NCBI RefSeq assembly: GCF_004010195.1
Contig: NC_057719.1
Span: 5,146,412 to 5,210,411, forward strand
Length of the DNA: 64,000 bases
Direction of reading: 5' to 3'
DNA from: Chiloscyllium plagiosum
Lineage: Eukaryota
Part shown: positions 1 to 64,000 of the stretch, one piece after another
How the letters are laid out: each line of letters begins with the position of its first letter
How positions within the stretch are numbered: position 1 is the stretch's first letter
The notes under the pieces: model-generated
The model's input: the letters and a program-made list of their open reading frames with translations, nothing else
Databases searched by the model: none
What the model was told of the DNA's origin: nothing
Made by a program: the position numbers and the translations under genes

Positions 1-350
1 TGCCTATCTTCCTTTCCACCTATCCACTCCACCCTCCTCCCTGACCTATCACCTCCATCCCCATCCCATACACCCATTGTACTCTTTGCTATCTTCCCCC
101 ATCCTCCTCCCTGACCTATCACCTTCATCCCCATTCCATTCACCTATTGTACTCTATGCTACCTTCTCTCCACCCCCCACCCCCCTCTCATTTATCTCTC
201 CACTGCAGGCTTCCTGCCTCTATTCCTGATGAAGGGCTTTTGCCTGAAACGTCGATTTTCCTACTCCTCGGATGCTGCCTGACCTGCTGTGTTTTTCCAG
301 CATCACTCTAATCTAGATTCTGGTTTCCAGCATCTGCAGTCCTTGATTTT
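1..350 (+). mobile_element. Penelope-like-element-derived unit (family A) with minimal hammerhead-like core and longer upstream C/T-rich flank
   Basis: CTGATGA(226-232)-A-GGGC-TTTT-GCCT-GAAAC-GTC(251-253), followed by the family A body (GGATGCTGCCTGACCTGCTG...CAGCATCTGCAGTCCT). Confidence 0.7.
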
Positions 351-365
351 ATCCTCTGCTGGCGA

Positions 366-540
366 TTAGAGTCAAGAGTGGGGTGCTGGAAAAGCACATA
401 GGTCAGGCAGTATCCGAGGAGCAGGAGAATCGACGTTCGGGCAAAAGCCTTTCCTGATGAAGAGCTGATGCCCGAAATGTTGATTCTCCTGCTCCTCGGA
501 TGCTGCCTGACCTGCTGTGCTTTTCCAGCACCACACTCTA
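366..540. mobile_element. Family A fold-back (inverted) element, degenerate hammerhead-like core on + arm
   Basis: Inverted arms AGAGTG...GCTGGAAAAGCAC / GTGCTTTTCCAGCACCACACTCT; CTGATGA at 454-460, GAAA at 474-477. Confidence 0.7.
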
Positions 541-599
541 GAGTCTATATTTGTGCACTCCCTTGGCTCCAGTTCACCTCATCATCAAATGCTAAAAAA

Positions 600-720
600 A
601 AGTCATCTGGACTCGAAATGTTAGCTTGCTGTCTCTCCATGGATGCTGTCTGACCCGCTGTGATCTGCAGCATTTGTTGTTTTCAGGACAGATTCCAGCC
701 TCTGCAGTCATTTGCTCCTA
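600..720 (+). repeat. Fragment of related family C (also at 40220-40377)
   Basis: GACTCGAAATGTTAGC...TCTCCATGGATGCTGTCTG...CAGATTCCAGCCTCTGCAGT, shared with 40220-40377. Confidence 0.5.
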
Positions 721-1009
721 TACTTTGGGTGTATGAAGGTTTAGGTTTAACATCTCATCCAAAAGATTGTAACTTTGGCAGTGCAGCACTCCCTCAGTGG
801 GAGTATTGAAGGCTGTTTATAAATGCCGGTGCTTTCTGTTGTGTTCAAACATCTTAATTAGTCGTTTGGCAACCGATTACTGGCATTGAGCTCTCCTGGA
901 GGCAAGAACAGCCTGCTTGGTATCATGGGCATGAACAGGTTGCAGCCATCTTGGGGACTGCCATCACTTCCTTGCTGAGGAGGAGAGCAGGCAGCTTTGA
1001 GAGAAAACT

Positions 1010-2330
1010 GGAAATTATAGACTGGTTAGCCTGGTGTCAGTAGTTGGGAAAATAATAAGAGACCATTATAAAAGATTTGATAGCAGAACCCTTGGCAAAC
1101 AGTGACAGGACTGGGCAGAGACAGAATGGATTTACAAAAGGGAAATCATGCTTAACAGATTCTTTGAATTCTTCGAGGATGGAACTGATAGAGTCAATAA
1201 GGTGGACCAGCGGATGTGGCTTATTTGGATTTTCAGAAGATTGTTGATCAGGACCTACTTAAAATGACAACACATGGGATGAGGGCAGTGTGCGGAGATT
1301 GATAGAGAACTGGTTGTCAGACAGGAAACAAGGAGTAGGAATAAGTGAGTCATTTTCTGATGGCAGGCAGCCACGAGAAGTGTATCACAGGGCTCAGTGC
1401 TTGGACCCCAGCTGTTCACAATATTGTTTAATGATTTAGGTGAGGAAACTAAATGTAATGTCTCCAAGTTTACTGATGACACAAAGCTGGGTGGGAGGGT
1501 GAACTGTGAAAGGATGCAAATGTGATTTGTGTTGTGGTTTGGACAAGTTGAGTGAGTGGGCAAATGCTTGGCAGATGAAGTATAATGTGGATAAATGTGA
1601 GGTTTTCCACTTTGGGAGCAAAAACAGGAAGGCAGATTATGATCTGAATGGTGACAGATTGGGAAAGGGAGAGGTGCAATGAAACCTGAGTGTCCTTGTA
1701 CACCAGTTGCTGCAGCAGGTAGTGAACAAGGCAAATAGAGCATTATTGTTCAAATCCAGAGTACAGGAGCTGGGATTTATTGCTGCAATTGTACAAGGCC
1801 TTGGTGAGACCACACCTGGAGCACTGTTTGCAGTTTTGATCTCCTTATCTGAGCAAAGATATTAAAGCTAATGCTTATCAGACTATTTCCTGGAATTGGC
1901 AGGGCTAACGTATGTAGACTGAATCATTTCAGATGATATTCACTTGTATTTAGAAGGGTGAGTGGTGAACTCACAGAAACCTTTAAATTCTAACAGGACT
2001 AGACAGAATAGATGTAAGAAGGATATTCCCAAATACTTGGAAGTCCAGAACCAGGGGATCATAGTGTAGGGACTCGGGAGTAGGCCATTTCCGACTGAGA
2101 TGAGATGTCTTCAGCCAGAGAGTGGTGAGTTTGTGGAATTCTCAGTCACAGAAAGCAGTTGAGAACAAAACATTGAATGGTTTCAAGAAGGAATTAGATA
2201 GAGTTCTTAGGGCTGAAGGGCTCAAAGAGTATGGGGAGAAAGCCGAAAGTGGGAGGATCAGCTACGATCATATTGAATGACAGAGCAGGCTTGAAGGGCC
2301 TACTCCAGCTCCCATTTTCCATGTTTCTGT
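1010..2330 (+). mobile_element. Decayed CR1 (HER1-like) LINE, RT region to 3' end
   Basis: Frameshifted RT motifs such as QGSVLGPQLF, SKFTDDTKL, KCEVFHFG and LVRPHLE. Confidence 0.85.
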
Positions 2331-4359
2331 TGCTGTTTTCTGGAGATCACTGTGTGCAAATTGACAGTTGTTCTTAAATATCCCAAGGAAGTCACACATA
2401 TGTATTGTCAATATTTGACGCTGACCCCATGTCAGGAGATCTCAGGATCAGTGTGAAAAGGATTTGTCAAAGAAATAGGCTTTTTGGAGCATCTTCAAGG
2501 AGAGAGATTTAGGAGATATTTCCAGAGCTCAAGGTCCAGAAAACTGAAGGCACAGCTGCCAATGATGGAGCAATGAAAATCAATGCAGATACCTCAGAGA
2601 GTTAAAGTGTAGGAGATAGGGAGAGGGAAATACAGGTTGAAATAGAATGATTGGTATCTACTGACACAGTTTGAAAAAGTGATGACTAGAAACCAGCTAC
2701 TGCTGTTGGGATTATGCAATGAATATCTGAGCTGTATTGTGGGATGTGTTATGCTCCACCCAAGCCACACAAAAGGTCCACTTCAAAGGAGTTCTGCGTA
2801 ATGTTAGGTTCCAAACTCAGAACACCATTGTCCTCAATGTTTCCAAAAGGCTGGAGCTTGGCTTGTGAGCTTGTGAAACCAGCAGCTAAGTTTTTGCGAA
2901 TCCCCTCCCTGCGGCGGAGATGGCTTTGGCAACCACCTACTGGCACCAGTAATACAGACAAGCAGCGGCCATTTTGGAAATGGTCACCACTTTGTTGAGG
3001 TGAGCAGACAGCTCCTCAGAAGACCAGCAGCAAGAGCTGAGAGGAATGAGGCCACGCAAATGTAGAAAAACCACAACATCGAACCCCACACTAGATCACC
3101 CATCAATCTTCAGTTTTTCTCGAAGGGGTGAACTTGCCAATGTTTCCACAATGAACACAACAACTGGACACAAACTTTCATCAGACTGTTTGTGTCATGG
3201 AGACAAAGGTTGAAGATCACATTATCCACAGAAAAGGTCCCTTAATGGGCTGTAAACTGGGGGACAGTGGGTCTCCCATTCAATCTCCTGAATAGCTCTC
3301 GAAAAATTCCAAACTTCCCGAGACATTGGAATTCCAAGGTGACCTCCTCAGCCATAATTTCTGAAATTAAGAATTCATCCTGACCTCAGAGTTCTTTCTG
3401 GACTCCCCTCCCAGGGAAAACATTCACCCTGTATCTAGTCTGTCCAGCCCCATTAGAATTTTATCTGTTTCAATCAGATCATTTCCAAATTCAAGTGAAC
3501 ACGCACCCCAGGCAACCCAATCTCACTTTGGAAACACCCTGAGGTTATGTGAGACAGTGCAGCCATGATGTCTGACCCACATTAAATAGGAGCTATGCGT
3601 CACCAAACGCCCATAGTCTGACGATCACCTCAGATGAAAACTTCCTGACTTATGAACTTGAAACCCAAACCACTTCCAAGCAGCAGCTGCTTGAAGCTTC
3701 TGTCAGGTTTTAAGTAACGTCTTCATAGATGGCACCATTACCTCACAAACCCATTACCCAATCATATAAACCTACAGCTCTGTTCACAGACGAAAAGAGT
3801 CAATGCCGCCCAATGGAGTTCTGAGTGGGAGTTATCCTGCACTGGAACTATCGGAGTTGGAGTCACCTACATCGTGGTGCATCAGTTCAAGAGAAAAGGC
3901 ATGAGACCATTATTATAAGTTTGTTTTCATTATTGTGCTGGATGACTGTGTGTTGTTGCTCTGGTGTTTCTGGCCAGTGGAGTGACATAAAAATAAAAGG
4001 CTGATAGAAAGCTGACATTTCCCAGACCCACTGAATATTTCCAGAACTTTCTGTTTTTATTTCACATTATTTATGTTTTGTGGCTCTGTGAAATATCAGA
4101 AAAGGAACTTCTCTTAAAAAAAAAATCCACTATTTAGCTGAATGTTTTGACTCTCAAAAGGAACGTTTTAACATCATTAAGGGAAGGCTGCACTGTCTAA
4201 GATGCTGTATTTCAATGAGATAAGCCTCTATCTGTCCTCTCAGATGAACATAAAAGGTCCATGAGACCATCTGGAAGAAGGGAAGGGAGATATTTCCAGA
4301 GGACTGGCCAATACTTATCCCTCAATCAAAAGAACAGATTATTGAGACATAGTCATATC

Positions 4360-4730
4360 AATGTTTGATCTTATAAAAATATATAAAATTATGAAGGGAA
4401 TAGATAAGGTCGAAGCATGAAGGATGTTTCCTCTGGTGGGGGGAGGGCATAGCCTCAAAATTAGAGGGAGCAGATTTAGGAACTTCTTTACCCAGAATCT
4501 GTGGAATTCCCTGCCCAGTGACGTAATTGGGGCTTCCTCATTGAATGTTTTTAAAGCTAAGATAGAAAATTTTTTGAACAGTAAAGGAATTAAGGGTAAT
4601 GGTGAGAGGGCGGGTAGGTGGAGCTGAGGCCATGAAAAGACCAGCCTTGATCCTATTGAATGGTGGAGCAGGCTCGAGGGGCCAGGCGGCCTCCTCCTGC
4701 TCCTAGTTCTTATGTTTTTATGTTCTTTAT
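4360..4730 (+). mobile_element. CR1 3' fragment
   Basis: RNFFTQ...WNSLP...FKAKI and short-repeat tail (TTCTTATG). Confidence 0.8.
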
Positions 4731-4996
4731 GGTGACTGGTTGTACATGAATTGCCTGACACATTTCATACATTATAATTGTGACCTCAAAGGTATTTCAA
4801 TGGCAAAACAAAGCCCTTGGGACATTCCAAGAACATGAAGGCATAATAGAAATGCAATTTTTTTTCTTAAACATAACATTAAATTCTCAACTTTGAGCTA
4901 ATAATCCATATTTTCTATGAAATTACTTTCTTCGACTTCTGCTTTTATGTCAACTGAGTTCAAATTTAATAAAGTACCCTCATTTCGATGCCCCTA

Positions 4997-5315
4997 CAGT
5001 GGCTCAGTGGTTAGCACTGCTGCCTCACAGTGCCAGGGACCCGGGTTCAATTCCACCCTCGGGTGACTGTCTGTGTGGAGTTTGTATATTCTCCAAATGG
5101 CTGCATGGATTTGTTCCAGGTGCTCTGAGTTTCCTCCCACAGTGCGAAGATGTGCAAGGTAGGTAGATTGGCCATGGTAAATTGCCCATAGTGTCTAGGG
5201 ATGTGCTAGCTAGGTGGGTTAACCATGGGGAGTGGAGGGTAACAGGGACGGGGTGGGATCTTTAGAGGTCAGTGTTGACTGAATGGGCAGCTTCCATACT
5301 GTAGGAGATTCTATG
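4997..5315 (+). mobile_element. HE1-like tRNA-derived (V-type) SINE
   Basis: A-box TGGCTCAGTGG, B-box GGTTCAATTCC, TGTGTGGAGTTTG core, CR1-like tail. Confidence 0.8.
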
Positions 5316-6614
5316 ATTTAGGAATAAGGAAATAATTTGTGTGCAGGGGTTTTCCAAGGCAGTGATAGATAGCTGTGTGCAAAGAGAAATTGGGGGGGGT
5401 GGCGGATGTTTGGTATCAGAGTCAAGATTAGAATGCTGCTGGAAAAGCACAGCAGGTCAGGCAGCATCTGAGGAGCAGGAATTGTTATGTTGTGGGAAGG
5501 TGATGGGATATTGGAGATGATGATAGGTAGATTGGAGGGGATGGAGTATGGGGGAGATGATGCACAGAAATGGAGATATCTACGGTAAGGAGTTATCCAG
5601 TTAGGACAGAGATGAGGAGGAATTTCTTCGTACAACGTGTAATGAATCTATGGAATCCACCTAATCCGCACATCTATGGACTGTGGGAGGAAACCGGAGT
5701 AAACCCACACAGACACGGGAAGAATGGGCAAACTCTACACAGTCACCTGAGGATGGAATCGTACCCGGGTCCCTGGCACCATGAGGCAGCAGTGCTAACC
5801 ACTGAGCCACCATGCTGCCCCTTAGTGACATACTTTGTTTTATAATGCTCCTGTTAAGCGCTTTTGTTGTGTTAAAGGCAAAGTAAAATTGTTGGATGAG
5901 ACCATCCTGACTTACAATGTCACCGCCATCTCCACGTCTTTGTTATTTTCAGCTGACTGAAATCACTGAAGCTATTGGAACACTATACATTATGTCTTCA
6001 CGGCAGTGTCTTTGTTACCTCCTAAATGATTCTGCAGTAGTCAAAGTGTATTTTACCAACAGCATTTTATTTACACTCTGATGCTGCATACAGTGTTAAA
6101 AGGTATGGCACTGGAAAAGCACAGCAGGTCAGGCAGCATCCGAGGAGCAGGAGAGTCGACATTTTGAGCATAAGCCCTTCATTATTCCTGATGATCTCCA
6201 GCATCTGCAGTCCTCGCTTTCTCCTCATTGATGTTGCATACAGTCATTGAGCTACACTAGTTCAGGGTGTTTCCTCTATTAGGTTTCCCTTACCTCTCTG
6301 TCCTAGTCATGGGATGATACATCACCATTCTACCAGGAACCTGTGGGCTGATTCTATTAAACCATTACCCCACAGGCAACAAGAGCAGGTCTGAGTCTAA
6401 ATCAATATCTCTGAAATCTCAAGCATCGCAGCTCTGTAAGGACTCACCAAAATGTGAACTTATTACCTCTTCTGGGCAACTAGGGTGGACAATAACTTGA
6501 CTTTGCCAACATCACCTATCGTTGTAACAATGCTGCTCCTTTAACAAGGTTATATTGTCCTTGGCTTTGTAGAGGGTTGTAAAGGCAAAGGTTCTGATAT
6601 TTCTGGAAATATCT
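5102..6614 (+). repeat. Copy 1 of ~1.5-kb near-identical direct duplication (copy 2 at 22931-24442)
   Basis: Direct comparison; matching ORFs at 5570 and 23399 (offset 17829). Confidence 0.95.
6098..6227. mobile_element. Family A fold-back element, internally deleted (duplicated at ~23926-24053)
   Basis: Minus arm GCACTGGAAAAGCACAGCAGG...GCCCTTCAT joined to CCTGATGA and the tail TCTCCAGCATCTGCAGTCCTCGCTTTCTCCT. Confidence 0.7.
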
Positions 6615-6649
6615 TTGGCTAATGTGGTAATTTTTAAAAATAATCCTTC

Positions 6650-8080
6650 TGGTATCTAAAGTGCTTGTGATGCTGTCTATCTCTGTGCCATCAGCAAACT
6701 TGGGTATGTGGTGTTATTATTTATGTTGCTATAGTTAAGTTGTAAGTGGCTGTTAGACACTTATAGCATGTCATCAGAAAATACCAGTGCCATCTTCTTT
6801 GTTTCAACAATCTATAACACCACTGGATGCAAGTCATATTGGATACAAGAAAGTATTTACATTTTATTTAGTATGTACATTTGAAACATTTCTGTATCTT
6901 AAGAATTGTTTTCTCTAAGGTGTTCAAAGCTATGTCCTATTTGGCCCACAGCTGAACCTACATCTGCCAGATGATATTATTTCTCTTACCATTTTTAACT
7001 TATATGATTAGTTATTCTTCTTAAACTTTTTATTTTAAATCTGCATTATCTCAATGCTGCTTTATTTTCTTTCCTTAGCAGATTCTTACTTGGACATTAT
7101 AGCAATGCTGTTTTATTTCTGTTGATTTAAAGGTAATATAGTAACTTTGTATCTCTACAATGCCTACTTTCTGTTGTCAATGTGAACATTTCCCATCCTC
7201 TACAGACAAAGTGCAGGATTCCTGCTTTGTCATGGAAATGATGGACATTTCCTGGCTTTCAAAGCTTCATAAACAATGCCCATCCTTTTCCATGACTTTC
7301 TAGAATAAAGCCTGGTAACTGTGACCTAAATAAATTATTTGTACTTGAACTGCAATTTAAATTGTGGACGTCCCATTGCTCTCAGTGCATCAGTAATCTT
7401 CTTTTGTTGGGTTCTGCCCTGGTTAGCCTTCACATTGTCCCTGTGTTGCCTTAATTCTGGATTGGTAGCATTGCCAGTGGTGCGATTGCAGTTTATGCTA
7501 TTTCTATGCCCCGGAATTTCCTTACTGTAGCTGCCCCATATGTTTTCCACTTGTTGTGAGCGGTAGGTACTCATCTTTAGCTTATAGCTTTCTCGACCCA
7601 TTTTGTGCTATTAATTAAAAATCTTCCACTTGCCCCCAAAACAAATTTTTAGCTTTACTTGTGGGGCTGTCCATTCTCCAGGTGAATCGCCAATCGGGAT
7701 AGCTCTTACAGATCCTAATTTCCCAATGGAATCTGGAGGTCTGACAAGCTTCTAGCTCCCATGTATCTCTTACCAGGTCTGAAATAAAAGGTTTCATCAT
7801 GTGGTGCCATTTCTCCTTTATTGATTTATCGATGAGTTGACTGCAGGCAGTTGTAAGGTTCAGTTCCTGCAACTACTGACTGTCTTTGCGAGTAGTTTCC
7901 AAAGCCATAGACTCTTTAACTTTGTACATGTCCAGCACCACTGCTGAATCCACTGGAATTCTCTGTTCTCGAGTCCACTGAAGTTCCTTCTGTTGTTATC
8001 CTGTGGTATTTAGCCAGATACCCACTGGTGCTGCCTCAAATGTGTTATGATGCCAGACACTACCAACTTGAGTTTGGGGT
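6650..8080 (-). mobile_element. Highly decayed Ty3/Gypsy-like pol remnant
   Basis: Minus-strand remnants resembling the RT end (IIYLGH near 7320-7340) and DKAGIL near 7215-7235; otherwise broken. Confidence 0.4.
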
Positions 8081-8092
8081 AATGTACTTCTA

Positions 8093-8306
8093 GTGTTGAA
8101 AAATGTGTTGCTGGAAAAACACAGCAGGCCAGGCAGCATCCGAGGAGCAGGAGAATCGACGTTTCGGGCATAAGCTCTTCTTCAGGAACCTTATGCCCAA
8201 AACGTCGATTCTCCTGCTCCTTGGATGCTGCCTGGCCTGCTGTGTTTTTCCAGCAACACATTTTTCAACTCTGGTCTCCAGCATCTGCAGTCCTCACTTT
8301 CTCCTA
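8093..8306. mobile_element. Family A fold-back element with 14-bp TSD
   Basis: TSD GTAATGTACTTCTA at 8079-8092 and 8307-8320; inverted arms; minus-strand core CTGAAGA...GAAACGTC. Confidence 0.85.
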
Positions 8307-8378
8307 GTAATGTACTTCTACTCAGTGAATCTTAACAAGAAAAGGCGCTTGTCTTAAACAAGATGTAGTTTAATCCAA

Positions 8379-8492
8379 GAGAAAGTGAGGACTGCAGGTG
8401 CTGGAGAGTCAGAGTCAAAATCACAGCAGGTCAGGCAGCAGCCAAGGAGCAGGACAGTTGATGTTTTGGGCATAAGTCCTTCATCAGGAATG
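8379..8492 (-). mobile_element. Family A single-arm copy
   Basis: GAGAAAGTGAGGACTGCAG...CCTTCATCAGGAATG; degenerate direct repeats flank it. Confidence 0.7.
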
Positions 8493-8730
8493 CCTGTTGT
8501 TTAATACAGGCTAGCAACTAATTATAGATTACACTGATCAGATGGACTTTGTTACTAAGATGTTGAGGAGACCTAAAACAAGGGTTTTCACTCTTCACTC
8601 TGAATCTGTTTTGCTTTCCTCCCATCCATATTTGTACGACATAATCACGTTATAATTTGGTCACCAAAGTTAATTCTTTCATGACCATTGACATATACCA
8701 TAAGAACATTAGATATATGATCTGAAGTAG

Positions 8731-9014
8731 GGATTAGAGTGTTTCTGGAAAAGCACAGCAGGTCAGACAGCATCCAAGGAGCAGGAAAATCGATGTTTTG
8801 AGTAAAAGTTCTTCATCAGGAATTCCTCCACTATCACCTGATGAAGGAGCGGCGCTCCGAAAGCTAGTGCTTCCAAATAAACCTGTTGGACTATAACCTG
8901 GTGTTGTGTGATTTTTAACTTTGTACACCCCAGTCCAACACCGGCATCTCCAAATCATGACCACTCTAATCTAGGCTCTGATCTTCAGCATCTGCAGTCC
9001 TCACTTTCGCCTAG
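8731..9014. mobile_element. Family A element with 12-bp TSD, carrying a nested family B unit
   Basis: TSD GATCTGAAGTAG at 8719-8730 and 9015-9026; unrelated sequence at ~8825-8963 in the centre. Confidence 0.8.
8835..8869 (+). ncRNA. Minimal type-I hammerhead ribozyme-like motif (family B)
   Basis: Stem I CAC/GTG; core CTGATGA; extra A; stem II GGAGC-GGC-GCTCC; GAAA; palindromic AGCT stem III; predicted cleavage after CTA (8866). Confidence 0.75.
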
Positions 9015-10754
9015 GATCTGAAGTAGCCCATTCAGCCCATGCAGTCTGTTCCGCCATTCAGTGAGATCATGGCTGCCCTGATAACCCTCAACTCCACAAC
9101 CCTGCCTTTGCCCTTGATTCCCATATGGATTAAAAATCTATCTTGAAATTACTCAACAGACTCGCCTCTACAGCCCACTGCGGTAAAGAATTCCACAGGT
9201 TCGCAACACACTGAGACAAGAAATTATACAACAATGGTTAAACATCAGCTATCTCCTACCACACAGCCACATTCCTATCAGTCATAGAGTCATGGAGTCA
9301 GTGGTATGTTATTGATTCCATGAATTCCAACTTTAGCTGAGAATCTGGTATGAGGGACGAAGAAACTCTGCCCTTTACGTGATATTGCAGGCACCAGGGG
9401 ACAAAAGTGGGAAATGAGAGGAAGTAATTTGAATGCAGCAAGTTGCAATGGTAGCTGAGATGACCAATAATTTGGAAATGGTTTGGATTGGACCCTTGAA
9501 AAAACTCAACTTGCAGGGCTATGGAGAGGAATGGGGAAGGGAGTGTGACTCCCCTGAGAAAACATGACGGGGTGAATGTGACACTATGGCTTTATCAAAT
9601 GCCTTCTGGAAATACATATAACATCCAGGGACATTGCTCTGTCCAGTTACTCAACTCTTCAGAAATTTCATTCAGCTTTATCAGGCATGACATAATATTT
9701 ACAACTTCATGCTAGCTCTGTCTGAGCAGCTGAAAAATTTTCAAGGCGCAATATTTTCAAAATGCAACCGAAAAATGTTCACTCTGTTGTTCCATTATAA
9801 TGTTTTGAAACCAGGTGTTAGACTAACTGGTCCATGTTGTCCTGGCCTCCCCCTCTCTCTCTTTCCCACCTTTCCTAGCTAGTAAAGTGACAAATGTAAT
9901 TTTCTAGTGTTCAGGTACAAGTTTTCAAATTTAGCAGTACAGTTTTCTAATCTAAAGGTACAGTGTCCTAATCCAATAGTTTTAGAACTGAAAATGTTTG
10001 GCAAGTTAAAAAATTTAATTTAAGATTAAACATTTATAATCTTTAAAATGGACACTTTCTGGGGCTGGCAAATTTAACCAATCATTAGTGCCTTTGTTTT
10101 CTTCATTAATATTAGTTTGATTATATTAATGTTGGTGAGTCACCGTCCCTAATACAATATGGGTTTCACGGAATTTTACAGTGCAGAATGAGGCCATTCG
10201 GCCCATCATGTCTGTTTCTTTGAGAATTCTGGAATGTTGATCTCTCCCTTCAGTGTAAATACTGAGCAATTACTCCATATGTCCACCATTTCCTTACTGT
10301 GATTGACAATGTCACCATTATAAGTTTCCTGAGGGTGTCCTAGACCTCCCACTCTCCTCATTGTCAGAATTGTTTCTGTTCCCAAACTTCCAAGATTGTT
10401 GCACACTCCATTTTGGAAGCTGACAATGTATGTTTTTCATCCTTTGCCTTTCTCTGTGTTTTTCCTCTCAGCAGGATCTGCACTTCGCTTTTTGTCTGCA
10501 TTTTTGTGGGCTTATTCTTTTAGTTTGATGTTGCCCCTTACCTCCACTGATCCATGATTGTTTTTTAATCAAGAAAATTGCTTTTCCTGCAGGGGTATTA
10601 AAAGGCATTGCATCACATTAAATGTAGTTTTTTGAACAGCCCCCCCTCCCCCTCCCCCCCACCAAACCATCATTTCAGAAGTTTACCCATTGAGGGATTT
10701 ACTGTCATTGTGGATAATCTTTGTCTCTTCCCACAAAGGTCAACCTTATCTAGG

Positions 10755-11200
10755 CTCAAGAAGCTTGACTCTATCCATGACAAAGTGGCCCCTTCTACCA
10801 TATCCATCACCTTAACATTCAGTTCTCATCACCAATGCTCAGTAGCAGCAGTGTATACATCTACAAGACACACTGCAACAATGTACTCAGGTTTCTTCAA
10901 ATACACCTTCCAAACCCAAAACTACTTTCATCTAGAAAAACCAGGGCAGATCATGGGAACACTGCCCCTTGTAAGTTCCCCTCCAAGCCACTCACCGTCC
11001 TGACATAGAAATATATCCTTCACTGTCACTGGGTCAAAATCCTGGAATTCCCTCCCTAACAGCATTGTGGGTTTACCTAAAGCAAACAGACTGCAGCAGT
11101 TCAAGAAGGCAGCTCACTCCCACCTTCTCAAGGGCAACTAGGGATTGGGCAATAAGTGCTGGCCCAGCCAGCGACGCTCACATCCCATGGAACAATTAAA
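10755..11200 (+). mobile_element. 3' fragment of the second LINE family (same as 13040-14640)
   Basis: AAGCTTGAC...ATCCATGACAAAG, CCTGGAATTCCCTCCCTAACAGCATTGTGGG, GGGCAATAAGTGCTGGCCCAGCCAG tail. Confidence 0.75.
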
Positions 11201-11989
11201 CAAAACCTAAATCTCGGTGGAGTGGCAGTTTAATTCTTTTGCCTTTCAAACATTACATTGACCTTGATCCTGCTGTGATCGCTAGTACATATATGTTCAG
11301 GCACCATTAAACTGTAAACTAAACCTGAGGCATTTCTCATTACTAAATCTATCCTGTACTGCCTTGTTGTTGGTCCTCAGGTGTATTGCTATAGATGGAG
11401 CTTGAACTTTTACAATCAGCAATTCCTGTGTTTCTGTGGTAGTTCCATTGCGTGAGTCTGTTTCTCTTGTGTGCCTCAATTTCTTTCTCTCTTCAACTTT
11501 GCCTCAGTTTCTGCTGTATGTGTTTCTGCTTGTCTCTATGCCTACTGAATATGTCACTCAATTCTTGCTGTATCTCTGTCTTGTGAGTGTGTGTCTAAGG
11601 TTATAAAGTTGGTTGGCATTTTGGGTCAGCAAGTTATTTGCATAGCCTTGAGAGATCAAGATCTCCTTATCTTGGAGTTGGTAGTTAGGTGAACTGACAA
11701 CTAGAAATGAATTCACGTCATCTTGGTGATGAACGGGGCTTACTCTATTACTGAATCCCCCCGAACATCAACATCCTGCATTCTGATATACCCAAAACTG
11801 AACTGCATCATAAATACTGCAAGAACAGATCAGAGGTTGGGAATTCGACAGTGAGAATCTTACCTTCTGACTCCTCTCCACCGTGTACAGAGTGTATCCA
11901 AAGAGTATGATGGAGTAATCTTTGCTCACCTGGATGGGTGCAGCTCCAATAACACTTGAGATAGTTCCTCACAATCTAGTACACTTGTT

Positions 11990-12250
11990 TAGGATTTGTT
12001 GCCCATTTCTACCTGCCCAGAGGGCAGTAAAGAGTCAACCACATTGCTGTGGGTCTGGAGTCATAAGTAAGCCAGACATTAGTGAATCAGATGTGTTTTC
12101 TGACAATTGGCAGTGGAGTCATGGTTATCAGATTTTTATTGAATTCAAATTCCACCATCTGTCGTGCTGAGATTTGAACCTGGGTGCCCAGAATATTATC
12201 TGGGTCTCTGGGTTAGTAGTTTTAGTGATAATACTACTACACCATCACCT
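11990..12250 (-). mobile_element. tRNA-type SINE sharing its 3' tail with the 13040 LINE family (related copies ~20060-20330 +, ~25835-26250 -, ~40440-40960 +, ~44820-45130 +)
   Basis: Minus-strand head GGTGTAGTAGTATTATCACT...GGTTCAAATC and tail GGGCAACAAAT. Confidence 0.55.
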
Positions 12251-13039
12251 CCCCCATCCCATCTATCATCTATCACCTTCACTCCTTCTGCCACTAAACA
12301 TTCACAACTGTATGTAAAAATGCAAAGTCACCGTAGTCTTACCAGACCACTGGGCTGCACTCTCATTACAGACAGAGAGAGATGACTGGTGGTGGTTTAA
12401 CCTGAGGGTCACCATGCCTCAGGCAAGGCGAGTAGATAAGAAGGAGAGTCTTTCATGGTAGTTTCAGCCAGTTCAGAATCTGAACCCACACTGTTAGCAT
12501 CGCTCTGGCTCTCAGACCAGCTGTCCAAGTTAACCAACTCCTACACAATGCACCAAGGCTCTCTGGTCAGCACCTTCTAAACTGGCAACATTCACCACCC
12601 AGAAGGTCAACGGCAGCAGACACATGGGATCCTGGTTTGGAAATATATCACTGCTCCTTCACTGTCGCTAACTCTCTTCCAACAGGCATTGTGGATGCCA
12701 CATGGGCTGCAGCAGTTGGCCACATTCTGAAGCACAGTTAGATATGGGTGATAAATTTTGCTTTTGAAAGTAATGACCTTATCTCAGTAATGAAAAAAGA
12801 ACTTCACTGTGCCTTATCACACTGAAACAAAATGATGCTTATGTTTCCATGAGAACCAAAAGGATGTCTGGATAAAACTGCCTAACCACCAATGACAGAA
12901 CGCTCTTAATGCAATTTTATCCCTTGTCAGATGAACATCTTAAATAGAAGTAAAGATTGAAGTAAAGACAAAGGAACACCAGCTTCTGTGATTGATAATT
13001 CAATATTTATTTTCTAGGATGTTTATCTAAGAACTGATT

Positions 13040-14640
13040 TTACAAGGTTCAATGCAATCTTCAGCCAGAACTGGTAAGTGAATGATCCATCTCGGCCTCC
13101 TTTAGTTGTGCCCCCCATCACAGAACCCAGTTTGATTCATTCCACCTGATATCAGGAAAAGGTTGATATTCTAGAATAGTACTGAAGACGTGTGCTCCAG
13201 AACTTGCCGCCCCCCCCTAGCCAAGCTCTTTCAGTACAGTTACAACACTGGCATCTACCCGACAATGTGGAAAATTGCCCGGGTGTGTCCTGTACACAAA
13301 AAGCAGGAGAAATTCAACCTGGCCAATTCCTGCCCAATCGGACCACTCTCCATCATCAGGAAAGTGATGGGAGGGGTCAGCAATAGTGCTATCAGGCAGC
13401 ACCTGCTCAGCAATAGCAATAGTGCTATCAGGCAGCACCTGCTCAGCAATAACCTGCTCAGTGACGCCCAGTTTGGGTTCAGCCAGGGTCACTCAGCTCC
13501 TGACCTCATCACAGCCTTGGGTCAAACATGGACAAAAGAGCTGAATTCCAGAGGGGAAGGGAGAGTGACAGCCCTTGACATCAAGACCATATTTGACCGA
13601 GCGGGTCATCAAGGAGCCCCAGCAAAACTGGAATCAATGGGAATCTGGGGGATAATTAAATCATGCCGGGCACATAGGAAGATAGTTTTTAGAGGTCAGG
13701 CACCTCATCTCTCCAGGAGTTCCTCAGGCTAGTGCTCTAGGCCCAAGCATCTCCAGCTGCTTCATCAATGACCATTATAAGGTCAGAAGTGCGGATGTTC
13801 ACTGATGATTATACCATTCACAACTCCTTAAATACTGAAGCAGTCGGTAGCCAAATGCAACAAGATCTGGGTTTGGACTAACAAGTGGCAAGTAACATTT
13901 ATGCCACACTAATGTCAGGGATTTCCAGCAAAATACAATCTAACCACTGCCCCATGAGAGTTAATCGCATTTCCATTCTGAAAAAGCCCCCTAACACATT
14001 CAACATTCTGGACGTTATTGTTAACCAGAAACTGAAGGGGACTCACCAATAACTACAGTGGCTGCAAAAGCAGGTCAGAAGCTGTAGCAAATAACTCACC
14101 TCCTGACACATCCCGCAGACCACTTGCCATCTACGAGTCACAAGTCAGGAGTGTGATGGAATACGCACCTCTTGCCTGGACGGTTGCACCTCCAACAACA
14201 CTCAAAAACCTTGACACCATCCAGGACAAAGCAGCCCGTTTGATTGACAAGCATCCATTCCATCCATCAGATGCTAGTGTGTACCATCTACAAGATGCAC
14301 TGCAGAAATTCACCAAAGGTCCTCAGACAGCACCTTCCAAACCCACAACCACTTCTATCTAGAAGGACAAGACTGGCAGATACATGGGATCACTACCATT
14401 TGACAGTTCCCTCCAAACCAGTCACCATTCTGATTTTGAAATATATTGCTGTTCCTTTGCTGTTGCTGAGTCAAACTCCTGGAATTCCCTCCCTAACAGC
14501 ATTGTGGGTCTATGTACAGGACATGGACTGCAGTAGTTCAAGAAGACAGCTCACCACTACCTTCTCAAGGGGCACGTAGGGATGGGCAATAAATGCTGGC
14601 CCAGCCAATGACACCCACATCCCATAAATGAATAAAAAAA
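13040..14640 (+). mobile_element. Decayed non-LTR retrotransposon (CR1/L2-group RT, distinct from the HER1-like CR1s)
   Basis: ORF 13190-13732 with PLAKLFQ...WKIARVCPVHKK...QFGF...ALDIKTIFDR; MEYAPLAW; tail ATGAATAAAAAAA. Confidence 0.85.
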
Positions 14641-15819
14641 ACAGCACAGCTCAGCTTGTTCTCAAGGCATAGGTTCAGGCTGAGAGATTCCTGGTTTCTG
14701 AAAGCTCTGTATGTCCCTTTGTCAAACAAATGGTAACAGCAGAGGAAAGCAGCATCAGTGAGTGCCATCTTGCCCTCACTTGTAGTTCTGACCTCTCTTG
14801 TCTGTTTTAATGCTCCTCACAACCTAGTCCACATCCTGAATTTGAGGTAGTCAGTATACAAGCCAGCTCACTGAATGGTATGGATCCACCTCAACGGACT
14901 GAGTGGTCTCCTGTTGTTCTTTACAGAGCTCTTGGTTAATGTGGTCCCATCTTGGTCAGGATAGTTACCTGGTATTCATGCAAAAGCAGCCTGCCCTTCT
15001 TTTGTGATCTATTTCTATTTTGTACATGGATGCAGAGCTTCACCATGTCACATTTTCTTGGAATTTCCATGGTTCCTGAATGTCACAGAGTTTTGGAGTT
15101 CTACAGCATAGAAAATGCCCCTTTGGCCCAATGAATCTGGGTCAGCCAAAAACAACCACCTAACTATTCTAATCCCATTTGCCAGCACTTGGCCCATAGC
15201 CTTGTGAGTCTTGGCATCAAAAGTCTACTTCAATGTTCTGACGGGTTCTGATGGAATCCAAACTTAACTGTACAGTGAGAGCTGATGTTGTCAGCTTGCT
15301 GCTGCTGCTGGATATCTGTAATATGTGAAAGCTAAGCTGGAGAAAATAGATGCAGCGTTGATATTACCGTCATATTGACTAATATCTTATTTGTTGAGAA
15401 ATAGTGTGATAAAAGATAACCCTGACTTCCTCAGAGTGCAATGGAAAAACAACTTGTAAGTGAGATCAGCATTGGGTGGACAGAATGAGAGATTCTATTA
15501 AAATACGGACACGACAGAATACCTTGATTGACTGTAAACATTTTTGCCTCCCAGGTGCCTGGAAACAAAAGGTAACCCTTTGCCGTTCATTGGCAGTATT
15601 TTTGCAAATGTTAGTCAATATCTCGATCAAAGATCTGGAGCCAGAGAGGCTTTAAAACAGGAAGTGGAGGCAGAGAGGAAGAGATGCTTCAGGGTGCTAT
15701 ATTTAGACAAAGAGTGATAGATGGTCTTTATATAGTGGGTCAAAGCAAAAACGATAGGTAAGAGAAACCATGGCCTCATCTTTGCTCTCTTAAATTGGAG
15801 GGGTGCAAATTTAAATGGC

Positions 15820-16146
15820 GGGCACCACTAGCAGTGGCTCAGTGGTGAGCAGTGCTGCCTCACAGCATCAGGGACCTGGGTTCAATTCCACCCTTAGGAG
15901 ACTGTCCGTGTGGAGTTTGCACATTCTCCCTGTGTCTGCATAGGTTTCCTCCCACAGTCCTAAGCTGTACAGGTTAGGTAGGTTAGCCATGTTAAATTGC
16001 CCATTGTGTCCAGGGATTAGCCACGGGCAATGCAGAGTTACAGGGATAGGATAGGGAGGTGGGTCTGGCTGGGATGCTCTTTGGAGGACCGGTGTGGACT
16101 CGATGGGACAAATGGTCTGCTTCCACGCTGCAGGGCCTCTATGACT
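15820..16146 (+). mobile_element. HE1-like SINE
   Basis: A/B boxes and TGTGGAGTTTGCACATTCTCCC core. Confidence 0.8.
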
Positions 16147-16199
16147 TTCAGATCCTGCTCCTGTCATTAATACTTCTTGAATCAAGAAGTGTAAGATAA

Positions 16200-18170
16200 T
16201 TCCAGAGCTCATCGTTAGCCTCTAGCTTGTTTTCTTCACTATACTGCTCTTTTAAAACATTCTCCCCTGCCTTGTCCATCCTTTCCTCCAACAATACTTA
16301 TAAGGAACTTGGATCTTTGATAGTGCTGGGAAATCCTAATCAGCTGCCTTCTGGCCTGATCTCCTCAGAAGGTACCTCCTGTATCTTTCCCTAGTTTCCC
16401 TCCTGTTTCCCCTCAGACCCTCTCCAAGCTCATTTTATTCATTCAATCTACCTTCTTGATCCTACTCTCACTGAACTGATAACATCCAATATCTTTCTTG
16501 GTCGCTATCACAGCCACTATTGTAATTAGTTCTCTCTCTTCAAAAGTTGTCTCTCTCTGTCTCTCTCTATCTCTCTCTATCTCGCTCTATCTCTCCTTCA
16601 ACTCTGCTGTCAATACTTCAGTCACACCAAACAAAAAAAGCTCTTAACCCTGATCCCCATCACCCAACCATATTCCCCCATTGCCAACCTGCCTATCCTT
16701 TCAAAGATCTTGGGATGTCACCCCACCAATTCATTCCCATGATTTGAATCCCTCCAATAAGGTTTCTGGCCCATGACAGGACCAAATAGCTCTTATCTAA
16801 GTAGCAAATGATATTCTCATTGTTGTGATGAAGGTGAGCTTTCGCTCTTTGTCCTCTTGGTCCAGTCTTCGGCCTTTGACATGGTTGACCATTAGGAGAC
16901 AGCGAGGACTGCAGATGCTGGAGATCAGAGTCTAGAGTGTGGTGCTGGAAAAGCACAGCAGGTCAGGTAGCATCCGAGGAGCAGGAGAGTTGATGTTTTG
17001 GGCCGGAGCCCTGATGAAGGATACTGTCTGACCTTGCTGTGCTTTTCCAGCAACACACTCTCAACTCGCAGTTGACCATTACCACATCTTCAGTGCCTCT
17101 TCACTGCAGCCCAGTGGAACTGCTCTCCTACTCCATTCTCATCTGTTTAATTAATTGTGATGTGTTCTCTCTCCACACCATTTCCTCTGGAGTTCCCTCA
17201 AGAATCCACTATTCGTCTCCTCCTATTTCTCATCTACATTCCATCCCTCAATGACATCATCCAAGGGCATGGTGTTCCTTTCCCCATGACCTCCTTCCAC
17301 ATCCAGGTCCACCTCTCTTGGTTCCTCCACTGTTACTGAATGATCAGATTGCTTCCCAGACATCCAATACTGGGTGAGCTGACATATCTTTCAATTAAAT
17401 ATGTGGGACATCAAAGTAACTGTCTTCAATCTCTGTTCTACACTCTTTTCACTGGCAACTTACTCCATCTGTGAGCCCGGCAGATACTTAACCAATCCGT
17501 TCTCAATCTTGGTGTCAAATCTAACCTTGAGATGAACTTCCAACTTCATATGTGTGTCATCACTAAGACCACCACTTCCCATTTCTGTAACATCACCTGC
17601 CTTCTTTCCTCTCTCAGTTCATCTGCTGCTGAAACCCTCATTGTGCCTCTTGGGATTGGCTAACTCCGGCACACTCCTGGCTGCTCTGTCATATTCTTTC
17701 CTCTGTAAACTTAAAGTCCTTCCAAATCTCACAGTAAATTCCATTCCCCTACCGTTCCTATCCTTGCTGACCTGCATTGTCAAACCACATTTGCATTTTA
17801 AAATGCTATCCCTGTCTTCAAAGTGTCTGTAACCTTGTCCCTCCCCATCCGTGTTGCCTACCGTCACCCTCCCAGCTCTCTGCCTGGCTCTAACTTGGGC
17901 CTTTTGACTATCCCAGATCTCAATCACCTTCGGTAGCCATGCCAACAGTTACCTGGGCCCTGAGCTCTGCAATTCTCTCCCTAACCTTCTCCACATCGTT
18001 CTCACTCCACAGTCATTGAAACCTACCCCTTTGACCAAGCTTTTGGTCACCTGTCCTAATATCACTTTTGTCATTCTTTGCCATGTTTTGTTTTATGTTT
18101 CAATGAGGCACCTTGGAAGTTGTCACTTTTTGCAAGGTGATATATCAATGCAGGTTGATGTTGTAGTAAA
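16200..18170 (+). mobile_element. Old, highly diverged L2-like LINE remnant
   Basis: C/T-rich strand; remnants such as SSGVP and LNDIIQGHGVPF; L2-like 3' end TATATCAATGCAGGTTGATGTTG. Confidence 0.5.
16895..17070. mobile_element. Family A fold-back element with 11-bp TSD
   Basis: TSD GTTGACCATTA at 16884-16894 and 17071-17081. Confidence 0.8.
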
Positions 18171-18640
18171 TGTTATGGGAATATTATTCATTAAGCATGA
18201 AATTCTCACTTTGTTTTGGGCATTTTTTCTCCTTCAGTCATCAACGATCATTCATCTGAACGCTGTGTATCGAGTTTACTTCATTTACGGCCCATTCAAT
18301 GTGAAACGTTCCTCCAATGTAATTGTTTCCCTGCAGCTGGAAATAGTTGACCCTAACCTTCCTCATTAAGGAATTTGGCAGGCTGCCTAGTCCTTCAAGC
18401 ACAGGAACAACAGCCAGGAAATGGCCTGCTTTAACTCTCCATACTCCCCCCCTCCCCCTGCAGGGAGGTGGACTGGCTTCTGTTCAACATTCACCTAGAC
18501 TGAGGTGTGGGAACATGGCTCTAGGAGGACCATAGGGTGAGGGGATTCACATTGCTAAGTCCCTCCCAATTGTTATTTCCCTCAACCTTTGCTCCCAGCA
18601 ATGGGGGAGGGAGGGGGAGGTGGGGTCAGAATGTCCTTTT

Positions 18641-18772
18641 AGGAGAAAGTGAGGACTGCAGATGCTGGAGATCAGAGTCGAGAGTGTGGTGCTGAAAAAG
18701 CACAGCAGGTCAGGCAGCATCCGAGGAGCAGGAGAATCGACATTTCGGGCAAGAGGCCTTCATCGGGAATGA
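18641..18772 (-). mobile_element. Family A single-arm copy
   Basis: AGGAGAAAGTGAGGACTGCAGATGCTGG...CCTTCATCGGGAATG. Confidence 0.75.
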
Positions 18773-18869
18773 GGCTAACCTCTCGGGGGATGTCCTCTTG
18801 TTTTATTCAGATGCCTTCTGTTCAGTGTTCAATACAGGTGTATTTTGTAGTGGAGAAAATATGAAGATG

Positions 18870-19900
18870 AATGTTAGAATCGATCAGAAATGAAGCAATA
18901 AATGGTCTCTTGGAGCAACTGATTGGATTTGGCCTAGTCAGCATGGATTAGTGAGTGGAAAATTATGTTTGATGAACTGGTTGAAGAATTTTGAAGGGAG
19001 TTAACAGATGAGTTGACACATATGACTTTCAGAGCTGAAAATGTGTTGCTGGAAAAGCGCAGCAGGTCGGGCAGCATCCAAGGAGCAGAAGAATCGACGT
19101 TTTGGGCATGAGCCCTTCTTCAGGAATGAGCCCATTCCTGAAGAAGGGCTCATGCCCGAAACGTCATTCCTGAAGAAGGGCTCATGCCCGAAACGTCGAT
19201 TCTCCTGCTCCTTGGATGCTGCCTGACCTGCTGCGCTTTTCCAGCAACACATTTTCAGCTCTGATCTCCAGCATCTGCAGTCCTCACTTTCCCCACATAT
19301 GACTTTCAACAAAGTTCCTCCCAAGAGATTGGTTAGAAACATTAAAGCACACAGAATAGGAGGCAAAGTGCTGGCATGGATTAAGCATTGACTATCAGAC
19401 AGAAAACAGAGAATAACGAATACATGAGTCATTCTCACATTGACAGACTGTGACTAGTGGGGTACCACAAGGATCAGTACCCCAGCCCCAGCTGATCAAA
19501 ATATAGATCAATGATTTGGATCTGGGGAATGAACATTTCAATGTTTGTGGATGATACAAAACTGAGCAGGAACGTGTGTTGTGATGAAGAAGTAAAATGT
19601 TTTCAAAAAGATTTTGACAGGCTCAGTGAATAGGAAAGAAGATGGCAGATGGAATACAATGTGGAAAATGTGAGATTATTCATGATGGTAGGAAGACCAA
19701 TTGTGCAGGATATTTCTTAAATAGTAAGAAGTTAGATAGTGTAGATGTCACAAAGGTGTCCTTGTCAATAGGTCATTGAAGGCTAACATGCAGGTGCAGT
19801 GAGCTGGAAGGCTAATGGAATGTTAGCCTTTATCGCAAGAAGATTTCAGTACAGCAGCAGTGAAGGCTTGCTTCATTTGTATAAGAGCCTGATTAGACTG
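18870..19900 (+). mobile_element. Decayed CR1 RT fragment, interrupted by a family A element
   Basis: Remnants of TSGVPQGSV, DDTKL and WQMEYNVE. Confidence 0.7.
19032..19293. mobile_element. Family A fold-back element with tandem hammerhead-like cores and 15-bp TSD
   Basis: TSD CACATATGACTTTCA at 19017-19031 and 19294-19308; 32-bp tandem repeat 19134-19165/19166-19197. Confidence 0.9.
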
Positions 19901-19969
19901 AAGTAATGTATCCGAAACCCCAACTGGAATATGATAAGAAAGAAAGCAAGCAAGCAAGAGATAGAATTA

Positions 19970-20045
19970 TAGAGGGAGAGAGACAGACAGATAGAGAGAG
20001 AGAGAGAGAGAGAAAGAGATAGAAAGAGAGAAAGAGAGAGAGAGC
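19970..20045. repeat. (GA)n-rich microsatellite
   Basis: Direct observation. Confidence 0.9.
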
Positions 20046-20454
20046 TGAATAGAGGGGAAGTATTATCACTGGATTGTTAATCTAGAAACCCAGGTTATGT
20101 CTCGGGAAACTGAGTTCAAATCCTGCCATGGTGAAATTAGAATTCCAAAACTTGGAATTCAGAGCCTAATGAGCACTGTGAATCCAATGCTGCCTGTTTG
20201 GAAGTAAACACCATCTGGCTCACTAAATGTCCTTCAGGGAAAGAAACTGCCATCCTTACCTGCATGTGACTCCAGACTCACAGCAATGGTTGACTCTTAA
20301 CTGTGCCCGAGGTAATAAATGGCCTCAACCTGTGAATGAATTAAAAAATAAGGAGAGTGAGAGAGGGATGTTGGTTGAGACATAAACGGTGAAAGGGACT
20401 GGAAATGAGACTCGAAGGACTGGAAAAGGAATGGAGAGATTATTCTTAAATAAT

Positions 20455-20960
20455 TCATCCATGGACAATGGGTGTTGTTAGCAAGGTCAGCATTGAGAAG
20501 GTGAGGGTGAGTTGCCATCTTGAAAAGCTGCAGTCCATGCAGACCCACAAGCCCTTAGGGAGGGAATTCCAGGAATTTGACCCAGCAACACTAAAAGAAC
20601 GACAATATATTTCCAAGTCAGGGTGGCGAGTGGCTTGGAGAGGACCTTGGGGGATGGTATTCCTATGTGTCTGTTCCTCTTGTCCCTCTGAAGGAAAATG
20701 TTTGGAACTTGCTATCGAAGGAGTCTTGATGAGTTGTTGCAGTGTGTCTTGTAGATGGCTCACCCTGTTTCGACAGTACAACTGTGGTGGAGAGAGAGAA
20801 AATTTAAGCTGGCAGATAGGATGCCAATCAAGCAGGCTGCTGAGTTGTTAAATGGTGTTCGATTGTTGTTACACTGATCTGGGCAAGAGAGGATTGTTCC
20901 ATCACACTCCTGACCTGTGCCTTGTAGGTAGTGGGCAGGCTGCGGGAAGGCAAGTAGTGA
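20455..20960 (-). mobile_element. 3' fragment of the 13040-type LINE
   Basis: Reverse-complement match to ~14100-14620 (SWNSLP, CATCTACAAGA). Confidence 0.7.
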
Positions 20961-20979
20961 AAAGAGTGCATAAGGAATG

Positions 20980-21135
20980 AGAAAGGAGAGACAGAGAGAG
21001 AGAGAGAGAGTGAAAGGAGAGAGATAGTGAAAGGAGAGAGAGAGAGAGGTTCTGGAGGGGTGGGAAATTAATGAACAGCAGAGAAAAATACCATGTAAAG
21101 AAAGGGGGGTGTGGGGGGGGAGAGCGAGACAGCGA

Positions 21136-21173
<38 letters not shown>

Positions 21174-21180
21174 AAAGAAG
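20980..21180. repeat. (GA)n-rich low-complexity tract
   Basis: Direct observation. Confidence 0.9.
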
Positions 21181-22290
21181 TGTTCACTTCTGTCTTTTAG
21201 CTGTTTGTCTTCAGTGTGGCCCTTACCCCACCTTAGCTTCTTTTACCTTTCAATCAAGATCATTCCAAACTCACGCTCTGCTTGTGGGTTCCTGCCTTTC
21301 CTACCCGCAACACTTTCGAAAGGCACGTGATTGGCTGCTGAGAGCTTTAGTTGGGCCCTGAGATTGTGAAAAGGTTTTTAAAAATTCCTGCTGTTTAAGG
21401 GAATCCAACATTTTTCATGGTTCAAACCAGGCAGTGGACATGAAAATGATGAACACCAGCAAGTGGTTGGATTACAGGATGAGTGTGAAATAGAGAGAAA
21501 TGATGTAAACCTGCTCATTCAGACAAGTGGAAAACAAATGGATCTGAAGCCAAGAATGATTCATGAATAAGTATAATTTACTTATAAAATTATCAACAAA
21601 CAGCATGTAATGGACAAGCCTTGAGGACATTTGATAACAAATCAGAACAAATTACAGAAGCATAAACTGATGAGTTGTGAGAGCTCAATTTGGAATAATA
21701 ATATTTTAGATTTACCTCTGGCCCCTTTCCAGGACCAACCTCATCCCTGGGGCTCCTCATAAAGTTGCTCAAATGTCTAAATTGACAGATTGTCATTTAT
21801 GCCTGGATAAAACAATTGAGCCAGTATCAATTGCTATCTTGAAAAAACACATTCATAGAATTCTGATTAAGACAGAATTAGCACAGCTCTCCAACCATCT
21901 AGTCTCCTGCCTTCTCCTTGTAACTCTACTCATTCTTCTTTTCTAGATTATAATCTCACTTGTCTTGAAAGCTTTCATTAAAACTGCCTCCTCCCCCAAC
22001 CCCTATGTAGGTGGCAGTATATTTCATGCCTTAACCACACACACTGCATGAGAAACTATTTCCTCACCTTATTTTCACTATAGTGCTATCTCATCAGATA
22101 CTGAGTCAGGACATCAACTCTACACCCTCACCCTCCTGCAGTTCATCGCAGAAACTCTTACCTCACAACCAGCCTACCAGCCAACATTGCAGTCCCAAAC
22201 ACAAGGTTTCCAGATGGAATAGTTGAAAATGTTCAGTCAAAATGAAAGAATAAAGTAAAATGGATTTGTCTCCCATGGTTGCTCTGTGAG

Positions 22291-22932
22291 GTCATAGAGT
22301 CATAGAGATGTACAGCATGGAAACAGACCCTTTGGTCCAACTGCCCATTTCAACCAGACATCCCAACTCAATCTAGTCCCACCTGCCAGCACCCGGACCA
22401 TATCCCTCCAAACCCTTCCTATTCATATACACATCCAAATGCTTCTTAAATGTTGCAATTGTACCAGCTTCTACCACATCCTTTGGCAGCTCATTCCATA
22501 CACGTACCACCCTCTGCGTGAAAAAGTTGCCCCTTAGGTCTCTTTTATATCTTTCCCCTCTCACCCTAAACCTATGCCCTCTAGTTCTGGACTCCCCGAC
22601 CCCAGGGAAAAGACTTTGCCGATTTACCCTACCCATGCCCCTCATCATTTTGTAAACCTCTATAAGGTCACCCTTCAGCCTCCGACGCTCCAGGGGAAAC
22701 AGCCCCAGGCTGTTCAGTCTCTCCCTGTAGCTCAGATCCTCCAACCCTGGCAACATTCTTGTAAATCTTTTCTGAACCCTTTCAAGTTTCACAACATCTT
22801 TCCGATAGCAAGGAGACCAGAATTGCACGCAATATTCTAACAGTGGCCTAGCCAATGTCCTGTACAGCTGCAACCTGACCTCCCAACTCCTGTACTCAAT
22901 ACTCTGACCAATAAAGGAAAGCATACCAAATG
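22291..22932 (-). mobile_element. Young CR1 (HER1-like) 3' segment
   Basis: Open ORF2 C-terminus AFGMLSFIGQ...RPLLEYCVQFWSP...GPGAGRWD; (CTCTATGA)n tail. Confidence 0.95.
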
Positions 22933-24442
22933 CATGGATTTGTTCCAGGTGCTCTGAGTTTCCTCCCAAAGTCCGAAGATGTGCAAGGTAGGTGGACTGG
23001 CCATGGTAAATTGCCCATAGTGTCTAGGGATGTGCTAGCTAGGTGGGTTAGCCACGGGGAGTGCAGGGTAACAGGGACGGGGTGGGATCTTTAGAGGTCA
23101 GTGTTGACTGAATGGGCAGCTTCCATACTGTAGGAGATTCTATGATTTAGGAATAAGGAAATAATTTGTGTGCAGTGTTTTCCAAGGCAGTGATAGATAG
23201 CTGTGTGCAAAGAGAAATTGGGAGGGGTGGGGGGATGTTTGGTATCAGAGTCAAGATTAGAGTGCTGCTGGAAAAGCACAGCAGGTCAGGCAGCATCTGA
23301 GGAGCAGGAATTGTTATGTTGTGGGAAGGAGATGGGATATTGGAGTTGATGATAGGTAGATTGGAGGGGATGGAGTATGGGGGAGATGATGCACAGAAAT
23401 GGAGATATCTACGGTAAGGAGTTATCCAGTTAGGACAGAGATGAGGAGGAATTTCTTCGTACAACGTGTAATGAATCTATGGAATCCACCTAATCCGCAC
23501 ATCTATGGACTGTGGGAGGAAACCAGAGTAAACCCACACAGACACGGGAAGAATGGGCAAACTCTACACAGTCACCTGAGGATGGAATCGTACCCGGGTC
23601 CCTGGCACCATGAGGCAGCAGTGCTAACCACTGAGCCACCATGCTGCCCCTTAGTGACATACTTTGTTTTATAATGCTCCTGTTAAGCGCTTTTGTTGTG
23701 TTAAAGGCAAAGTAAAATTGTTGGATGAGACCATCCTGACTTACAATGTCACCGCCATCTCCACGTCTTTGTTATTTTCAGCTGACTGAAATCACTGAAG
23801 CTATTGGAACACTATACATTATGTCTTCACGGCAGTGTCTTTGTTACCTCCTAAATGATTCTGCAGTAGTCAAAGTGTATTTTACCAACAGCATTTTATT
23901 TACACTCTGATGCTGCAAAAGTGTTAAAAGGTATGGCACTGGAAAAGCACAGCAGGTCAGGCAGCATCCGAGGAGCAGGAGAGTCGACATTTTGAGCATA
24001 AGCCCTTCATTATTCCTGATGATCTCCAGCATCTGCAGTCCTCGCTTTCTCCTCATTGATGTTGCATACAGTCATTGAGCTACACTAGTTCAGGGTGTTT
24101 CCTCTATTAGGTTTCCCTTACCTCTCTGTCCTAGTCATGGGATGATACATCACCATTCTACCAGGAGCCTGTGGGCTGATTCTATTAAACCATTACCCCA
24201 CAGGCAACGAGAGCAGGTCTGAGTCTAGATCAATATTTCTGAAATCTCAAGCATCGCAGCTCTGTAAGGACTCACCAAAATATGAACTTATTACCTCTTC
24301 TGGGCAACTAGGGTGGACAATAACTTGACTTTGCCAACATCACCTATCGTTGTAACGATGCTGCTCCTTTAACAAGGTTATATTGTCCTTGGCTTTGTAG
24401 AGGGTTGTAAAGGCAAAGGTTTTGATATTTCTAGAATTATCT
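22931..24442 (+). repeat. Copy 2 of the ~1.5-kb duplication
   Basis: Near-identical to 5102-6614; begins mid-SINE. Confidence 0.95.
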
Positions 24443-24789
24443 ACTTGACAATGAAAGGAGAGTGGCCAGTTCTCCCAGTTCAGGGTTTGGTTTGGTTTGG
24501 TTTTTATTTGCAGCTATTGGTTAAGTTTTAGCTGGGAACCCAAAGAAGCAGCTCCGTGCTGATCCTCTCTCTCTGTCTGACATCTCTCCTGTAAGAACCT
24601 ACGTTTGATTTTATCTTTCTTTTGCCGAAGGAGTGTGTAAGGGGATGTTGCAGCTATTTGGAACAGTATCATTAAGTTGTGATAGAGTCAATTGGGTTTT
24701 CAGATAGGTTGAGTTAATCTAAATTCAGTGCTCTGTTGTATGTGTTTCATTCACTGGCCTGGAAATCAATCCTGTTTTGTTTTGAACCC

Positions 24790-25175
24790 TAAGACCTTAC
24801 CATTAAGTGTATAAGTCCTGCTAAGATTTGCTTTCCCAAAATGCAGCACCTCACATTTCTCTGAATTAAACTCCATCTGCCACTTCTCACCCCATTGGCC
24901 CATCTGGTCCAGATCCTGTTGTAATCTGAGGTAACCCTCTTCGCTGTGCACTGCGCCTCCAATTTTGGTGTCATCTGCAAACTTACTAACTGTCCCTCTT
25001 ATGCTCGCATCCAAATCATTTATGTAAATGACAAAAAGTAGAGGACCCAGCACCAATCCTTGTGGCACTCCACTGATCACAGGCCTCCAGTCTGAAAAAC
25101 AACCCTCCACCACCACCCTCTGTCTTCTACCTTTGAGCCAGTTCTGTATCCAAATGGCTCGTTCTCCCTGTATTC
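24790..25175 (-). mobile_element. Young CR1 RT segment, colinear with 22291-22932
   Basis: GVPQGLVLGPLLF...SKFADDTKIGG...TYTLNGKVLG. Confidence 0.95.
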
Positions 25176-25499
25176 AGATTCAGGGGATGGTTTAATCAGA
25201 TCCCATGTGGAACCAGACCCTCAGACATCACCATGGAGACTAATCAACATGGGATGTAGAGGGTAGGATGTGAATCTATGTGGTGAATTTCACTTGGCTG
25301 TGGGCATTGAGGTGGTGGGAAGGGTTGTGGGGAGTGAGGGGGGAAATGGGTGGGGATGTTGAAGCAGTACAACCAGTTCCACCTTCCATCCCTCTTTCCC
25401 AACAGTCCTGAAAACCTTTCTTTGCCCAGCCTGTCAGAGACTGTGACCGTGGTTCACTCCTGGGAAGAGGGAAGATTTTTTTTAGTTAATGGGATGTGA

Positions 25500-25832
25500 G
25501 CCAGCATGGTGGGATGGCACTACTGCCTCACAGTGCTATGGACCCAGGTTCGATTCCACTCTCGGGCGACTGTCTGTGTCGAGTTTGCACATTCTCCCCA
25601 TGTCTGCGTGGGTTTCCTCCGGGTGCTCCGGTTTCCTCCCACAGTCCAATGATGCGCAGGTCAGGTGGGTTGACCATGCTAAATTGCCCCATAGTGTCTA
25701 GGGATGTGTAGGTTAGGTGGATAACTATGGGGAATGAAGTGATAGGGGGGATCTGGGTGGGATGCTGTTCAGAAATTCAGTGTAGATTTGAAGGGCTGAA
25801 TAGCCTATTTCCATACTTTAGGGATTCTATGT
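25500..25832 (+). mobile_element. HE1-like SINE
   Basis: GGTTCGATTCC B-box; GGGTTTCCTCCGGGTGCTCCGGTTTCCTCCC core. Confidence 0.85.
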
Positions 25833-25969
25833 TCATTTATTGCCCAGAGGGCAGTTAAGAGTCAACCAAATTGCTATAGGTCTGGACAAGTGTAGGCCAG
25901 ACTGAGTAAGGATTTCCTTCCCTAAAAGATGTGAGTGAATTAGGTGGATTTAGCAATCAACAGAGCTTA

Positions 25970-26100
25970 ATCTGATGAAGGGCTCCTGCCCGAAACATCG
26001 ATTCTCCTGCTCCTCGGATGCTGCCTGACCTGCTGTGTTTTTCTAGCACCACTTTAATCTTGACTCTGATCTCCAGAATCTGCAGTCCTCACTTTTGCCT
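25970..26100 (+). mobile_element. Family A solo unit starting at the hammerhead-like core, 11-bp TSD
   Basis: TSD AACAGAGCTTA at 25959-25969 and 26101-26111; CTGATGA at 25972-25978. Confidence 0.85.
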
Positions 26101-26979
26101 AACAGAGCTTATATGTCTGCCATTATACCAGATCTTTAAAAATGTAAATTTCACCATCTGATCTGGTGGGATTTGTATCCCAGTTGCCAGAACATTAACC
26201 TGAGGCGTTTAAATTACTAGTCCAGTGATATTACCACAATGCACTACTTTCCCTCAAAGAGCTTAGTCACCAAGGAAGGCTGATCGAGCTTGTTTAATAT
26301 CTCACCTTAAAAGGAGCACCTCTATTTGCACTCAGTTTTGCCGATCTGAATCATGAGCTTAATTCTGTAGAGTGGGCCTGAACCCATGTCATTTGCAGAA
26401 ACATATTACTGTATACCCTGAGTGTACCGGCTCAATCTCCATAGTTATGTGACCTTCCCCTGTACTGTAGTGTGCAGTTCTCTGGCAGTCATTAAACACA
26501 CATCACCTGAAACACAATGTCAGAGTGGTGCAGCTGAGAACGTGTGAGTTTTCAGAGCTAAAGGAAAGGCAAGGAAGAAGTAAAATACAACTTTGAATTC
26601 CTGGATGAATCAGAATGAGTGAATTTCCATTTCCTGTTGCTGTCAGGAGACGTGAGACAAATTAGAATTTTCTTCCACTCTAAGTGGTAGATGTATGAAA
26701 TTGCTACATAATTATTTTAAATTGAGAATATAAAAGTTCCAATCCTGTTTTCACTGAGGAGCAGAACAAACACAGAGGGAAGGTTTTGCAGGTTTAGAAG
26801 ACATAGTTTGAGCCTCATTTCAATGTTGCTTATAAGTGGCATTTTGTTTTCAATATCAGCACTGAAAGGGAGAGGGAATCTTGCTAATATATAATTATAT
26901 GAAATATGATATATTTAGCTGGACTCTGAGATTTCAAAACTGAAAGATGTCATCATCGGGGATAGTAAACAGCTTGAAC

Positions 26980-27200
26980 TGTAGATGCTGGAAATCAAAA
27001 ATAAAGTCAGAAACTGCTGGAAAAACTCAGCAGGTCTGACAACATCTCTGGTGGGAAAACAGAGTTAACGCTTTGGGTCCAGTGATGTTCAGAACATTCT
27101 GAAGAGTGGTTACTGGATCTGAAACATTGATTCTGATTTCTCTCCATAGATGCTGCCAGAATGGCTGAGATTTTTTTCCAGAAATTTCTGATTTTGTTTC
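26980..27200. mobile_element. Family D fold-back element (related pieces ~29445-29520, 31075-31150, 35995-36090, 37960-38060, 38420-38525, 39615-39700, 44175-44345, 61690-61792, 63222-63357)
   Basis: Arms CTGCTGGAAAAACTCAGCAGGTCTG...AGAGTTAACG / TCTGAAGA...GAAACATTG...AGATGCTGCCAGA. Confidence 0.7.
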
Positions 27201-27451
27201 ATCAGGGATAAGTTGGCCTTAAGCATAAGTGATCCTGCTGTGAGTGCACATCTGCTGAGGGAAGAGATATAAACTCAAGAAACCGGTCAACAGCTGTAGA
27301 AGCTCTGAAGTTGTCAGAATCATCAACTATATTGTATTAACAGGAGATGATGCTTTGCATCACGCTGAGAGATGGTCCATGCTGAAGAAAAATAACTGAT
27401 TGGGAAAAAGAAAGAAATATTTTCAGAACAACCAGCAAAAAATATCACTGC

Positions 27452-27781
27452 AGGGCGGCACGGTGGCACAGTGGTTAGCACTGCTGTCTCACAGTGCCAG
27501 AGACCCGGGTTCAATTCCCGCCTCAGGCGACTCTCTGTGTGGAGTTTGTACATTCTCCACGTGTCTACGTGGGTTTCCTCCGGGTGCTCTGGTTTCCTCC
27601 CACAATCCCAAAATGTGCAGGTAAGGTGAATTGGCCACGCTAAATTGCCCGTAGTGTTAGGTGAAGGGTTAAATGTAGGGGAATGGGTCTGGGTGGGTTC
27701 CGCTTCAGCGGGTCGGTGTTGACTTGTTGGGCCAAAGGGCCTGTTTCCACACTGTAAGTAATCTAATCTAATCTAATCTAA
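27452..27781 (+). mobile_element. Full-length young HE1-like SINE
   Basis: GGGCGGCACGGTGGCACAGTGG head, B-box, V-type core, (TAATC)n tail. Confidence 0.95.
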
Positions 27782-27789
27782 ATAAAAAA

Positions 27790-28870
27790 ACACCAAGCTA
27801 GAGACAAGGAAAACAAGTCTAGAAAGATCACTGTTGGGGAGATGTCAGCTAATGATGCTGTGAACCACTTTTTACCAGATAAGAGTTGAAATTGTCAAGT
27901 GTAAATGTGATAAATGATTTGTGCTCGTTAGGATGATGGTTGCAGGAGAGAATGCAGAGAACATGAAGTGCCAGCTATATGCTGATTCTTCAGCCAATAT
28001 TGTGATCTGTGCAAAGTGATTGAAATCACAGATTAAGAAGGAAGGCCTTGAAAGTAATATTGAGGTTCTGTGGTAGAATAAGACCCATCCCAAGAGGACA
28101 AATGAAGCTGAGAGCCCAATGCACTGAAAGAATGAAGATCTAGAGCTCCAGATCATAGACCTTAAACAAAAATCTATTCATTTCAGTTGAAGAAAGTCTA
28201 AAATTTGAACCAGTGACAGGCAACACTCCAGAAGAGATTTGAAACATATTGCAATTGACTGCCAATTGGATTACAAGAAGTGTTTTTACAGGTCTTGGAT
28301 ATCATCCTGGTGAAAATCATCTCAGAGTGAATGAGAATTTGAGCCTGATGCCATATCTAACCAAGAGAGTTGTCTTCAAGTTCAACCTGAAAGACAAATT
28401 AGAGGACCTGGAAAAGAAGGGAGTCTACAAAAAAGTGTCAACTCCTACAGACTACATGAGCCGTGAGGGAGCAGTCATCAAACTGGGAAACTGACAGAAT
28501 GCATAGATCCAAATTATCTTGCTTAGGCTACAAAGGGGTCTCACCACCACAAGCCAATCATTGAAGGAACTTTGCAATAACGTTCCAATGCAAGAGGTCT
28601 TTATTACCATCAAAGGATGGTGGTTGTCGAGTGACACTGGCTAGATGTAGCATATTTCTAATTACACTCTGGGTGCCAATCAAAATAGTTGCATATTCAT
28701 TGGCCTTTCCATTGGTTGAGAAGAACATCAAGCCAGACTGCAGATAGTCAGTGACCTTCCCAGAGAAGGAGCTATCGGCAATGATCAGTTGCTTGTTAAT
28801 GTGAAGGCACAATAGAAAAGGATAGTTGAAAAAAGATTCAGATATGGCATCAGGCTCAAATCTTCAGGTT
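27790..28870 (+). mobile_element. Ty3/Gypsy LTR-retrotransposon internal remnant (RT N-terminus)
   Basis: ORF 28249-28494 GLGYHPGENHLRV...KLEDLEKKGVYKKVSTPTDYMS resembles the Gypsy pre-RT/RT start. Confidence 0.7.
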
Positions 28871-28894
28871 ATTAATTAATCCAATCACAAGAAT

Positions 28895-29360
28895 GATTCA
28901 AGGATGAAGGGCTTGTCACATGAGGAAATGTTGAGGTCTCTGGGTCTGTACTCAAAAGAGTTTAGAAGGATTGGGGTGGGGGGGTTTGATCTAATTGTAA
29001 TTTACAGAATACTGAGAGGCCCAGATAGAGTGGACGTGGAAAAGAGGTTTCCACCAGTAGTAGAGACTAGGACCTGGGGGAGCAGCCTCAGAGTGAATGG
29101 ACAACACGTTAGAACTGAGATGAAGAGGAATTTCTTCAGCCAGAGGGTGGTGAATCTGTGAAACTCAATTCTACAGAAGGCTGTGGAGGCCAAGTCATTG
29201 AGTGTATTTAAGACAGAAGTAGATAGGTTCTTGATTGTAAGGGGATCAAAAGTGACATGGAGATGGCAGAAATATGTGTTGAGAAACATATCAGCTGTAA
29301 AGAAAATGGTGGGGCAGACTTGATGGGGTGAATGACCTAATTCTGCTCCTATATCTTATG
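28895..29360 (+). mobile_element. CR1 3' fragment
   Basis: MKGLSHEEMLRSLGLYS...RNFFSQRVVNL. Confidence 0.85.
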
Positions 29361-29845
29361 ATATTAATGTCAATCGGTAACACTACACGTGCACATCCTG
29401 TTGAGTGTGAAATCAACAACTGCAGATAAGATTGGCCAGTGAGTGAAACAAAAACAGAAACTGCTGGAGAAACTCGACAGATCTGTCAGCATCAATGAGG
29501 AGAAAGCAGAATTAACATTTTGATTAGTTGTGATGCTGTCAGTATGGAAGTTTTGAGTTATCAAGAAAGTCTGTATCAGCTAGGACTTTTTTTACTAGAG
29601 CACAGGAGGTTGAGAGGTGACCTGATAGAAGTTTATAAAATAATGAGAGGAGCAGATAAAGTTAATGGTCAATGTCTTTTCTTTGGGTTGTGGGATTTCA
29701 AGTCAAGGGGGCACATTTTTAAGGTGAGAGCAGAGAGATTTAAAAAAGACATGACAGCAAATATTTTACACAGAGAATGGTTCGTGTGTGGCATGAACTT
29801 CCTGAGGAAGCGGTGGATGTGGGTACAGTTACAACGTTTAAAAGA

Positions 29846-30685
29846 ATTGAATTGAATTTGAATTTATTGTCACGTGTACTGAGGCACAGTGAAAAGCTTT
29901 GTCTTGTGAGCAATACAGGCTGATCACAGAGTTAAGTAGCAGAGATAAGTAAATAATAGGTAAACAGCGGCAAAAACAAAAACACAGGTACACGCGAATG
30001 CTAAGAGTTTGTGAGTCCGTTCAGTATTCTAACAACAGTAGGGTAGAAGCTGTTTCGAAACCAGCTGGTGCGTGTGTTCAGGCTTCTGTACCTTCTCCCC
30101 AGTGCCAGAGGTAATAGAGAAACATTGCCAGGTGGGATGGATCTTTGAGAATGCTGGCGGCCTTCTCTTGACAGCGGGTCTGGTAGATGGATTCTATAGA
30201 TGGGAGGTTGGCCTTTGTAATTGTCTGGGCCAAGTTCACCACTCTCTGTAACTGTCTCCGATCTTGACTGGTTCAGCTGCCATACCAGGTAGTGATACGT
30301 CCAGACAGAATGCTCTCGATGGCTCATCTATAAAAGTTGGCGAGGGTATTCATTGTCATGGCAAATTCCCTCAGCTGCCTGAGGAAGAAGAGACGTTGTT
30401 GGGCCTTTGTAACCAGTGCATCCACATGAAGAGTCCAAGAAAGCTCGTTGTGGATGACCACTCTCAGGAGCTTGACACTCTCCACTCATTCCACCTCTGT
30501 GCTGTTAATGTGTAGGGGGGATGAGTAACATCCCTCTGAAAATCAATAATGAGTTCCTTAGTTTTGCCGACATTGAGAACTAGGTTGTTCTCAGTGCACC
30601 ATTTTTGCAGGTCTTCCATCTCCCGTCTGTAGTCTGTTTCATCTGAGATTTGACTGATTATGGTGGAGTCATCAGTCATTAGTCT
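29846..30685 (-). mobile_element. Rex1/Babar-like LINE 3' part
   Basis: DDSTII...WCTENNLVLNVGKTKELIIDF and RRYRSL...RNSFYPTVVRILN; AATAAATTCAAATTCAAT tail. Confidence 0.8.
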
Positions 30686-30720
30686 AGTAGACAGAAGTCA
30701 TTTGGATAAGTACATGAATA

Positions 30721-30930
30721 CTGAAAATGTATTGCTGGAAAAGCGCAGCAGGTCAGGCAGCATCCAAGGAGCAGGAGAATCGACGTTTCAGGCATGAGTC
30801 CTTCTTCAGGAAAGGCTCATGCCCGAAATGTCGATTCTCCTGCTCCTTGGATGCTGCCTGACCTGCTGCGCTTTTCCAGCAACACATTTTCAGCCCTGAT
30901 CTCCAGCATCTGCAGTTCTCACTTTCTTCC
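30721..30930. mobile_element. Family A fold-back element with 14-bp TSD (one mismatch)
   Basis: TAAGTACATGAATA 30707-30720 / TAAATACATGAATA 30931-30944. Confidence 0.85.
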
Positions 30931-31480
30931 TAAATACATGAATAGGAAAGGTTTGTAGGAATATGAGCCAGGAGCAGGCATGTAGGACTGGTTTAGTTTG
31001 GGATTATGTTCAGCATGGACTGGTTGGACCAAAGGGTCTGTTTCCGTGCTCTATGAATCTATGACTCTAAGAGTCACCGGACTCAAAACATTAACTCTGC
31101 TTTCTCTCCACAGGTGCAGCCAGACTGCTGAGTTTCTCCAGAAATTTCTGCTTATGAAGCAATCAAACCATCTAGTTTGAAACTTTCATCTGGTTAAAGT
31201 GATATTCAACAGGGCATTGGAAGATAATTTGGATGGAATTAGTGTGCATGGTATGGAGAAAAGGCAGGATTAGACTGGCATAAGATGCTCAGTTAAAGGA
31301 CGGGTGCAGGCATGATCAGTTGTAACAATTCTGTGATTCTGTGAAAAAGTGATCATGGAATACAACCAGAAGCTGATGTGACTGCCAGGGAGACCTTGCC
31401 AAATACAGCTGAAGCTAAGCAAGAAAAAGATGCAAGTGAAGATGCATCATCAGGTATTAACAACAAATATATTTCACCCA

Positions 31481-31610
31481 GATTAGATTAGATTAGATTA
31501 GATTAGATTAGATTACTTACAGTGTGGAAACAGGCCCTTCGGCCCAACAAGTCCACACCGATCCGCCAAAGCGCAACCCACCCAAACCCATTCACCTACA
31601 TTTACCCCTC
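31481..31610 (-). mobile_element. 3' tail of an HE1/HER1-like element with (GATTA)n repeat
   Basis: (GATTA)n plus CAGTGTGGAAACAGGCCCTTCGGCCCAAC. Confidence 0.85.
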
Positions 31611-31619
31611 CTGAGAAAA

Positions 31620-32120
31620 TGAGAGTGGTAGCAGGGGTGCAGCGAGCAACTGATGGGGAAGAAATGCAATGACTTATTGGATCTGTGAACTGTTCAGCAA
31701 GGTTCTTATCTAATTTGTCATCAGAGTGTGCATCTCTAAGAAGGTCAATGTTAAGGTTGTACGGTGGTAATGGGGCACGGCACAAGAAGCAGCTTTCACT
31801 ATGATCAAACAACTAGTGGAAACAACACCAGTGCTGAGACACTATAACCTCAAGAATGCAATCACCTTATAGGGTATGACAGTGAGACCAGGCTTGGAGC
31901 TATCATGCAAAGTGAATTTGCAGTCAGAGTGGTGGTATACACTGAATGATGCTTGACTCAAATAGGAAGGAGATGCTGTCTTTGCTCATGAGCATTGTAA
32001 CCAGAAACTGTTTTGGAGAGACAAAGTGGCAATAGTATCTGACTACAAACCACTTCAAAACCATCTTTTTCAAACTACCTTTCTGCTCCATAGGTATCAG
32101 CAATGAATGTTACTTTGTTT
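31620..32120 (+). mobile_element. Gypsy pol remnant (connection/RNase H region)
   Basis: Broken motifs AFTMIKQLVETTPVLRHY, LGAIMQ and SDYKPL. Confidence 0.6.
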
Positions 32121-32502
32121 GAGCTTTGAAATTCTCCCAGTTTGGCTGGGTAAGAGTGACAGTTGCAGGGTGGGTGAGATAGCTCAATGTGGAAAAGAGG
32201 ATTCCTCTTGTTTGTGAATCTGGAACCATGTATCACTATTTTTTTAAATTAGCAGTCACCCATTTAAGAAAGAAATAAAGAATTTTGTCCTTCTCACAGA
32301 TGGTTGTGAGTCTTTCTTAAAAGATTCTGGAAGCGGCACCTTGAATATTTTTAAGGCAGAAGTAGATAGATTCTCGATAAAGAGAAGAGTGAAAGATTGT
32401 GGAATGTCAGCACGACAGGAGTATCCAGACCAGCTTTGATCTTATTGAATAGTGGAAAACACCAAAGTGGAAGAATGAGTGAATTGCTGTGTTCAAATAC
32501 AG

Positions 32503-34290
32503 AGTCATAGAATCATACGGCATGGATACAGACTCTTTGGTCCAACTTGTCCATGCTGACCAGATATCCTAAACTGACTTACTCCCATTTGCCAGTACTT
32601 GGCTAAAATCCCTCCAAACCCTTCCTATTTCTAATCCAAACTGCTAAATCACCCTCAATCCCATGCCTCCGCATTTTCTCCAGCAGTCTACCATGTGGAA
32701 CCTTATCAAAGGCTTTACTGAAATCCATATACACCACGTCAACTGCCCTCCCCTCATCCACATGCTTGGTCACCTTCTCAAAAACCTCAATGAGGTTTAT
32801 GAGACATGACCTGCCCTTGACAAAACCATGTTGACTATCTCCAATCAAATTGATGCTTGCTAAATGATTATAAATCTGATCTCTTATAATCCTTTCCAAA
32901 ACTTCTCCTACAACACACGTAAGGCTTACTGGTCTATAATTGCCTGGGTTATCTCTACTGCCCTACTTGAATAAGAACCCAACATTTGCAATCCTCCATT
33001 TCTCTGGTACTAAATCTGTAGTCAATGACGACTTAAAGATCAAGGCCAAAGGCTCCGCCACCTCCTCCCTAACTTCCCAGAGAATCCTCGGATAAATCCC
33101 ATCCAGTCCAGGGGATTTTTCTACTTTCACACGTTCTAGAATTGATAACACCTCTTCCTTACTAACCTTAATCCTTTCTAGTCTAATATCTCGTACCTCA
33201 TTCTTCTCCTCTACAATATTATCCTTTTGCTGAGTGAAAACAGACGAGAAATATTCATTTAGCACCTCTCTGATCTCCACAGGGTCCACACTCAACTTTC
33301 CACTTCTGTCTTTGACTGGACCTATTCCTATCCTAGTTATCCTTTTATTCCTCACATACCTAGAGAAAGCTCTAGGGTTCTCCTTTATTCTACTTGCTAA
33401 AGATTGCTCACGTCTCCTCCTTGCTCTTCTTAACTCTCTCTTTAAATCCTTCCCAGCTAATCTGTAACTCTCCATTGCCTCATCTCAACTATCTCATCTC
33501 AACGTAACATAAGCCTTTGCTTAACAAGAGATGCAATTTCTTTAGTAAACCACGGTTCCCTCACCTTAATGCTTCTTCCCTGCCTGACAGGGACATACCT
33601 ATCAAGGACACACAATAGTTGTTCCTTAAACCAGCTCCACATTTCGATTCGTACCCATCCCCTGCATTTTGCTACCATTCTATGCATCCCCAAGTCTTGC
33701 CTAATCACATTATAATTGCTCTTCCCCCATCTATAACTCTTGCCCTGTGGCATGTAACTATCCTCTCCATCACAAAACTAATCGTAACCGAATTATGGTC
33801 ACTCTTTCCAAAATGCTCACCTACCACTAAATCAAACACCTGGCCTGGTTCATTACCACGTACCAGATCCAGTGTGGCCTGCCCTTGTCAGCCCTTCGAC
33901 ATGCTGTGTCAGGGAGCCCACCTGCACCCATTGGACAAAAACTGATCCATCCAACATATTAGAGTGAAAGCATTTCCAGTCAATGTTGGGGAAGTTAAGG
34001 TCCCCCATAATGACCGGGGAGAAAGTGAGGTCTGCAGATGCTGGAGATCAGAGATGGAAAGGTGTTGCTGTAAAAGCGCAGCAGGTCAGGCAGCATCTAG
34101 GGAACAGGAGAATCGACGTTTCAGGCATTAGCTCTAGGGTTCACCTGAAGAAGGGCTAATGCCCGAAACGTCGATTCTCCTGTTCCCTAGATGCTGCCTG
34201 ACCTGCTGCGCTTTTCCAGCAACACATTTCCACCCCCATAATGACCACCCTGGTCCTTTCACTCCTACCCAGAATTGTTTTGCCAATCCT
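32503..34290 (-). mobile_element. CR1 LINE (EN-linker-RT), internally deleted and joined to its 3' end
   Basis: ORFs 33499-33753, 32963-33475 (KSPGLDGIYPRIL) and 32603-32899 (QHGFVKGRSCL, YMDFSKAFDKVPH). Confidence 0.9.
34016..34232. mobile_element. Family A fold-back element with 14-bp TSD
   Basis: TSD CCCCCATAATGACC at 34002-34015 and 34233-34246; intact + core CTGAAGA-A-GGGC-TAAT-GCCC-GAAACGTC. Confidence 0.9.
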
Positions 34291-34879
34291 CACTTTTGAC
34301 TCACTCATTCCCACTCATCCTCAATCATCCCCACTTCTGACCTTATGAGGGAAGGTCATTGATGAAGCAGCTGAAGATGGATGGGCCTAGGACACTACTC
34401 TGAGGAAATCCTACAGAGATGTCCTGGAGCTGAGATGACTGACCTCCAACATTCACAACATATTCCTATATGCCAGGCATGACTTCAATGAGAGAAGAGT
34501 TTGCCTCTGATACCCATTGATCCCAGTTTTGCCAAGGCTCCTTAATGGCACACTCAGTCAATGCGGCCTTGGAGTGCTGTCACTCTCACCATTTAAAAAG
34601 TAATAAGAGGGACTGTCTCACACGAATCATTTTGAAGTGCTTTGGCATGTCTCATGGATGTGAAAGGTGCTTTATAAATACAAGTTCTCCCTGCTCAAGG
34701 ATTTGAAGAAAAGTACTAAATAAAGCATTTATTTAGGCCTAACCATCTTTACCATTAACCAGAAACTCAACTGGACTCACCAAATAAACACAGTGGCTAC
34801 AAAAGCAGCAGCAAATAACTCATCTCCTGACTCCCCAAAGCATGTGCACCATCTTCAAGGCACAAGTCAGGGGTGCTTT

Positions 34880-35194
34880 TAGATTAGATTAGATTACTTA
34901 CAGTGTGGAAACAGGCCATTCGGCCCAACAAGTCAACACCGCCCCGCCGAAGCGCAACCCACCCAAACCCCTACCTTTACCCCTTTCCTAACACTACGGG
35001 CAATTTAGCATGGCCAATTCACCTGACCTGCACATCTTTGGACTATGGGAGGAAACCGGAGCACCCGGAGGAAACCCACGCAGACACGGGAAGAACGTGC
35101 AAACTCCACACAGTCAGTCGCCTGAGGCGGGAATTGAACCCGGGTCTCTGGCGCTGTGAGGCAGCAGTGCTAACCACTGTGCCACCGTGCCGCC
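34880..35194 (-). mobile_element. Full-length young HE1-like SINE
   Basis: Reverse complement of the 27452-27781 type. Confidence 0.95.
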
Positions 35195-36494
35195 CACAGA
35201 TGCTGTGGGATACTCTCCACTTGCCTGGATGGATGCAGCTCTAACAACACTCAGAAAGCTTGACATCATCCAGGACAAAGCAGCCTACTGCTCAAGGATT
35301 TGAAAAATGCTAAATAAAGTTACTGCTTATGTGTGTGTGTAAACTACATGGAAGAGTGTTGGAAGCAGGTTTATCAGGAATGTTCAAAAGGAAATTGAAT
35401 AAAATCCTGTAATTGGAACAGTCAGGCCTGGGAGTGAGGTCATCTGAGAACTCCCAGAGTTATGATGGGCCAAGTGTGATACTCTGAGCTTGCAGTCAGT
35501 CTGGCTGTTGGTTTGCCATCAGTTGATTTTCTTCACTGGCTGACACCAGTTTTAATGATGAGGGAAGGTCATGTGCCTCATTGCCTCGTGAGTCACAAGG
35601 TTATAAGTTAAAGTCTACTCTCATCAATTTGGCTAACAGCCCTTCATAATGAAAATTTTTAAAATGGGATCTTGCTGTGCATAGCTTGGCCACACCAGAT
35701 CACCTGACCGGTTGCAGAGCGCTTTGGAAACTGTGAGCGGTGCTATGTAGATGCATGTTCTTCCTTTTTGCTGAGGAACCCAGTTCCTCCCCGTCACTCT
35801 GTGGAAAGTTTGCAACCTGTGGATTTGCTGCTGGGAGACAGGTGCCAGGCAATAGGGTCAGGAGGAGGCCATTCAGCCCTCCAAATCGATCAGCCATTCT
35901 GCCAAATCATGGCTGATTTTCTGCTCAACACTATTTTGCCACACTCTCTCCATCTCCCTTGGTGTCCTTAATACCCAAGGTCACTACCAGCAGTGCTGAG
36001 GAAGGGTCACTGAACCCAAAACATTAATGCCACTTTCTCTCCACAGATGCTGCCAGACCTGCTGAGTTTTCTCAACAATTTCTGTTTTGGTCACTAACAT
36101 GGAACAGTGAATTCCACAGGGGACTAGCTGCATGATCCAGGACATGTTAGAGTTTAAATAATTACAGCAATAAGTAAACAGCTTTAGAGAAATTTCCAGG
36201 GCTTGAGTCACAATTGAAGGCATTTAATCCTAAAAACAACAAAGGTGGTCTGACAACCGACAGGAAAGCTAAACTGTTGGAAGTCCAGCTGGAGCATAAT
36301 GGCTCGGACTCATTCCTGGAGGGAGGAGTTCGGCAAAAATAAGAACCAGGAGCTGGAGTAGGGCTCTCAGACCTTCAGGTCTGCTTCACCATTCAACAGT
36401 CAAGGCTGATCTTCTGTCATAAGTCTATTTTCCTACAATGACCCCTACCCTTTCATTCACTTGAGATTCTAATCAGAGAAATTCTGCACTTTTG

Positions 36495-37015
36495 GAATAC
36501 TGATGAAGGAAGGATGTTGTGAAACTTGAAAGGGTTCAGAAAAGACTTAGAAGGATGTTGCCAGGGTTGGAGGGTTTGACCTATAGAGAGAGAGAGACTG
36601 AATAGGCTGGGGCTATTCTCCCTAGAACTTCAGAGGTTGAGGGGTGAGCTTATACAAGTTTGTAAAATCATGGGGGACATGGATACAGTGAATAGCCAAG
36701 ATCTTTTCTCTGGGGTGGGAGAGCCCAAAACTAGAGGGGCTTTAAGGTGAGAGGGGAAAGATTTAACAGGAACATAAGGGGCAACTTTTTCACGCAGAGG
36801 ATGGTGGGTGTATTGAATGAGTTGCCAGAGGAAGTGGAGAAGGCTGGTCCAATTACAGCATTTAAAAGGCATCTGGATGTGTATATGAATAGGAAGGGTA
36901 CAGAGGGATATGGGCCAAATGCTGGCAAATGGGACTAGATTAATTAGGATATCTGGTCAGCATGGACACATTGGACGAAAAGGATTAGTTTCTGTGCTGT
37001 ACAACTCTATGACTC
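36495..37015 (+). mobile_element. CR1 3' fragment
   Basis: RGNFFTQRMVGVLNELPEEV...GPNAGKWD. Confidence 0.9.
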
Positions 37016-37120
37016 CAAGGGTCTATTATCAGCACCTTGATATATTTTCATCAGAATATTTTGGACGGTGGGCACTACTGAAAATCCTGACAACTGATTT
37101 GTGACACACGTAGAATTTGG

Positions 37121-37347
37121 GGTCAAGAGTGTGGAGTTGGAAAAGCATAGCAGTCAGGCAGCATCCGAGGAGCAGGAAAATCGACGTTTCAGGCAGAAGC
37201 CCTTCATCAAAAAGCCCTTCCTGATGAAGGGCTTTCATCCGAAACGTAAATTTTTCTGGACCTCGGATGCTGCCTGACCTGCTGTGCTTTTCCAGCACCA
37301 CACTCTTGACTCTAATCTCCAGCATCTGCAGTCCTCACTTTCGCCTT
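37121..37347. mobile_element. Family A fold-back element with 15-bp TSD; a further arm fragment at ~37366-37448
   Basis: TSD ACACGTAGAATTTGG at 37106-37120 and 37348-37362. Confidence 0.85.
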
Positions 37348-37569
37348 ACACGTAGAATTTGGCCAAGCTCATGCCCGAAACGTCGATTCTCCTGCTCCTT
37401 GGATGCTGCCTGACCTGCTGCGCTTTTCCAGCAACACATTTTCAGCTCAGGTCAGGTTATGCCAACCAAGAGTCTGTCGGGAAAATACTTCAAACCACAT
37501 TCCAGTGACTCAGCAGAAAAACACAAGGCAGTGCTGAGGGACTGCCTCACTGTCAGAAGCTCTCTCAAG

Positions 37570-37790
37570 TATGGCACTGGAAAAGCACAGCAGGTCAGGC
37601 AGCATCTGCAGAGCTGGAGAGTAGAAGTTTTGGGCATAAATCCTTTATCAGGAATGGGGGTGCGCAAGGGGCCTGAAAGATAAGTGGGAAGGGGCTGGGG
37701 GCTGGGGCTGGGGGGAAGGTAGCTGGGAAGGCAATAGATAGATGAAGGCAATGGCTATAGGCTGGAATGGAGGGTGGGAAGGTGGGAAAG
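37570..37790 (-). mobile_element. Family A arm with extended G/A-rich upstream flank (like 1-220)
   Basis: GCACTGGAAAAGCACAGCAGG...TTTATCAGGAATG, then a G-rich run. Confidence 0.6.
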
Positions 37791-39099
37791 ACCAGCACAT
37801 AGTCAATGGGCTGAGTGGCCTCCTCCTGCGTCTTATTGCGTGGGATCTTGCTGTACCGACATGGCATATCACATTTCCTACAGTGCAATAGGGAGTAGAC
37901 TTTCACCTCACCACTCCCACCCCCACTCCCAGAGAAGCCCCCTCCTCAGTAATAAATAAAGCAAAGAACTGCGGATGCCGAGGTCTGAAAGGCAAACAGG
38001 AATTGCTGGAGAAACTCAGCAGGTCTGGCATCTTCTGAGAGTGGAGGTGTTCTTTATCAGAGAGTGGAAGGTCAGAAGGGACAGTAAATAACCCTCAAGC
38101 GGTAGGATCAGGAATCCCTCATTGATGAAGCGCTGTGAGAAGTCCCGACGGTGCCTACCGGCGCCACATCAACGCACGTCTTTCTTTATTTAAAATATGG
38201 TGAAATTGTTTCTGCAAACCCTAAGAATATTTAAAACACAAGGTCCACAGACCAGCCGAGCCCCAATCAATTCAGTCTCTGGCCTCCCAGAATTGATGGG
38301 AGTGGGGAGCGGAAGGAGGATGCATTGGGGTTCACTGTCCTGCACATCCCCTTGTTGCTGAGCGCACTTTACCTGCCCCACACAAGCCCCTTCTGGAACA
38401 ACATAACAACTGCGGAGGAAACCAAAACAGGAATTGCGGCAGAACCCCAGCAGGTCTGACAGCATCTGTGGAGAGAGAAAGCGGAGTTAAACTTTCCGGT
38501 CGCAGTGACCCTTCTTCAGAATGTTCTCAGCTAAGACACGCAATTTCTACCCACATGCCTGGAACTAGACGGTATATATAATGACGTGCCGAAACGGCAC
38601 TGTCTCAATCAGGTCGTTTCTCCCTTCGTGGTTTCAGCACAGGGACTGGGGATGTACATGTGCTGTCTGTGTTTATAAACAGCCAGTTTACAAAGACTGA
38701 AGCAAACTTTCACTCAGGTTCTCAATATTTTTTTCCAATGTTTGGCGTGGCGTGAACTCACAAAAAAACAAACACAAAGCAACAGCTGCTCTGTTACTGC
38801 ACTAGCGACTAAAACTTTCATCCTGTTTTTGTGTTCTTTTAAATATTTACACAACTGCTTGAACTCAGAATTACAGAAATGCCAGTGATACAGAAATGCA
38901 CGTAAGTTCTTTTCGTTTTGCCTGCTGGTTTTCTCACCTGTTTTGTTAATTTGGGAGGGGGTAAAGGACTTGTTGAAGGTGATGCTGGTGAAGGTGGGGA
39001 TGTGGGTGGTGAGGAGGGAGATGGGGTTGGGGGGGGAGAGCAGAGATGGAAGCATTTACAATTGCCAGCGCTGGGGATTATGGCAGGGCGGTGTGTAAC

Positions 39100-39723
39100 A
39101 TCAACACTGGGCTACAGCAATATTTTCTGCACCAAGGGCAGCTGTAAGCAGGAAGTGGAGAGTTGAGCGTGAGCGATAAAAGGGGAATTGTTTGAAACTT
39201 TCATTGGCCCAAGGCTCCTTGAAGCCTGAATTAAACAGTGTTTGTTTTCTCTCTCTCCGCCTGAGGGATGAGGTTTCACTCTGACCGGAGCTGCCGCTCA
39301 CTCTCGGCTCAGCTGCAGCTGCCTGTCTGACTTGGATTTGCCTTGTTGGAGCCTCCTGGAGGTTTGCTGTGCCCCGGCCAGCCCTGGAAACACATTGTTG
39401 TCGGCATTGTCGCTGCCTCAGAGATACCGGGTCGCTGCAGGTTGTGATTTTGGTTGTGTTGTATTAAGCCAGGGTCTTGGTCTCTCTCTCTCTCTCTCTC
39501 TGTCAGAAACTTCTGAAAGTACAAACAGAAAATTCAAGAAACGCTCAACAGCTCTCCTCCTGTGGACAGTGAAAGGGAATTAACATTTCACCTTCCATCA
39601 CAACTTTTATTTTTGACCGGAAATGTTAATTCTTTCTATCCCTCCACAGATGCTGCCAGGTTTGCTGAATTTCTCCAGCACTTTCTGTGCTTGTTTTGTT
39701 TTACCTTTACAGGTTAGGTGAGT
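39100..39723 (+). promoter_or_regulatory. Candidate promoter and non-coding first exon of the GPCR
   Basis: Largely unique, CpG-enriched; CAGGAAGTG (ETS-like) ~39149, GATAAAAGGGG ~39176, ATTGG; consensus donor TAG|GTGAGT at 39718. Confidence 0.4.
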
Positions 39724-40219
39724 GTTTTATTTTAGAAACAGCGTTGTCTATCGAATAATGACTGAATGATTTGGACTGTTCACTTTGTTGTGACAAGAAT
39801 AGACTCGACAATTAATGGGTGTTTGCTCACTCGACATTTTTCAGATGTGTTTACTTAATTAAGGGCCAGGGAGTGCGCTGGGATGGATGATGAGACAACC
39901 CAGCAGTTACTCTTTACAGGTCTGTGCGTGTGTCAGACTGGAGCTGTCAGCAGCCACTGGGCAATTACACTCTCCTACCCATTAATCAGCTTGGAAATTC
40001 CACAGACTCGAGAGCGCACGTATTCTAGTCTGAAACTCTTAGGCCTGCACTGAGGGAGTGCTGTGCTGTCGCAGGAGCTGACAGACAGAAGCCTGTCAGA
40101 AGAAACTTTGATCCGGTCACATCTCATGACTGTTACTTAGGAACTAAGAAATTGAAGTCTCTCTTTGCTTAGCCAATGCAAAGCAGGGACCAACAATGTG
40201 GAAAGATTTTTTTTAAATG

Positions 40220-40377
40220 CTTGAGATCACAGCGGCCCAGACAGCATCCATGGAGAGAGAGCATGTTAACGTTTCGAGGTGTCTCTTCATCAGGACACTG
40301 TGAGCACCCGCTGTGACCTCCAGCATTTTGGTTTGTTTTCAGTACAGATTCCAGCATCTGCAGTAATTTGCTACTAC
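40220..40377. mobile_element. Family C fold-back element with minus-strand hammerhead-like core
   Basis: GTTAACGTTTCGAGGTGTCTCTTCATCAGG; reverse complement CTGATGA-A-GAG-ACAC-CTC-GAAACGTT. Confidence 0.65.
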
Positions 40378-41009
40378 GATGTATAAAGAAACCCTGATCT
40401 GATTTCACAGGACCGACTGAGAAGGGTGAACTCCATTGGTGTGGAAACGGTGACCTAGGGTTAATGTCACTAGAACAGTAATATAGGAGCTGGGGATATA
40501 TAGTTCAAATTTGGAATGTTTGTTTATTTAAAAAATATGTCAGTCATTGAAGGCTGGGTTGAATGATGACTGCAAAACTATCTTCAATTGTTTCAAAACC
40601 CTGCCTGGTTCATTAGTGCCTTTTGGTAAGGAACATCTGTCATTCTTTACCTGATCTGGCTCCAGACTAACAGGAATTTAAAATAACCATTGACGCGCTC
40701 TTTTATTAGAGACAGACAGAGAGAGAAAGCTGGCAGTTAATTTAAACTGAGAGTCACCATGCCTGATTGAGGGGAAATGTTGAGAAGGGACGTTGTGTGG
40801 GAATTGAGGCAGCGCTGTTAGTGTTACTCTACATTACACACCAGCCACATGAGTGAATGGCCCAGCCAGTGCCAAGCAAGCCACTCAGTTTGAGGGCAAT
40901 TAGAAATGGGCAATAAATGCTGATCTTGTCAGTGATGCCTGCAAACCATGGAAGAATAACAATACCTCAGAAATTGAAACAGGGAATTCAATAAGTTAGT
41001 TGGATTCCC

Positions 41010-42650
41010 AAAAGACATTTGATAAGGTGCCACCCATTAGACTTCATAGTGAGATCCTGTGCATGGATAGAGGATTGATTAACTAATAGAAAACAGAGAA
41101 TTAGGATAGTGGAGCATTTTCATGATGGCAACCTGTAACTAGTGAACTGCAATAGGGATCAGTGCTGGGGCCACAAATATTTACAATATACAATATAGAG
41201 AGAAGGTTGAGAGGTGACTTAATAGAGACATACAAGATGATCAGACGGTTAGATAGAGTGGACAGTGAAAGTCTTTTTCCTCAGATGGTGATGGCTAGCA
41301 TGAGAGGACATTAGCTTTAAATTGAGAGGTGATAGATATAGGACAGATGTCAGAGGTGGTTTCTTTACTCAGAGAGTAATAAGTGCTTGGAACGCCCTTC
41401 CTGCAATAGTAGTAGACTCCCCAATTTTAAGACATTTAAATGGTCATTGGATAAACATATGGATGATAACAGAATAGTGTGGGTTAGATGGGCTTCAGAT
41501 TGGTTTCAGAGGTCGGCGCAACATCGAGGGCCAAAGAGCCTGTACTGCGCTGTAATGTTCTATGTATGGCAGGCTGGTTAGTAAAGTTAGATCACATGGG
41601 ATTCAGGGACAGCTAGCCCATTTGCTACAAAATTGGCTTGACTGTAGGAGACAGAGAGTGGTGGTAGAAGAGTTCAGACTGGAAGTCTGTGACCAGAGAT
41701 GTGCTGCAATAATTGGTCCTGGGTCCACTGTTGTTTTTCATTTATATAAATTATTTGAATGAGAATTTAGGAGACATGGTTAGTAAGTTTGTGGATGACG
41801 CCAACATTGATGGTGGACAATGAAGGTGGTTATCTAATGCTACAACTGGGCCATTGGCTGTGGAATGGCAAATGGAGTTTAATTCAGATAAATGTGAGGT
41901 GTTGCATTTTGGTAAGACAAACCAGGACAACATTTACCCGATTAATGATAGAACCCTAGGGAACGCTGTTGAACAGAGAGACCTGAGAATGCAGGAACAC
42001 AGTTCCTTGAAAGTGGCATCACAGATAGACAGGGTGGTGAAGAAGGCGTTTGGCATGCTTGTCTTCATCGGTCAGAACATTGAGTACAGGAGTTGGGACA
42101 TCATGTGACAGCTATACAAGCCAATGGTAAGGCTACATTTGGAGTACTGCACGCAATTGTGGTCACCCTGCTAAAGAAAGAATATTATTAAACTGGAAAA
42201 GGTGCAAAAAAGATGGTGCTGAGACTGGACAGTTTGAGTTATAAGGGGAGGCTGGATTGGCTGGGATGTTTTTTCGCTGGAGCATTGGAGGCTGAGGGGT
42301 GATCTTATAGAAGTTTATAAATCATAAGGAACATGGATCAGGTGAATAGCCAAGGTCTTTCCCCCTGAGTAGGGGAGTCCAAACCTAGAGGGCATAGGTT
42401 TAAGGTCAGAGGAGAAAGATTTAAAAGGGACCTGAAGGATAACGTTTTCACACAGAAGGTGGTGCGTGTATGAAATGAGCTGCCAGAGGAAGTCGTGGAG
42501 GTGAGTGCAGTTACAACATTTAAAAGACATTTGAAATGGGTCAAATGCAGGCAAATGGGACTAGTTCAGATTTTGAAATTTGTTCGGCATGGATGAATTG
42601 AGCCAAAGGGTCTATTTCCATGCTCTATGACTTGATGACTCTATGACTTT
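41010..42650 (+). mobile_element. Cluster of nested CR1 fragments
   Basis: RT fragment ~41010-41190; 3' end ~41190-41560; RT-to-3' ~41562-42650 (WQMEFNSDKCEVLHFG). Confidence 0.85.
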
Positions 42651-45334
42651 TTGGCTTGTCTAGAATAATGCAATGTGACTTTATTAAAGCATGTAAGATT
42701 TTTAGAAAGCTTGACGGGGTGGATATGGATAGGTCGTTTCCCCTATGGGATAATCGCAGATCAGAGGGCAGAGTCTCACAATAAGGGGTAACAAATTGTA
42801 GATGGCAATGAGGGGAAATGGTCTTTTGGTGAAGAGGAGAAGTTAAAAATAAAATTAACTTTGTGAAGCCAGATGGAATGAGATTACAGCTCTGAGCTCT
42901 GTAATCAAAAGAACTTGCATTTATATAGCACCTTTAATGTGGTGAACTATTCCAGGAGTCTTCAAAAGAGCATTGTGAAAAAAAAGGCACTGAAGGAAAT
43001 ATTAGAACATGCTTCGTCAAATAATAGGGTTTTATAGAGTATCCTTTTATTTCTTTGATGGGATGTGGATGTGTGGGGAGTTGGATAATGGGATGAGGTT
43101 ACAGAATTGGGGTGGCAGTGGGGAATCTGAAATGACGCGAGTTATGAATAGAGGCATTGCAAGGGCAAGAGTTAACATAGGCCACTGAGAAAGCAGTGAG
43201 AGATAAATGGGACTGGGTGTGAATTAGGTTTCTGGGCAGCCAAAGGACATAAGCCATGAACTTGTCCCTTCCGAGGCATTATCTTCCTGACTAGGGTCAG
43301 CATTTGGTTCAACTCCGTACCAGCCCAGAGTCAGTGACCTATAGCAGGGCACCCAGTCCAGGGATATAACGTAAGGGCATTTTGTTATTGGGGCACAGAC
43401 CTCGAAATGAACCATTTTTTTTGCCAAAGAGAATACATTAGTGGTTTAAGGTATACACAAAATGTACTTGCATTTATATAGCACCTCTGGCATGGTAAGA
43501 TACTTAAGAACCTAAAAAAATGTTCAATGACAGAAAATATTTTCTCCAACACATCATGAGGGGCAGAGTCCAACATGCAACTGTTTATAAAGAATAATTC
43601 ACCCTCACCCCCTTCTCCATCCTCCTGCGAGGCCCCATTAAAACACTCATTTATTTTGTCATGACACAAGGGAATTGAACCTCAGGGCTGCTGACCTCAG
43701 CAGTTAAGTATCACATTGGGTGGCACCTTTCCTGAAATAAACCACCAGAGAGTTGTTATAGACTCGAGTAAATCATTGCCAAACCCAACCACACTCCCTT
43801 TGGGCTAAAGAATCAGAACAAATGTGAAGAAATTTAAGAAGTCTAAGCTTTTGCTAGATGACGTTCCCTCACCTCAGTGGGTAACCAAGGTGACTAGGCA
43901 ACCAATCCATTGCTCAACCCTATGTAGGCAGCAGAACTCTGTAATTTAACCTCCCACAGACTCATAATGGGTGAGTAACGTATATTAGAACAATCTGGCA
44001 AAAAAAATGCATTCTTTCATTTGTACAAAACAATAAAAGTTCCTCCTGAAACCATTCAATGATTTTTGGCTTGGGCTGAAATTGATACTGATAGAGTCAT
44101 AGAGCACAGAAACAGGCCATTTGGCCCACTGTGTCTATGTCAACGACAAACATCAAACTGCATATAAAAACCAAAAGAACTACAGATTCTGTAAATCAGA
44201 AACAAAAACAGAAATTGCTGGAAAAGCTCAGCAGGTCTGGCAGCATCTGCGGAGAGAAATCAGAGTTAACGTTTCGGTCTCTGATCTCCCCCCACAGATG
44301 CTGCCCGGCCATGCTGAACTTTTCCAGCGATTTCTATTTTTGTACCAAACTCCATATATCCTATTGACCTGCACTTAATCCATAGCCTACTAGCCCTGGC
44401 ATTTTAAGTGCTCATCCAGATGCTTCTTAAATGTAGTGAGAGTGCTTGCCCCCATTACCGTCTCAGGCCGCATAGTCCATCTTTCTCACTGGGTGATAGC
44501 AAAACACTCTCTGATCCTCTCGAAACCACTTACTCCTCACCTTAATCCAATGCCCTCTGGTACTGCCGAGAATTGTACCATCAATTTCATCTCACTGGGG
44601 ATGAAAACAAGAGGCATTGCCAGAATTTGGATTGGCTTAGACTTCCTCCTGAGGAGGATGGTGGACACAGTCCCACTGTACAAACTGGATTCTTCATTCT
44701 CTTGACAGCGCAGTGTCAGGTGAGCGCCATAGTGCTTCTTAATATTGCTCCATTGGTTGAGCAGGTCCATACAATGACCACAACAATCCCAGGTTCTATC
44801 TGGGCTAATGGAGGAAGCAGCAGCATTGTGTTAATACCTCTATGTTAGTCATCCAGAGGCAAAGGTTACCGCTGTGGGTACATACTTCAAATCCTGCTAA
44901 GCTAGATGGTGGAATTTAAGCTGAATTATATCATTAAATCAGTAATTATAAAATTATTCTGTCAATGATTGTTTCCATGAAGGGACAATATCTGCTTTCC
45001 CTACCTGGCATACTTGAGACTCCAGGTCCACAACAATATGATTGCCTGCCCCTCTGGAATGGCCTAGTGAAATACCATTCTGTTCAGTGGCACATGAGGC
45101 TGAGTGATCACTTTTGGTCTTGCGGTGTCATCCAAATCCCATGGGGAGGGTGGTAGAGCCCCTACCTCAGAGCCAGAAAGTCAGCATTCAAGTCCCAACC
45201 GCCCTAGAGATACATCATGCCATGTCTGACCAGATTGATGAAAAATGCCCTGTAACAGAAGAAATATAAGAAGTCTCCAGGCTGCACTGAACCATTCCAA
45301 CTCACTAAGGGTGGTTCTAGGGATGTTTTACTTA

Positions 45335-46050
45335 GAGCCATAGAGTATGACCGCACTGGAAAAGGCCCTTCAGTCCACCATCTCTACACTGGTCATCAAG
45401 CACTTCTTCACTCTAATCCCATTTCCAACACATGGCCCATTATGCTGTGGTATTTGACGTACCCATCTAAAGAGTTTTTAAGTGTTGTGAGGATTCCTAA
45501 CTCTACCAACAGTGAATTCCAGACACCACTATCCTTCAGATGAAAATATTCTCCTTAAAAGTCCTCTCTACCTCCTGTCCCTTACCTTAAGTCTATGCCT
45601 GCTTATTGACCTTCTACTAAGGGGAAAAGTTTCTTTCTATTTACCCTGTGTATGCCGTCAGAACTTTGTCAATCAGGTCCCCCCTCAGCCTTCTCTGCTC
45701 TAAGGCAAACAACCTAAGCCTACCTAGTCTCGCTTCCTAACTGAATTGTTCTACCATGGGCAGCATCCTAGTGAATCATTTCTACACCGTCTCTAGTGCA
45801 ATCACATCCTCCCTATTGTGTAGCAACTAGAACAGCATACACTGTTCCTCCTGTGGCCTAATCACCATTATATCTAAGCTCCATCATTACAACCTTGCTC
45901 ATGTATTCAGTTCCTTGATGAATAAAGGCAAGAATCCTATATGTCTTCTAAACCACCTTATCCACCCATCCTGCTGCCTTCAAGGCTCTATGGACATGCA
46001 TACCAACATCTCTCCGGTCCTCTGTACTTCCTAGAGTCTTACCATTTAAT
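45335..46050 (-). mobile_element. Older CR1 3' fragment
   Basis: Reverse-complement CR1 3' UTR and ORF2 end. Confidence 0.65.
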
Positions 46051-46064
46051 GCGTTAGCAATACG

Positions 46065-48150
46065 TCATAGGATGGGGAAAGAAACTGCAGGGGATGGGTA
46101 CAATTGAAATGTGGAGCATGTTCAAGGAACAGCTACTGCATGTTCTTGATAAGTATTTACCTGTAAGGCAGGGATGAAATGATCAAGTGAGGGAGCCGTG
46201 GTTTACTAAAGAAATTGAATCTCTGGTCAAGAGGAAGAAGGAGGCTTATGTAAAGATGAAATGTGAAGGCTCAGTTAGGGGAGTTACAAGTTAGCCAGGA
46301 AGGACCTAAAGAGAGAGCTAAGAAGAGCCAGGAAGGGACATGAGAGGTTGTTAGCAGATAGGAAAACTTTAAAATTTTCTATAGGTATGTCAGAAATAAA
46401 AGAATGACTAGAGTAAGATTACGGCCAGTCAAGGTCAGTAGTGGGAATTTGTGTGTGGGGTCCGAGGAGATAGGAGAGGCACTAAATGAATATTTTTCGT
46501 CAGTATTCACACTGGAAAGTGACAATGTTGTCAAGGAGAATACTGAGATACAGGTTATTAGACTAAACGGGATTGAGGTTCATGAGGAGGAAGTGTTAGC
46601 AATTCTGGAAAGTGTGAAAAAAGATAAATCCCCTGGGCCTTACGGGAGTTTTCCTAGGATACTCTGGGAAGCTAGGGAGGAGATCGCAGAACCTTTGGCT
46701 TTGATCTTTATGTTGTGATTGTCTGCAGGAATAGTGCCAGAAGACTGGAGGATAGCAAATGTTGTCCCCTTGTTTAAGAAGGGAGGTAGAGACAACCCTG
46801 GTAATTATAGACCTGTGAGCATTACTTTGGTTGTGGGTAAATTGTTGAAAAAGGTTATAACAGATAGAATTTATAATAATCTGGAAAGGAATAATTTGAA
46901 TAGAGATAGTCAACATGGTTTTGTGAAGGGTAGGTCATGTCTTTTGAAAAGACTTCTTTGAGAAGGTGACCAACAGGTGGATGAGGGCAAAGCAGTTGAT
47001 GTGGTGTATATGGATTTGAGTAAAGTGTTTGATAAGGTTCCCCACAGTAGGCTATTGCACAAAATATGGATACATGGGATTGAGGGTGGTTTAGTGGTTT
47101 GGATCAGAAATTGGCGAGAGGGTGAACGAAGATAAAGGGTGGTGGTTGTTGGGAAATATTCATCCTGGAATTCAGTTACTAGTGGTGTACAGCAAGGATC
47201 TGTTTTGGGGCCACTGCTGTTTGTCATTTTTATAAATGTCCTGGATGAGGGCGTAGAAAGATGGGTTAGTAAATTTACGGATGATAATAAGGTTGGTAGA
47301 TTTGTGGAGTGCCGAAGGATGTTGCAGGTTACAGAGAGACATAGATAAGCTGCAGAGCTGGGCTGAGAGGTGGCAAATGGTGTTTAATGCGGAAAAGTGT
47401 GAGATGATTCACTTCATAAGGAGTAACAGGAATGCAGAGTACTGGGCTAATGGTAAGATTCTAGGTTGAGTCGATGAGCAGGGAGATCTCAGTGTCCATG
47501 TGCATAGATCCTTGAAAGTTGCCACCAGGTTGAGAGGGTTGTTAAGAAGGCAAACAGTGTGTTAACTTTTATTGGTAGAAGGATTGAGTTTCAGAGCCAC
47601 GAGGTCATGCTGCAGCTGTATAAAACTCTGGTGCGGCCACACTTGAAGTTCTGGTTGCCGCATTATAGGAAGGATGTGGAAACATTGGAAAGCCCAAAGG
47701 AGATTTACTAGGGTGTTGCCTGGAATGGATGGAAAGTTTTATGATGAAAGGCTGATGGACTTGAGGCTGTTTTTGCTAGAGAGAAGAAGGTTGAGAGGTG
47801 ACTTAATAGAGATATACAAGATCATCAGAGGATTAAATAGAGTGGAAAGTGAGAGCTTTTTTCTGAGATGGTGATGGCTCGCATAAGGTGGACATGGCTT
47901 TAAATTGAGGGATGATTATTATAGGACAGATGTCAGAGGTAGTTTCTTTACTCAGAATAGTAGGGGCATAGAATGTACTGCCTGCAACAGTAGTAGACTC
48001 GTCAACATTAAGGGCATTTAAATGGTCATTGGATGAACATATAGGCGAGAATAAAATAGTGTAGGTTAGATAGGCTTCAGATTGGTTTCACAGGGTGGCG
48101 CAACATTGAGGGCCAAAGGACCTGTACTGTGCTGTACTGTTCTATGTTCT
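46065..48150 (+). mobile_element. CR1 LINE, ~2 kb, frameshifted ORF2
   Basis: ORFs 46404-47874: EDWRIANVVPLFKKG...NYRPVS, QHGFVKGRSCL, SKFTDD. Confidence 0.95.
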
Positions 48151-48169
48151 ATATTCACGATGGAAGACA

Positions 48170-49800
48170 CAAGGAATATCCCAAAATTTCAAGACAGTCG
48201 AGGGCAGAGATGAGTACGGCAGCCATCAACAAAGAGAAAGTGCCAGAAAAACTTAAAGGTCTGAAAGTGGATAAATCACCTGGTAGAACACTGAAGGAGA
48301 TAGCTGAAAAAATAGTGGAGACTTCAGTAGTGACCTTTCAGATATCACTAGAGTCAGAGAGGGTCCCAGAGGACAGGAAAATCACTAATATCATCCCCCT
48401 GTTTAAGAAGGCAAAAGACCGGAAATTACAGGCTGATTAGCCTGACCTCAAGTTGTTGGTAAGATTTGGAGTCCATTGTAAAGGATGAGATTTCTGAATA
48501 CTTGGAAGTGCATGGTAAAATAGTAAAGTCATCATAGTTTCATCAAGGGGAGGTCATGCCTGACAAATCTTCTACAATTCTTTGAGGAGGTAACAAGTAG
48601 CTTAAACCAAGGAGAACGAATGGATATTATCTAACTTAACTTCTAGAAAGCCTTTGATAAGATGCCACACAGGAGGCTGCTGAGTAAAGTAAGGGCCCAT
48701 GGTATCAGAGGCAAGGTGTTAGCATGGATAGAAGCTTGGCTGTCTGGCAGAAAGAATGGAGTGGAGATAAAATGGTCCTCCTCAGGGTGGCAGCTGGTGA
48801 CAAGTGGTGTCCCACAAGGGTCAGTGTTGGGACCACAACTTTTCACTTTGTACATTTAACAATCTAGATTAAGGAACTGAGGGCATTCTGGCTAAGTTTA
48901 CAGATAATACAAAGATAGGTGGAAGGGCAGGTAGTATTGAGGAGATGGGGAGGCTGCAGAAGGATTTGGACAGGTTAGGAGAGTGGGCAAAGAATACAAC
49001 TTGGGAAATTGTGAGGTCATGCATTTTAGGAGGAAGAATAGAGGCATAGGCTATTTTCTAAATGGGGAGAAAATTCATAAGTCTGAAGTGCAAAGGGACT
49101 TATGAGTCCTAGGCTAGTTTTTTCTAAGGTAAACTTGCAGGTTGAGTCAGTATTTAGGAAGGCATGTACAATGGTGTCATTCATCTCAAGAAGACTAGAA
49201 TATAAAAACAGGGATGTACTTCTGAGGCTTTATAAGGCTCTGGACAGACCACATTTAGAGTATTGTGAGCAATTTTGGGCCCCATACCTCAGGAAGGATG
49301 TACTGGCCCTGGAGCAGGTCCAGAGGAGATTCATGAGAGTGATCCCAGGAATTAAAATCTTAATGTATGAGGAATGTTTGAGGACTTTGGGACTATACTT
49401 GATGGAGTTTAGAAGGATGAAGGGAGATCTAATTGAGACTTACAGAATACTGAACAGCCTGGACAGAGCAGACATTGGGAAGATGTTTCCATTGGCAGGA
49501 GAGATGAGGACCTGAGGGCACAGCCTTAGAATAAAAGGAAGATGTTTTAAAATGGAGATAAGGAGAAACCTCTTTAGCCAGAGAGTGGTGAGTCTATGGA
49601 ATTCATTACCACAGAAGGCTGTGAAGTCCAGGTCATTGAGTATATTTAAAAAGAGGTAGATAGGTTCTTGATTGCCAAGGGGATCAAAGATTATGGGGAG
49701 AAACCAGGAAAATGGGGATGAAAAGTTTATCAGCCATTTCGAATGGTGGGGCAGACTCAATGGAGCAAATGGCCTAATTTCTGCTCAATGTCTTATGTTT
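48170..49800 (+). mobile_element. CR1 LINE (second subfamily), frameshifted
   Basis: KVDKSPG, GVPQGSVLGPQLF, RPHLEYCEQFWAP. Confidence 0.95.
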
Positions 49801-50360
49801 TATAATGTGTCCTCCATTTTGCTTGTTAATCCTTCCAAAATGCATCACCTCATTTTTTAGGACTAAATTCAATTTGTCACTGTTCAAACCATCTGACCAA
49901 CCGATCAGTAGTCTAAGGCTTTCTGCCTTGCTTTACCACACTACCTATTTTAGTATCATCTGTACACCAACTGATAAAATGTTCTACATATACACAGCAA
50001 ACAGCAAGGGGCTCAGCACCAAACTCTGTGATATGTCACTAGACAAAGGCTTGTGATTGGTGTTAGTTACGAAAATAGTTTGAATTGCAGTTACTAACTC
50101 TTTGACCATCTTCTTCTACTTCCTGCCAATTTTGGATTCAATTTGCAAATTTGCCCTGGACCTCAAGTGATTTTACATTCATGAATAGTATCCCGTGTAA
50201 CCCTTGTCAAAAGCCTAACTGAAGTCCATATGGACCATATGAACTGAGCTAATTTAATCTGTACACCCAAAAACCTGCTCAAAAGAAAACCATATTTTTG
50301 AGACACGGTCTCCCTCAGACAAAGGCATGCTGACTATTCCCAATTAACTTGTGCTCAATC
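49800..50360 (-). mobile_element. Old CR1 RT remnant
   Basis: Degenerate reverse-complement RT motifs (GCTTTTGACAAGG, ATGCATTTTGGAAGG). Confidence 0.5.
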
Positions 50361-51366
50361 TGCTCTTATGTTATGGAGGAGGATTAATCATGTGCAATGA
50401 GACTAGGAGTAGGCTGGGTGACCCTTCCTGCTTATCTTCCATCTTGGCTCCATGTTCTCTCTTGCTCCTCATACCCCCCTTTCTGTCTGTCATTGATTAC
50501 TCAGTGAACCTTCTTGTGAAGTCTGGCATGATCAGGATCGGACTCAGATGCCAGAAGTCAAATATCTTGCTGGGCTTCCCATGCGGATTCATGGATTAGC
50601 TCTAGATGAGATGGTAAAGGTGCTCAGGTATGGAATAATCAAATAGTCGCACAGCAGGCAGTGAGTACATTTGAGGAACATTAGAAAGTCAGAAACATTA
50701 ACACAATTGTGGGCAATTCTCTGAGTTTCACTGGTGAGTGCACTTTAAAAAACAAAGGGCTTCCGTGACTGGAAAGTGCTTTGACATATCTGATGTTTGT
50801 GGAAATTACTATATAAATGAATGTCTTTTTACAGGGACCAGGTGTTGATTTTTATCTGATTAAAATTCTCCTGGTGAAGCGTCTTGACTGAAGTTTATAA
50901 TGTTAAAGGTACTATAAATGAGGTTCTTGTTATAGATGGGACATCATTTTAACCTTTGGATTAAACTGTGACCTCCATCCTGCACTGTAGTCTTGAGAAC
51001 TTCACTTGGCAAGAATTGCATTGGTGGGCTGGGATGGTTAAGGAAGCTGGGTGTTGTTGGTACTGGTCAATGAGAACACTCTGTAGCCTCTGGATAATGC
51101 ACCACCCAAGATGGACAATATCCCACAACACGGTGTTCTCTCTCTCTCTCTCTCTGGAGCCAGCAGCACCACCTGTAGGTGATGCCACACACCTACACTC
51201 TATTTTAGAACTTAGAACATAGAACATTACAGTGCAGTACAGGCCCTTCAGCCCTTGATGTTGCGCCGACCTGTGAAACCAATCTGAAGCCCATCTAACC
51301 TACACTATTCCATTACGATCCATATGTTTATCCAATGACCATTTAAATGCCCTTAAAGTTGACAAG

Positions 51367-51590
51367 AAAGGAGAAAGTGAGGACTGCAGATGCTGGAGAT
51401 CAGAGCTGAAAATGTGTTGCTGGAAAAGCGCAGCAGGTCAGGCAGCATCCAGGGAACAGGAGAATCGACGTTTCGGGCATAAGCCCTTCTTCAGGATTCC
51501 TGAAGAAGGGCTTATGCCCGAAACGTCGATTCTCCTGTTCCCTGGATGCTGCCTGACCTGCTGCGCTTTTCCAGCAACACATTTTCAGCT
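51367..51590. mobile_element. Youngest family A element: perfect 93-bp inverted repeat plus one-sided tail, ~15-bp TSD
   Basis: Arms 51404-51496 and 51498-51590 are exact reverse complements; TSD CTTAAAGTTGACAAG at 51352-51366 and 51589-51603. Confidence 0.95.
51494..51533 (+). ncRNA. Minimal hammerhead ribozyme-like motif (family A type copy; mirror copy on - strand)
   Basis: CTGAAGA 51500-51506, A, GGGC-TTAT-GCCC, GAAA 51520-51523, ACGT palindrome, GTC triplet ending at 51527; short imperfect stem I. Confidence 0.7.
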
Positions 51591-52055
51591 TAAAGTTGAC
51601 AAGTCTACTACTGTTGCAGGCAGGCCATTCCACGCCTCTACTACTCTCTGAGTAAAGAACCTACCTCTGACATCTGTCCTAAATCTATCACCCCTCAACT
51701 TAAAACTATGTCCCCTCATGCTAGCCATCACCATCTGAGGAAAAAGGTTCTCACTATCCACCCTATCTAATCCTCTGATCATCTTGTATGTTTCTATTAA
51801 ATCACCTCTTAACCTTCTTCTGTCTAACGAAAACAGCCTCAAATGTCTCAGCCTTTCCTCATAAGTTAGCTCTTATTCTATCTTCTCCTCAGATTGCAGA
51901 GTAAATTCAATCATATTATGACCACTTTAAGTTCCTTCACCTTAAGCTCCCTTATCAAGTCTGCCTCCTTGCACAACAGTAGATCCAGTATTGCCTGTTC
52001 CCTGGTAAGCTCCACCACAAGCTGCTCCAAAAAGCCATCTGGTAGACATTCCACA

Positions 52056-52855
52056 TTGATTTATTTATTGTAATGTGCAGTTTGTTACAAAATACAGTGA
52101 AAAGCATTGCAGAGTGTTACTACTCTCTGATGGCATCTTAAAACATAGAAAAAATTATCTAAACATAGAATATTAAGACAGAAAAACGAAGAAATCACAG
52201 TCCTTCTTGTTAAGTGCTCCATCGTAGGCCATGGGACTAGTGGACAGCCATGTGTTCCCTTCACCATGCCACCACTGCTGGACCAAACGTCATCGCTCTT
52301 CAGCGCTATCCCATCTCCAAGGACATCCTCGCACCGCGAGTCATTGATGGACCTTGACAATGCCACCGGGTACCACATTAGTTCAAACTCATCTCCCACC
52401 CTCGCCGTGAGTCCCCATGGGCCCACCTTGCTGATGCAGAAGCTGCTGGTGCTGCAGGGTCTCATCATTCCTGATGAAGGGCTTTTGCCTGAAACGTCGA
52501 TTTTCCTGCTCCTCGGATGCTGCCTGATCTGCTGTGCTTTTCCAGCACCACTCTAATCTTGACTCTGATCTCCAGTATCTGCAGTCCTCACTTTCGCCTG
52601 CAGGGTCTCATACAAGGTCCGAATTCACATCTGTCTCTGTGAACCTGCGCCGGACGCAGACCCCACCGGGAACCCAAACTCACCTCCACAGCTGCACACC
52701 AGGAGTCTGGGCTGCTGGACCTACTCTCCACTGGCAATGCCATCGCTGCAACTGAACTCTTAATAGAAAGAAAATAAACAAGAGAAGAGAGAGAAAAAAA
52801 GCAAAAAGAAAAGTGGAGGAGCATTGGGACGCCCTCCTCCACCGCTATCTTACCA
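52056..52855 (-). mobile_element. Putative non-autonomous retroelement with Rex1-like 3' end
   Basis: 3' end resembles 29860-29900 (TTATTGT...CAGTGAAAAGC); 5' AAGATAGCGGTGGAGG; flanking CATTCCACA at 52047-52055 and 52861-52869. Confidence 0.45.
52466..52597 (+). mobile_element. Family A solo unit with 14-bp TSD
   Basis: TSD CTGCAGGGTCTCAT at 52452-52465 and 52598-52611; starts CATTC-CTGATGA. Confidence 0.9.
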
Positions 52856-52882
52856 GATGTCATTCCACAGCTGACATTGTCT

Positions 52883-52975
52883 GTTCCTGGTGAAGGGTTC
52901 CTGCCGTACGTCAGTTTTCCTGCTCCTTGGATGCTGCCTGACCTGCTGTACTTTTCCAGCACCACTCTAATCTTT
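52883..52975 (+). mobile_element. Degenerate family A solo unit
   Basis: CCTGGTGAAGGG...GGATGCTGCCTGACCTGCTG; flanked by ATTGTCTGT. Confidence 0.7.
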
Positions 52976-53869
52976 TAGATTGTCTGTAGCATCTACATGT
53001 GGGGACAGTTTTCTAAAGGACGGTACAGGCAAGGAATCAAACTAAAGGAAAACTTCACTAAAACTTAAATAAGACACTCCACTGTCCTGGATAGAACCGG
53101 AATGTACACAGCACAGCTTCTTGAATCACAGGATGTACATACAGAAGGAAACCATTCAGCCTATGAAGTCTGTGCTGACTATTATGATGGGGGAATCAGT
53201 CCTACATTCCATCTCTTTCCCCGTGATTATATTTTTCTCAAAATATCTTATGCAGTTCCTTTTTGAACTTTACTGTTGAGTCTATATCCATTACCCTAAT
53301 GGACAGTGCATTGAGAATCCTGACCATGTATTGTGTGATAATATTTATCCTCATGTCCCCTCTAGTTTTTGCTATGATCGTCATAAGTTTGTAGCCTAGG
53401 GTTTGTCAACTTTCAGCCATTGGAAACAGTATCTTTTATTTACTTTGTCTAATTCCTTCATAAGTCTAAATACTTCTATCAAATCTCTTCTTAGGCTTCT
53501 TTGCTGTAAGATGAACAGAGTATAAATCTATACTGGACCATTGCCCTGTGTATACAGTTAAGAAAGGCAGCTAGAAGCTGATTAGTTTGTTTAGGACATG
53601 GGCTCCTGTTTGGGAAGGATCAAGTGGAATAAACCACGTGAACCGAGTACTAAGACTGAGGTGCACTCATTTGGATCAACCTTTAAACTGAAGTCCTATC
53701 TATAACAACAATTTGGATTTGTATACAACTGTCAATGCAGTAAAAATCTCTGCACCAGGCCCCAAAGAAAGAAACCATCTGTTTAACAAGTTTCACAAGC
53801 ACGAGACGTTTGAAAGTATTGTAATGCCATTGAAGCACCTTTTTTTAAAATGTGTAGTCATGGTTGTAA

Positions 53870-54165
53870 TTTAAGATGCACAGGAAAATCCTGTAAACGG
53901 TAATATGATAATGACCAGATAATCTGTTTCTTTGAGATGTCAATTGAAATATTGAAACGTTGGTTGGGACAGCTTTTCTTGGATATGTGCAATGGGATTT
54001 TCTAGATCCACCTGAGTAGGTGGATAATCTTTTGTCCTAAGGACAGCATCTCTGGCAATGCGGCACTCCCTGCACGTGGAGCTAGCATTCAGTCCTTGGG
54101 GTGGGACCTGAAACCAGTACCTTGTGACTTGTGACTCACGAGATAAGCGTGCTACTCACTGAATA
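53870..54165 (-). mobile_element. Deu-domain (SacSINE1/AmnSINE-like) SINE remnant; related pieces ~745-800, 26290-26390, 37520-37560, 40045-40100
   Basis: GACAGCATCTCTGGCAATGCGGCACTCCCT motif, recalled as Deu-domain-like. Confidence 0.5.
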
Positions 54166-54844
54166 ATAATTGACACAAGGGAACAGTAGCACAAGTGATC
54201 AAGTGCTTAGAAAAACAGGATTGATTTTTGAAACATTTTAAATGAGTGGAGAAAGCCACACAGTTTGAGGAGGACTTAGAAAGCTGAAGACTACCCCCCA
54301 TCAATGCCAAACAACCCCAACTATCAGCAATCCCAGAGTTTCTTGGGAGAGACAGAGGCTTGGACTAAAGATCAAGATGAATAAAAGGTCAAGGAATTAT
54401 ATAATTCTTTACTGACTTCCTTTTGTGTTGAAAGCTAGTCCAGGAGATCACTTTAACCAGGATTTTTTTTTAAGCTGTTATTACACCCGGCTTTCACCTC
54501 TGGCCTAATTCACCTTTGAAAGTCTGCAGGGGCCCACACTAGCTCATTCTGACCATGGTTTTGAAATTGAAGAGAGGGCTTACATCCACCACAGCTCCAG
54601 TGAATGTTTAAAATCCCCCAATAATCCAGACCAAGATCTCACCCACCCATTGGCTTCTCAACTCTGGATGCTCCAGGAACTTTCATCACATGCCTTCACA
54701 CTTTGAGCTGCACTAACGCCAGCTTCCCATCACTGGTCTATTCTCCAGCTCTTCTGCTTTCCATGGTCAATTGTTCAGGCTCTCTATTATCCAGCTGGAT
54801 AAATCCTGATGGTTAGTGAAACCATTAGTTTCTTTTCCCTCAGT

Positions 54845-56090
54845 CGGAAATTGTGTGCCATTAACTTGTTTGAGTTTTTTGAAGAAATAACGAAGAGGAT
54901 TGATGAGGGCAGAGCAGTGGACGTGATCTCCAAGGACTTCAGTAAGGCATTTGGCAAGGTTCCCCATAGGAGTCTGTTTAGCAAGATTAGATTACATGGA
55001 ACACAAGGACAACTAGCCATTTGGGCGCAGAACTGGCTTGAAAGTAGAAGACAGAGGGTGGCAGTGGAGGGTTACCTTTCAGACTGGAGGCCTGTGACCA
55101 GTGGTGTGCCATACGGATCGGTGCTGGGTCCATTACTTTTCTTCATTTATATAAATGATTTGGATGTGAAGAATTGGAGATATGGTTAGTAAGTTTGCAG
55201 ATGACACCAAAATTGGAGGGGTAGTCGACAGCAAAGGTTACCTCAGAGTACATTGGGATCTTGTTCAGATGGGCTGGTGGGCTGAGGAGTGGCAGATCAA
55301 ATTTAATTTAGATAAATGTGAAGTGCTGCATTTTGGAAAAGCAAATCAGAGCAGGACTTAGACAATAAATGGTAGGTTTCTGAGGGGTGTTGCTGAACAA
55401 AGAAACCTTGGAGTGTATGTTTAGTTCCTTGAAAGTAGAGTCACAGGTGGACAGGGTAGTGCAGAAGGTGTTTGGTATGCTTACCTTTACTGGTCAGTGC
55501 ATAGATTGTAGGAGTTGGGAGTTCATGTTGTAGCTGTACAAGATATCGGTTAGGCTAATTCTGGAATACTGCGTTCAATTCTGGTCTCCCTGCTACAGGA
55601 ATGATATTGTGAGACTTGAAAGAGTTTAGAAAGATTTACAAAGATGTTGCCAGGGTTGGAGGGTTAGAGCTATAGGGAGAGATTGAATAGGCTGGGGCAG
55701 TTTTCCCTGGAGCATTGGAGGCCTAGGGGTGACCTTATAGAGGTTTATAAACTCATGAGGGGCATAGATAGGGTGAATAGCCAAGGTCTTTTTCATGGAG
55801 TGGGAGTGTCCAAAACTAGAGGGGATAGGTTTAATGTAAGAATGGAAAGATTTAAAAGGGTAAACGTTTTCAAGTAGAGGGTGGTGCGTATATGGAATGA
55901 GCTGCCAGGGGAAGTGGTGGAGGCTGGTACAATTATAACGCTTAAAAGGCATCCGGATGTGTATATGAATAGGAAGCGTTTAGAGGGATATGGATCAAGT
56001 GCTGGCAAATGGGACTAGATCAGTATAGGACATTTGGTCGGCCTTAATTTGGACTGAAGAGTCTGTTTGCATGCTATACAGTTCTATGAT
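54845..56090 (+). mobile_element. CR1 LINE, RT to 3' end
   Basis: NLFEFFEE...[11 protein letters not shown]...[21 protein letters not shown]. Confidence 0.95.
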
Positions 56091-56233
56091 TCTAATTTTA
56101 CAAGCGATAAATAAAGTGTTCAAAGAAAATGAAAATACCACTTTTATTTTGCCACATCCTGTGATTTCTTACCTTGCCTCTGGCTGGAGGCAGGGTCCAG
56201 GAGATTAAATCTCTAATTCCGGTAGAATGCAGC

Positions 56234-56560
56234 GAACAAAATGTTTATTTCTCAGCAATACTCAGGTCCTGCACCAAACGATTAAAAATTATTGAACAGT
56301 ATGTTTATTGTTGATGTTTTGATCACAGAGGCAAATGATTGTTAAATTTGATTGTTAAGTTTGAAAGTGAGCAACCAGTCAGTACACACAATCACACTTA
56401 ACAATCATTTGTCCCTGTGATCAAAAGATCAACAACAAACATACCCTTCAATAATTTTTAATTGTTTGGTGCAGGACCTGAGTATTGCTGAGAAATAAAC
56501 ATTTTGTTCAATCTTTTCATCTTGCATTCATTAGACCAATTACAAAAATACCCATGTAAA
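56234..56560. mobile_element. AT-rich fold-back element (family E), ~110-bp arms plus one-sided tail
   Basis: GAACAAAATGTTTATTTCTCAGCAATACTCAGGTCCTGCACCAAAC (56234...) inverted at ...56509. Confidence 0.8.
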
Positions 56561-56604
56561 AGGAATAACAGCCATTAAATGTGATCATGCACAGTGGCTT
56601 AGTT

Positions 56605-56880
56605 AGGGTGGCATGGTGGCTCAGTGGTTAGCACTGCTGCCTCACAGCGCCAGGGACCCAGGTTTGATTCCCACCTCGGGCGACTGTCTGTGTGGAGTTT
56701 TGCACATTCTCCACGTGTCTGCGTGTGTTTCCTCGCACAATGTGCAGGCCAGGTGAATTGTCCATAGTGTTTAGGGTAAATGTAGAGGAATGGGTCTAGG
56801 GGGTTACTCTGCAGAGGGTTGGTGTGGACTTGTTGGGCTGAAGGGCCTGTTTCCATGCTGTAGGTAATCTAATCTAATCA
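56605..56880 (+). mobile_element. HE1-like SINE
   Basis: A/B boxes and (TAATC)n tail. Confidence 0.9.
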
Positions 56881-58283
56881 CTGGTCCATCAGGCAAAAGC
56901 CTTTCACCATCAAATATTTCAGATAGAAATTGATGGCAGAGGGCTGTCATAACATTTTGATGAGCACTTGTGATGGGCTAAATGCTACAAAATGGGATTG
57001 GGATTGTCAGATGGATGGTTTTGTCTGACGTGACTATGATGGGCTGAAGGGCTTTTTTCTGTGCTATAGGTTCCGATAACTCCTATGGTGCAGTGGTAGT
57101 GTCCCTACCTCTGGACGAGGAGGCCTTGATTCAATTTCCACCTGCTCCAGACGTGTGTTATAACATGTCTGAACAAGTTGATTAAAAATATCGAAAATGT
57201 TCCTCCTTCTTTACGTCGGTACATCTTACCACTGTCCTGATCACACAAGATGAAAAACTTCATCGAAATGTGTCTTTTTCCACAAAGCAATTTTTGTGAA
57301 ACAATGCAAGAAACGTTGACCTGATAAGGGTGCAATAAGGGCATGAGGACTTGAATGCTTCTCTGGAACAGGCTCAGATAATTAAGTCGCATGTCATCTG
57401 AAAACTGAATGGGATGATAAATAAGTTTTCCATCTGTCCTACGGGGTATAAAGATTTCATGGTAGGAAAAAAGGGGAATTCTTGGCAAATATGTATCGAC
57501 ATCTGGTGGCGGTTTCATTGCTGCTTGTGGGGGCTTGTTGTGTGAAACTTCACTGTGTCTCCAACCTTGCAGTAATGTTCAAACCTACTTCATTGGTCCT
57601 GAGTTGCATCAGGGCTCACTGTAGTCTCAAAGGGCATGACGGAAAAGCAAGACCTTTGTCACAGATTTGTTTATGCTTTGTTCGTGTGGGGAGAGTAATC
57701 ATTCTGTTAATTTAATGGTTGTCCAACTATCATCAAGCAATGTGAGATAAAAGCTGATTACTGATCTCAATCTTGAGATGAACTCAGAACATGGTTAGGA
57801 ACATGGGACTGGGATATCATAGCAATTACAGAAACATGTCTCAGAGACGGGCAGGACTGACAGCTTAATGTTCCAGGATACAAATGCTACAGGAAGGATA
57901 GAAAGGGAGGCAAGGGAGGAGGGGGAGTGACGTTTTTGATAAGGGATAGCATTACAACTGTGCTGAGGGAGGATATTCCCAGATATACATCCAGGGAAGT
58001 TACTTGGGTGGAACTGAGAAATAAGAAAGGGACAATCACCTTATTTGGATTGTATTATAGACCCCCTTATAGTCAGAGGGAAATTGAGAAACAAACTTGT
58101 AAGGAGATCTCAGCTATCTGTAAGAATAATAGAGTTGTTACAGTAGGGGATTTTAACCTTCCAAACATAGACTGGGACTGCCATAGTGTTAAGGTTTTAG
58201 ATGGAGAAGAATTTGTTAAGTGTGTACAAGACAATTTTCAGATTCAGTATGTGGATGTACCTACTAGAGAAGGTGCAAAACTT

Positions 58284-58475
58284 TGAGGAGAAAGTGAGGT
58301 CTGCAGATGCTGGAGATCAGAGCTGAAAATGTGTTGCTGGAAAAGCGCAGCAGGTCAGGCAGCATCCAGGGAACAGGAGAATTCCTGAAGAAGGGCTTAT
58401 GCCCGAAACGTCGATTCTCCTGTTCCCTGGATGCTGCCTGACCTGCTGCACTTTTCCAGCAACACATTTTCAGCC
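58284..58475. mobile_element. Family A fold-back element with a single unpaired core, 14-bp TSD
   Basis: TSD AAGGTGCAAAACTT at 58270-58283 and 58476-58489; core 58385-58412. Confidence 0.9.
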
Positions 58476-59759
58476 AAGGTGCAAAACTTGACCTACTCTG
58501 GGAAATAAGGCCGGGCAGGTGACTGAGGTGTCAGTGGGGGAGCACTTTGGGGCCAGCGACCATAATTCCATTAGGTTTAAAATAGTGATGGAAAAGGATA
58601 GACTAGATCTAAAAGTTGAAGTTCTAAATTGGAGAAAGGCCAAGTTTGACGGTATTAGGCAAGAACTTCGAAAAGCTGATTGGGGGCAGATGTTCGCAGG
58701 TAAAGGGAAAATGGCCTTCAGAAATGAGATAACGAGAATCCAGGGAAAGTGTATTCCTGTCAGGGTGAAAGTAAAGGCTGGTAGATATAGGGAATGCTGG
58801 ATACAAAGAAATTGAGGGTTCGGTTAAGAAAAAGGAAGGTATAGACAGGATAGATTGAGTGAATCCTTAGAGTATAAAGGAAGTAGGAGTATACTTAAGA
58901 GGGAAATCAAGAGGGCAAAAAGGGGACATGAGATAGCGATGGCAAATAGAATTAAGGAGAATCCAAAGAGTTTTTACAAATACATTAAGGACAAAAGGGT
59001 AACTAGGGCGAGAATAGGGCCCCTCAAAGATCAGCAAGGCGGCCTTTTTGTGGAGCCGCAGAAAATGGGGGAGATACTAAATGAGTATTTTGCATCAGTA
59101 TTTACTGTGGAAAAGGATATGGAAGATATAGACTGTAGGGAAATAGATGACGACATCTTGCAAAATGTCCATATTACAGAGGAGGTGGTGTTGGTTGTCT
59201 TGAAACACATAAAAGTGGATAAATTCCCAGGACCTGATCAGGTATACCCTAGAACACTGAGACTGATTAGCAAGGTTAGATCTCATGGAATACAGGGAGA
59301 ACTAGCCATTTGTATACAGAACTGGCTCAAAGGTAGAAGACAGAGGGTGACGGTGGAGGGTTGTTTTTCAGACTGGAGGCCTGTGACCAGTGGAGTGCCA
59401 CAAGGATCGGTGCTGGGTCCTCTATTTTTTGTCATTTACATAAATAATTTGGATCTGAGCATAAGAGGTACAGTTAGTAAGTTTGTAGATGACACCAAAA
59501 TTGAAGGTGTAGTGGACAGTGAAGATGGTTACCTTAGATTACAACAGGATCTGGACCAGATGCGCCAATGGGCTGAGAAGTGGCAGATGGAGTTTAATTC
59601 AGATAAATGTGAGGTGCTGCATTTTGGGAAATCAAATCTTAGCAGGACTTATACACTTAATGGTAAGGTCCGAGGGAGTGTTGCTGAACAAAGAGACCTT
59701 GGAATGCAGGTTCATAGCTCCTTGAAAGTGGAGTCGCAGGTAGATAGGATAGTGAAGAA

Positions 59760-59983
59760 NNNNNNNNNNNNNNNNNNNNNNNNNNNNNNNNNNNNNNNNN
59801 NNNNNNNNNNNNNNNNNNNNNNNNNNNNNNNNNNNNNNNNNNNNNNNNNNNNNNNNNNNNNNNNNNNNNNNNNNNNNNNNNNNNNNNNNNNNNNNNNNNN
59901 NNNNNNNNNNNNNNNNNNNNNNNNNNNNNNNNNNNNNNNNNNNNNNNNNNNNNNNNNNNNNNNNNNNNNNNNNNNNNNNNNNN
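59760..59983. other. Assembly gap (N run)
   Basis: Ns in sequence. Confidence 1.
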
Positions 59984-60719
59984 AGCTGCCAGAGGAAGTG
60001 GTGGAGGCTGGTACAATTGCAACATTTAAAAGGCATTTGGATGGGTATATGAATAGGAAGGGTTTGGAAGGATATGGGCCAGGTGCTGGCAGGTGGGACT
60101 AGATTAGGTTGGGATATCTGGTCGGCATGGACGGGTTGGACCGAAGGGTCTGTTTCCATGCTGTACATCTCTATGATTCTATGACTATGCTACTGCTGCT
60201 GGCTGATTTAAAATGGAAATGATATGGTAGTGGAAAAAACTGAAAGGGCTCAACAGAATTATCAGTGACCGAGAGAGGCGACAGCTTAATGTTCATTTAG
60301 AACTGTTCTGATTGGAAAGACACAATAATTTAGGGTAGTATTAATGTCCCCATGGACAGATTTGGTTGATTATAAAGAGTCAACACAGATTTCTCATGGG
60401 AAAATTATGTTTAACTAACTTGCTAGAGATTTTTCATAAGGTAATACAGAGGGTTGATGAGTTGGAGGCTGTAAGTGTGATCTACATGGATGTCCAGAAG
60501 ACATTTGATCCAGTGCTACACAACAGACACAGAGAGCCAATGGCTTAATGCTATTATCAGTAAATTGTTAACCCACAGACTCAGAGACTCCATAGTTTGG
60601 AGAGAGAGCTTTAGTTTGAGTTTTGGACAGTCCTGTGAAGTCCTTGGAATAGGATGGCTACATGGACCAGCATTCCTGAGAAGGGAAGGATGTATTTACC
60701 TCCTCATTTGCTCTTCAAT

Positions 60720-61500
60720 ATTTCAAAATCTATCTGCCTCCTCTTTAAATACTTTTAGTGATTGAGCCTCCACAACTCGCTGGGATAGGGGATTCCAGAC
60801 ATTCATATCCTCTGAGAGAAGAAATTCCTTCATATCTCCATTTTAAATTAGTGTCCCCTTATTTTGTAACAATGTCCCTAGTTCGAGATTCCCCCACTAA
60901 TAGGAAACATCTTCTCTGCATCTACCCTGTAAAGCCTCCTCAGAATCTTGTATGTTTCAATAAGATCACCCCTCATTCTTCTGAACTCAAATGAATAAAG
61001 ATCGAATCTGTTTAGTCATTTTTCATATGTCTATCCTTTCAACCCAGGAATAAACCTAGTGAATCTCTCTTGAACTGTCTCCAATGTCAATACATGCTTT
61101 CTTAAATACAGGGACCAAAACTGTACACAGTCCTGATACTGTGGTCTCAGCAACACTCTGCACAGTTGTAACAAGACTTACCCATTTTAAAATTCTGTAG
61201 CAATAAATGCCAAAATTCAATTTGCTATCTGAATTACTTGCTGTAACTGCATGCTTATATTTTGGGTTCATGCACAGGAATACCTAGAACCTTGTGTGGT
61301 ACATTCTTTTTAGAGTCTCTCTCAATTGAATTAATACAGTTTTATTATTTTTTTCTTCCTACCAAAGTGCATGACCACATACTTCCCTACATTCAACTCC
61401 ATCTGTCAAGTTTTTTGTCCACTCATTCAACCTATCATCACTTTGCACATCACTACATCCCTTCCCACCTATTTTTGCTGCATCAGCAAGTTTGGATACA
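60720..61500 (-). mobile_element. Older CR1 fragment
   Basis: Reverse-complement ORF2 C-terminal remnants (CAGTTTTGGTCCC, TTCTTCTCTCAGAGG). Confidence 0.7.
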
Positions 61501-61904
61501 TTATATTCTGCCCATGGGTGAGGAAGTCTTTCAATTCATCCACAAGTATTTTCTAAAATATAAATAAGAGATCTGCTGCACAATGTATTTTGTAGTCAAA
61601 TCAAATGTAGGATGAATGACAGGCATTTCAATGGATTAATAACGTAATAGTATTGACGAAAAGAGAGGCTAGCCAGTAATAAAACAAAGAACTGAAATAT
61701 ACAAAGAAACACAGAAATGGCTGGAGAAATGCAGTAAGTCTGGCAGCATTGTAAAGAGAAACCAGAGTTAACATTGAACCCTTCTTCAGAACAATCCAGT
61801 AATGTATTTTTGTGTGAGTTCTCTTAACACAATGCAGCAACATGACAGGCAGAGGGTGAGTACAATGAATGAATGATAGGTGATTGTGACTGGAAATTAT
61901 GAGG

Positions 61905-61940
61905 CTTTTTCTCAGTTTCTCTGTGTCTCTTTCCCTCCAG
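61905..61940 (+). promoter_or_regulatory. Splice acceptor for the GPCR coding exon
   Basis: Polypyrimidine tract TTTCTCTGTGTCTCTTTCCCTCCAG ending at 61940, 135 nt before the ATG. Confidence 0.7.
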
Positions 61941-62075
61941 CTAGAAAATCTGCAATGGAAAAGAATTTGAAGAAATAATATCAGGACAAGTTTGATCCAA
62001 CAAGCAAGGCCATAGCTGGGAATCCAATGCACAAATAAGTTTATTTTGAAAGAAAATTTTGAGTTGTGTTGAACG

Positions 62076-63104
62076 ATGAGCAACTGTACTGTCGACCACA
62101 GTATCCACCAGATCCTGTTTCCCGCCGTCTACATTGGGGTCTTCATCATTGGCCTCCCGATTAACCTGCTGTCCCTGTATCACAGCTACCTACAGATCAG
62201 GCAGAAGAATGAGCTGGGAATCTATCTCTGTAATCTGACCATCTCAGACCTGTTGTACCTCCTTTCCTTACCTTTGTGGATTCAGTACATGCTGCAGCAC
62301 GATGACTGGCAATATTCTCGGGAACTTTGCATCTTCAGCGGTCTGCTCCTCTACCAGAATATTTACATCAGTATTGGCTTCCTCTGCTTCATTGCCATTA
62401 ATCGCTTCCTTGTTGTGGCTTACCCTCTGAAATTTAAATTCATACACAGCAGGAAGGCAGCTTTGCTCATCAGTATTCTCATCTGGCTCAAGGAGATAGC
62501 TGTCTGCACCATTTACATGGGCTCCAAGGTTCTCAGTAAAGACGAGGGGAATGATACCCTGTGTTTTGAACATTATCCTCTGCGCCTAAAGGACAGATAT
62601 TTAAATATTTACAAACTCTCCATTGGCTTCAGCCTCCCTTTGATATTATTGATCTACTCTTACTATAAGGTGTTGAGAGTTGTGCACAAAAGCCATGGAC
62701 TTGAAAGACAGCGGAAATTAAGAATAAAAAAATTGGTATCTGGGACAATCATCATTTTCCTGGCTTGCTTTGCCCCTTATCACATTTTCCTGATGGTTCG
62801 AAGCATATTTGAGTATGACTGTCCCTTTGCTGACAGTATTTTTGAGGTTTACCATTTTGGGCTCCTGCTGATGAGCTTAAACTGTGTGGCCGACCCTGTT
62901 TTGTACTGTTTCATATCACAGAGTTCCCAGAGCTGGTTAGCCAGGTTCCTGGATCCTGTTATCAATCTGCTTCCTTGTGGGAAAAAAGAAGAAATTGTGG
63001 CCCTTGAGATGAAGGGCAGCTCACCGCTTACAACTAAAACAAGTCTGTTACCTCAAAGACACCAGAAACAAGAAAAATATGAATACCAACACTCAAAGGT
63101 GTGA
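62076..63104 (+). CDS. GPR68: Proton-sensing class A GPCR, GPR68/OGR1-like (342 aa; ortholog versus paralog unresolved)
   Basis: Intact ORF with 7 hydrophobic segments; GPR68-like motifs CTVDHSIHQ, NELGIYLCNLT, LQHDDW, CFEHYP, CFAPYH and NCVADPVLYCF. Confidence 0.9.
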   Translation: MSNCTVDHSIHQILFPAVYIGVFIIGLPINLLSLYHSYLQIRQKNELGIYLCNLTISDLLYLLSLPLWIQYMLQHDDWQYSRELCIFSGLLLYQNIYISIGFLCFIAINRFLVVAYPLKFKFIHSRKAALLISILIWLKEIAVCTIYMGSKVLSKDEGNDTLCFEHYPLRLKDRYLNIYKLSIGFSLPLILLIYSYYKVLRVVHKSHGLERQRKLRIKKLVSGTIIIFLACFAPYHIFLMVRSIFEYDCPFADSIFEVYHFGLLLMSLNCVADPVLYCFISQSSQSWLARFLDPVINLLPCGKKEEIVALEMKGSSPLTTKTSLLPQRHQKQEKYEYQHSKV

Positions 63105-63315
63105 ACTGTTAATTAAACTTCTCCTGGTCTTTCAGTAAAATCCACACACATAGATGTGCTGGGGTCAGAGGACAAAGTATGAAGTGTAAAGGAGGCTTAA
63201 TTCAAGAGCGTTGCAATATAAAAGCAAAGTACTGTAGCTGCTAGTAATCTAAAATAAAGACAGTGAATCCCGGAGAATCTCAGCAGCTCTGGCAGCATTT
63301 TTATACAGAGAAACA

Positions 63316-63357
63316 GAGTTAACGTTTCGAGTCTGATGTAGCTCTTCATCAGAACTC
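63316..63357 (-). ncRNA. Minimal hammerhead-like motif (family C/D) downstream of the GPCR stop codon
   Basis: Reverse complement GAGTT-CTGATGA-A-GAG...CTC-GAAA-CGTT-AACTC: 5-bp stem I, AACGTT palindrome. Confidence 0.65.
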
Positions 63358-63389
63358 AGTGTCTGAGTATATCAGCCTGTGTTAGTGTT

Positions 63390-63750
63390 TGAATGTCTAT
63401 GTGAACATGTGTGAGCGTATGTCAGTGAATGTGTGATGTATCTCTGTGAGTGTGTGTTTTAGAGTGACTGAGCATGTGTGTGTTAGTGTTATTGTGTGCA
63501 AGTCTGTGAAAATCTGTGTGTATGTGTATGTTTCTGAATGTGAGTGTGTGTCTAAGAGAAACAAGTATGTGTATGTGTTTGTGTGAGTATCTATGGGTGT
63601 GAATATCTATACGTATATGTGTTACTGTGTGTGCGTTTCTATATGAGTCTCTGTGTGTAACTGAGTGTATGAGTATCTATGTGTGTGTGTTACTGTGAAT
63701 ATCTGTGTGTGTTACTGTGCGTGTGAGTATCTATATGTGTCTGTGTGTGA
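63390..63750. repeat. Degenerate (TG)n low-complexity tract
   Basis: Direct observation. Confidence 0.9.
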
Positions 63751-64000
63751 TTGAGACATTTGAGCCCCATCTACCCAATCCACATGCATGTGGCAGAGCC
63801 TGCAAGTCACACATGGGATACATTAATCATCCCAGAACTCCCTGAAGCATTAAGGGATTACAATTATTCACTTCTACTGATCTGGCTTTGAAACTCCCTG
63901 TCGAGAGCTGTTCTATCATGGACTGCCTGAACAACTTCTCCAGCTCCAGTCGATCACCTTCCTGTCCTGGGTCCACACTTGTCCAAATGCCAAAAACTGC

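Follow-up and report, generated by a model that had tools for sequence, protein, structure and literature searches.

The stretch of Chiloscyllium plagiosum DNA analysed here (64,000 nucleotides of contig NC_057719.1, hereafter the window) contains short repeats, family A, built around a hammerhead-like core. The question that they raise is whether such repeats form a mobile system of their own or are pieces of a larger element. The initial annotation took them to be about 20 short insertions of a distinct non-autonomous system, mobilised by a Penelope-like reverse transcriptase.

Family A repeats in the window

Pattern searches of the window returned 17 matches to the family A core (up to three substitutions) and 15 to its tail (up to four). 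Family A occupies 22 loci in total, two of which lie inside duplicated segments that are 97–99% identical (5387–5686 and 23216–23515; 6092–6391 and 23920–24219), leaving 20 independent loci, the number first estimated. These are given below with strand (a point where none is assigned), followed by related family B.

1–356 (+): 3′ UTR and pLTR of a longer PLE copy, core 226–253
357–537 (.): head-to-head pair without full tail, core 454–481, TSD not found
5415–5481 (−): partial arm, about +38 to +103; duplicate at 23244–23310
6095–6228 (.): fold-back remnant, TSD 16 bp (1 mismatch); duplicate at 23928–24052
8095–8306 (.): fold-back, tail on + arm only, TSD 16 bp (1 mismatch)
8375–8494 (−): solo tailed copy, start −1, TSD 11 bp (1 mismatch)
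8731–9011 (.): composite in a single 15-bp TSD: family A arm, family C hammerhead unit (8830–8962), family A tail
16895–17070 (.): fold-back, tail on − arm, TSD 11 bp
18638–18789 (−): solo tailed copy, short upstream extension, TSD 7 bp (weak)
19032–19293 (.): fold-back, internal 32-bp repeat of +1 to +32 at 19134–19165, TSD 15 bp
25970–26100 (+): solo tailed copy, TSD 11 bp
30721–30930 (.): fold-back, tail on + arm, TSD 14 bp (1 mismatch)
34016–34232 (.): fold-back, tail on − arm, TSD 14 bp
37121–37347 (.): fold-back, tail on + arm, TSD 15 bp
37367–37448 (+): untailed arm starting at +15, TSD not found
37577–37662 (−): older untailed arm, TSD not found
51367–51588 (.): young fold-back, two intact cores (51467–51494 minus; 51500–51527 plus), tail on − arm, TSD 15 bp
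52466–52597 (+): solo tailed copy, TSD 14 bp
52885–52976 (+): older untailed solo copy, TSD 11 bp (1 mismatch)
58284–58475 (.): fold-back, + arm from +1, − arm from +34 with tail, TSD 14 bp
44167–44345 (.): fold-back of related family B, TSD 13 bp (1 mismatch)
Near 27099, 38519, 40293 and 63352: further family B cores

Inverted pairs, or fold-backs, make up 11 of the 20 independent loci, and single arms account for roughly half of the window loci. The initial description of mostly tail-to-tail pairs with a central core is therefore correct for the pairs only by a bare majority and incorrect for their orientation: in the element's own sense the arms lie head-to-head, with the 5′ edge of the core at the centre, and often one of the two cores is truncated. 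The full tail is confined to one arm in 10 of the 11 window fold-backs, as had been claimed. TSDs were found at 15 of 21 intervals tested, 14 of them 11–16 bp long, close to the 11–15 bp proposed, and one of 7 bp; among random intervals, 1 of 300 reached at least 11 bp. Not all copies are short, as had been supposed, since the one at 1–356 is the end of a longer element. Upstream of the window, beyond a 3.3-kb run of N, lies PLE coding sequence with a DKG motif on the same strand, and the two probably belong to one element.

The hammerhead motif and the Penelope-like ORF

With the A of ATTCC numbered +1, the hammerhead core of the unit spans +5 to +32, two 3′ end sites lie near +95 and +130, and the ORF starts near +167. 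Of the features of a minimal hammerhead, CUGANGA, the extra base, stem II, GAAA, a loopless palindromic stem III and NUH are present. A descriptor for minimal hammerheads with loopless stem III matches 12 sites in the window and none in each of 30 Markov-generated control windows; an Rfam scan gave no hammerhead-family match up to E = 1, only chance miRNA hairpins. Judged by its sequence, the motif belongs with the minimal type-I hammerheads of PLEs and is a predicted ribozyme, as first proposed. Counted by sequence-pattern search, the exact core occurs 86,254 times in the genome (43,103 + 43,151), and the reversed core, used as a control, has 0 matches. This is about ten times the maximum given for minimal hammerheads of metazoan PLEs (about 9,000 in Xenopus; Cervera and de la Pena 2014, PMC4209133), relative to which stem II of family A is short, with only 4 bp, and stem I is weak in the main subtypes. 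Within family A, the supposed excess conservation of the core over downstream sequence was not found among 276 arms, in which core positions are mostly 98–100% conserved and those from +50 to +80 mostly 95–100%.

The initial annotation had called for copies attached to an ORF with reverse transcriptase (RT) and GIY-YIG motifs, and for the main subtypes such copies exist. Just upstream of the window (L013), a GIY-YIG frame reads into the unit, and in all 14 loci fetched for long endonuclease frames the unit lies just 3′ of the endonuclease match. One broken copy, L083, has the order pLTR-ORF-UTR-pLTR, with RT and then GIY-YIG motifs in one frame and the unit repeated directly on the ORF strand (2425–2542 and 5808–5892). 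The Pfam GIY-YIG model (PF01541) scores 24.6 bits against L074 (cut-off 22.6) and falls below the cut-off for L083. A CX4CxxC linker, the CCHH residues and the DKG motif are seen in translations of L074, L083 and L013; the Neptune/Nematis type is defined by a CCHH endonuclease, a CX2-5CxxC linker and a DKG motif (PMC8557442). Moreover, the tail runs on into the ORF leader at 817 places genome-wide, and the ORF N-terminus was matched in 14 of 20 such loci fetched. Endonuclease sequence lies upstream of 5 of 95 A-TTAT cores, 1 of 31 A-TCAT cores and 20 of 40 T-TTTT cores, the last value being inflated by endonuclease-selected loci. None of the ORFs seen was both complete and intact, the apparently long 'open frames' proving to be largely runs of N, and a PDB sequence search gave 0 hits.

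Family A very probably represents the pLTR together with the 5′ leader of several EN+ PLE subfamilies, of Neptune/Nematis type by motifs rather than by tree. Because the main subtypes are ORF-linked, the tail continues into the leader and the fold-back junctions (see below) are nearly all different, we consider it just as probable that the short copies are stubs derived from PLE RNA rather than copies of a short master, although the master of the CCTGTG and TAAT subtypes is less certain. The same observations do not support the proposal of a distinct non-autonomous system, while mobilisation by a Penelope-like RT is upheld by the direct link to the ORF.

It is improbable, but deserves consideration, that one or more subtypes, notably CCTGTG, are truly non-autonomous, a short or internally deleted master RNA being mobilised in trans by the PLE protein. 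An ORF link was found for 0 of 25 CCTGTG and 0 of 10 TAAT sampled cores, and none of the CCTGTG copies matching the read-through pattern, of which there are only 4 genome-wide, matched the ORF N-terminus. Furthermore, pLTR sequences are described as able to act in trans (PMC3846280), and non-autonomous PLE derivatives are known (PMC8557442; bioRxiv 10.64898/2026.07.22.740005). However, these samples were chosen for short copies, and many long copies are interrupted by runs of N. One CCTGTG copy (L265) does lie downstream of endonuclease sequence, at 73.5% identity; two of the four read-through copies reach about 15 nt beyond the tail, and past the tail two CCTGTG copies carry leader letters common to other subtypes. 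In addition, the window showed no long arrays of tandem units, and just 666 close tandem junctions were counted genome-wide. A MITE or fold-back DNA transposon, by comparison, is scarcely conceivable. The copies are indeed short, very numerous, TSD-flanked and built of inverted arms, but the arms are unequal, TSD length varies between 7 and 20 bp, junctions change from copy to copy and solo arms are frequent in the window; the contiguity of the unit with the RT and GIY-YIG ORF excludes this class, in line with the initial warning against such a label.

Fold-back junctions and the ends of short copies

Close head-to-head junctions number 15,642 genome-wide. We examined 112 pairs, mostly from loci chosen by exact patterns and hence biased to young copies, and found 98 distinct junction types, which implies that each fold-back arises at insertion. 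One tailed and one untailed arm were combined in 83 of 97 scoreable pairs, compared with 49.8% expected (p = 1.6e-13), and the rule was broken in 14 of the 97. The 3′ ends are bimodal, with two end classes and one class per arm; a tailed arm was joined to a very short arm in 13 of the 112 pairs, and TSDs, mostly of 13–17 bp, were present in 55. The possibility that fold-backs supply a partner for hammerhead dimers was rejected by reasoning, since one core lies on each strand, and in an RNA reading through both arms the sense core would be trapped within a hairpin.

An insertion process that would produce such copies can be proposed. The PLE protein, probably a dimer, would make a staggered target cut of about 11–17 nt, and each target strand would prime reverse transcription, the two strands using different internal start sites. 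The cDNAs would extend towards the RNA 5′ end or stop early. Two cDNAs joined head-to-head via short microhomology would then yield a fold-back, and a single cDNA joined to the target would yield a solo copy; in all likelihood, short copies without the ORF are dead ends. The way in which cDNAs would be primed and joined is borrowed from a different PLE clade, represented by an anole PLE for which two internal RT start sites at the borders of the tail, the extension of both strands and a protein predicted to be a dimer are reported (PMC11167929).

In a profile of 208 unselected arms, 33 have their 5′ ends at +1 to +3, an accumulation at the initiator-like A that precedes the core by four bases, and only 2 start at the cleavage site (+33). 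Genomic ends thus fail to mark that site. This bears on a further alternative, that hammerhead self-cleavage sets the template and copies start or end at the cleavage site, by a retrozyme-like or circular RNA route, which we regard as quite unlikely, even more so than a non-autonomous master. In its favour, the motif structure is kept across families, with stems II and III changing together (CG in families A and B, GC in C), stem I reaches 4 bp in CCTGTG copies and 3 bp in family C, and the window copy at 19134–19165 ends exactly at the cleavage site. This 32-bp repeat was considered as a cleavage footprint and rejected, given that close tandem junctions break at scattered positions; an exact cleavage-site end rejoined at +1 was seen, by eye, in 0 of the first 100 of the 666. 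Moreover, stem I of the commonest subtypes consists of 2 bp, a U-U mismatch and 1 bp (the norm for type-I minimal hammerheads is about 4–5 bp), and the anole PLE is reported to insert in vitro without need for cleavage (PMC11167929). The hammerhead would then be inherited from the parent pLTR and not be what sets the ends of the short copies.

The base just before the +1 A is G in 57 of 100 cases, compared with 17 and 25 at neighbouring positions, an excess that hints at a cap footprint and with which a second subtype agrees weakly. A tentative reading, which we rate somewhat below even chances, is that many stubs are 'strong-stop'-like products of capped PLE mRNA, with a cap-copied G before +1. 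Transcription by Pol II would start at the initiator-like A, four bases 5′ of the hammerhead core, and the PLE dimer would sit near the 5′ end of one RNA, using a different one of two internal start sites for each target strand. The two cDNAs would run off the capped 5′ end, with the RT sometimes copying the cap as an extra base, before being joined head-to-head. If this is true, a single model would account for the tail on one side only, for the inverted 5′ copy and for the excess of tiny insertions among PLEs, and hammerhead stem I would lie at the very start of the mRNA. For hammerhead cleavage, RNA reads offered a weak test. A single-cell poly(A) run (X19), whose organism may not be that of the window, gave 2,760 reads on the unit in both orientations, 95% of which continue into unlike sequence; depth on the unit ranges from the hundreds to about 1,300, that at the ORF start is about 1–20, and no pile of starts or ends was seen in these reads, the cleavage site included. 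Run X20 gave no reads.

Relation to known elements

EN+ PLEs of the Neptune/Nematis type (Craig et al. 2021, PMC8557442; Arkhipova et al. 2013, PMC3846280) are described with a C-terminal GIY-YIG domain with CCHH, linker, DKG and pLTRs, as here, and also with heavy 5′ truncation, an adjacent inverted 5′-truncated copy with a head-to-head junction, a 30–40-bp tail often at one end only, and variable TSDs. Unlike canonical EN+ PLEs, the shark units are mostly cut to arms of 90–135 nt, with the exact core alone so numerous; numbers are given here for the one-tail-per-pair rule and for the sharp 5′ edge, in a clade set from motifs only. Poseidon of Anolis carolinensis (PAc; Frangieh et al. 2024, PMC11167929), the anole PLE mentioned above, likewise has a hammerhead in its pLTR and two internal RT start sites bounding the tail, and the portion of that paper available to us reports no reads ending at the cleavage site. 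However, PAc belongs to the Penelope/Poseidon clade and its ORF starts inside the hammerhead, whereas here the ORF start lies beyond the tail; the same portion describes RT start sites of PAc that are alike on both strands, and neither a pairing rule nor a cap footprint. Non-LTR retrozymes (Li et al. 2026, bioRxiv 10.64898/2026.07.22.740005) resemble family A in being non-coding, carrying a type-I hammerhead and being related to PLE pLTRs. Retrozymes are head-to-tail tandem repeats with a hammerhead per unit, whereas family A copies are scattered, stand alone or in head-to-head pairs between TSDs, and are contiguous with a PLE ORF; counted genome-wide at close spacing, the 666 tandem junctions of family A compare with 86,254 cores.

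The minimal hammerhead, the inverted truncated copy and the one-sided tail are thus already published PLE features. What is added here is the count of one tail per pair, the 5′ ends at an initiator-like A and the G excess before +1. As a class these repeats are ordinary, and they should be annotated as PLE stubs, not as MITEs or a new system. Nevertheless, a single genome with more than 15,000 junctions, each formed separately, provides a natural record of how PLEs prime and complete insertion, steps that are called unresolved in the available portions of the PLE papers cited, and the one-tail-per-pair rule and the possible cap footprint provide two predictions for the existing anole in vitro system.

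Hammerhead repeats in the window

Family A, the short and often fold-back repeats that carry a minimal hammerhead core, is borne out by several counts. As given in the initial annotation, the core occurs 17 times in the window and the tail (the 3′ part of ~35–40 nt) 15 times, and a minimal-hammerhead structural descriptor matched 12 sites, compared with 0 in 30 control windows. The exact core is present in 86,254 copies in the 3.56-Gb genome, where a control pattern gave 0. We counted 22 family A loci, or 20 once two in duplicated segments are dropped. Inverted pairs account for 11 of these 20 independent loci, fewer than "most" had implied, and the tail lies on a single arm in 10 of the 11, as had been described. 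The arms join 5′ end to 5′ end, which makes the pairs head-to-head rather than tail-to-tail as first stated. Target-site duplications (TSDs) are present at 15 of the 21 family A intervals tested; the 11–15 bp initially reported holds approximately for 14 of these (11–16 bp) and not for the remainder. Other features of the window are as follows.

5387-5686 / 23216-23515 and 6092-6391 / 23920-24219: duplicated segments, 17.8 kb apart, 97–99% identity, with two family A copies; either local duplication or an assembly effect
8731-9011: family A arm, family C hammerhead unit and family A tail within a single 15-bp TSD; possibly a template switch between two Penelope-like element (PLE) families within one insertion
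26978-27200, 44167-44345, 38519, 40293, 63352: hammerhead units of the related family B, with a GUU site and a longer stem II; this family, too, forms fold-backs
56234-56509: AT-rich inverted repeat without relation to family A, its 122-nt arms showing 93% complementarity; perhaps a genuine MITE
22373-23023, 24766-25173, 54803-55189, 58828-60102: fragments that we take, from their appearance, to be CR1-type LINE coding sequence
62073-63104, + strand: single-exon rhodopsin-family GPCR frame, 343 aa (Pfam 7tm_1, E 6.8e-46)

The family A hammerhead matches the minimal PLE motif as described in the accessible part of PMC4209133, including the extra base after A9 that had been noted. Families A, B and C share the core, and their stems II and III vary in concert, a sequence pattern that speaks for selection on the structure in the parent elements. 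The expected excess of core conservation over the flanks is not seen within family A, in which conservation of the core does not exceed that of the downstream leader. The commonest subtypes have a weak stem I, and the family B unit at 63352 has one of 5 bp. A window repeat ends at the cleavage site, but of the 666 close tandem junctions found genome-wide, the first 100 include no other case of this arrangement; the genomic ends give no sign of hammerhead cleavage.

Relation to Penelope-like coding sequence

At locus L013, some 5 kb upstream of the window, a GIY-YIG reading frame leads straight into a family A unit. When the genome was searched with this protein, 150 of the 119,025 first-look candidates were scored, and in all 14 loci fetched, which were picked for long frames, a family A unit lies just downstream of the endonuclease match. 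One locus (L083) has the full layout of unit, ORF with reverse transcriptase (RT) and endonuclease, pyrimidine-rich untranslated region (UTR) and unit, so the copies attached to an RT and GIY-YIG ORF that the initial annotation suggested seeking do exist. The frame carries a CX4CxxC linker and CCHH residues, with a DKG motif in L013; these are marks of the Neptune/Nematis type in the available text of PMC8557442, and such motifs point to a parent element of that type. The first copy in the window, at 1-356, includes the UTR; it probably represents the terminus of a long element that 3.3 kb of N interrupts. No intact PLE ORF was seen among the long frames examined, because most are filled with N. 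In the portions of the open literature covered, Repbase and Dfam aside, no account of such elements from cartilaginous fish turned up.

The tail of the short copies, or stubs, continues into the leader at 817 genomic places, and the ORF N-terminus was matched in 14 of 20 loci fetched among such copies. The ORF starts at +167 to +171 in four loci (+1 being the A of ATTCC), so the stubs are non-coding, as was initially noted. The same annotation took them for a separate non-autonomous system, a view that the link to the ORF and the variety of junctions do not sustain. Endonuclease sequence lies upstream of cores in the three commonest subtypes, and by eye count, 62 of the first 100 copies on the list whose +1 core is intact continue into the UTR. 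Close head-to-head junctions number 15,642 genome-wide; 112 sampled pairs comprise 98 distinct junction types, so each insertion makes its fold-back anew instead of copying a palindromic master. Family A stubs are not a separate family. It is improbable that the CCTGTG and TAAT subtypes are exceptions stemming from a deleted master: a link to the ORF start was not found among sampled cores, nor with a genome-wide read-through pattern for CCTGTG, but one CCTGTG copy sits downstream of endonuclease sequence. Arm-to-arm identity of 98–100% in 36 of 81 pairs, a sample that favours exact matches, suggests young insertions.

5′ ends and a possible cap footprint

Among 208 arms not chosen by pattern, 33 begin at +1 to +3 (11 per base, versus 0.02–0.8 per base from −11 upstream) and two at the cleavage site, +33. 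Of the 124 arms that reach +3, these 33 stop there and 58 go on to −20 or beyond, so longer templates are common too. In the GAAGAAG subtypes, genome-wide departures from the upstream sequence number 17,743 at +1, 17,497 at +2 and 7,678 at −1. Judged against the initiator consensus, +1 in long copies has an initiator-like context, being an A after a pyrimidine. Drosophila Penelope has an internal TATA-less promoter, according to the accessible part of PMC2377424.

In the first 100 copies listed, the base before +1 is most often G (57), with A in 27 and T in 16, and G at neighbouring positions is found in 17/100 and 25/100 (first 100 listed each, all by eye; Fisher p = 6e-9 and 7e-6, respectively). 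The available text of PMC11702581 interprets the additional G seen at junctions of full-length L1 copies as cap copying, and we tentatively consider, at somewhat less than even odds, that the G here is likewise the footprint of a cap copied by the RT from capped RNA. Alternatively, the sharp 5′ edge could be caused by RT stalling at structured or protein-bound RNA. Inspected singly, 90 of the 100 loci include many whose G is accounted for by the inverted arm, the TSD or short slips. Neither arm nor TSD explains the base in 34 hand-picked loci, and after removal of 10 slip-like cases it is G in 18 of 24. Among 16 solo copies flanked by an exact TSD of at least 9 bp, nine have no added base, and the single added base is G in four of five; we count it against cap copying that this cleanest class holds five cases. 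Also counted against it are the GATGAAG subtypes, with G in only 53/100 among G and A versus 43% expected (p = 0.03), and RNA reads, a weak test of the start site, in which no starts accumulate at +1. The open literature, as far as accessible, holds no report of a cap footprint in PLE insertions; PMC11167929 and preprint supplements, outside that scope, may bear on this.

In six solo copies (L173, L200, L206, L218, L227, L235) the target continues with AT or ATT directly after the TSD; the first bases of the unit thus provide microhomology at the 5′ junction. Five other loci (L089, L093, L096, L101, L104) extend ~60–110 nt beyond the tail, reaching the ORF start, and then pass into a second unit that begins at the core or close to it, which is what a template jump would give once the 5′ end has been reached.

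3′ ends and the one-tail rule

The 3′ ends are bimodal, at ~+80 to +100 and ~+125 to +135. With 15 of 112 pairs excluded for a very short arm, 97 could be scored: 83 have one arm of each 3′ end class, 10 have two tails and four have none, where independence would give mixed pairs in about half (p = 1.6e-13). In an anole PLE, the accessible text of PMC11167929 places the tail between two internal RT start sites, and describes both target strands as cut and extended, with a predicted protein dimer. The simplest reading of the one-tail rule would be that one RT start site is used per target strand.

Follow-up and report, generated by a model that had tools for sequence, protein, structure and literature searches.

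The short motifs that recur in the window (the whole 64,000-nucleotide stretch of Chiloscyllium plagiosum DNA analysed here) are copies of the published minimal type I hammerhead of the pseudo-LTRs (pLTRs) of Penelope-like retroelements (PLEs), and the paired base changes among them are genuine and stronger than the preliminary description had stated. In the model that we consider very probable, the motifs would be end-pieces of several PLE families, each a minimal hammerhead with covarying stems I and II that probably cuts RNA only as a pair joined through its palindromes. They are structurally ordinary further members of a motif known since 2014, when the fold, its covarying families and the dimer model were published (Cervera and De la Pena, 2014; PMC4209133).

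Our sample combined the window with 600 kb of genome taken without selection, 621,570 bases in all once Ns are excluded, and stem II was counted when at least three Watson-Crick pairs followed one unpaired base. With this one-base offset, 40 of the 137 matches to the core alone fold stem II (13 without it), as against 0/25 in the reversed sequence and 0/49, 1/82 and 0/84 in three Markov controls. Ten hammerhead families were recovered. All ten keep the unpaired base and open stem II with a G-C pair, features largely built into the search patterns, and the core reads CUGANGA ... GAAA ... UH, with the boxes and the U imposed by the patterns and the H (position 17) left free; that position is never G in any of the ten family majorities. 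The core spacing had been described as constant, which does not hold: it is 12 nt in family F, 13 in A, 14 in B, 15 in D, 16 in C and 12-19 in G and H, with 11 in the copy at 40293. An Rfam scan gave no hammerhead family at E values up to 1, and only sub-threshold miRNA-like matches on fold-backs. A coding explanation was ruled out by inspection, as the families share no start or frame.

The paired changes between families, earlier noted for stem II, extend to stem I, which no search imposed. Here 28 of 30 family-majority cells are paired, compared with 3-4 of 30 in slid controls, and among 5040 strand swaps the true pairing alone reaches the observed score. A structural alignment bears this out: across nine natural copies (B and B2 were excluded from this count and compared by core register instead), 90.1% of cells are paired, six of eight pairs have two-sided changes, and the covariation score is 0.684, against 0.212 in shuffled alignments (0/500) and at most 0.149 in slid ones. 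Stem I of A1 and A2 contains a U-U mismatch.

In seven families some copies lie downstream of a PLE endonuclease (A1 2/23, A2 2/14, A3 2/6, F 7/14, C 2/4, G 2/7 and B2 1/9 among them), with no convincing link in the 12 copies of D and none tied to H. When 29 loci were recruited by the B endonuclease protein alone, 25 were followed on their own strand by a B hammerhead, at a distance of 298-1250 nt. In the full-length element L174, two direct hammerhead copies 3,251 nt apart flank the ORF; the L178 ORF matches RVT_1 above the cut-off, and GIY-YIG was assigned by motif, Pfam giving no match. Families A, B, C, F and G are in this way located in the pLTR of an element with reverse transcriptase and GIY-YIG endonuclease. 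The endonuclease tree separates G, B and A/F/C; the compensatory signal covers three deep endonuclease groups, and the catalytic boxes are invariant across all three. As judged from sequence, the compensatory changes in both stems support selection for a hammerhead fold across several lineages, as originally proposed.

The window copies are listed in Table 1. Stem II of family A, given as GGGC/GCCC, is exact at 19170, 34145, 51494 (minus), 51500 and 58385, and that of family B, GGAGC/GCTCC followed by AGCT, is exact at 8838. C and D of the preliminary description are decayed copies. The GAG/CTC letters attributed to C are present (40268-40293 minus), in a single damaged copy whose tail is that of family C and whose first stem I pair is broken; the majority stem II of that family is the 5-bp GAGTC/GACTC (n=4). 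The GGGTC...AACCC letters attributed to D (35996) likewise exist, in a copy where CpG decay has removed both the palindrome and the G of GAAA; stem II of family D is GGGTC/GACCC (n=12). Within the span considered, 14 sites have both core boxes exact, 12 of these have at least three stem II pairs and 11 of those 12 carry the palindrome. A site at 36500, with G at position 17 and a single stem pair, was set aside as chance. A 28-mer of the family B copy has 1032 exact copies in the genome (control, 0), and AATAAA or ATTAAA occurs in 114 of the 131 B copies listed.

Table 1. Hammerhead copies and associated features in the window
Feature	Coordinates	Strand	Details
Family B minimal hammerhead	8835..8869	+	Stem I CAC/GTG; core 8838-8844; A8845 unpaired; 5-bp stem II 8846-8858; GAAA; AGCT; predicted cut after 8866
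AATAAA polyadenylation hexamer, then GU-rich stretch	8876..8881	+	Homologous site has poly(A) tails in RNA reads
Family B tail, up to the start codon (ATG) of the PLE ORF as present in the full-length copy	8882..8959	+	By comparison with L174
Two family A cores (19138, 19170) in a 32-nt tandem duplication	19134..19201	+	Inverted copy adjoining at 19123 minus
Family A copy	34141..34176	+	Stem I 5' strand missing at inversion junction
Decayed family D copy	35992..36030	+	GAAA and palindrome lost; D of the preliminary description
Damaged family C-type copy	40264..40297	-	Stem II shortened; C of the preliminary description
Intact family A hammerheads as a mirror pair (51494 minus, 51500 plus)	51463..51531	both	100% inverted identity
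Family A2 hammerhead	52467..52502	+	Intact except G-U first stem II pair; without mirror copy
Intact family A hammerhead	58381..58416	+	With partial mirror copy
C/D-related hammerhead	63316..63357	-	Stem I GAGTT/AACTC; ACGT palindrome; without mirror copy

Paired changes might also arise with no selection on RNA, through hairpin correction at the DNA level (template switching in quasi-palindromes) or as an artefact of the search. The stem II letters are indeed partly built into the patterns, and one pattern forcing Y...R yields apparent compensated double mutants of A and B, which we reject as pattern selection. However, the strands of stem I lie 25-35 nt apart, were unconstrained and are still paired; family B has 35 single changes and only two double ones, its stem breaks going uncompensated; and the catalytic boxes do not change across the endonuclease groups. 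We regard this explanation as largely refuted already, with a very slight chance of being right. As to the dispersed copies being working ribozymes under host selection, their presence in RNA reads and the lower mismatch of the core than of the flanks in B copies (2.2% against 6.8%, raw) would fit; with subfamily columns removed, the core is still somewhat below the flanks (3.6-4.0%, p 0.07-0.12), so that pure neutrality is unproven. Against it, the core is damaged in 19 of 47 flank-anchored B copies, broken stems lack compensation, and four of the seven best-formed window hammerheads adjoin their own mirror copy, which leaves this possibility negligible. Since the copies decay without compensation, purifying selection likely acted on the transposing source elements rather than on dispersed copies; the window copies are decaying leftovers, most of them probably inactive. 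Insertions starting at the cut site (within one base) are not enriched, at 1/113 and 2/117 for A (the same pool against two references) and 0/42 for B.

The palindrome bears on how the hammerhead might cut. The outer A and T of AACGTT, which had been given as a six-letter self-complementary word, are core A14 and the cleavage-site base 17, so pairing is limited to the four bases ACGT; as A15.1 and U16.1 are invariant, two letters of the palindrome are free. There is no loop III, and palindromic positions 15.2-16.2 are CG in eight family majorities and GC in two (B2 having been found with GC imposed); with the middle letters left free in the search, the majorities are CG, and GC in B. One CG/GC swap makes up the dimer-specific signal of this genome. 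A search for an AATT palindrome yielded no family, the 100 matches listed of a total of 103 all being mutants of A or B, and one for non-palindromic words yielded known-family mutants, judged by eye, among the first 100 of 3,985 matches. At least three stem I pairs form at both cores in 7/8 homodimers and 0/28 heterodimers. The same fold could instead act in monomeric form with help from a protein, or serve to bind protein, the palindrome simply reflecting a strained A15.1-U16.1 hairpin stabilised by a PLE protein. The covariation of stems I and II is equally consistent with a monomer, nearest-neighbour energies do not favour the dimer (-13.3 against two monomers at 2 x -7.2 for A1; -17.3 against 2 x -8.6 for B), and cleavage by the Anolis Poseidon hammerhead required its protein (PMC11167929). 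Yet the two middle bases, adjacent and unpairable in cis, still change jointly from CG to GC, CpG is retained in family majorities while copies decay to TG/CA, and the published alignment contains CG, GC, UA and AU words (PMC4209133), and we think this alternative unlikely.

In one RNA run, from the same species or one closely related to it, the poly(A) tail of family B RNA begins about 30 nt beyond the predicted cut, and reads span the cut site uncut; starts and ends of reads do not pile up there in this run, from whose library short cleavage products would probably be missing. Under the favoured paired model, two pLTR hammerheads in a unit-plus or tandem transcript would pair ACGU:ACGU (or AGCU:AGCU), exchange strands of stem I and cut at a low rate, perhaps aided by protein; cleavage might trim or circularise the element RNA, and the window copies would be 5'-truncated insertions from RNA left uncut at the site. 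A more speculative reading, which we find possible though rather doubtful, treats the pLTR as a retroviral R-like region with a ribozyme. The mRNA would start just before one hammerhead and receive its poly(A) tail about 30 nt beyond the other; the sole matched pair in the full transcript would join both ends and free an RNA of unit length, prepared for circularisation. Stem I and the palindrome would form a family-private code, so that families sharing the genome would not cut one another's RNA. The poly(A) site adjoining the B motif offers a testable map of element RNA ends; the limited literature searched, including PMC2377424, held nothing relevant on a PLE poly(A) site adjoining a hammerhead.

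The closest known system is the minimal hammerhead of metazoan PLE pLTRs (PMC4209133), with the same CUGANGA, extra base, G10.1-C11.1, GAAA, palindromic 15.2-16.2, UH and short stem I. There too a genome carries several consensus families that covary, most copies are truncated and stand alone, pairs on opposite strands occur, and a dimer model has been put forward. In the families described here stem II is a short helix of 4-5 bp, the host group is new to that paper (no shark terms occur in the two supplement files searched), and a poly(A) site lies by the B motif, with none mentioned in the parts of that paper compared. The dimer-cleaving PLE hammerheads of Lunse et al. (2016, as reviewed in PMC6765202) share type I and a very short palindromic stem III, and require dimers with low in vitro rates. 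The order of reverse transcriptase, then GIY-YIG endonuclease with CCHH, matches EN+ PLEs of the Neptune/Nematis and Penelope/Poseidon types (Craig et al., 2021; PMC8557442), as do 5' truncation, an inverted 5' copy and the tail; a CX2-5CxxC linker is present in A and B and was not seen in G, and these clade names are assigned by motifs only, our tree having no reference sequences. Poseidon PAc of Anolis (Frangieh et al., 2024; PMC11167929) also has a pLTR hammerhead, insertions from uncut RNA and a cut site free of RNA-seq ends, and cutting was dispensable for insertion in vitro; its ORF starts inside the hammerhead, whereas in family B the ATG comes about 90 nt after the cut. Non-LTR retrozymes, reported in one cartilaginous fish, have type I hammerheads related to those of PLE pLTRs (PMC7229834; bioRxiv 10.64898/2026.07.22.740005) in tandem arrays, whereas here truncated ends of coding PLEs occur as dispersed copies; the window holds no such array, only the 32-nt two-copy duplication at 19133-19202. 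The role of PLE hammerheads is still unsettled, as to whether they act as dimers or with protein help and whether they are needed at all, and compared with these systems one genome with about ten natural variants of known pairings provides a panel for addressing it.

The hammerhead structure at the pseudo-LTR (pLTR) ends of these Penelope-like elements (PLEs) is real, and the covariation claimed in the preliminary description was borne out. In an alignment of nine natural copies (B and B2, misregistered by MAFFT, were left out), which was 90.1% paired, the covariation score was 0.684 versus 0.212 after shuffling, a value reached by 0/500 shuffles, although these ignore relatedness. Two-sided changes affected 6/8 pairs in this alignment, with as many in 28/500 shuffles, and further pair types showed no excess over shuffles (300/500). 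At the first three positions of stem I, which was free of constraint in every search, family majorities pair in 28/30 cells versus 3-4 when slid, the two unpaired cells being U-U in A1 and A2. Each of these positions carries three Watson-Crick types, and in a strand-swap test only the true assignment reached the observed score among 5040, 720, 120 and 24 swaps. Stem II positions 2-4 show three to four pair types, partly selected by the search patterns; two compensated stem-II pairs set B2 apart from B, and family H has a bulged stem II. Since no more than three deep groups (G, B and A/F/C) find support in a rough tree of the endonucleases, the independent covariation events amount to a handful per column.

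The stem and palindrome letters quoted earlier are present in the window. Within 8835-63357 both core boxes are exact at 14 sites, 12 of which have a stem II of at least 3 pairs; 11 of these 12 keep the palindrome, 7 of the 11 also hold at least 3 stem-I pairs including the first, and a mirror copy adjoins 4 of these 7 best-formed sites. A core-only search of 621,570 bases (the window plus 60 unselected 10-kb stretches) gave 137 matches, 40 with a stem of at least 3 pairs after one unpaired base, versus 0/25, 0/49, 1/82 and 0/84 in controls. Genome-wide pattern searches returned 1,032 exact B copies (control 0), 3,031 C/D/F-type matches (control 0), 178 with a G-Y stem start, families G and H among them (control 46), and 158 with the pattern that picks up B2 (control 1). 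All collected loci yielded ten families of 3 to 71 distinct copies each, besides 62 unclassed mutants and chance hits; F, G, H, B2 and A3 (loci L121-L195 and L052) are additional to those first listed. The core spacing, described as constant, ranges from 12 to 19 between families, and the C and D reported there were each one decayed copy, though both families exist, with 5-bp stems.

The B motif fetched a locus in which an endonuclease reading frame stops 753 nt upstream of the motif, and a search with that protein found a same-strand B hammerhead downstream in 25/29 other loci, one of the remaining four having just 590 nt of flank. Other endonucleases lie upstream of A, F, C, G and B2 hammerheads in some copies; none could be tied to D or H in the upstream sequence of their copies. 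The full-length B element at locus L174 runs hammerhead, tail, ATG, reverse transcriptase, endonuclease and second hammerhead, the latter 3,251 nt after the first, with an inverted copy at the 5' end; the window's B copy stops at the equivalent ATG. A CX4CX2C linker is present in A and B, as in the Neptune/Nematis type, and was not seen in G, as in Penelope/Poseidon (definitions from an excerpt of PMC8557442).

The two middle palindrome bases are neighbours, which rules out pairing between them in cis. When the search left both letters free, the majority word of a family was CG, and for B it was GC; a search for an AATT family found none, showing mutants of A and B among the 100 of 103 matches listed, and the non-palindromic words in the first 100 of 3,985 matches, judged by eye, were mutants of known families. 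Of AACGTT, proposed as a self-complementary word, ACGT can pair and the outer letters cannot. The putative dimer-type signal in this genome is one CG/GC swap plus a retained, mutable CpG. Because there is this single swap and the energy model gives no gain for the dimer, dimer cleavage is a prediction drawn from the literature. In the same model three stem-I pairs form at both cores in 7/8 homodimers versus 0/28 heterodimers, and such family-private pairing is a lead deserving modest follow-up.

Among B copies anchored on both flanks, 28/47 retain all 11 core letters. B copies decay fastest at CpG sites, and their stem changes are 35 one-sided versus 2 two-sided. Contrary to expectation, non-CpG mismatch was lower in the core (2.2%) than in the flank (6.8%); without subfamily columns the flank falls to 3.6-4.0% and the gap shrinks (p 0.07-0.12). 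These mismatch and stem-change data fit constraint on source elements, with copies then decaying mostly neutrally. That copies run across the predicted cut site is a direct observation. Alignments of A copies start between 10 nt before and 5 nt after the core start in 68/113 cases (72/117 with a second reference) and at the cut in 1/113 and 2/117; for B the figures are 19/42 near the core start and 0/42 at the cut. The clustering is a soft result, since upstream subfamily divergence also ends alignments.

A single-cell poly(A) RNA sequencing run (X19; one sample, from an organism that shares 82% of the window's words and may be another species) placed 2,759 reads, derived from many copies, on the B pLTR. 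Depth is continuous across the hammerhead, with no pile-up of read ends there in these reads; family A has reads on both strands and likewise no pile-up in this sample. Poly(A) tails follow two B pLTR positions (322 and 422 reads), both 12-15 nt past an ATTAAA/AATAAA hexamer and ahead of a GU-rich tract. This hexamer lies ~10 nt after the predicted cut (also at L178:7841-7861, another locus) and occurs in at least 114 of 131 listed B copies (top 12 words). The reads may be host transcripts ending at the element; tens of thousands of pLTR copies with this site could terminate host transcripts. The poly(A) site is a lead deserving modest follow-up.

The 3.56-Gb genome's window also holds abundant LINE fragments, presumably CR1-like, and one intronless receptor gene, which we take to resemble the proton-sensing GPR4/OGR1/G2A group. 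A ~1-kb segment occurs twice, and since a similar duplicate was found at two other loci (L043 and L047), local segmental duplication is suggested. Fold-back PLE ends, if transcribed, would give long hairpins.

Features of the window
Feature	Position	Strand	Remarks
Exact-core hammerhead sites	8835-63357		
B hexamer	8876-8881		AATAAA/ATTAAA
Intronless 343-aa frame	62073-63104	+	Pfam 7tm_1, E 6.8e-46
LINE reverse-transcriptase fragments, many	22373-23023, 58828-60102 and others		RVT_1
~1-kb duplicate	5387-6391, 23216-24219		17.8 kb apart, 97-99% identity
Inverted repeat	56234-56509		arms 122 nt, 93% complementary, spacer 32 nt; unrelated to hammerhead families
miRNA-precursor matches	8126-8238, 30750-30864, 34091-34195, 51450-51543, 58332-58454		sub-threshold, on fold-back PLE ends

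The window hammerheads belong to an already described PLE motif. The excerpted text of PMC4209133 defines it by the same extra base, G10.1-C11.1 and palindrome, lists 'consensus families full of covariations', proposes dimers, reports low activity and aligns the palindrome words CG, GC, UA and AU. Part of a review (PMC6765202) describes the study of dimers by Lunse et al., and in a portion of PMC11167929 the PLE hammerhead is protein-assisted and dispensable for insertion in vitro.

Follow-up and report, generated by a model that had tools for sequence, protein, structure and literature searches.

The 64-kb window that we analysed (the whole stretch of DNA, all 64,000 nucleotides of it) holds one insertion built from two Penelope-like families: a family A hairpin lacks 74-78 bp of its plus arm, and the 3' end module of family B occupies their place. 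The composite is a rearranged example of a known Penelope insertion architecture, and a real but single, fairly ordinary scar of this type of retroelement. As to its origin, we tentatively favour the reading that a second, later retrotransposition event deleted that arm, and place it slightly short of an even chance; all readings in which B came later, taken together, stand a little above an even chance. One composite locus alters little, and the process cannot be established from it alone. It can serve as a small natural experiment on the late steps of Penelope integration, namely the formation of the inverted arm and the sealing of the two ends; the RNA of one family would here have been copied from its natural start into the unit of another.

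From left to right the composite consists of a target-site duplication (TSD), an inverted family A arm, the family B unit, an A tail and the second TSD copy. The single 12-bp TSD proposed in the original prediction was recovered: the left copy (8719-8730, plus strand) agrees exactly with the right copy (9015-9026, plus strand) at 12/12 positions, or at 14/15 when stretched to 8716, that is, 15 bp with one mismatch. The inverted arm (8732-8823, minus strand) is tail-less and stops at the usual 5' edge just before the hammerhead. The B unit (8826-8961, plus strand) measures 136 bp and is followed by the remnant of the A plus arm, comprising its distal part and the tail (8960-9012, plus strand). 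Both A parts belong to the CACTCTAATC subfamily. They overlap each other by 10 nt (8962-8971 versus 8732-8741), and the A tail overlaps the B unit by 2 nt (8960-8961). It had been proposed that B replaced the expected plus-arm core; compared to other A copies the 74-78 bp are indeed absent here, but an A tail survives to the right of B, beyond the stretch which that proposal covered. At the centre of the composite lies a perfect 10-bp palindrome (8818-8827). It is likely, if weakly so, to be the original tip of the A hairpin, in which the end of the A arm would be joined by 6 nt of plus-arm head, since 8824-8825 are the only positions in it that neither the A arm nor B explains. Family A gives 36 blastn matches and takes up 5% of the window, where family B occurs in a single copy. 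Directly to the right of the TSD, a lower-abundance repeat occupies 9046-9227 (summed contig depth 500-36000).

The textbook minimal hammerhead claimed for family B is present at 8835-8869 on the plus strand, as a strict descriptor match of type I with a predicted cut after 8866. It is made up of CAC (8835-37), CTGATGA (8838-44), an additional A (8845), stem II GGAGC/GCTCC (8846-50/8854-58; 5 bp, with the 3-nt loop GGC), GAAA (8859-62), GC (8863-64), T (8865), A in position 17 (8866) and GTG (8867-69). Stems I and II are both perfect, as had been stated, stem I having just 3 bp. All elements of the min-HHR core (C3-U-G-A-N-G-A9, G12-A-A-A15.1 and U16.1-H17) are found; in helix II, A8845 lies between positions 9 and 10.1, G8846-C8858 corresponds to G10.1-C11.1, and there are 5 bp, the minimum for the class being 4. 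The stem III palindrome AGCT (8862-65, positions 15.2/16.2) comes without a monomeric helix III and differs, as predicted, from that of family A, with whose ACGU it does not pair. Besides the B site, the strict minimal-hammerhead descriptor matched 6 copies of family A in the 64-kb window; it matched nothing on either strand of 200 simulated windows of this length. The B motif resembles the min-HHRs of Penelope-like elements (PMC4209133) in its type I topology, conserved core, additional base at 9/10.1, G10.1-C11.1 pair, palindromic 15.2/16.2 and short helix I. It belongs to this known class and is a standard Penelope minimal hammerhead.

No Rfam hammerhead family was detected at the B motif, either at the gathering threshold or with E up to 10. 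Its fold is not unusually stable (z-score -0.97), and a 55-nt context adopts a different fold. Cervera and De la Pena (2014) described the min-HHRs of metazoan Penelope-like elements, including many solo motifs from truncated elements, and saw no cleavage by a single min-HHR (PMC4209133). Members of the class are expected to cleave themselves as dimers or when a protein assists. We predict that the B hammerhead is a passenger, inactive as a single copy. The AATAAA noted downstream of it does exist as a hexamer (8876-8881, plus strand), and the chance of one starting within a given 30 nt is about 2%; its function as a signal is unsupported, with about 30% of the aligned family depth showing T at 8877 (ATTAAA). 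AATAAA and ATTAAA are both forms of the poly(A) signal.

The minus-strand A core (8813-8819) lies 15 nt ahead of 8835, in agreement with the spacing originally given for the start of the second family. Dual min-HHR motifs on opposite strands, 100-700 bp apart, are already known (PMC4209133). Unlike the pairs in the available part of that report, the opposed motifs here come from different families, are 15 nt apart and have incompatible stem III palindromes. The A motif at the composite is degenerate, with changes in its stem III palindrome as well as in stem II and GAAA. Six rare changes fall within 17 nt of the A arm (8794-8810), towards its hammerhead end; five are C-to-T changes when read on the top strand, which has the sense of the cDNA.

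The original prediction had offered a template switch between two ribozyme RNAs as one origin of the composite, and preferential insertion at the palindrome centre, here a candidate with a single B copy, as the other. A single event of the first kind is a live rival to our reading, but we find nothing that connects the join to the ribozymes. Ribozyme-directed junctions are ruled out: the predicted cut sites, 8866/67 in B and ~8792 on the minus strand in A, coincide with neither of the junctions and are both internal, intact and uncut. The mismatch in stem III rules out an A/B heterodimeric ribozyme, the heteroduplex of A (ACGU) with B (AGCU) giving 0.0 kcal/mol versus -3.1 and -4.5 kcal/mol for the A and B homoduplexes, respectively. 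The two cores have an 11-nt word in common, and a switch at this word is also ruled out, as 9 nt separate the A head from the B core. Hammerhead cleavage has been found dispensable for insertion in vitro (PMC11167929).

Family B itself was characterized with three contig runs (one from organism A and two from organism B; X3, X9 and X13), aligned over window positions 8500-9250. From RNA run X22, the fourth run used out of 24 listed, 0 reads aligned there in about 6% of the run, which is too little to bear on expression, cleavage or poly(A) use. B is very abundant in the genome: the summed contig depth of the three runs is about 1e7 over B versus about 10 in the left flank, depth not being the same as copy number. 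Among the best 18 of 1645 records, loose contig ends of B accumulate at 8920-8922 (583 and 636 in X13; 624 in X9) and at 8956-8961 (98, 329 and 187 in X3; 823 in X13; 518 and 834 in X9), the outer ends being present in all three DNA runs. These inner and outer termini delimit a tail of about 36 nt (8922-8958, plus strand). B units also occur inverted and head to head, with opposite-strand joints 8835-8872 and 8837-8881 (few records, in 1-3 contigs each from two runs). The two 3' termini about 36 nt apart, together with B's own head-to-head joints, argue that B is a second Penelope-like family. Joints from B 8921 to B 8957 were seen in at least 5 and at least 7 contigs. Head-to-tail tandem B units, a trait of non-LTR retrozymes, were absent, B being single in the 64-kb window; the composite is not tandem, unlike the tandem non-LTR retrozymes in the accessible part of a recent preprint (bioRxiv 10.64898/2026.07.22.740005). 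Exact-pattern scans for B of viral, metagenome and prokaryote genome collections gave 0 matches. Seventeen metagenome matches to the A motif, 20-26 nt long, were dismissed as chance.

Pfam searches of 40/46 long frames found no GIY-YIG domain and linked no parent ORF to B; RVT_1 and APE-type endonuclease fragments occur elsewhere in the window, and the composite is not covered by any long frame. LINE-type reverse transcriptase or endonuclease fragments lie at 13175, 24769, 32606, 54803 and 57861. A 343-aa open frame at 62073-63104 (plus strand) matches 7tm_1, the rhodopsin-family GPCRs, with E 7e-46.

The insertion unit of EN+ Penelope-like elements comprises an inverted 5'-truncated copy, a one-sided tail of 30-40 bp and a TSD (PMC3846280, PMC8557442, PMC11167929). 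Family A resembles it in having a tail-less inverted arm, a tail at the opposite end and a TSD, and B in having two termini about 36 nt apart. The TSDs in this window are 11-16 bp long, versus 8-10 bp in the rotifer Penelope examples excerpted from that literature, and the composite is, unlike full EN+ Penelope elements, an ORF-less stub of about 290 bp. In the open-licence literature, covered through titles, abstract starts and passages, we found no description of a two-family Penelope hairpin.

According to the explanation that we favour, A would have inserted first, in the head-to-head hairpin form usual for Penelope, its tip being perfect. The plus arm would later have been cut by the endonuclease of B, or by another nuclease once the hairpin was extruded; in yeast, nucleases attack hairpins with short loops (PMC8053094). 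The B reverse transcriptase would then have extended the bottom-strand end at 8960/61 from its normal outer start site, with the 2-nt overlap, and copying would have run to about 12 nt upstream of the B hammerhead core, after which the product may have been sealed to the tip of the hairpin, the A sequence in between being lost. The B copy at the composite stops at the outer terminus of its family. This right end suggests that B RNA was reverse-transcribed from a start at a fixed internal position, as happens in Penelope, where the tail has been traced to two internal sites at which reverse transcription starts without homology to the target (PMC11167929). The palindrome at 8818-8827, which would fit a retained hairpin tip, favours a later B to the extent of 2 nt.

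Precedents exist for parts of this route. Non-classical L1 insertions are comparable: TSD-less inserts with target deletion are known (PMC1920257), as are single insertions from two RNAs, in the same and in opposite orientation (PMC11702581). L1 is, however, a different class of retroelement, and B begins at a fixed internal site, which is neither random nor a poly(A) tail. Among Penelope-like elements, the relevant passages of PMC3846280 describe a secondary insertion of Pen2a into Pen3, microhomology deletions, and unrelated DNA captured between pLTRs. Unlike the insertion of Pen2a into Pen3, which has a 9-bp TSD, the second family here stands where the plus arm would be and lacks a convincing TSD.

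Several findings speak against a later B. The outer TSD is still 12/12 identical, no B-less allele is seen in the contig rows listed, and insertion without a TSD is a minority outcome, given that 12/16 tail-bearing A copies in the window have a clear TSD of 11-16 bp. Moreover, the junctions lie where a single event would be expected to place them, one at the natural end of the arm and the other some 10 nt beyond the inner start site. In such an event the A arm would be primed at the inner start site, and the other strand would copy the A tail, halt some 10 nt beyond that site and resume at the outer start site of B; the switch could be a template jump, or a B ribonucleoprotein seizing the free end, and the two cDNAs would be joined head to head. 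We consider this a close rival, clearly short of even but substantial. It would account for the single clean outer TSD without an inner one, for an arm and a tail of the same subfamily that share no more than the 10-nt overlap, for the 2 nt that B and A share where they meet (8961 being another point at which B ends accumulate), and for an A arm that finishes at the 5' edge usual for it. From two start sites, moreover, the Penelope protein is able to cut and extend both strands (PMC11167929), and the two-transcript L1 insertions mentioned above provide a precedent. Against it, nothing obvious unites the two RNAs, as the A and B hammerheads cannot pair via stem III and the shared 11-nt core word is unused at the junction. 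Neither a joint of the A arm to the B head nor one of B to the A tail was found among the best 15 of 378 joints and the best 12 of 239 fillers. Finally, B seems to be less mutated than the A parts, an indirect indication which favours two events.

This difference in apparent age was assessed against an A majority sequence built without the composite's own rows and, in one version, also without three segmental-duplicate rows. Over about 135 nt, the A arm and tail together show 8-9 rare non-CpG changes, and 2-3/5 of their CpGs are changed. The arm alone (8732-8823) has 6 rare non-CpG and 2-3 CpG changes, and the tail alone (8960-9012) has 2-3 rare changes in 51 non-CpG positions. In B, 4 CpGs are kept, no difference listed in the contig table exceeds about 1/3 of depth, and depth is smooth over 8854-8928. 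This table leaves some differences uncounted and does not hold 8767 and 8985, where the A parts depart from nearly all window copies. Zero B changes in about 96 positions would have p=0.003 at the A rate, or p=0.02 at the rate of the tail alone; with 2 changes in B, little of the contrast would be left (Fisher p=0.20, range p=0.07-0.27). Judged indirectly, from these substitution counts, B looks younger than the A parts and near its family majority. Contigs of organism B cover 8500 to 8766 with 5 differences in 267 nt, including the left junction of the composite (records 1 and 17). As they span the left A junction, the A insertion is older than the split of organisms A and B. A joint 8791-8964 from organism B, with depths of 277 and 223 versus about 10, proved to be a multi-copy A form and not an orthologue.

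The loss of the plus-arm core is in itself not special, and also happens without B. The window holds 9 further TSD-flanked A hairpins, duplicates not counted; judged by eye, 3 have a full plus arm, 5 a shortened one, and 1, at 6092-6225, has lost the whole plus-arm core and kept head and tail. Arm-to-tail A joints without B also occur in contigs, among the best 12 of 239 fillers in a table limited by design to short fillers. Such shortened or core-less plus arms, and arm-to-tail joints without B, favour the later arrival of B. Core-less A copies also speak for a course in three steps: the plus-arm core might have been deleted first, as at 6092-6225, and B might then have inserted normally with a TSD of 5-7 bp. 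The candidate for this TSD is a near-repeat (8828-8834 with 8961-8967, plus strand) that matches at 6/7 positions, or over 5 bp exactly, and is in register at the two ends of B; records 11 and 18, moreover, have B alignments that end at 8835. We regard this course of events as improbable. B would have had to land exactly at the earlier deletion junction, the clear TSDs of the window are 11-16 bp long, and two other B records reach 8826/8827, so that most of the left copy can be B sequence. The near-repeat, which is the best found around B, is equalled by 10-11% of random controls. The original prediction had named a TSD of B's own, along with random placement of B, as evidence that would count against it, and no convincing TSD was found.

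A repair at the DNA level would also be consistent with the lack of a TSD and with junctions that both show short overlaps. The hairpin would here have been broken and then mended by copying a pre-existing genomic B, through templated insertion or gene conversion, without local reverse transcription. We hold this to be very unlikely, as the 64-kb window contains no donor B copy, and the insert ends at the natural outer terminus of B without any donor flank.

It is tempting to speculate that Penelope families finish each other's insertions, with an open A intermediate or end serving as the preferred primer for the B ribonucleoprotein. We consider this unlikely; if it were true, A/B junctions at natural termini would recur genome-wide, and counting them would document how templates are exchanged between families and how the hairpin unit is built. 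Tail-to-tail joints of B 8918-8922 to A 9012/9013 do occur in contigs (at least 13, at least 21 and at least 14 in X13; at least 12, at least 17 and at least 11 in X9; 1 in X3), at roughly single-copy depth per contig (at least 48 contigs in X13 and at least 40 in X9). If that reading were true, these B-inner/A-outer joints would be a second class of cross-family completion. They could equally be A insertions into the T-rich stretch of B, or a chance adjacency of two very abundant families, and could also reflect end-targeted insertion.

The family A hairpins of the window show some further features. At 8092-8305, 19038-19294, 30724-30926 and 34018-34229, and likewise at 37122-37346, 51369-51585 and 58286-58470, both arms of each hairpin have subfamily or private variants in common when compared by eye. 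Such matching suggests that one template is usual for both arms of an A hairpin, not random pairs of RNAs. In the 6092 copy the plus-arm core is gone between short TGA overlaps. The A elements at 6092-6225 and 23920-24053, and those at 5415-5481 and 23244-23310, are repeated with their flanks about 17.8 kb apart, in a local segmental duplication. The hairpin at 19100-19200 has its plus-arm hammerhead head tandemly duplicated, giving three cores within 100 bp. Finally, the A copy at 1-343 continues beyond the hammerhead on its upstream side, with a low-complexity stretch rich in C and T, which is probably more of the 3' end of the parent element.

Follow-up and report, generated by a model that had tools for sequence, protein, structure and literature searches.

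Insertions of endonuclease-bearing Penelope-like elements are described as containing partial tandems, an adjacent inverted and 5'-truncated copy, a one-sided tail of 30-40 bp and a target-site duplication (TSD) (Arkhipova et al. 2013, PMC3846280; Craig et al. 2021, PMC8557442). The protein of the Anolis Poseidon element is reported to have two start sites for its reverse transcriptase (RT), both target strands being primed and extended in vitro (Frangieh et al. 2024, PMC11167929). The same study states that Poseidon ribozyme mutants insert normally in vitro and that no RNA-seq reads end at the cut site (PMC11167929). Metazoan Penelope-like elements carry a minimal hammerhead, or min-HHR, according to Cervera and De la Pena (2014, PMC4209133). 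Non-LTR retrozymes, derived from Penelope-like repeats, are presented as tandem units with a type I hammerhead by Li et al. (2026, 10.64898/2026.07.22.740005).

A first-pass annotation of the 64,000-nucleotide stretch analysed here (the window) had pointed to an exact 32-bp tandem repeat at 19134-19165 and 19166-19197, whose first unit stops at GTC, where the hammerhead is predicted to cut, and whose second unit restarts at the usual unit start, and had read it as the trace of a cleaved or religated RNA or of RT jumping at a cleaved end. We find that the repeat lies inside an insertion of the Penelope-like kind. It was probably formed during that insertion, by a slip-back onto a short stretch of matching sequence located at the predicted cut site, followed by a second copying of the unit head, a route for which RNA cleavage is unneeded.

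Structure of the insertion

The tandem forms the centre of a 262-bp head-to-head insertion at 19032-19293 that has a 15-bp TSD and a tail on one side (Table 1). The inverted 5'-truncated copy, the TSD and the one-sided 30-40-bp tail of Penelope-like insertions are all found there. Positions within the unit are counted from the A of ATTCC as position 1, with the predicted cut after position 32. The inverted and direct arms show 3 differences in 96 nt and are joined in an inverted repeat of 101 nt at 97%; the core of the inverted arm (19096-19123) carries one G>A change. Read from this inverted arm, the head of the unit is CTCATTCC, with TC common to the head and to GTC.

Direct comparison shows no difference between the two copies along their 32 nt. 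A period of 32 holds without a break over at most 33 nt, 19133-19165, the extra base being a shared C, and TRF reports 19133-19202 with a period of 32, 2.2 copies and a score of 131. The annotated repeat is thereby borne out, and so are the end of its first unit at the predicted GTC and the restart of the second at the usual place, 14 to 16 of the 27 arms in the window beginning at unit positions -2 to +2. The 1-nt ambiguity formerly assigned to the junction holds for the genomic copy, where the C is shared, but becomes 2 nt (TC) when the element's own head CTCATTCC is considered. Among the 21 TRF rows, perfect tandems with a period of at least 30 bp are the 32-bp tandem and one other, of 36 bp, at 13379-13451. 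The latter lies inside a LINE-like open frame, has no hammerhead link and serves as a background example.

The CC(C) filler between the arms may come from a 5-nt slip-back (ATGAG) onto loop II, which ranks first among re-annealing sites when the cDNA ends in ATGAG, or from untemplated C addition, a weak assignment that concerns 2-3 nt only; its last C also fits the head CATTCC. The host target (19309..19391) is presumably a CR1-like LINE, and a 54-aa piece of its translation gave nothing in Pfam. A 97-codon open frame over the insertion was treated as chance. The reading frame that by chance crosses the junction was used as a protein query, to reach further junctions through spurious predicted proteins, and returned no matches. 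Five motif patterns searched in six frames identified no parent open reading frame in the window. Elsewhere in the window, 62073-63101 (+) encodes an intronless 341-aa receptor of the rhodopsin family (PF00001, E 6.7e-46), which we take to resemble the proton-sensing GPR4/GPR65/GPR68 group.

Table 1. Features of the insertion that contains the 32-bp tandem, followed by the eight inverted pairs with an exact TSD in the window
Feature	Position	Strand	Basis or remark
Left TSD copy, 15 bp, CACATATGACTTTCA	19017..19031	.	identical to 19294-19308
Inverted arm of Penelope-like stub, unit positions -2 to 96, without tail	19032..19130	-	inverted-repeat and arm comparison
Filler CC(C) at arm-arm joint	19131..19133	.	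sequence
Extra copy of unit head, positions 1-32, 32 bp, ending at predicted cut site GTC	19134..19165	+	identity, TRF
Predicted core 1, in extra copy	19138-19165	+	its cut site without helix I
Direct arm, unit positions 1-128	19166..19293	+	unit comparison
Predicted core 2, in direct arm	19170-19197	+	predicted cut after 19197
Tail of direct arm, ~32 nt	about 19262-19293	+	strongest listed 3' loose ends of relatives at 19250-19255 and 19291
Right TSD copy, 15 bp, CACATATGACTTTCA	19294..19308	.	identical to 19017-19031
Host target, decayed LINE coding fragment, reading MTFNKVPPKRLVRNIKAHRIGGKVLAWIKH from the TSD onwards	19309..19391	+	translation
Inverted pair	8100-8301
Inverted pair	16898-17067
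Inverted pair	19032-19293		holds the 32-bp tandem
Inverted pair	30721-30926
Inverted pair	34021-34232
Inverted pair	37130-37342
Inverted pair	51373-51590
Inverted pair	58290-58474

Hammerhead cores and predicted folding

Six matches to the core pattern CTGANGAAGGGCTN{2,6}GCCCGAAACGTC occur in the window, whereas 100 shuffles gave an expectation of 0.00. In the tandem, the boxes CUGANGA and GAAA followed by NUH are found as CTGAAGA (19138-44), GAAA (19158-61) and GTC (19163-65), and again at +32. Further features of the minimal hammerhead are present: the extra base between 9 and 10.1 (A19145), the G10.1-C11.1 pair, a helix II of 4 bp (GGGC/GCCC) and, helix III being absent, palindromic 15.2-16.2 (ACGT at 19161-64 and 19193-96). 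The Rfam hammerhead families gave 0 matches at gathering score in the 64 kb; for minimal forms without helix III that score would be expected to lie out of reach.

At the second cut site (19197) a short helix I is present, composed of C-G, U-A, U.U and A-U. At the first (19165), 1.1 is an A opposite a C at 2.1 and the short helix I is lacking; the extra copy is thus predicted to carry a core but no cleavable site. Since site 1 lacks helix I, a cis dimer could use only core 1 with site 2, which together can form a 4-bp ACGU/ACGU helix III. In calculations restricted to secondary structure, adopting the active fold costs 8.3-8.4 kcal/mol relative to the ensemble for the isolated tandem and 64.6 kcal/mol for the whole insertion, where core 2 pairs with the inverted arm in a 101-bp hairpin. 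Of the earlier suggestion that the tandem places two cores in cis as a dimeric hammerhead would need, there remains one reciprocal ribozyme that can be drawn, but the other is without helix I and core 2 is paired in the hairpin. A functional cis dimer at 19134-19197 appears unlikely from these folds.

Other insertions of the unit in the window

BLAST of the unit against the window yielded 40 rows, parsed into 18 insertions after omission of a duplicate at 23939 and of short or other-family fragments. An exact TSD of 10-15 bp flanks eight inverted pairs, all of which (8/8) have the tail on a single arm; 357-535 (no TSD) and 6111-6225 (deleted arm) were not counted among them. The tail (~32 nt) may sit on either side in these pairs, which fits one RT start site per target strand. 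Arm starts (n=27) fall 25 times between positions -2 and 16, including two that are blurred by a palindrome yet stay inside this range, never at 33, once at 34 (58290-58382) and once at 49.

Irregular joints are found in other pairs too. At the joint 37183-37232, a slip-back repeats 10 nt at 37210-37219 (AAAAGCCCTT) and lands in loop II, and further arm-arm joints have fillers of 1-8 nt or overlaps of 1-3 nt. One insertion between ATCTGAAGTAG repeats, at 8720-9026, is an inter-family chimera, consisting of an inverted arm of the Penelope-like unit, ~120 nt of another hammerhead-like family (core near 8838-8866) and then the tail of the Penelope-like unit. Separately, about 5320-6225 and 23150-24053 are near-identical, including the same deleted inverted pair, and form a local segmental duplication ~17.8 kb apart.

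Relatives outside the window

In public collections the core pattern was found at 1 locus in metagenome contigs (L001, non-identical), 0 in viral contigs and 0 in prokaryote genomes. Positions 1-440 of this locus contain the end of an open reading frame with a weak GIY-YIG match (E 0.087, below the cut-off) and, ~110 nt later, the same core. Both inner pairs of its helix I are compensated (T-A, C-G), in a single comparison.

The contigs of four sequencing runs (X1, X4, X10 and X15, 4 of the 24 listed) were aligned to 19138-19347, giving 93,583, 107,014, 138,555 and 10,224 aligned records, respectively. Three of the runs are DNA-like and come from three organisms, and one is guessed to be an RNA run. 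The strongest listed loose ends are 3' ends at 19250-19255 and 19291 and 5' ends at 19164-19167 and 19259. Position 33 (19198) is absent among the 24 loose ends listed over the four runs, 915 more being outside the list.

Among the joints listed (141 more are outside the list, and some joints and loose ends were left out of the count), the best-supported returns to the head run from 19291 to 19164-19175; 19291>19166 is found in 27, 17, 19 and 0 contigs. Further returns to the head, in a single row each, leave from 19201, 19207, 19263, 19265, 19267, 19290 and 19294. The joints from 19291 to 19164-19175 correspond to whole-unit tail-to-head dimers and are seen in three organisms. Candidates for two-site dimer ribozymes are naturally to be sought among such dimers and not in the 32-bp tandem. 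In X10, a joint 19201>19166 with 12 letters between reaches a depth of 658, which suggests an amplified variant with two nearby cores.

An inversion joint at 19166/19198 (equivalently 19164/19200, given a 2-nt TC ambiguity) occurs in 1, 2, 6 and 0 contigs of X1, X4, X10 and X15, respectively. One arm thereby starts at position 33, where the predicted 3' cleavage product would begin; together with the 58290 arm at 34, the recurrence of this joint hints at cleavage in vivo. The seven listed opposite-strand joints besides 19255/19291 all have at least 32 bases between their ends, compared with at most 15 for most joints in the window. The 19166/19198 joint therefore stands at the edge of the listed range, where counts would be highest anyway, because listed ends are never closer than 32.

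The tandem junction itself, GTC/ATTCC (the slash marking the join), lay inside the reference and hence cannot surface as a joint in this comparison. No listed contig piece of the four runs spans it, the contigs being too fragmented in this repeat to show absence. An inserted G behind 19165 is likewise not listed, which carries no evidential weight since normal copies dominate the depth there. The depth of the left copy is ~21,500, 32,300, 134,900 and 166, against 16,100, 35,900, 60,000 and 396 expected, as a rough estimate, from CpG-decayed GTCA words (ratios of 1.33, 0.90, 2.25 and 0.42, X10 being at ~2x the estimate).

Origin of the tandem

The head (TCATTC) and the cut-site region (TC[G]ATTC) share a 6-nt match with one base looped out, arranged as 2+4. 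Position 32 is the only one of 117 acceptor positions with a gapped match of at least 5 to the head; exact matches of at least 2 nt are found for 22 of 100 distinct products. With DNA parameters, the duplex energy at position 32 ranks 2/35 for a cDNA ending at -1 (-3.0, versus -4.8 for loop II) and 6/39 for a cDNA ending at 0. Because of the 2-nt exact and 6-nt gapped matches, slip-back predicts the same junction without cleavage. Hence the view that RT jumped at a cleaved end is retained in part: a polymerase jump is the likeliest origin, but the cut is unneeded since the match predicts the same product. Judged from its sequence, this single tandem does not show that the ribozyme cut RNA. The chance of landing at position 32 without cleavage is estimated at a few percent per slip-back; several such chance cases would be expected across the 241 annotated windows of the genome, and a reader primed with the motif would select them.

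In the mechanism that we favour, the two target strands would be nicked 15 bp apart and each would prime a cDNA, one from the tail start and the other ~32 nt further in. Such two-strand priming fits the layout seen in the window because the tail is on one arm only in 8/8 pairs. Both cDNAs would extend to the head (CTCATTCC), whereupon the end of the tailed-arm cDNA (...GGAATGA) would re-anneal at UC[G]AUUC through 6 pairs around one bulged G or, alternatively, second-strand synthesis would restart via the shared TC. The first 32 bases would then be copied a second time, the other arm would gain CC(C) and the two ends would be joined at the shared C. The resulting copy would be a dead stub whose transcript folds as a long hairpin, not as a dimer ribozyme.

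Slip-back is supported in that stutters are normal at these joints, as seen in the repeat at 37210-37219, the fillers and the overlaps. Cleaved RNA does not seem to be the usual template, because 0/27 arms start at 33 and 19198 is absent among the loose ends listed. Returns to the head arise from many places, and the normal insertion of Poseidon ribozyme mutants in vitro, with no RNA-seq reads ending at the cut site (PMC11167929), also speaks for slip-back. Against slip-back, the ungapped ATTC match (4 nt), which is the stronger one, predicts a 33-bp duplication keeping the G, contrary to the observed product, which is without it. Moreover, along the gapped route a base would have to bulge out two bases from the primer end, pairing with loop II is favoured by 1.8 kcal/mol, and the recurrent 19166/19198 joint and the 58290-58382 arm starting at 34 also count against it.

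There is a modest chance that the second copy instead came from an end-to-end jump. A further RNA present in the particle would have undergone cutting at GUC, yielding a 5' product of 32-35 nt; on arriving at the head of the RNA that it had been copying, the RT would have clamped onto the terminal C or UC of this product and reverse-transcribed it. The junction falls exactly at C17, without the G that plain ATTC slippage keeps, but the gapped match yields the same product. Jumping between template ends on microhomology is documented for R2 RT (PMC4117753; in vivo, PMC3414825), and the Anolis Poseidon hammerhead is described as cutting with the element protein present, the protein being a predicted dimer (PMC11167929); no Penelope RT jump of this kind was found in the literature searched. 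The position-33 inversion joint in three organisms and the one arm at 34 would be accommodated as well, against which stand the 0/27 arms at 33 and, for the joint, its 2-nt TC ambiguity and its place at the edge of the listed range. Minimal hammerheads are in addition reported to cut poorly in vitro (PMC4209133), and their product bears a cyclic phosphate, which library protocols remove as a precaution before template jumping (PMC12239594).

Compared with slip-back during insertion, we consider it improbable that replication slippage or repair duplicated the 32 bp at the hairpin centre afterwards. Hairpin centres are unstable, the CATTC / C[G]ATTC match is present in the genomic copy, and the copies are identical with all CpGs kept, while the arms differ at 3/96. 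This identity is uninformative, since at the arm-arm divergence two 32-nt copies would show no difference with a probability of 0.36. Three observations argue against a later event: the start of the duplication coincides exactly with the end of the arm, the element head but not the genomic copy (CCCATTCC) contains the T of the 2-nt match, and perfect tandems of such size are rare in the window.

An assembly or consensus artefact at the palindrome centre is very improbable. It would agree with the 100% identity at a hairpin centre, the N gap in the window near 59.7-60.0 kb and the junction being spanned by no listed contig, but absence cannot be read from contigs as fragmented as these are in this repeat, the TSD is intact, the arms differ at 3 sites and neighbouring insertions show similar patchwork joints.

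Hammerhead ligation rejoins C17 to the G of GATTC and so restores GTC/GATTC. It is scarcely credible that the tandem records a circular or religated RNA of the retrozyme type or works as a dimer ribozyme in cis, in spite of the two cores 32 nt apart, the ACGU/ACGU helix III open to core 1 and cut site 2, the whole-unit tail-to-head dimers in relatives and the circular templates proposed for Penelope-like elements (PMC4209133), because ligation does not explain GTC/ATTCC at a unit head that is not a ribozyme-made end, cut site 1 is without helix I, the active fold is disfavoured in the secondary-structure calculations given above for both tandem and whole insertion, and there are two units only, the first truncated. 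The religation proposed in the first-pass annotation is accordingly abandoned.

Significance

The hammerhead motif and the insertion layout are already published. In the literature searched, which comprised main texts without supplements and few subscription papers, we found no account of a duplication that stops at the cut site of a Penelope hammerhead. A wider reading, which we hold to be rather unlikely, is that the Penelope hammerhead cuts in the insertion particle in vivo, the RT jumping onto the 5' product (GTC/ATTCC) and running off the 3' product (arms at 33, GAGAATC/ATTCC joint). If true, shark genomes with their very many copies would be a countable fossil record of minimal-hammerhead cleavage. 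Cutting in vivo and its purpose are the question at stake: minimal hammerheads cleave inefficiently in vitro (PMC4209133), and in vitro insertion can dispense with them (PMC11167929). If junctions at the cut site proved to be in excess across the genome, this would be direct fossil evidence of cutting; a single locus cannot supply it. The present locus provides the control for such a count: because the head matches the cut-site region (TCATTC versus TC[G]ATTC), a peak at GTC has to be set against three references, namely families without the match, loop II returns and the 33-bp product.

Comparison with known systems

In L1 twin priming, an inverted joint is produced from two primed strands. 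The end-to-end jumping of R2 RT resembles the events considered here in that a jump follows the RNA 5' end via short matches (PMC4117753 and PMC3414825), and in the R2 and L1 literature searched no description of a jump onto a hammerhead product was found. Both systems differ in enzyme class, and at the present locus both arms copy the same 3' stretch.

Non-LTR retrozymes, reportedly treated by Cervera and de la Pena in 2020, share with the tandem an arrangement of units each bearing a hammerhead core. The unit here is 32 bp, compared with a consensus range of 51-972 bp reported by Li et al. (10.64898/2026.07.22.740005), and there are two units, the first without a complete ribozyme, inside an inverted insertion with a TSD. 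The locus was rejected as a non-LTR retrozyme, since that class needs at least 2 consecutive units with a complete hammerhead (10.64898/2026.07.22.740005) and the first unit has no helix I. Of the double cleavage by which retrozymes would release circular RNA, the tandem offers at most one cleavable site.

With the min-HHR, as set out in PMC4209133, the core shares CUGANGA, the extra base between 9 and 10.1, G10.1-C11.1, GAAA, palindromic 15.2-16.2, the absence of helix III and a short helix I. Helix II is 4 bp here and 7-8 bp in Schistosoma, and helix I here is 2 bp plus 1. The extra copy differs from the min-HHR in being without helix I, and the two cores are 4 nt apart, so that a two-site dimer cannot form.

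A further likeness is to the Penelope-like insertions of the studies cited at the outset, which have in common with 19032-19293 the head-to-head arms, the TSD, the tail on one arm, a partial tandem at the inner joint and a hammerhead in the repeat. The insertion differs in comprising ~130 nt of the element only, with no open reading frame, and in its TSD of 15 bp compared with 8-10 bp in the rotifer examples. Its partial tandem, moreover, is limited to the 32 nt of the head, with the predicted cut site at its end.
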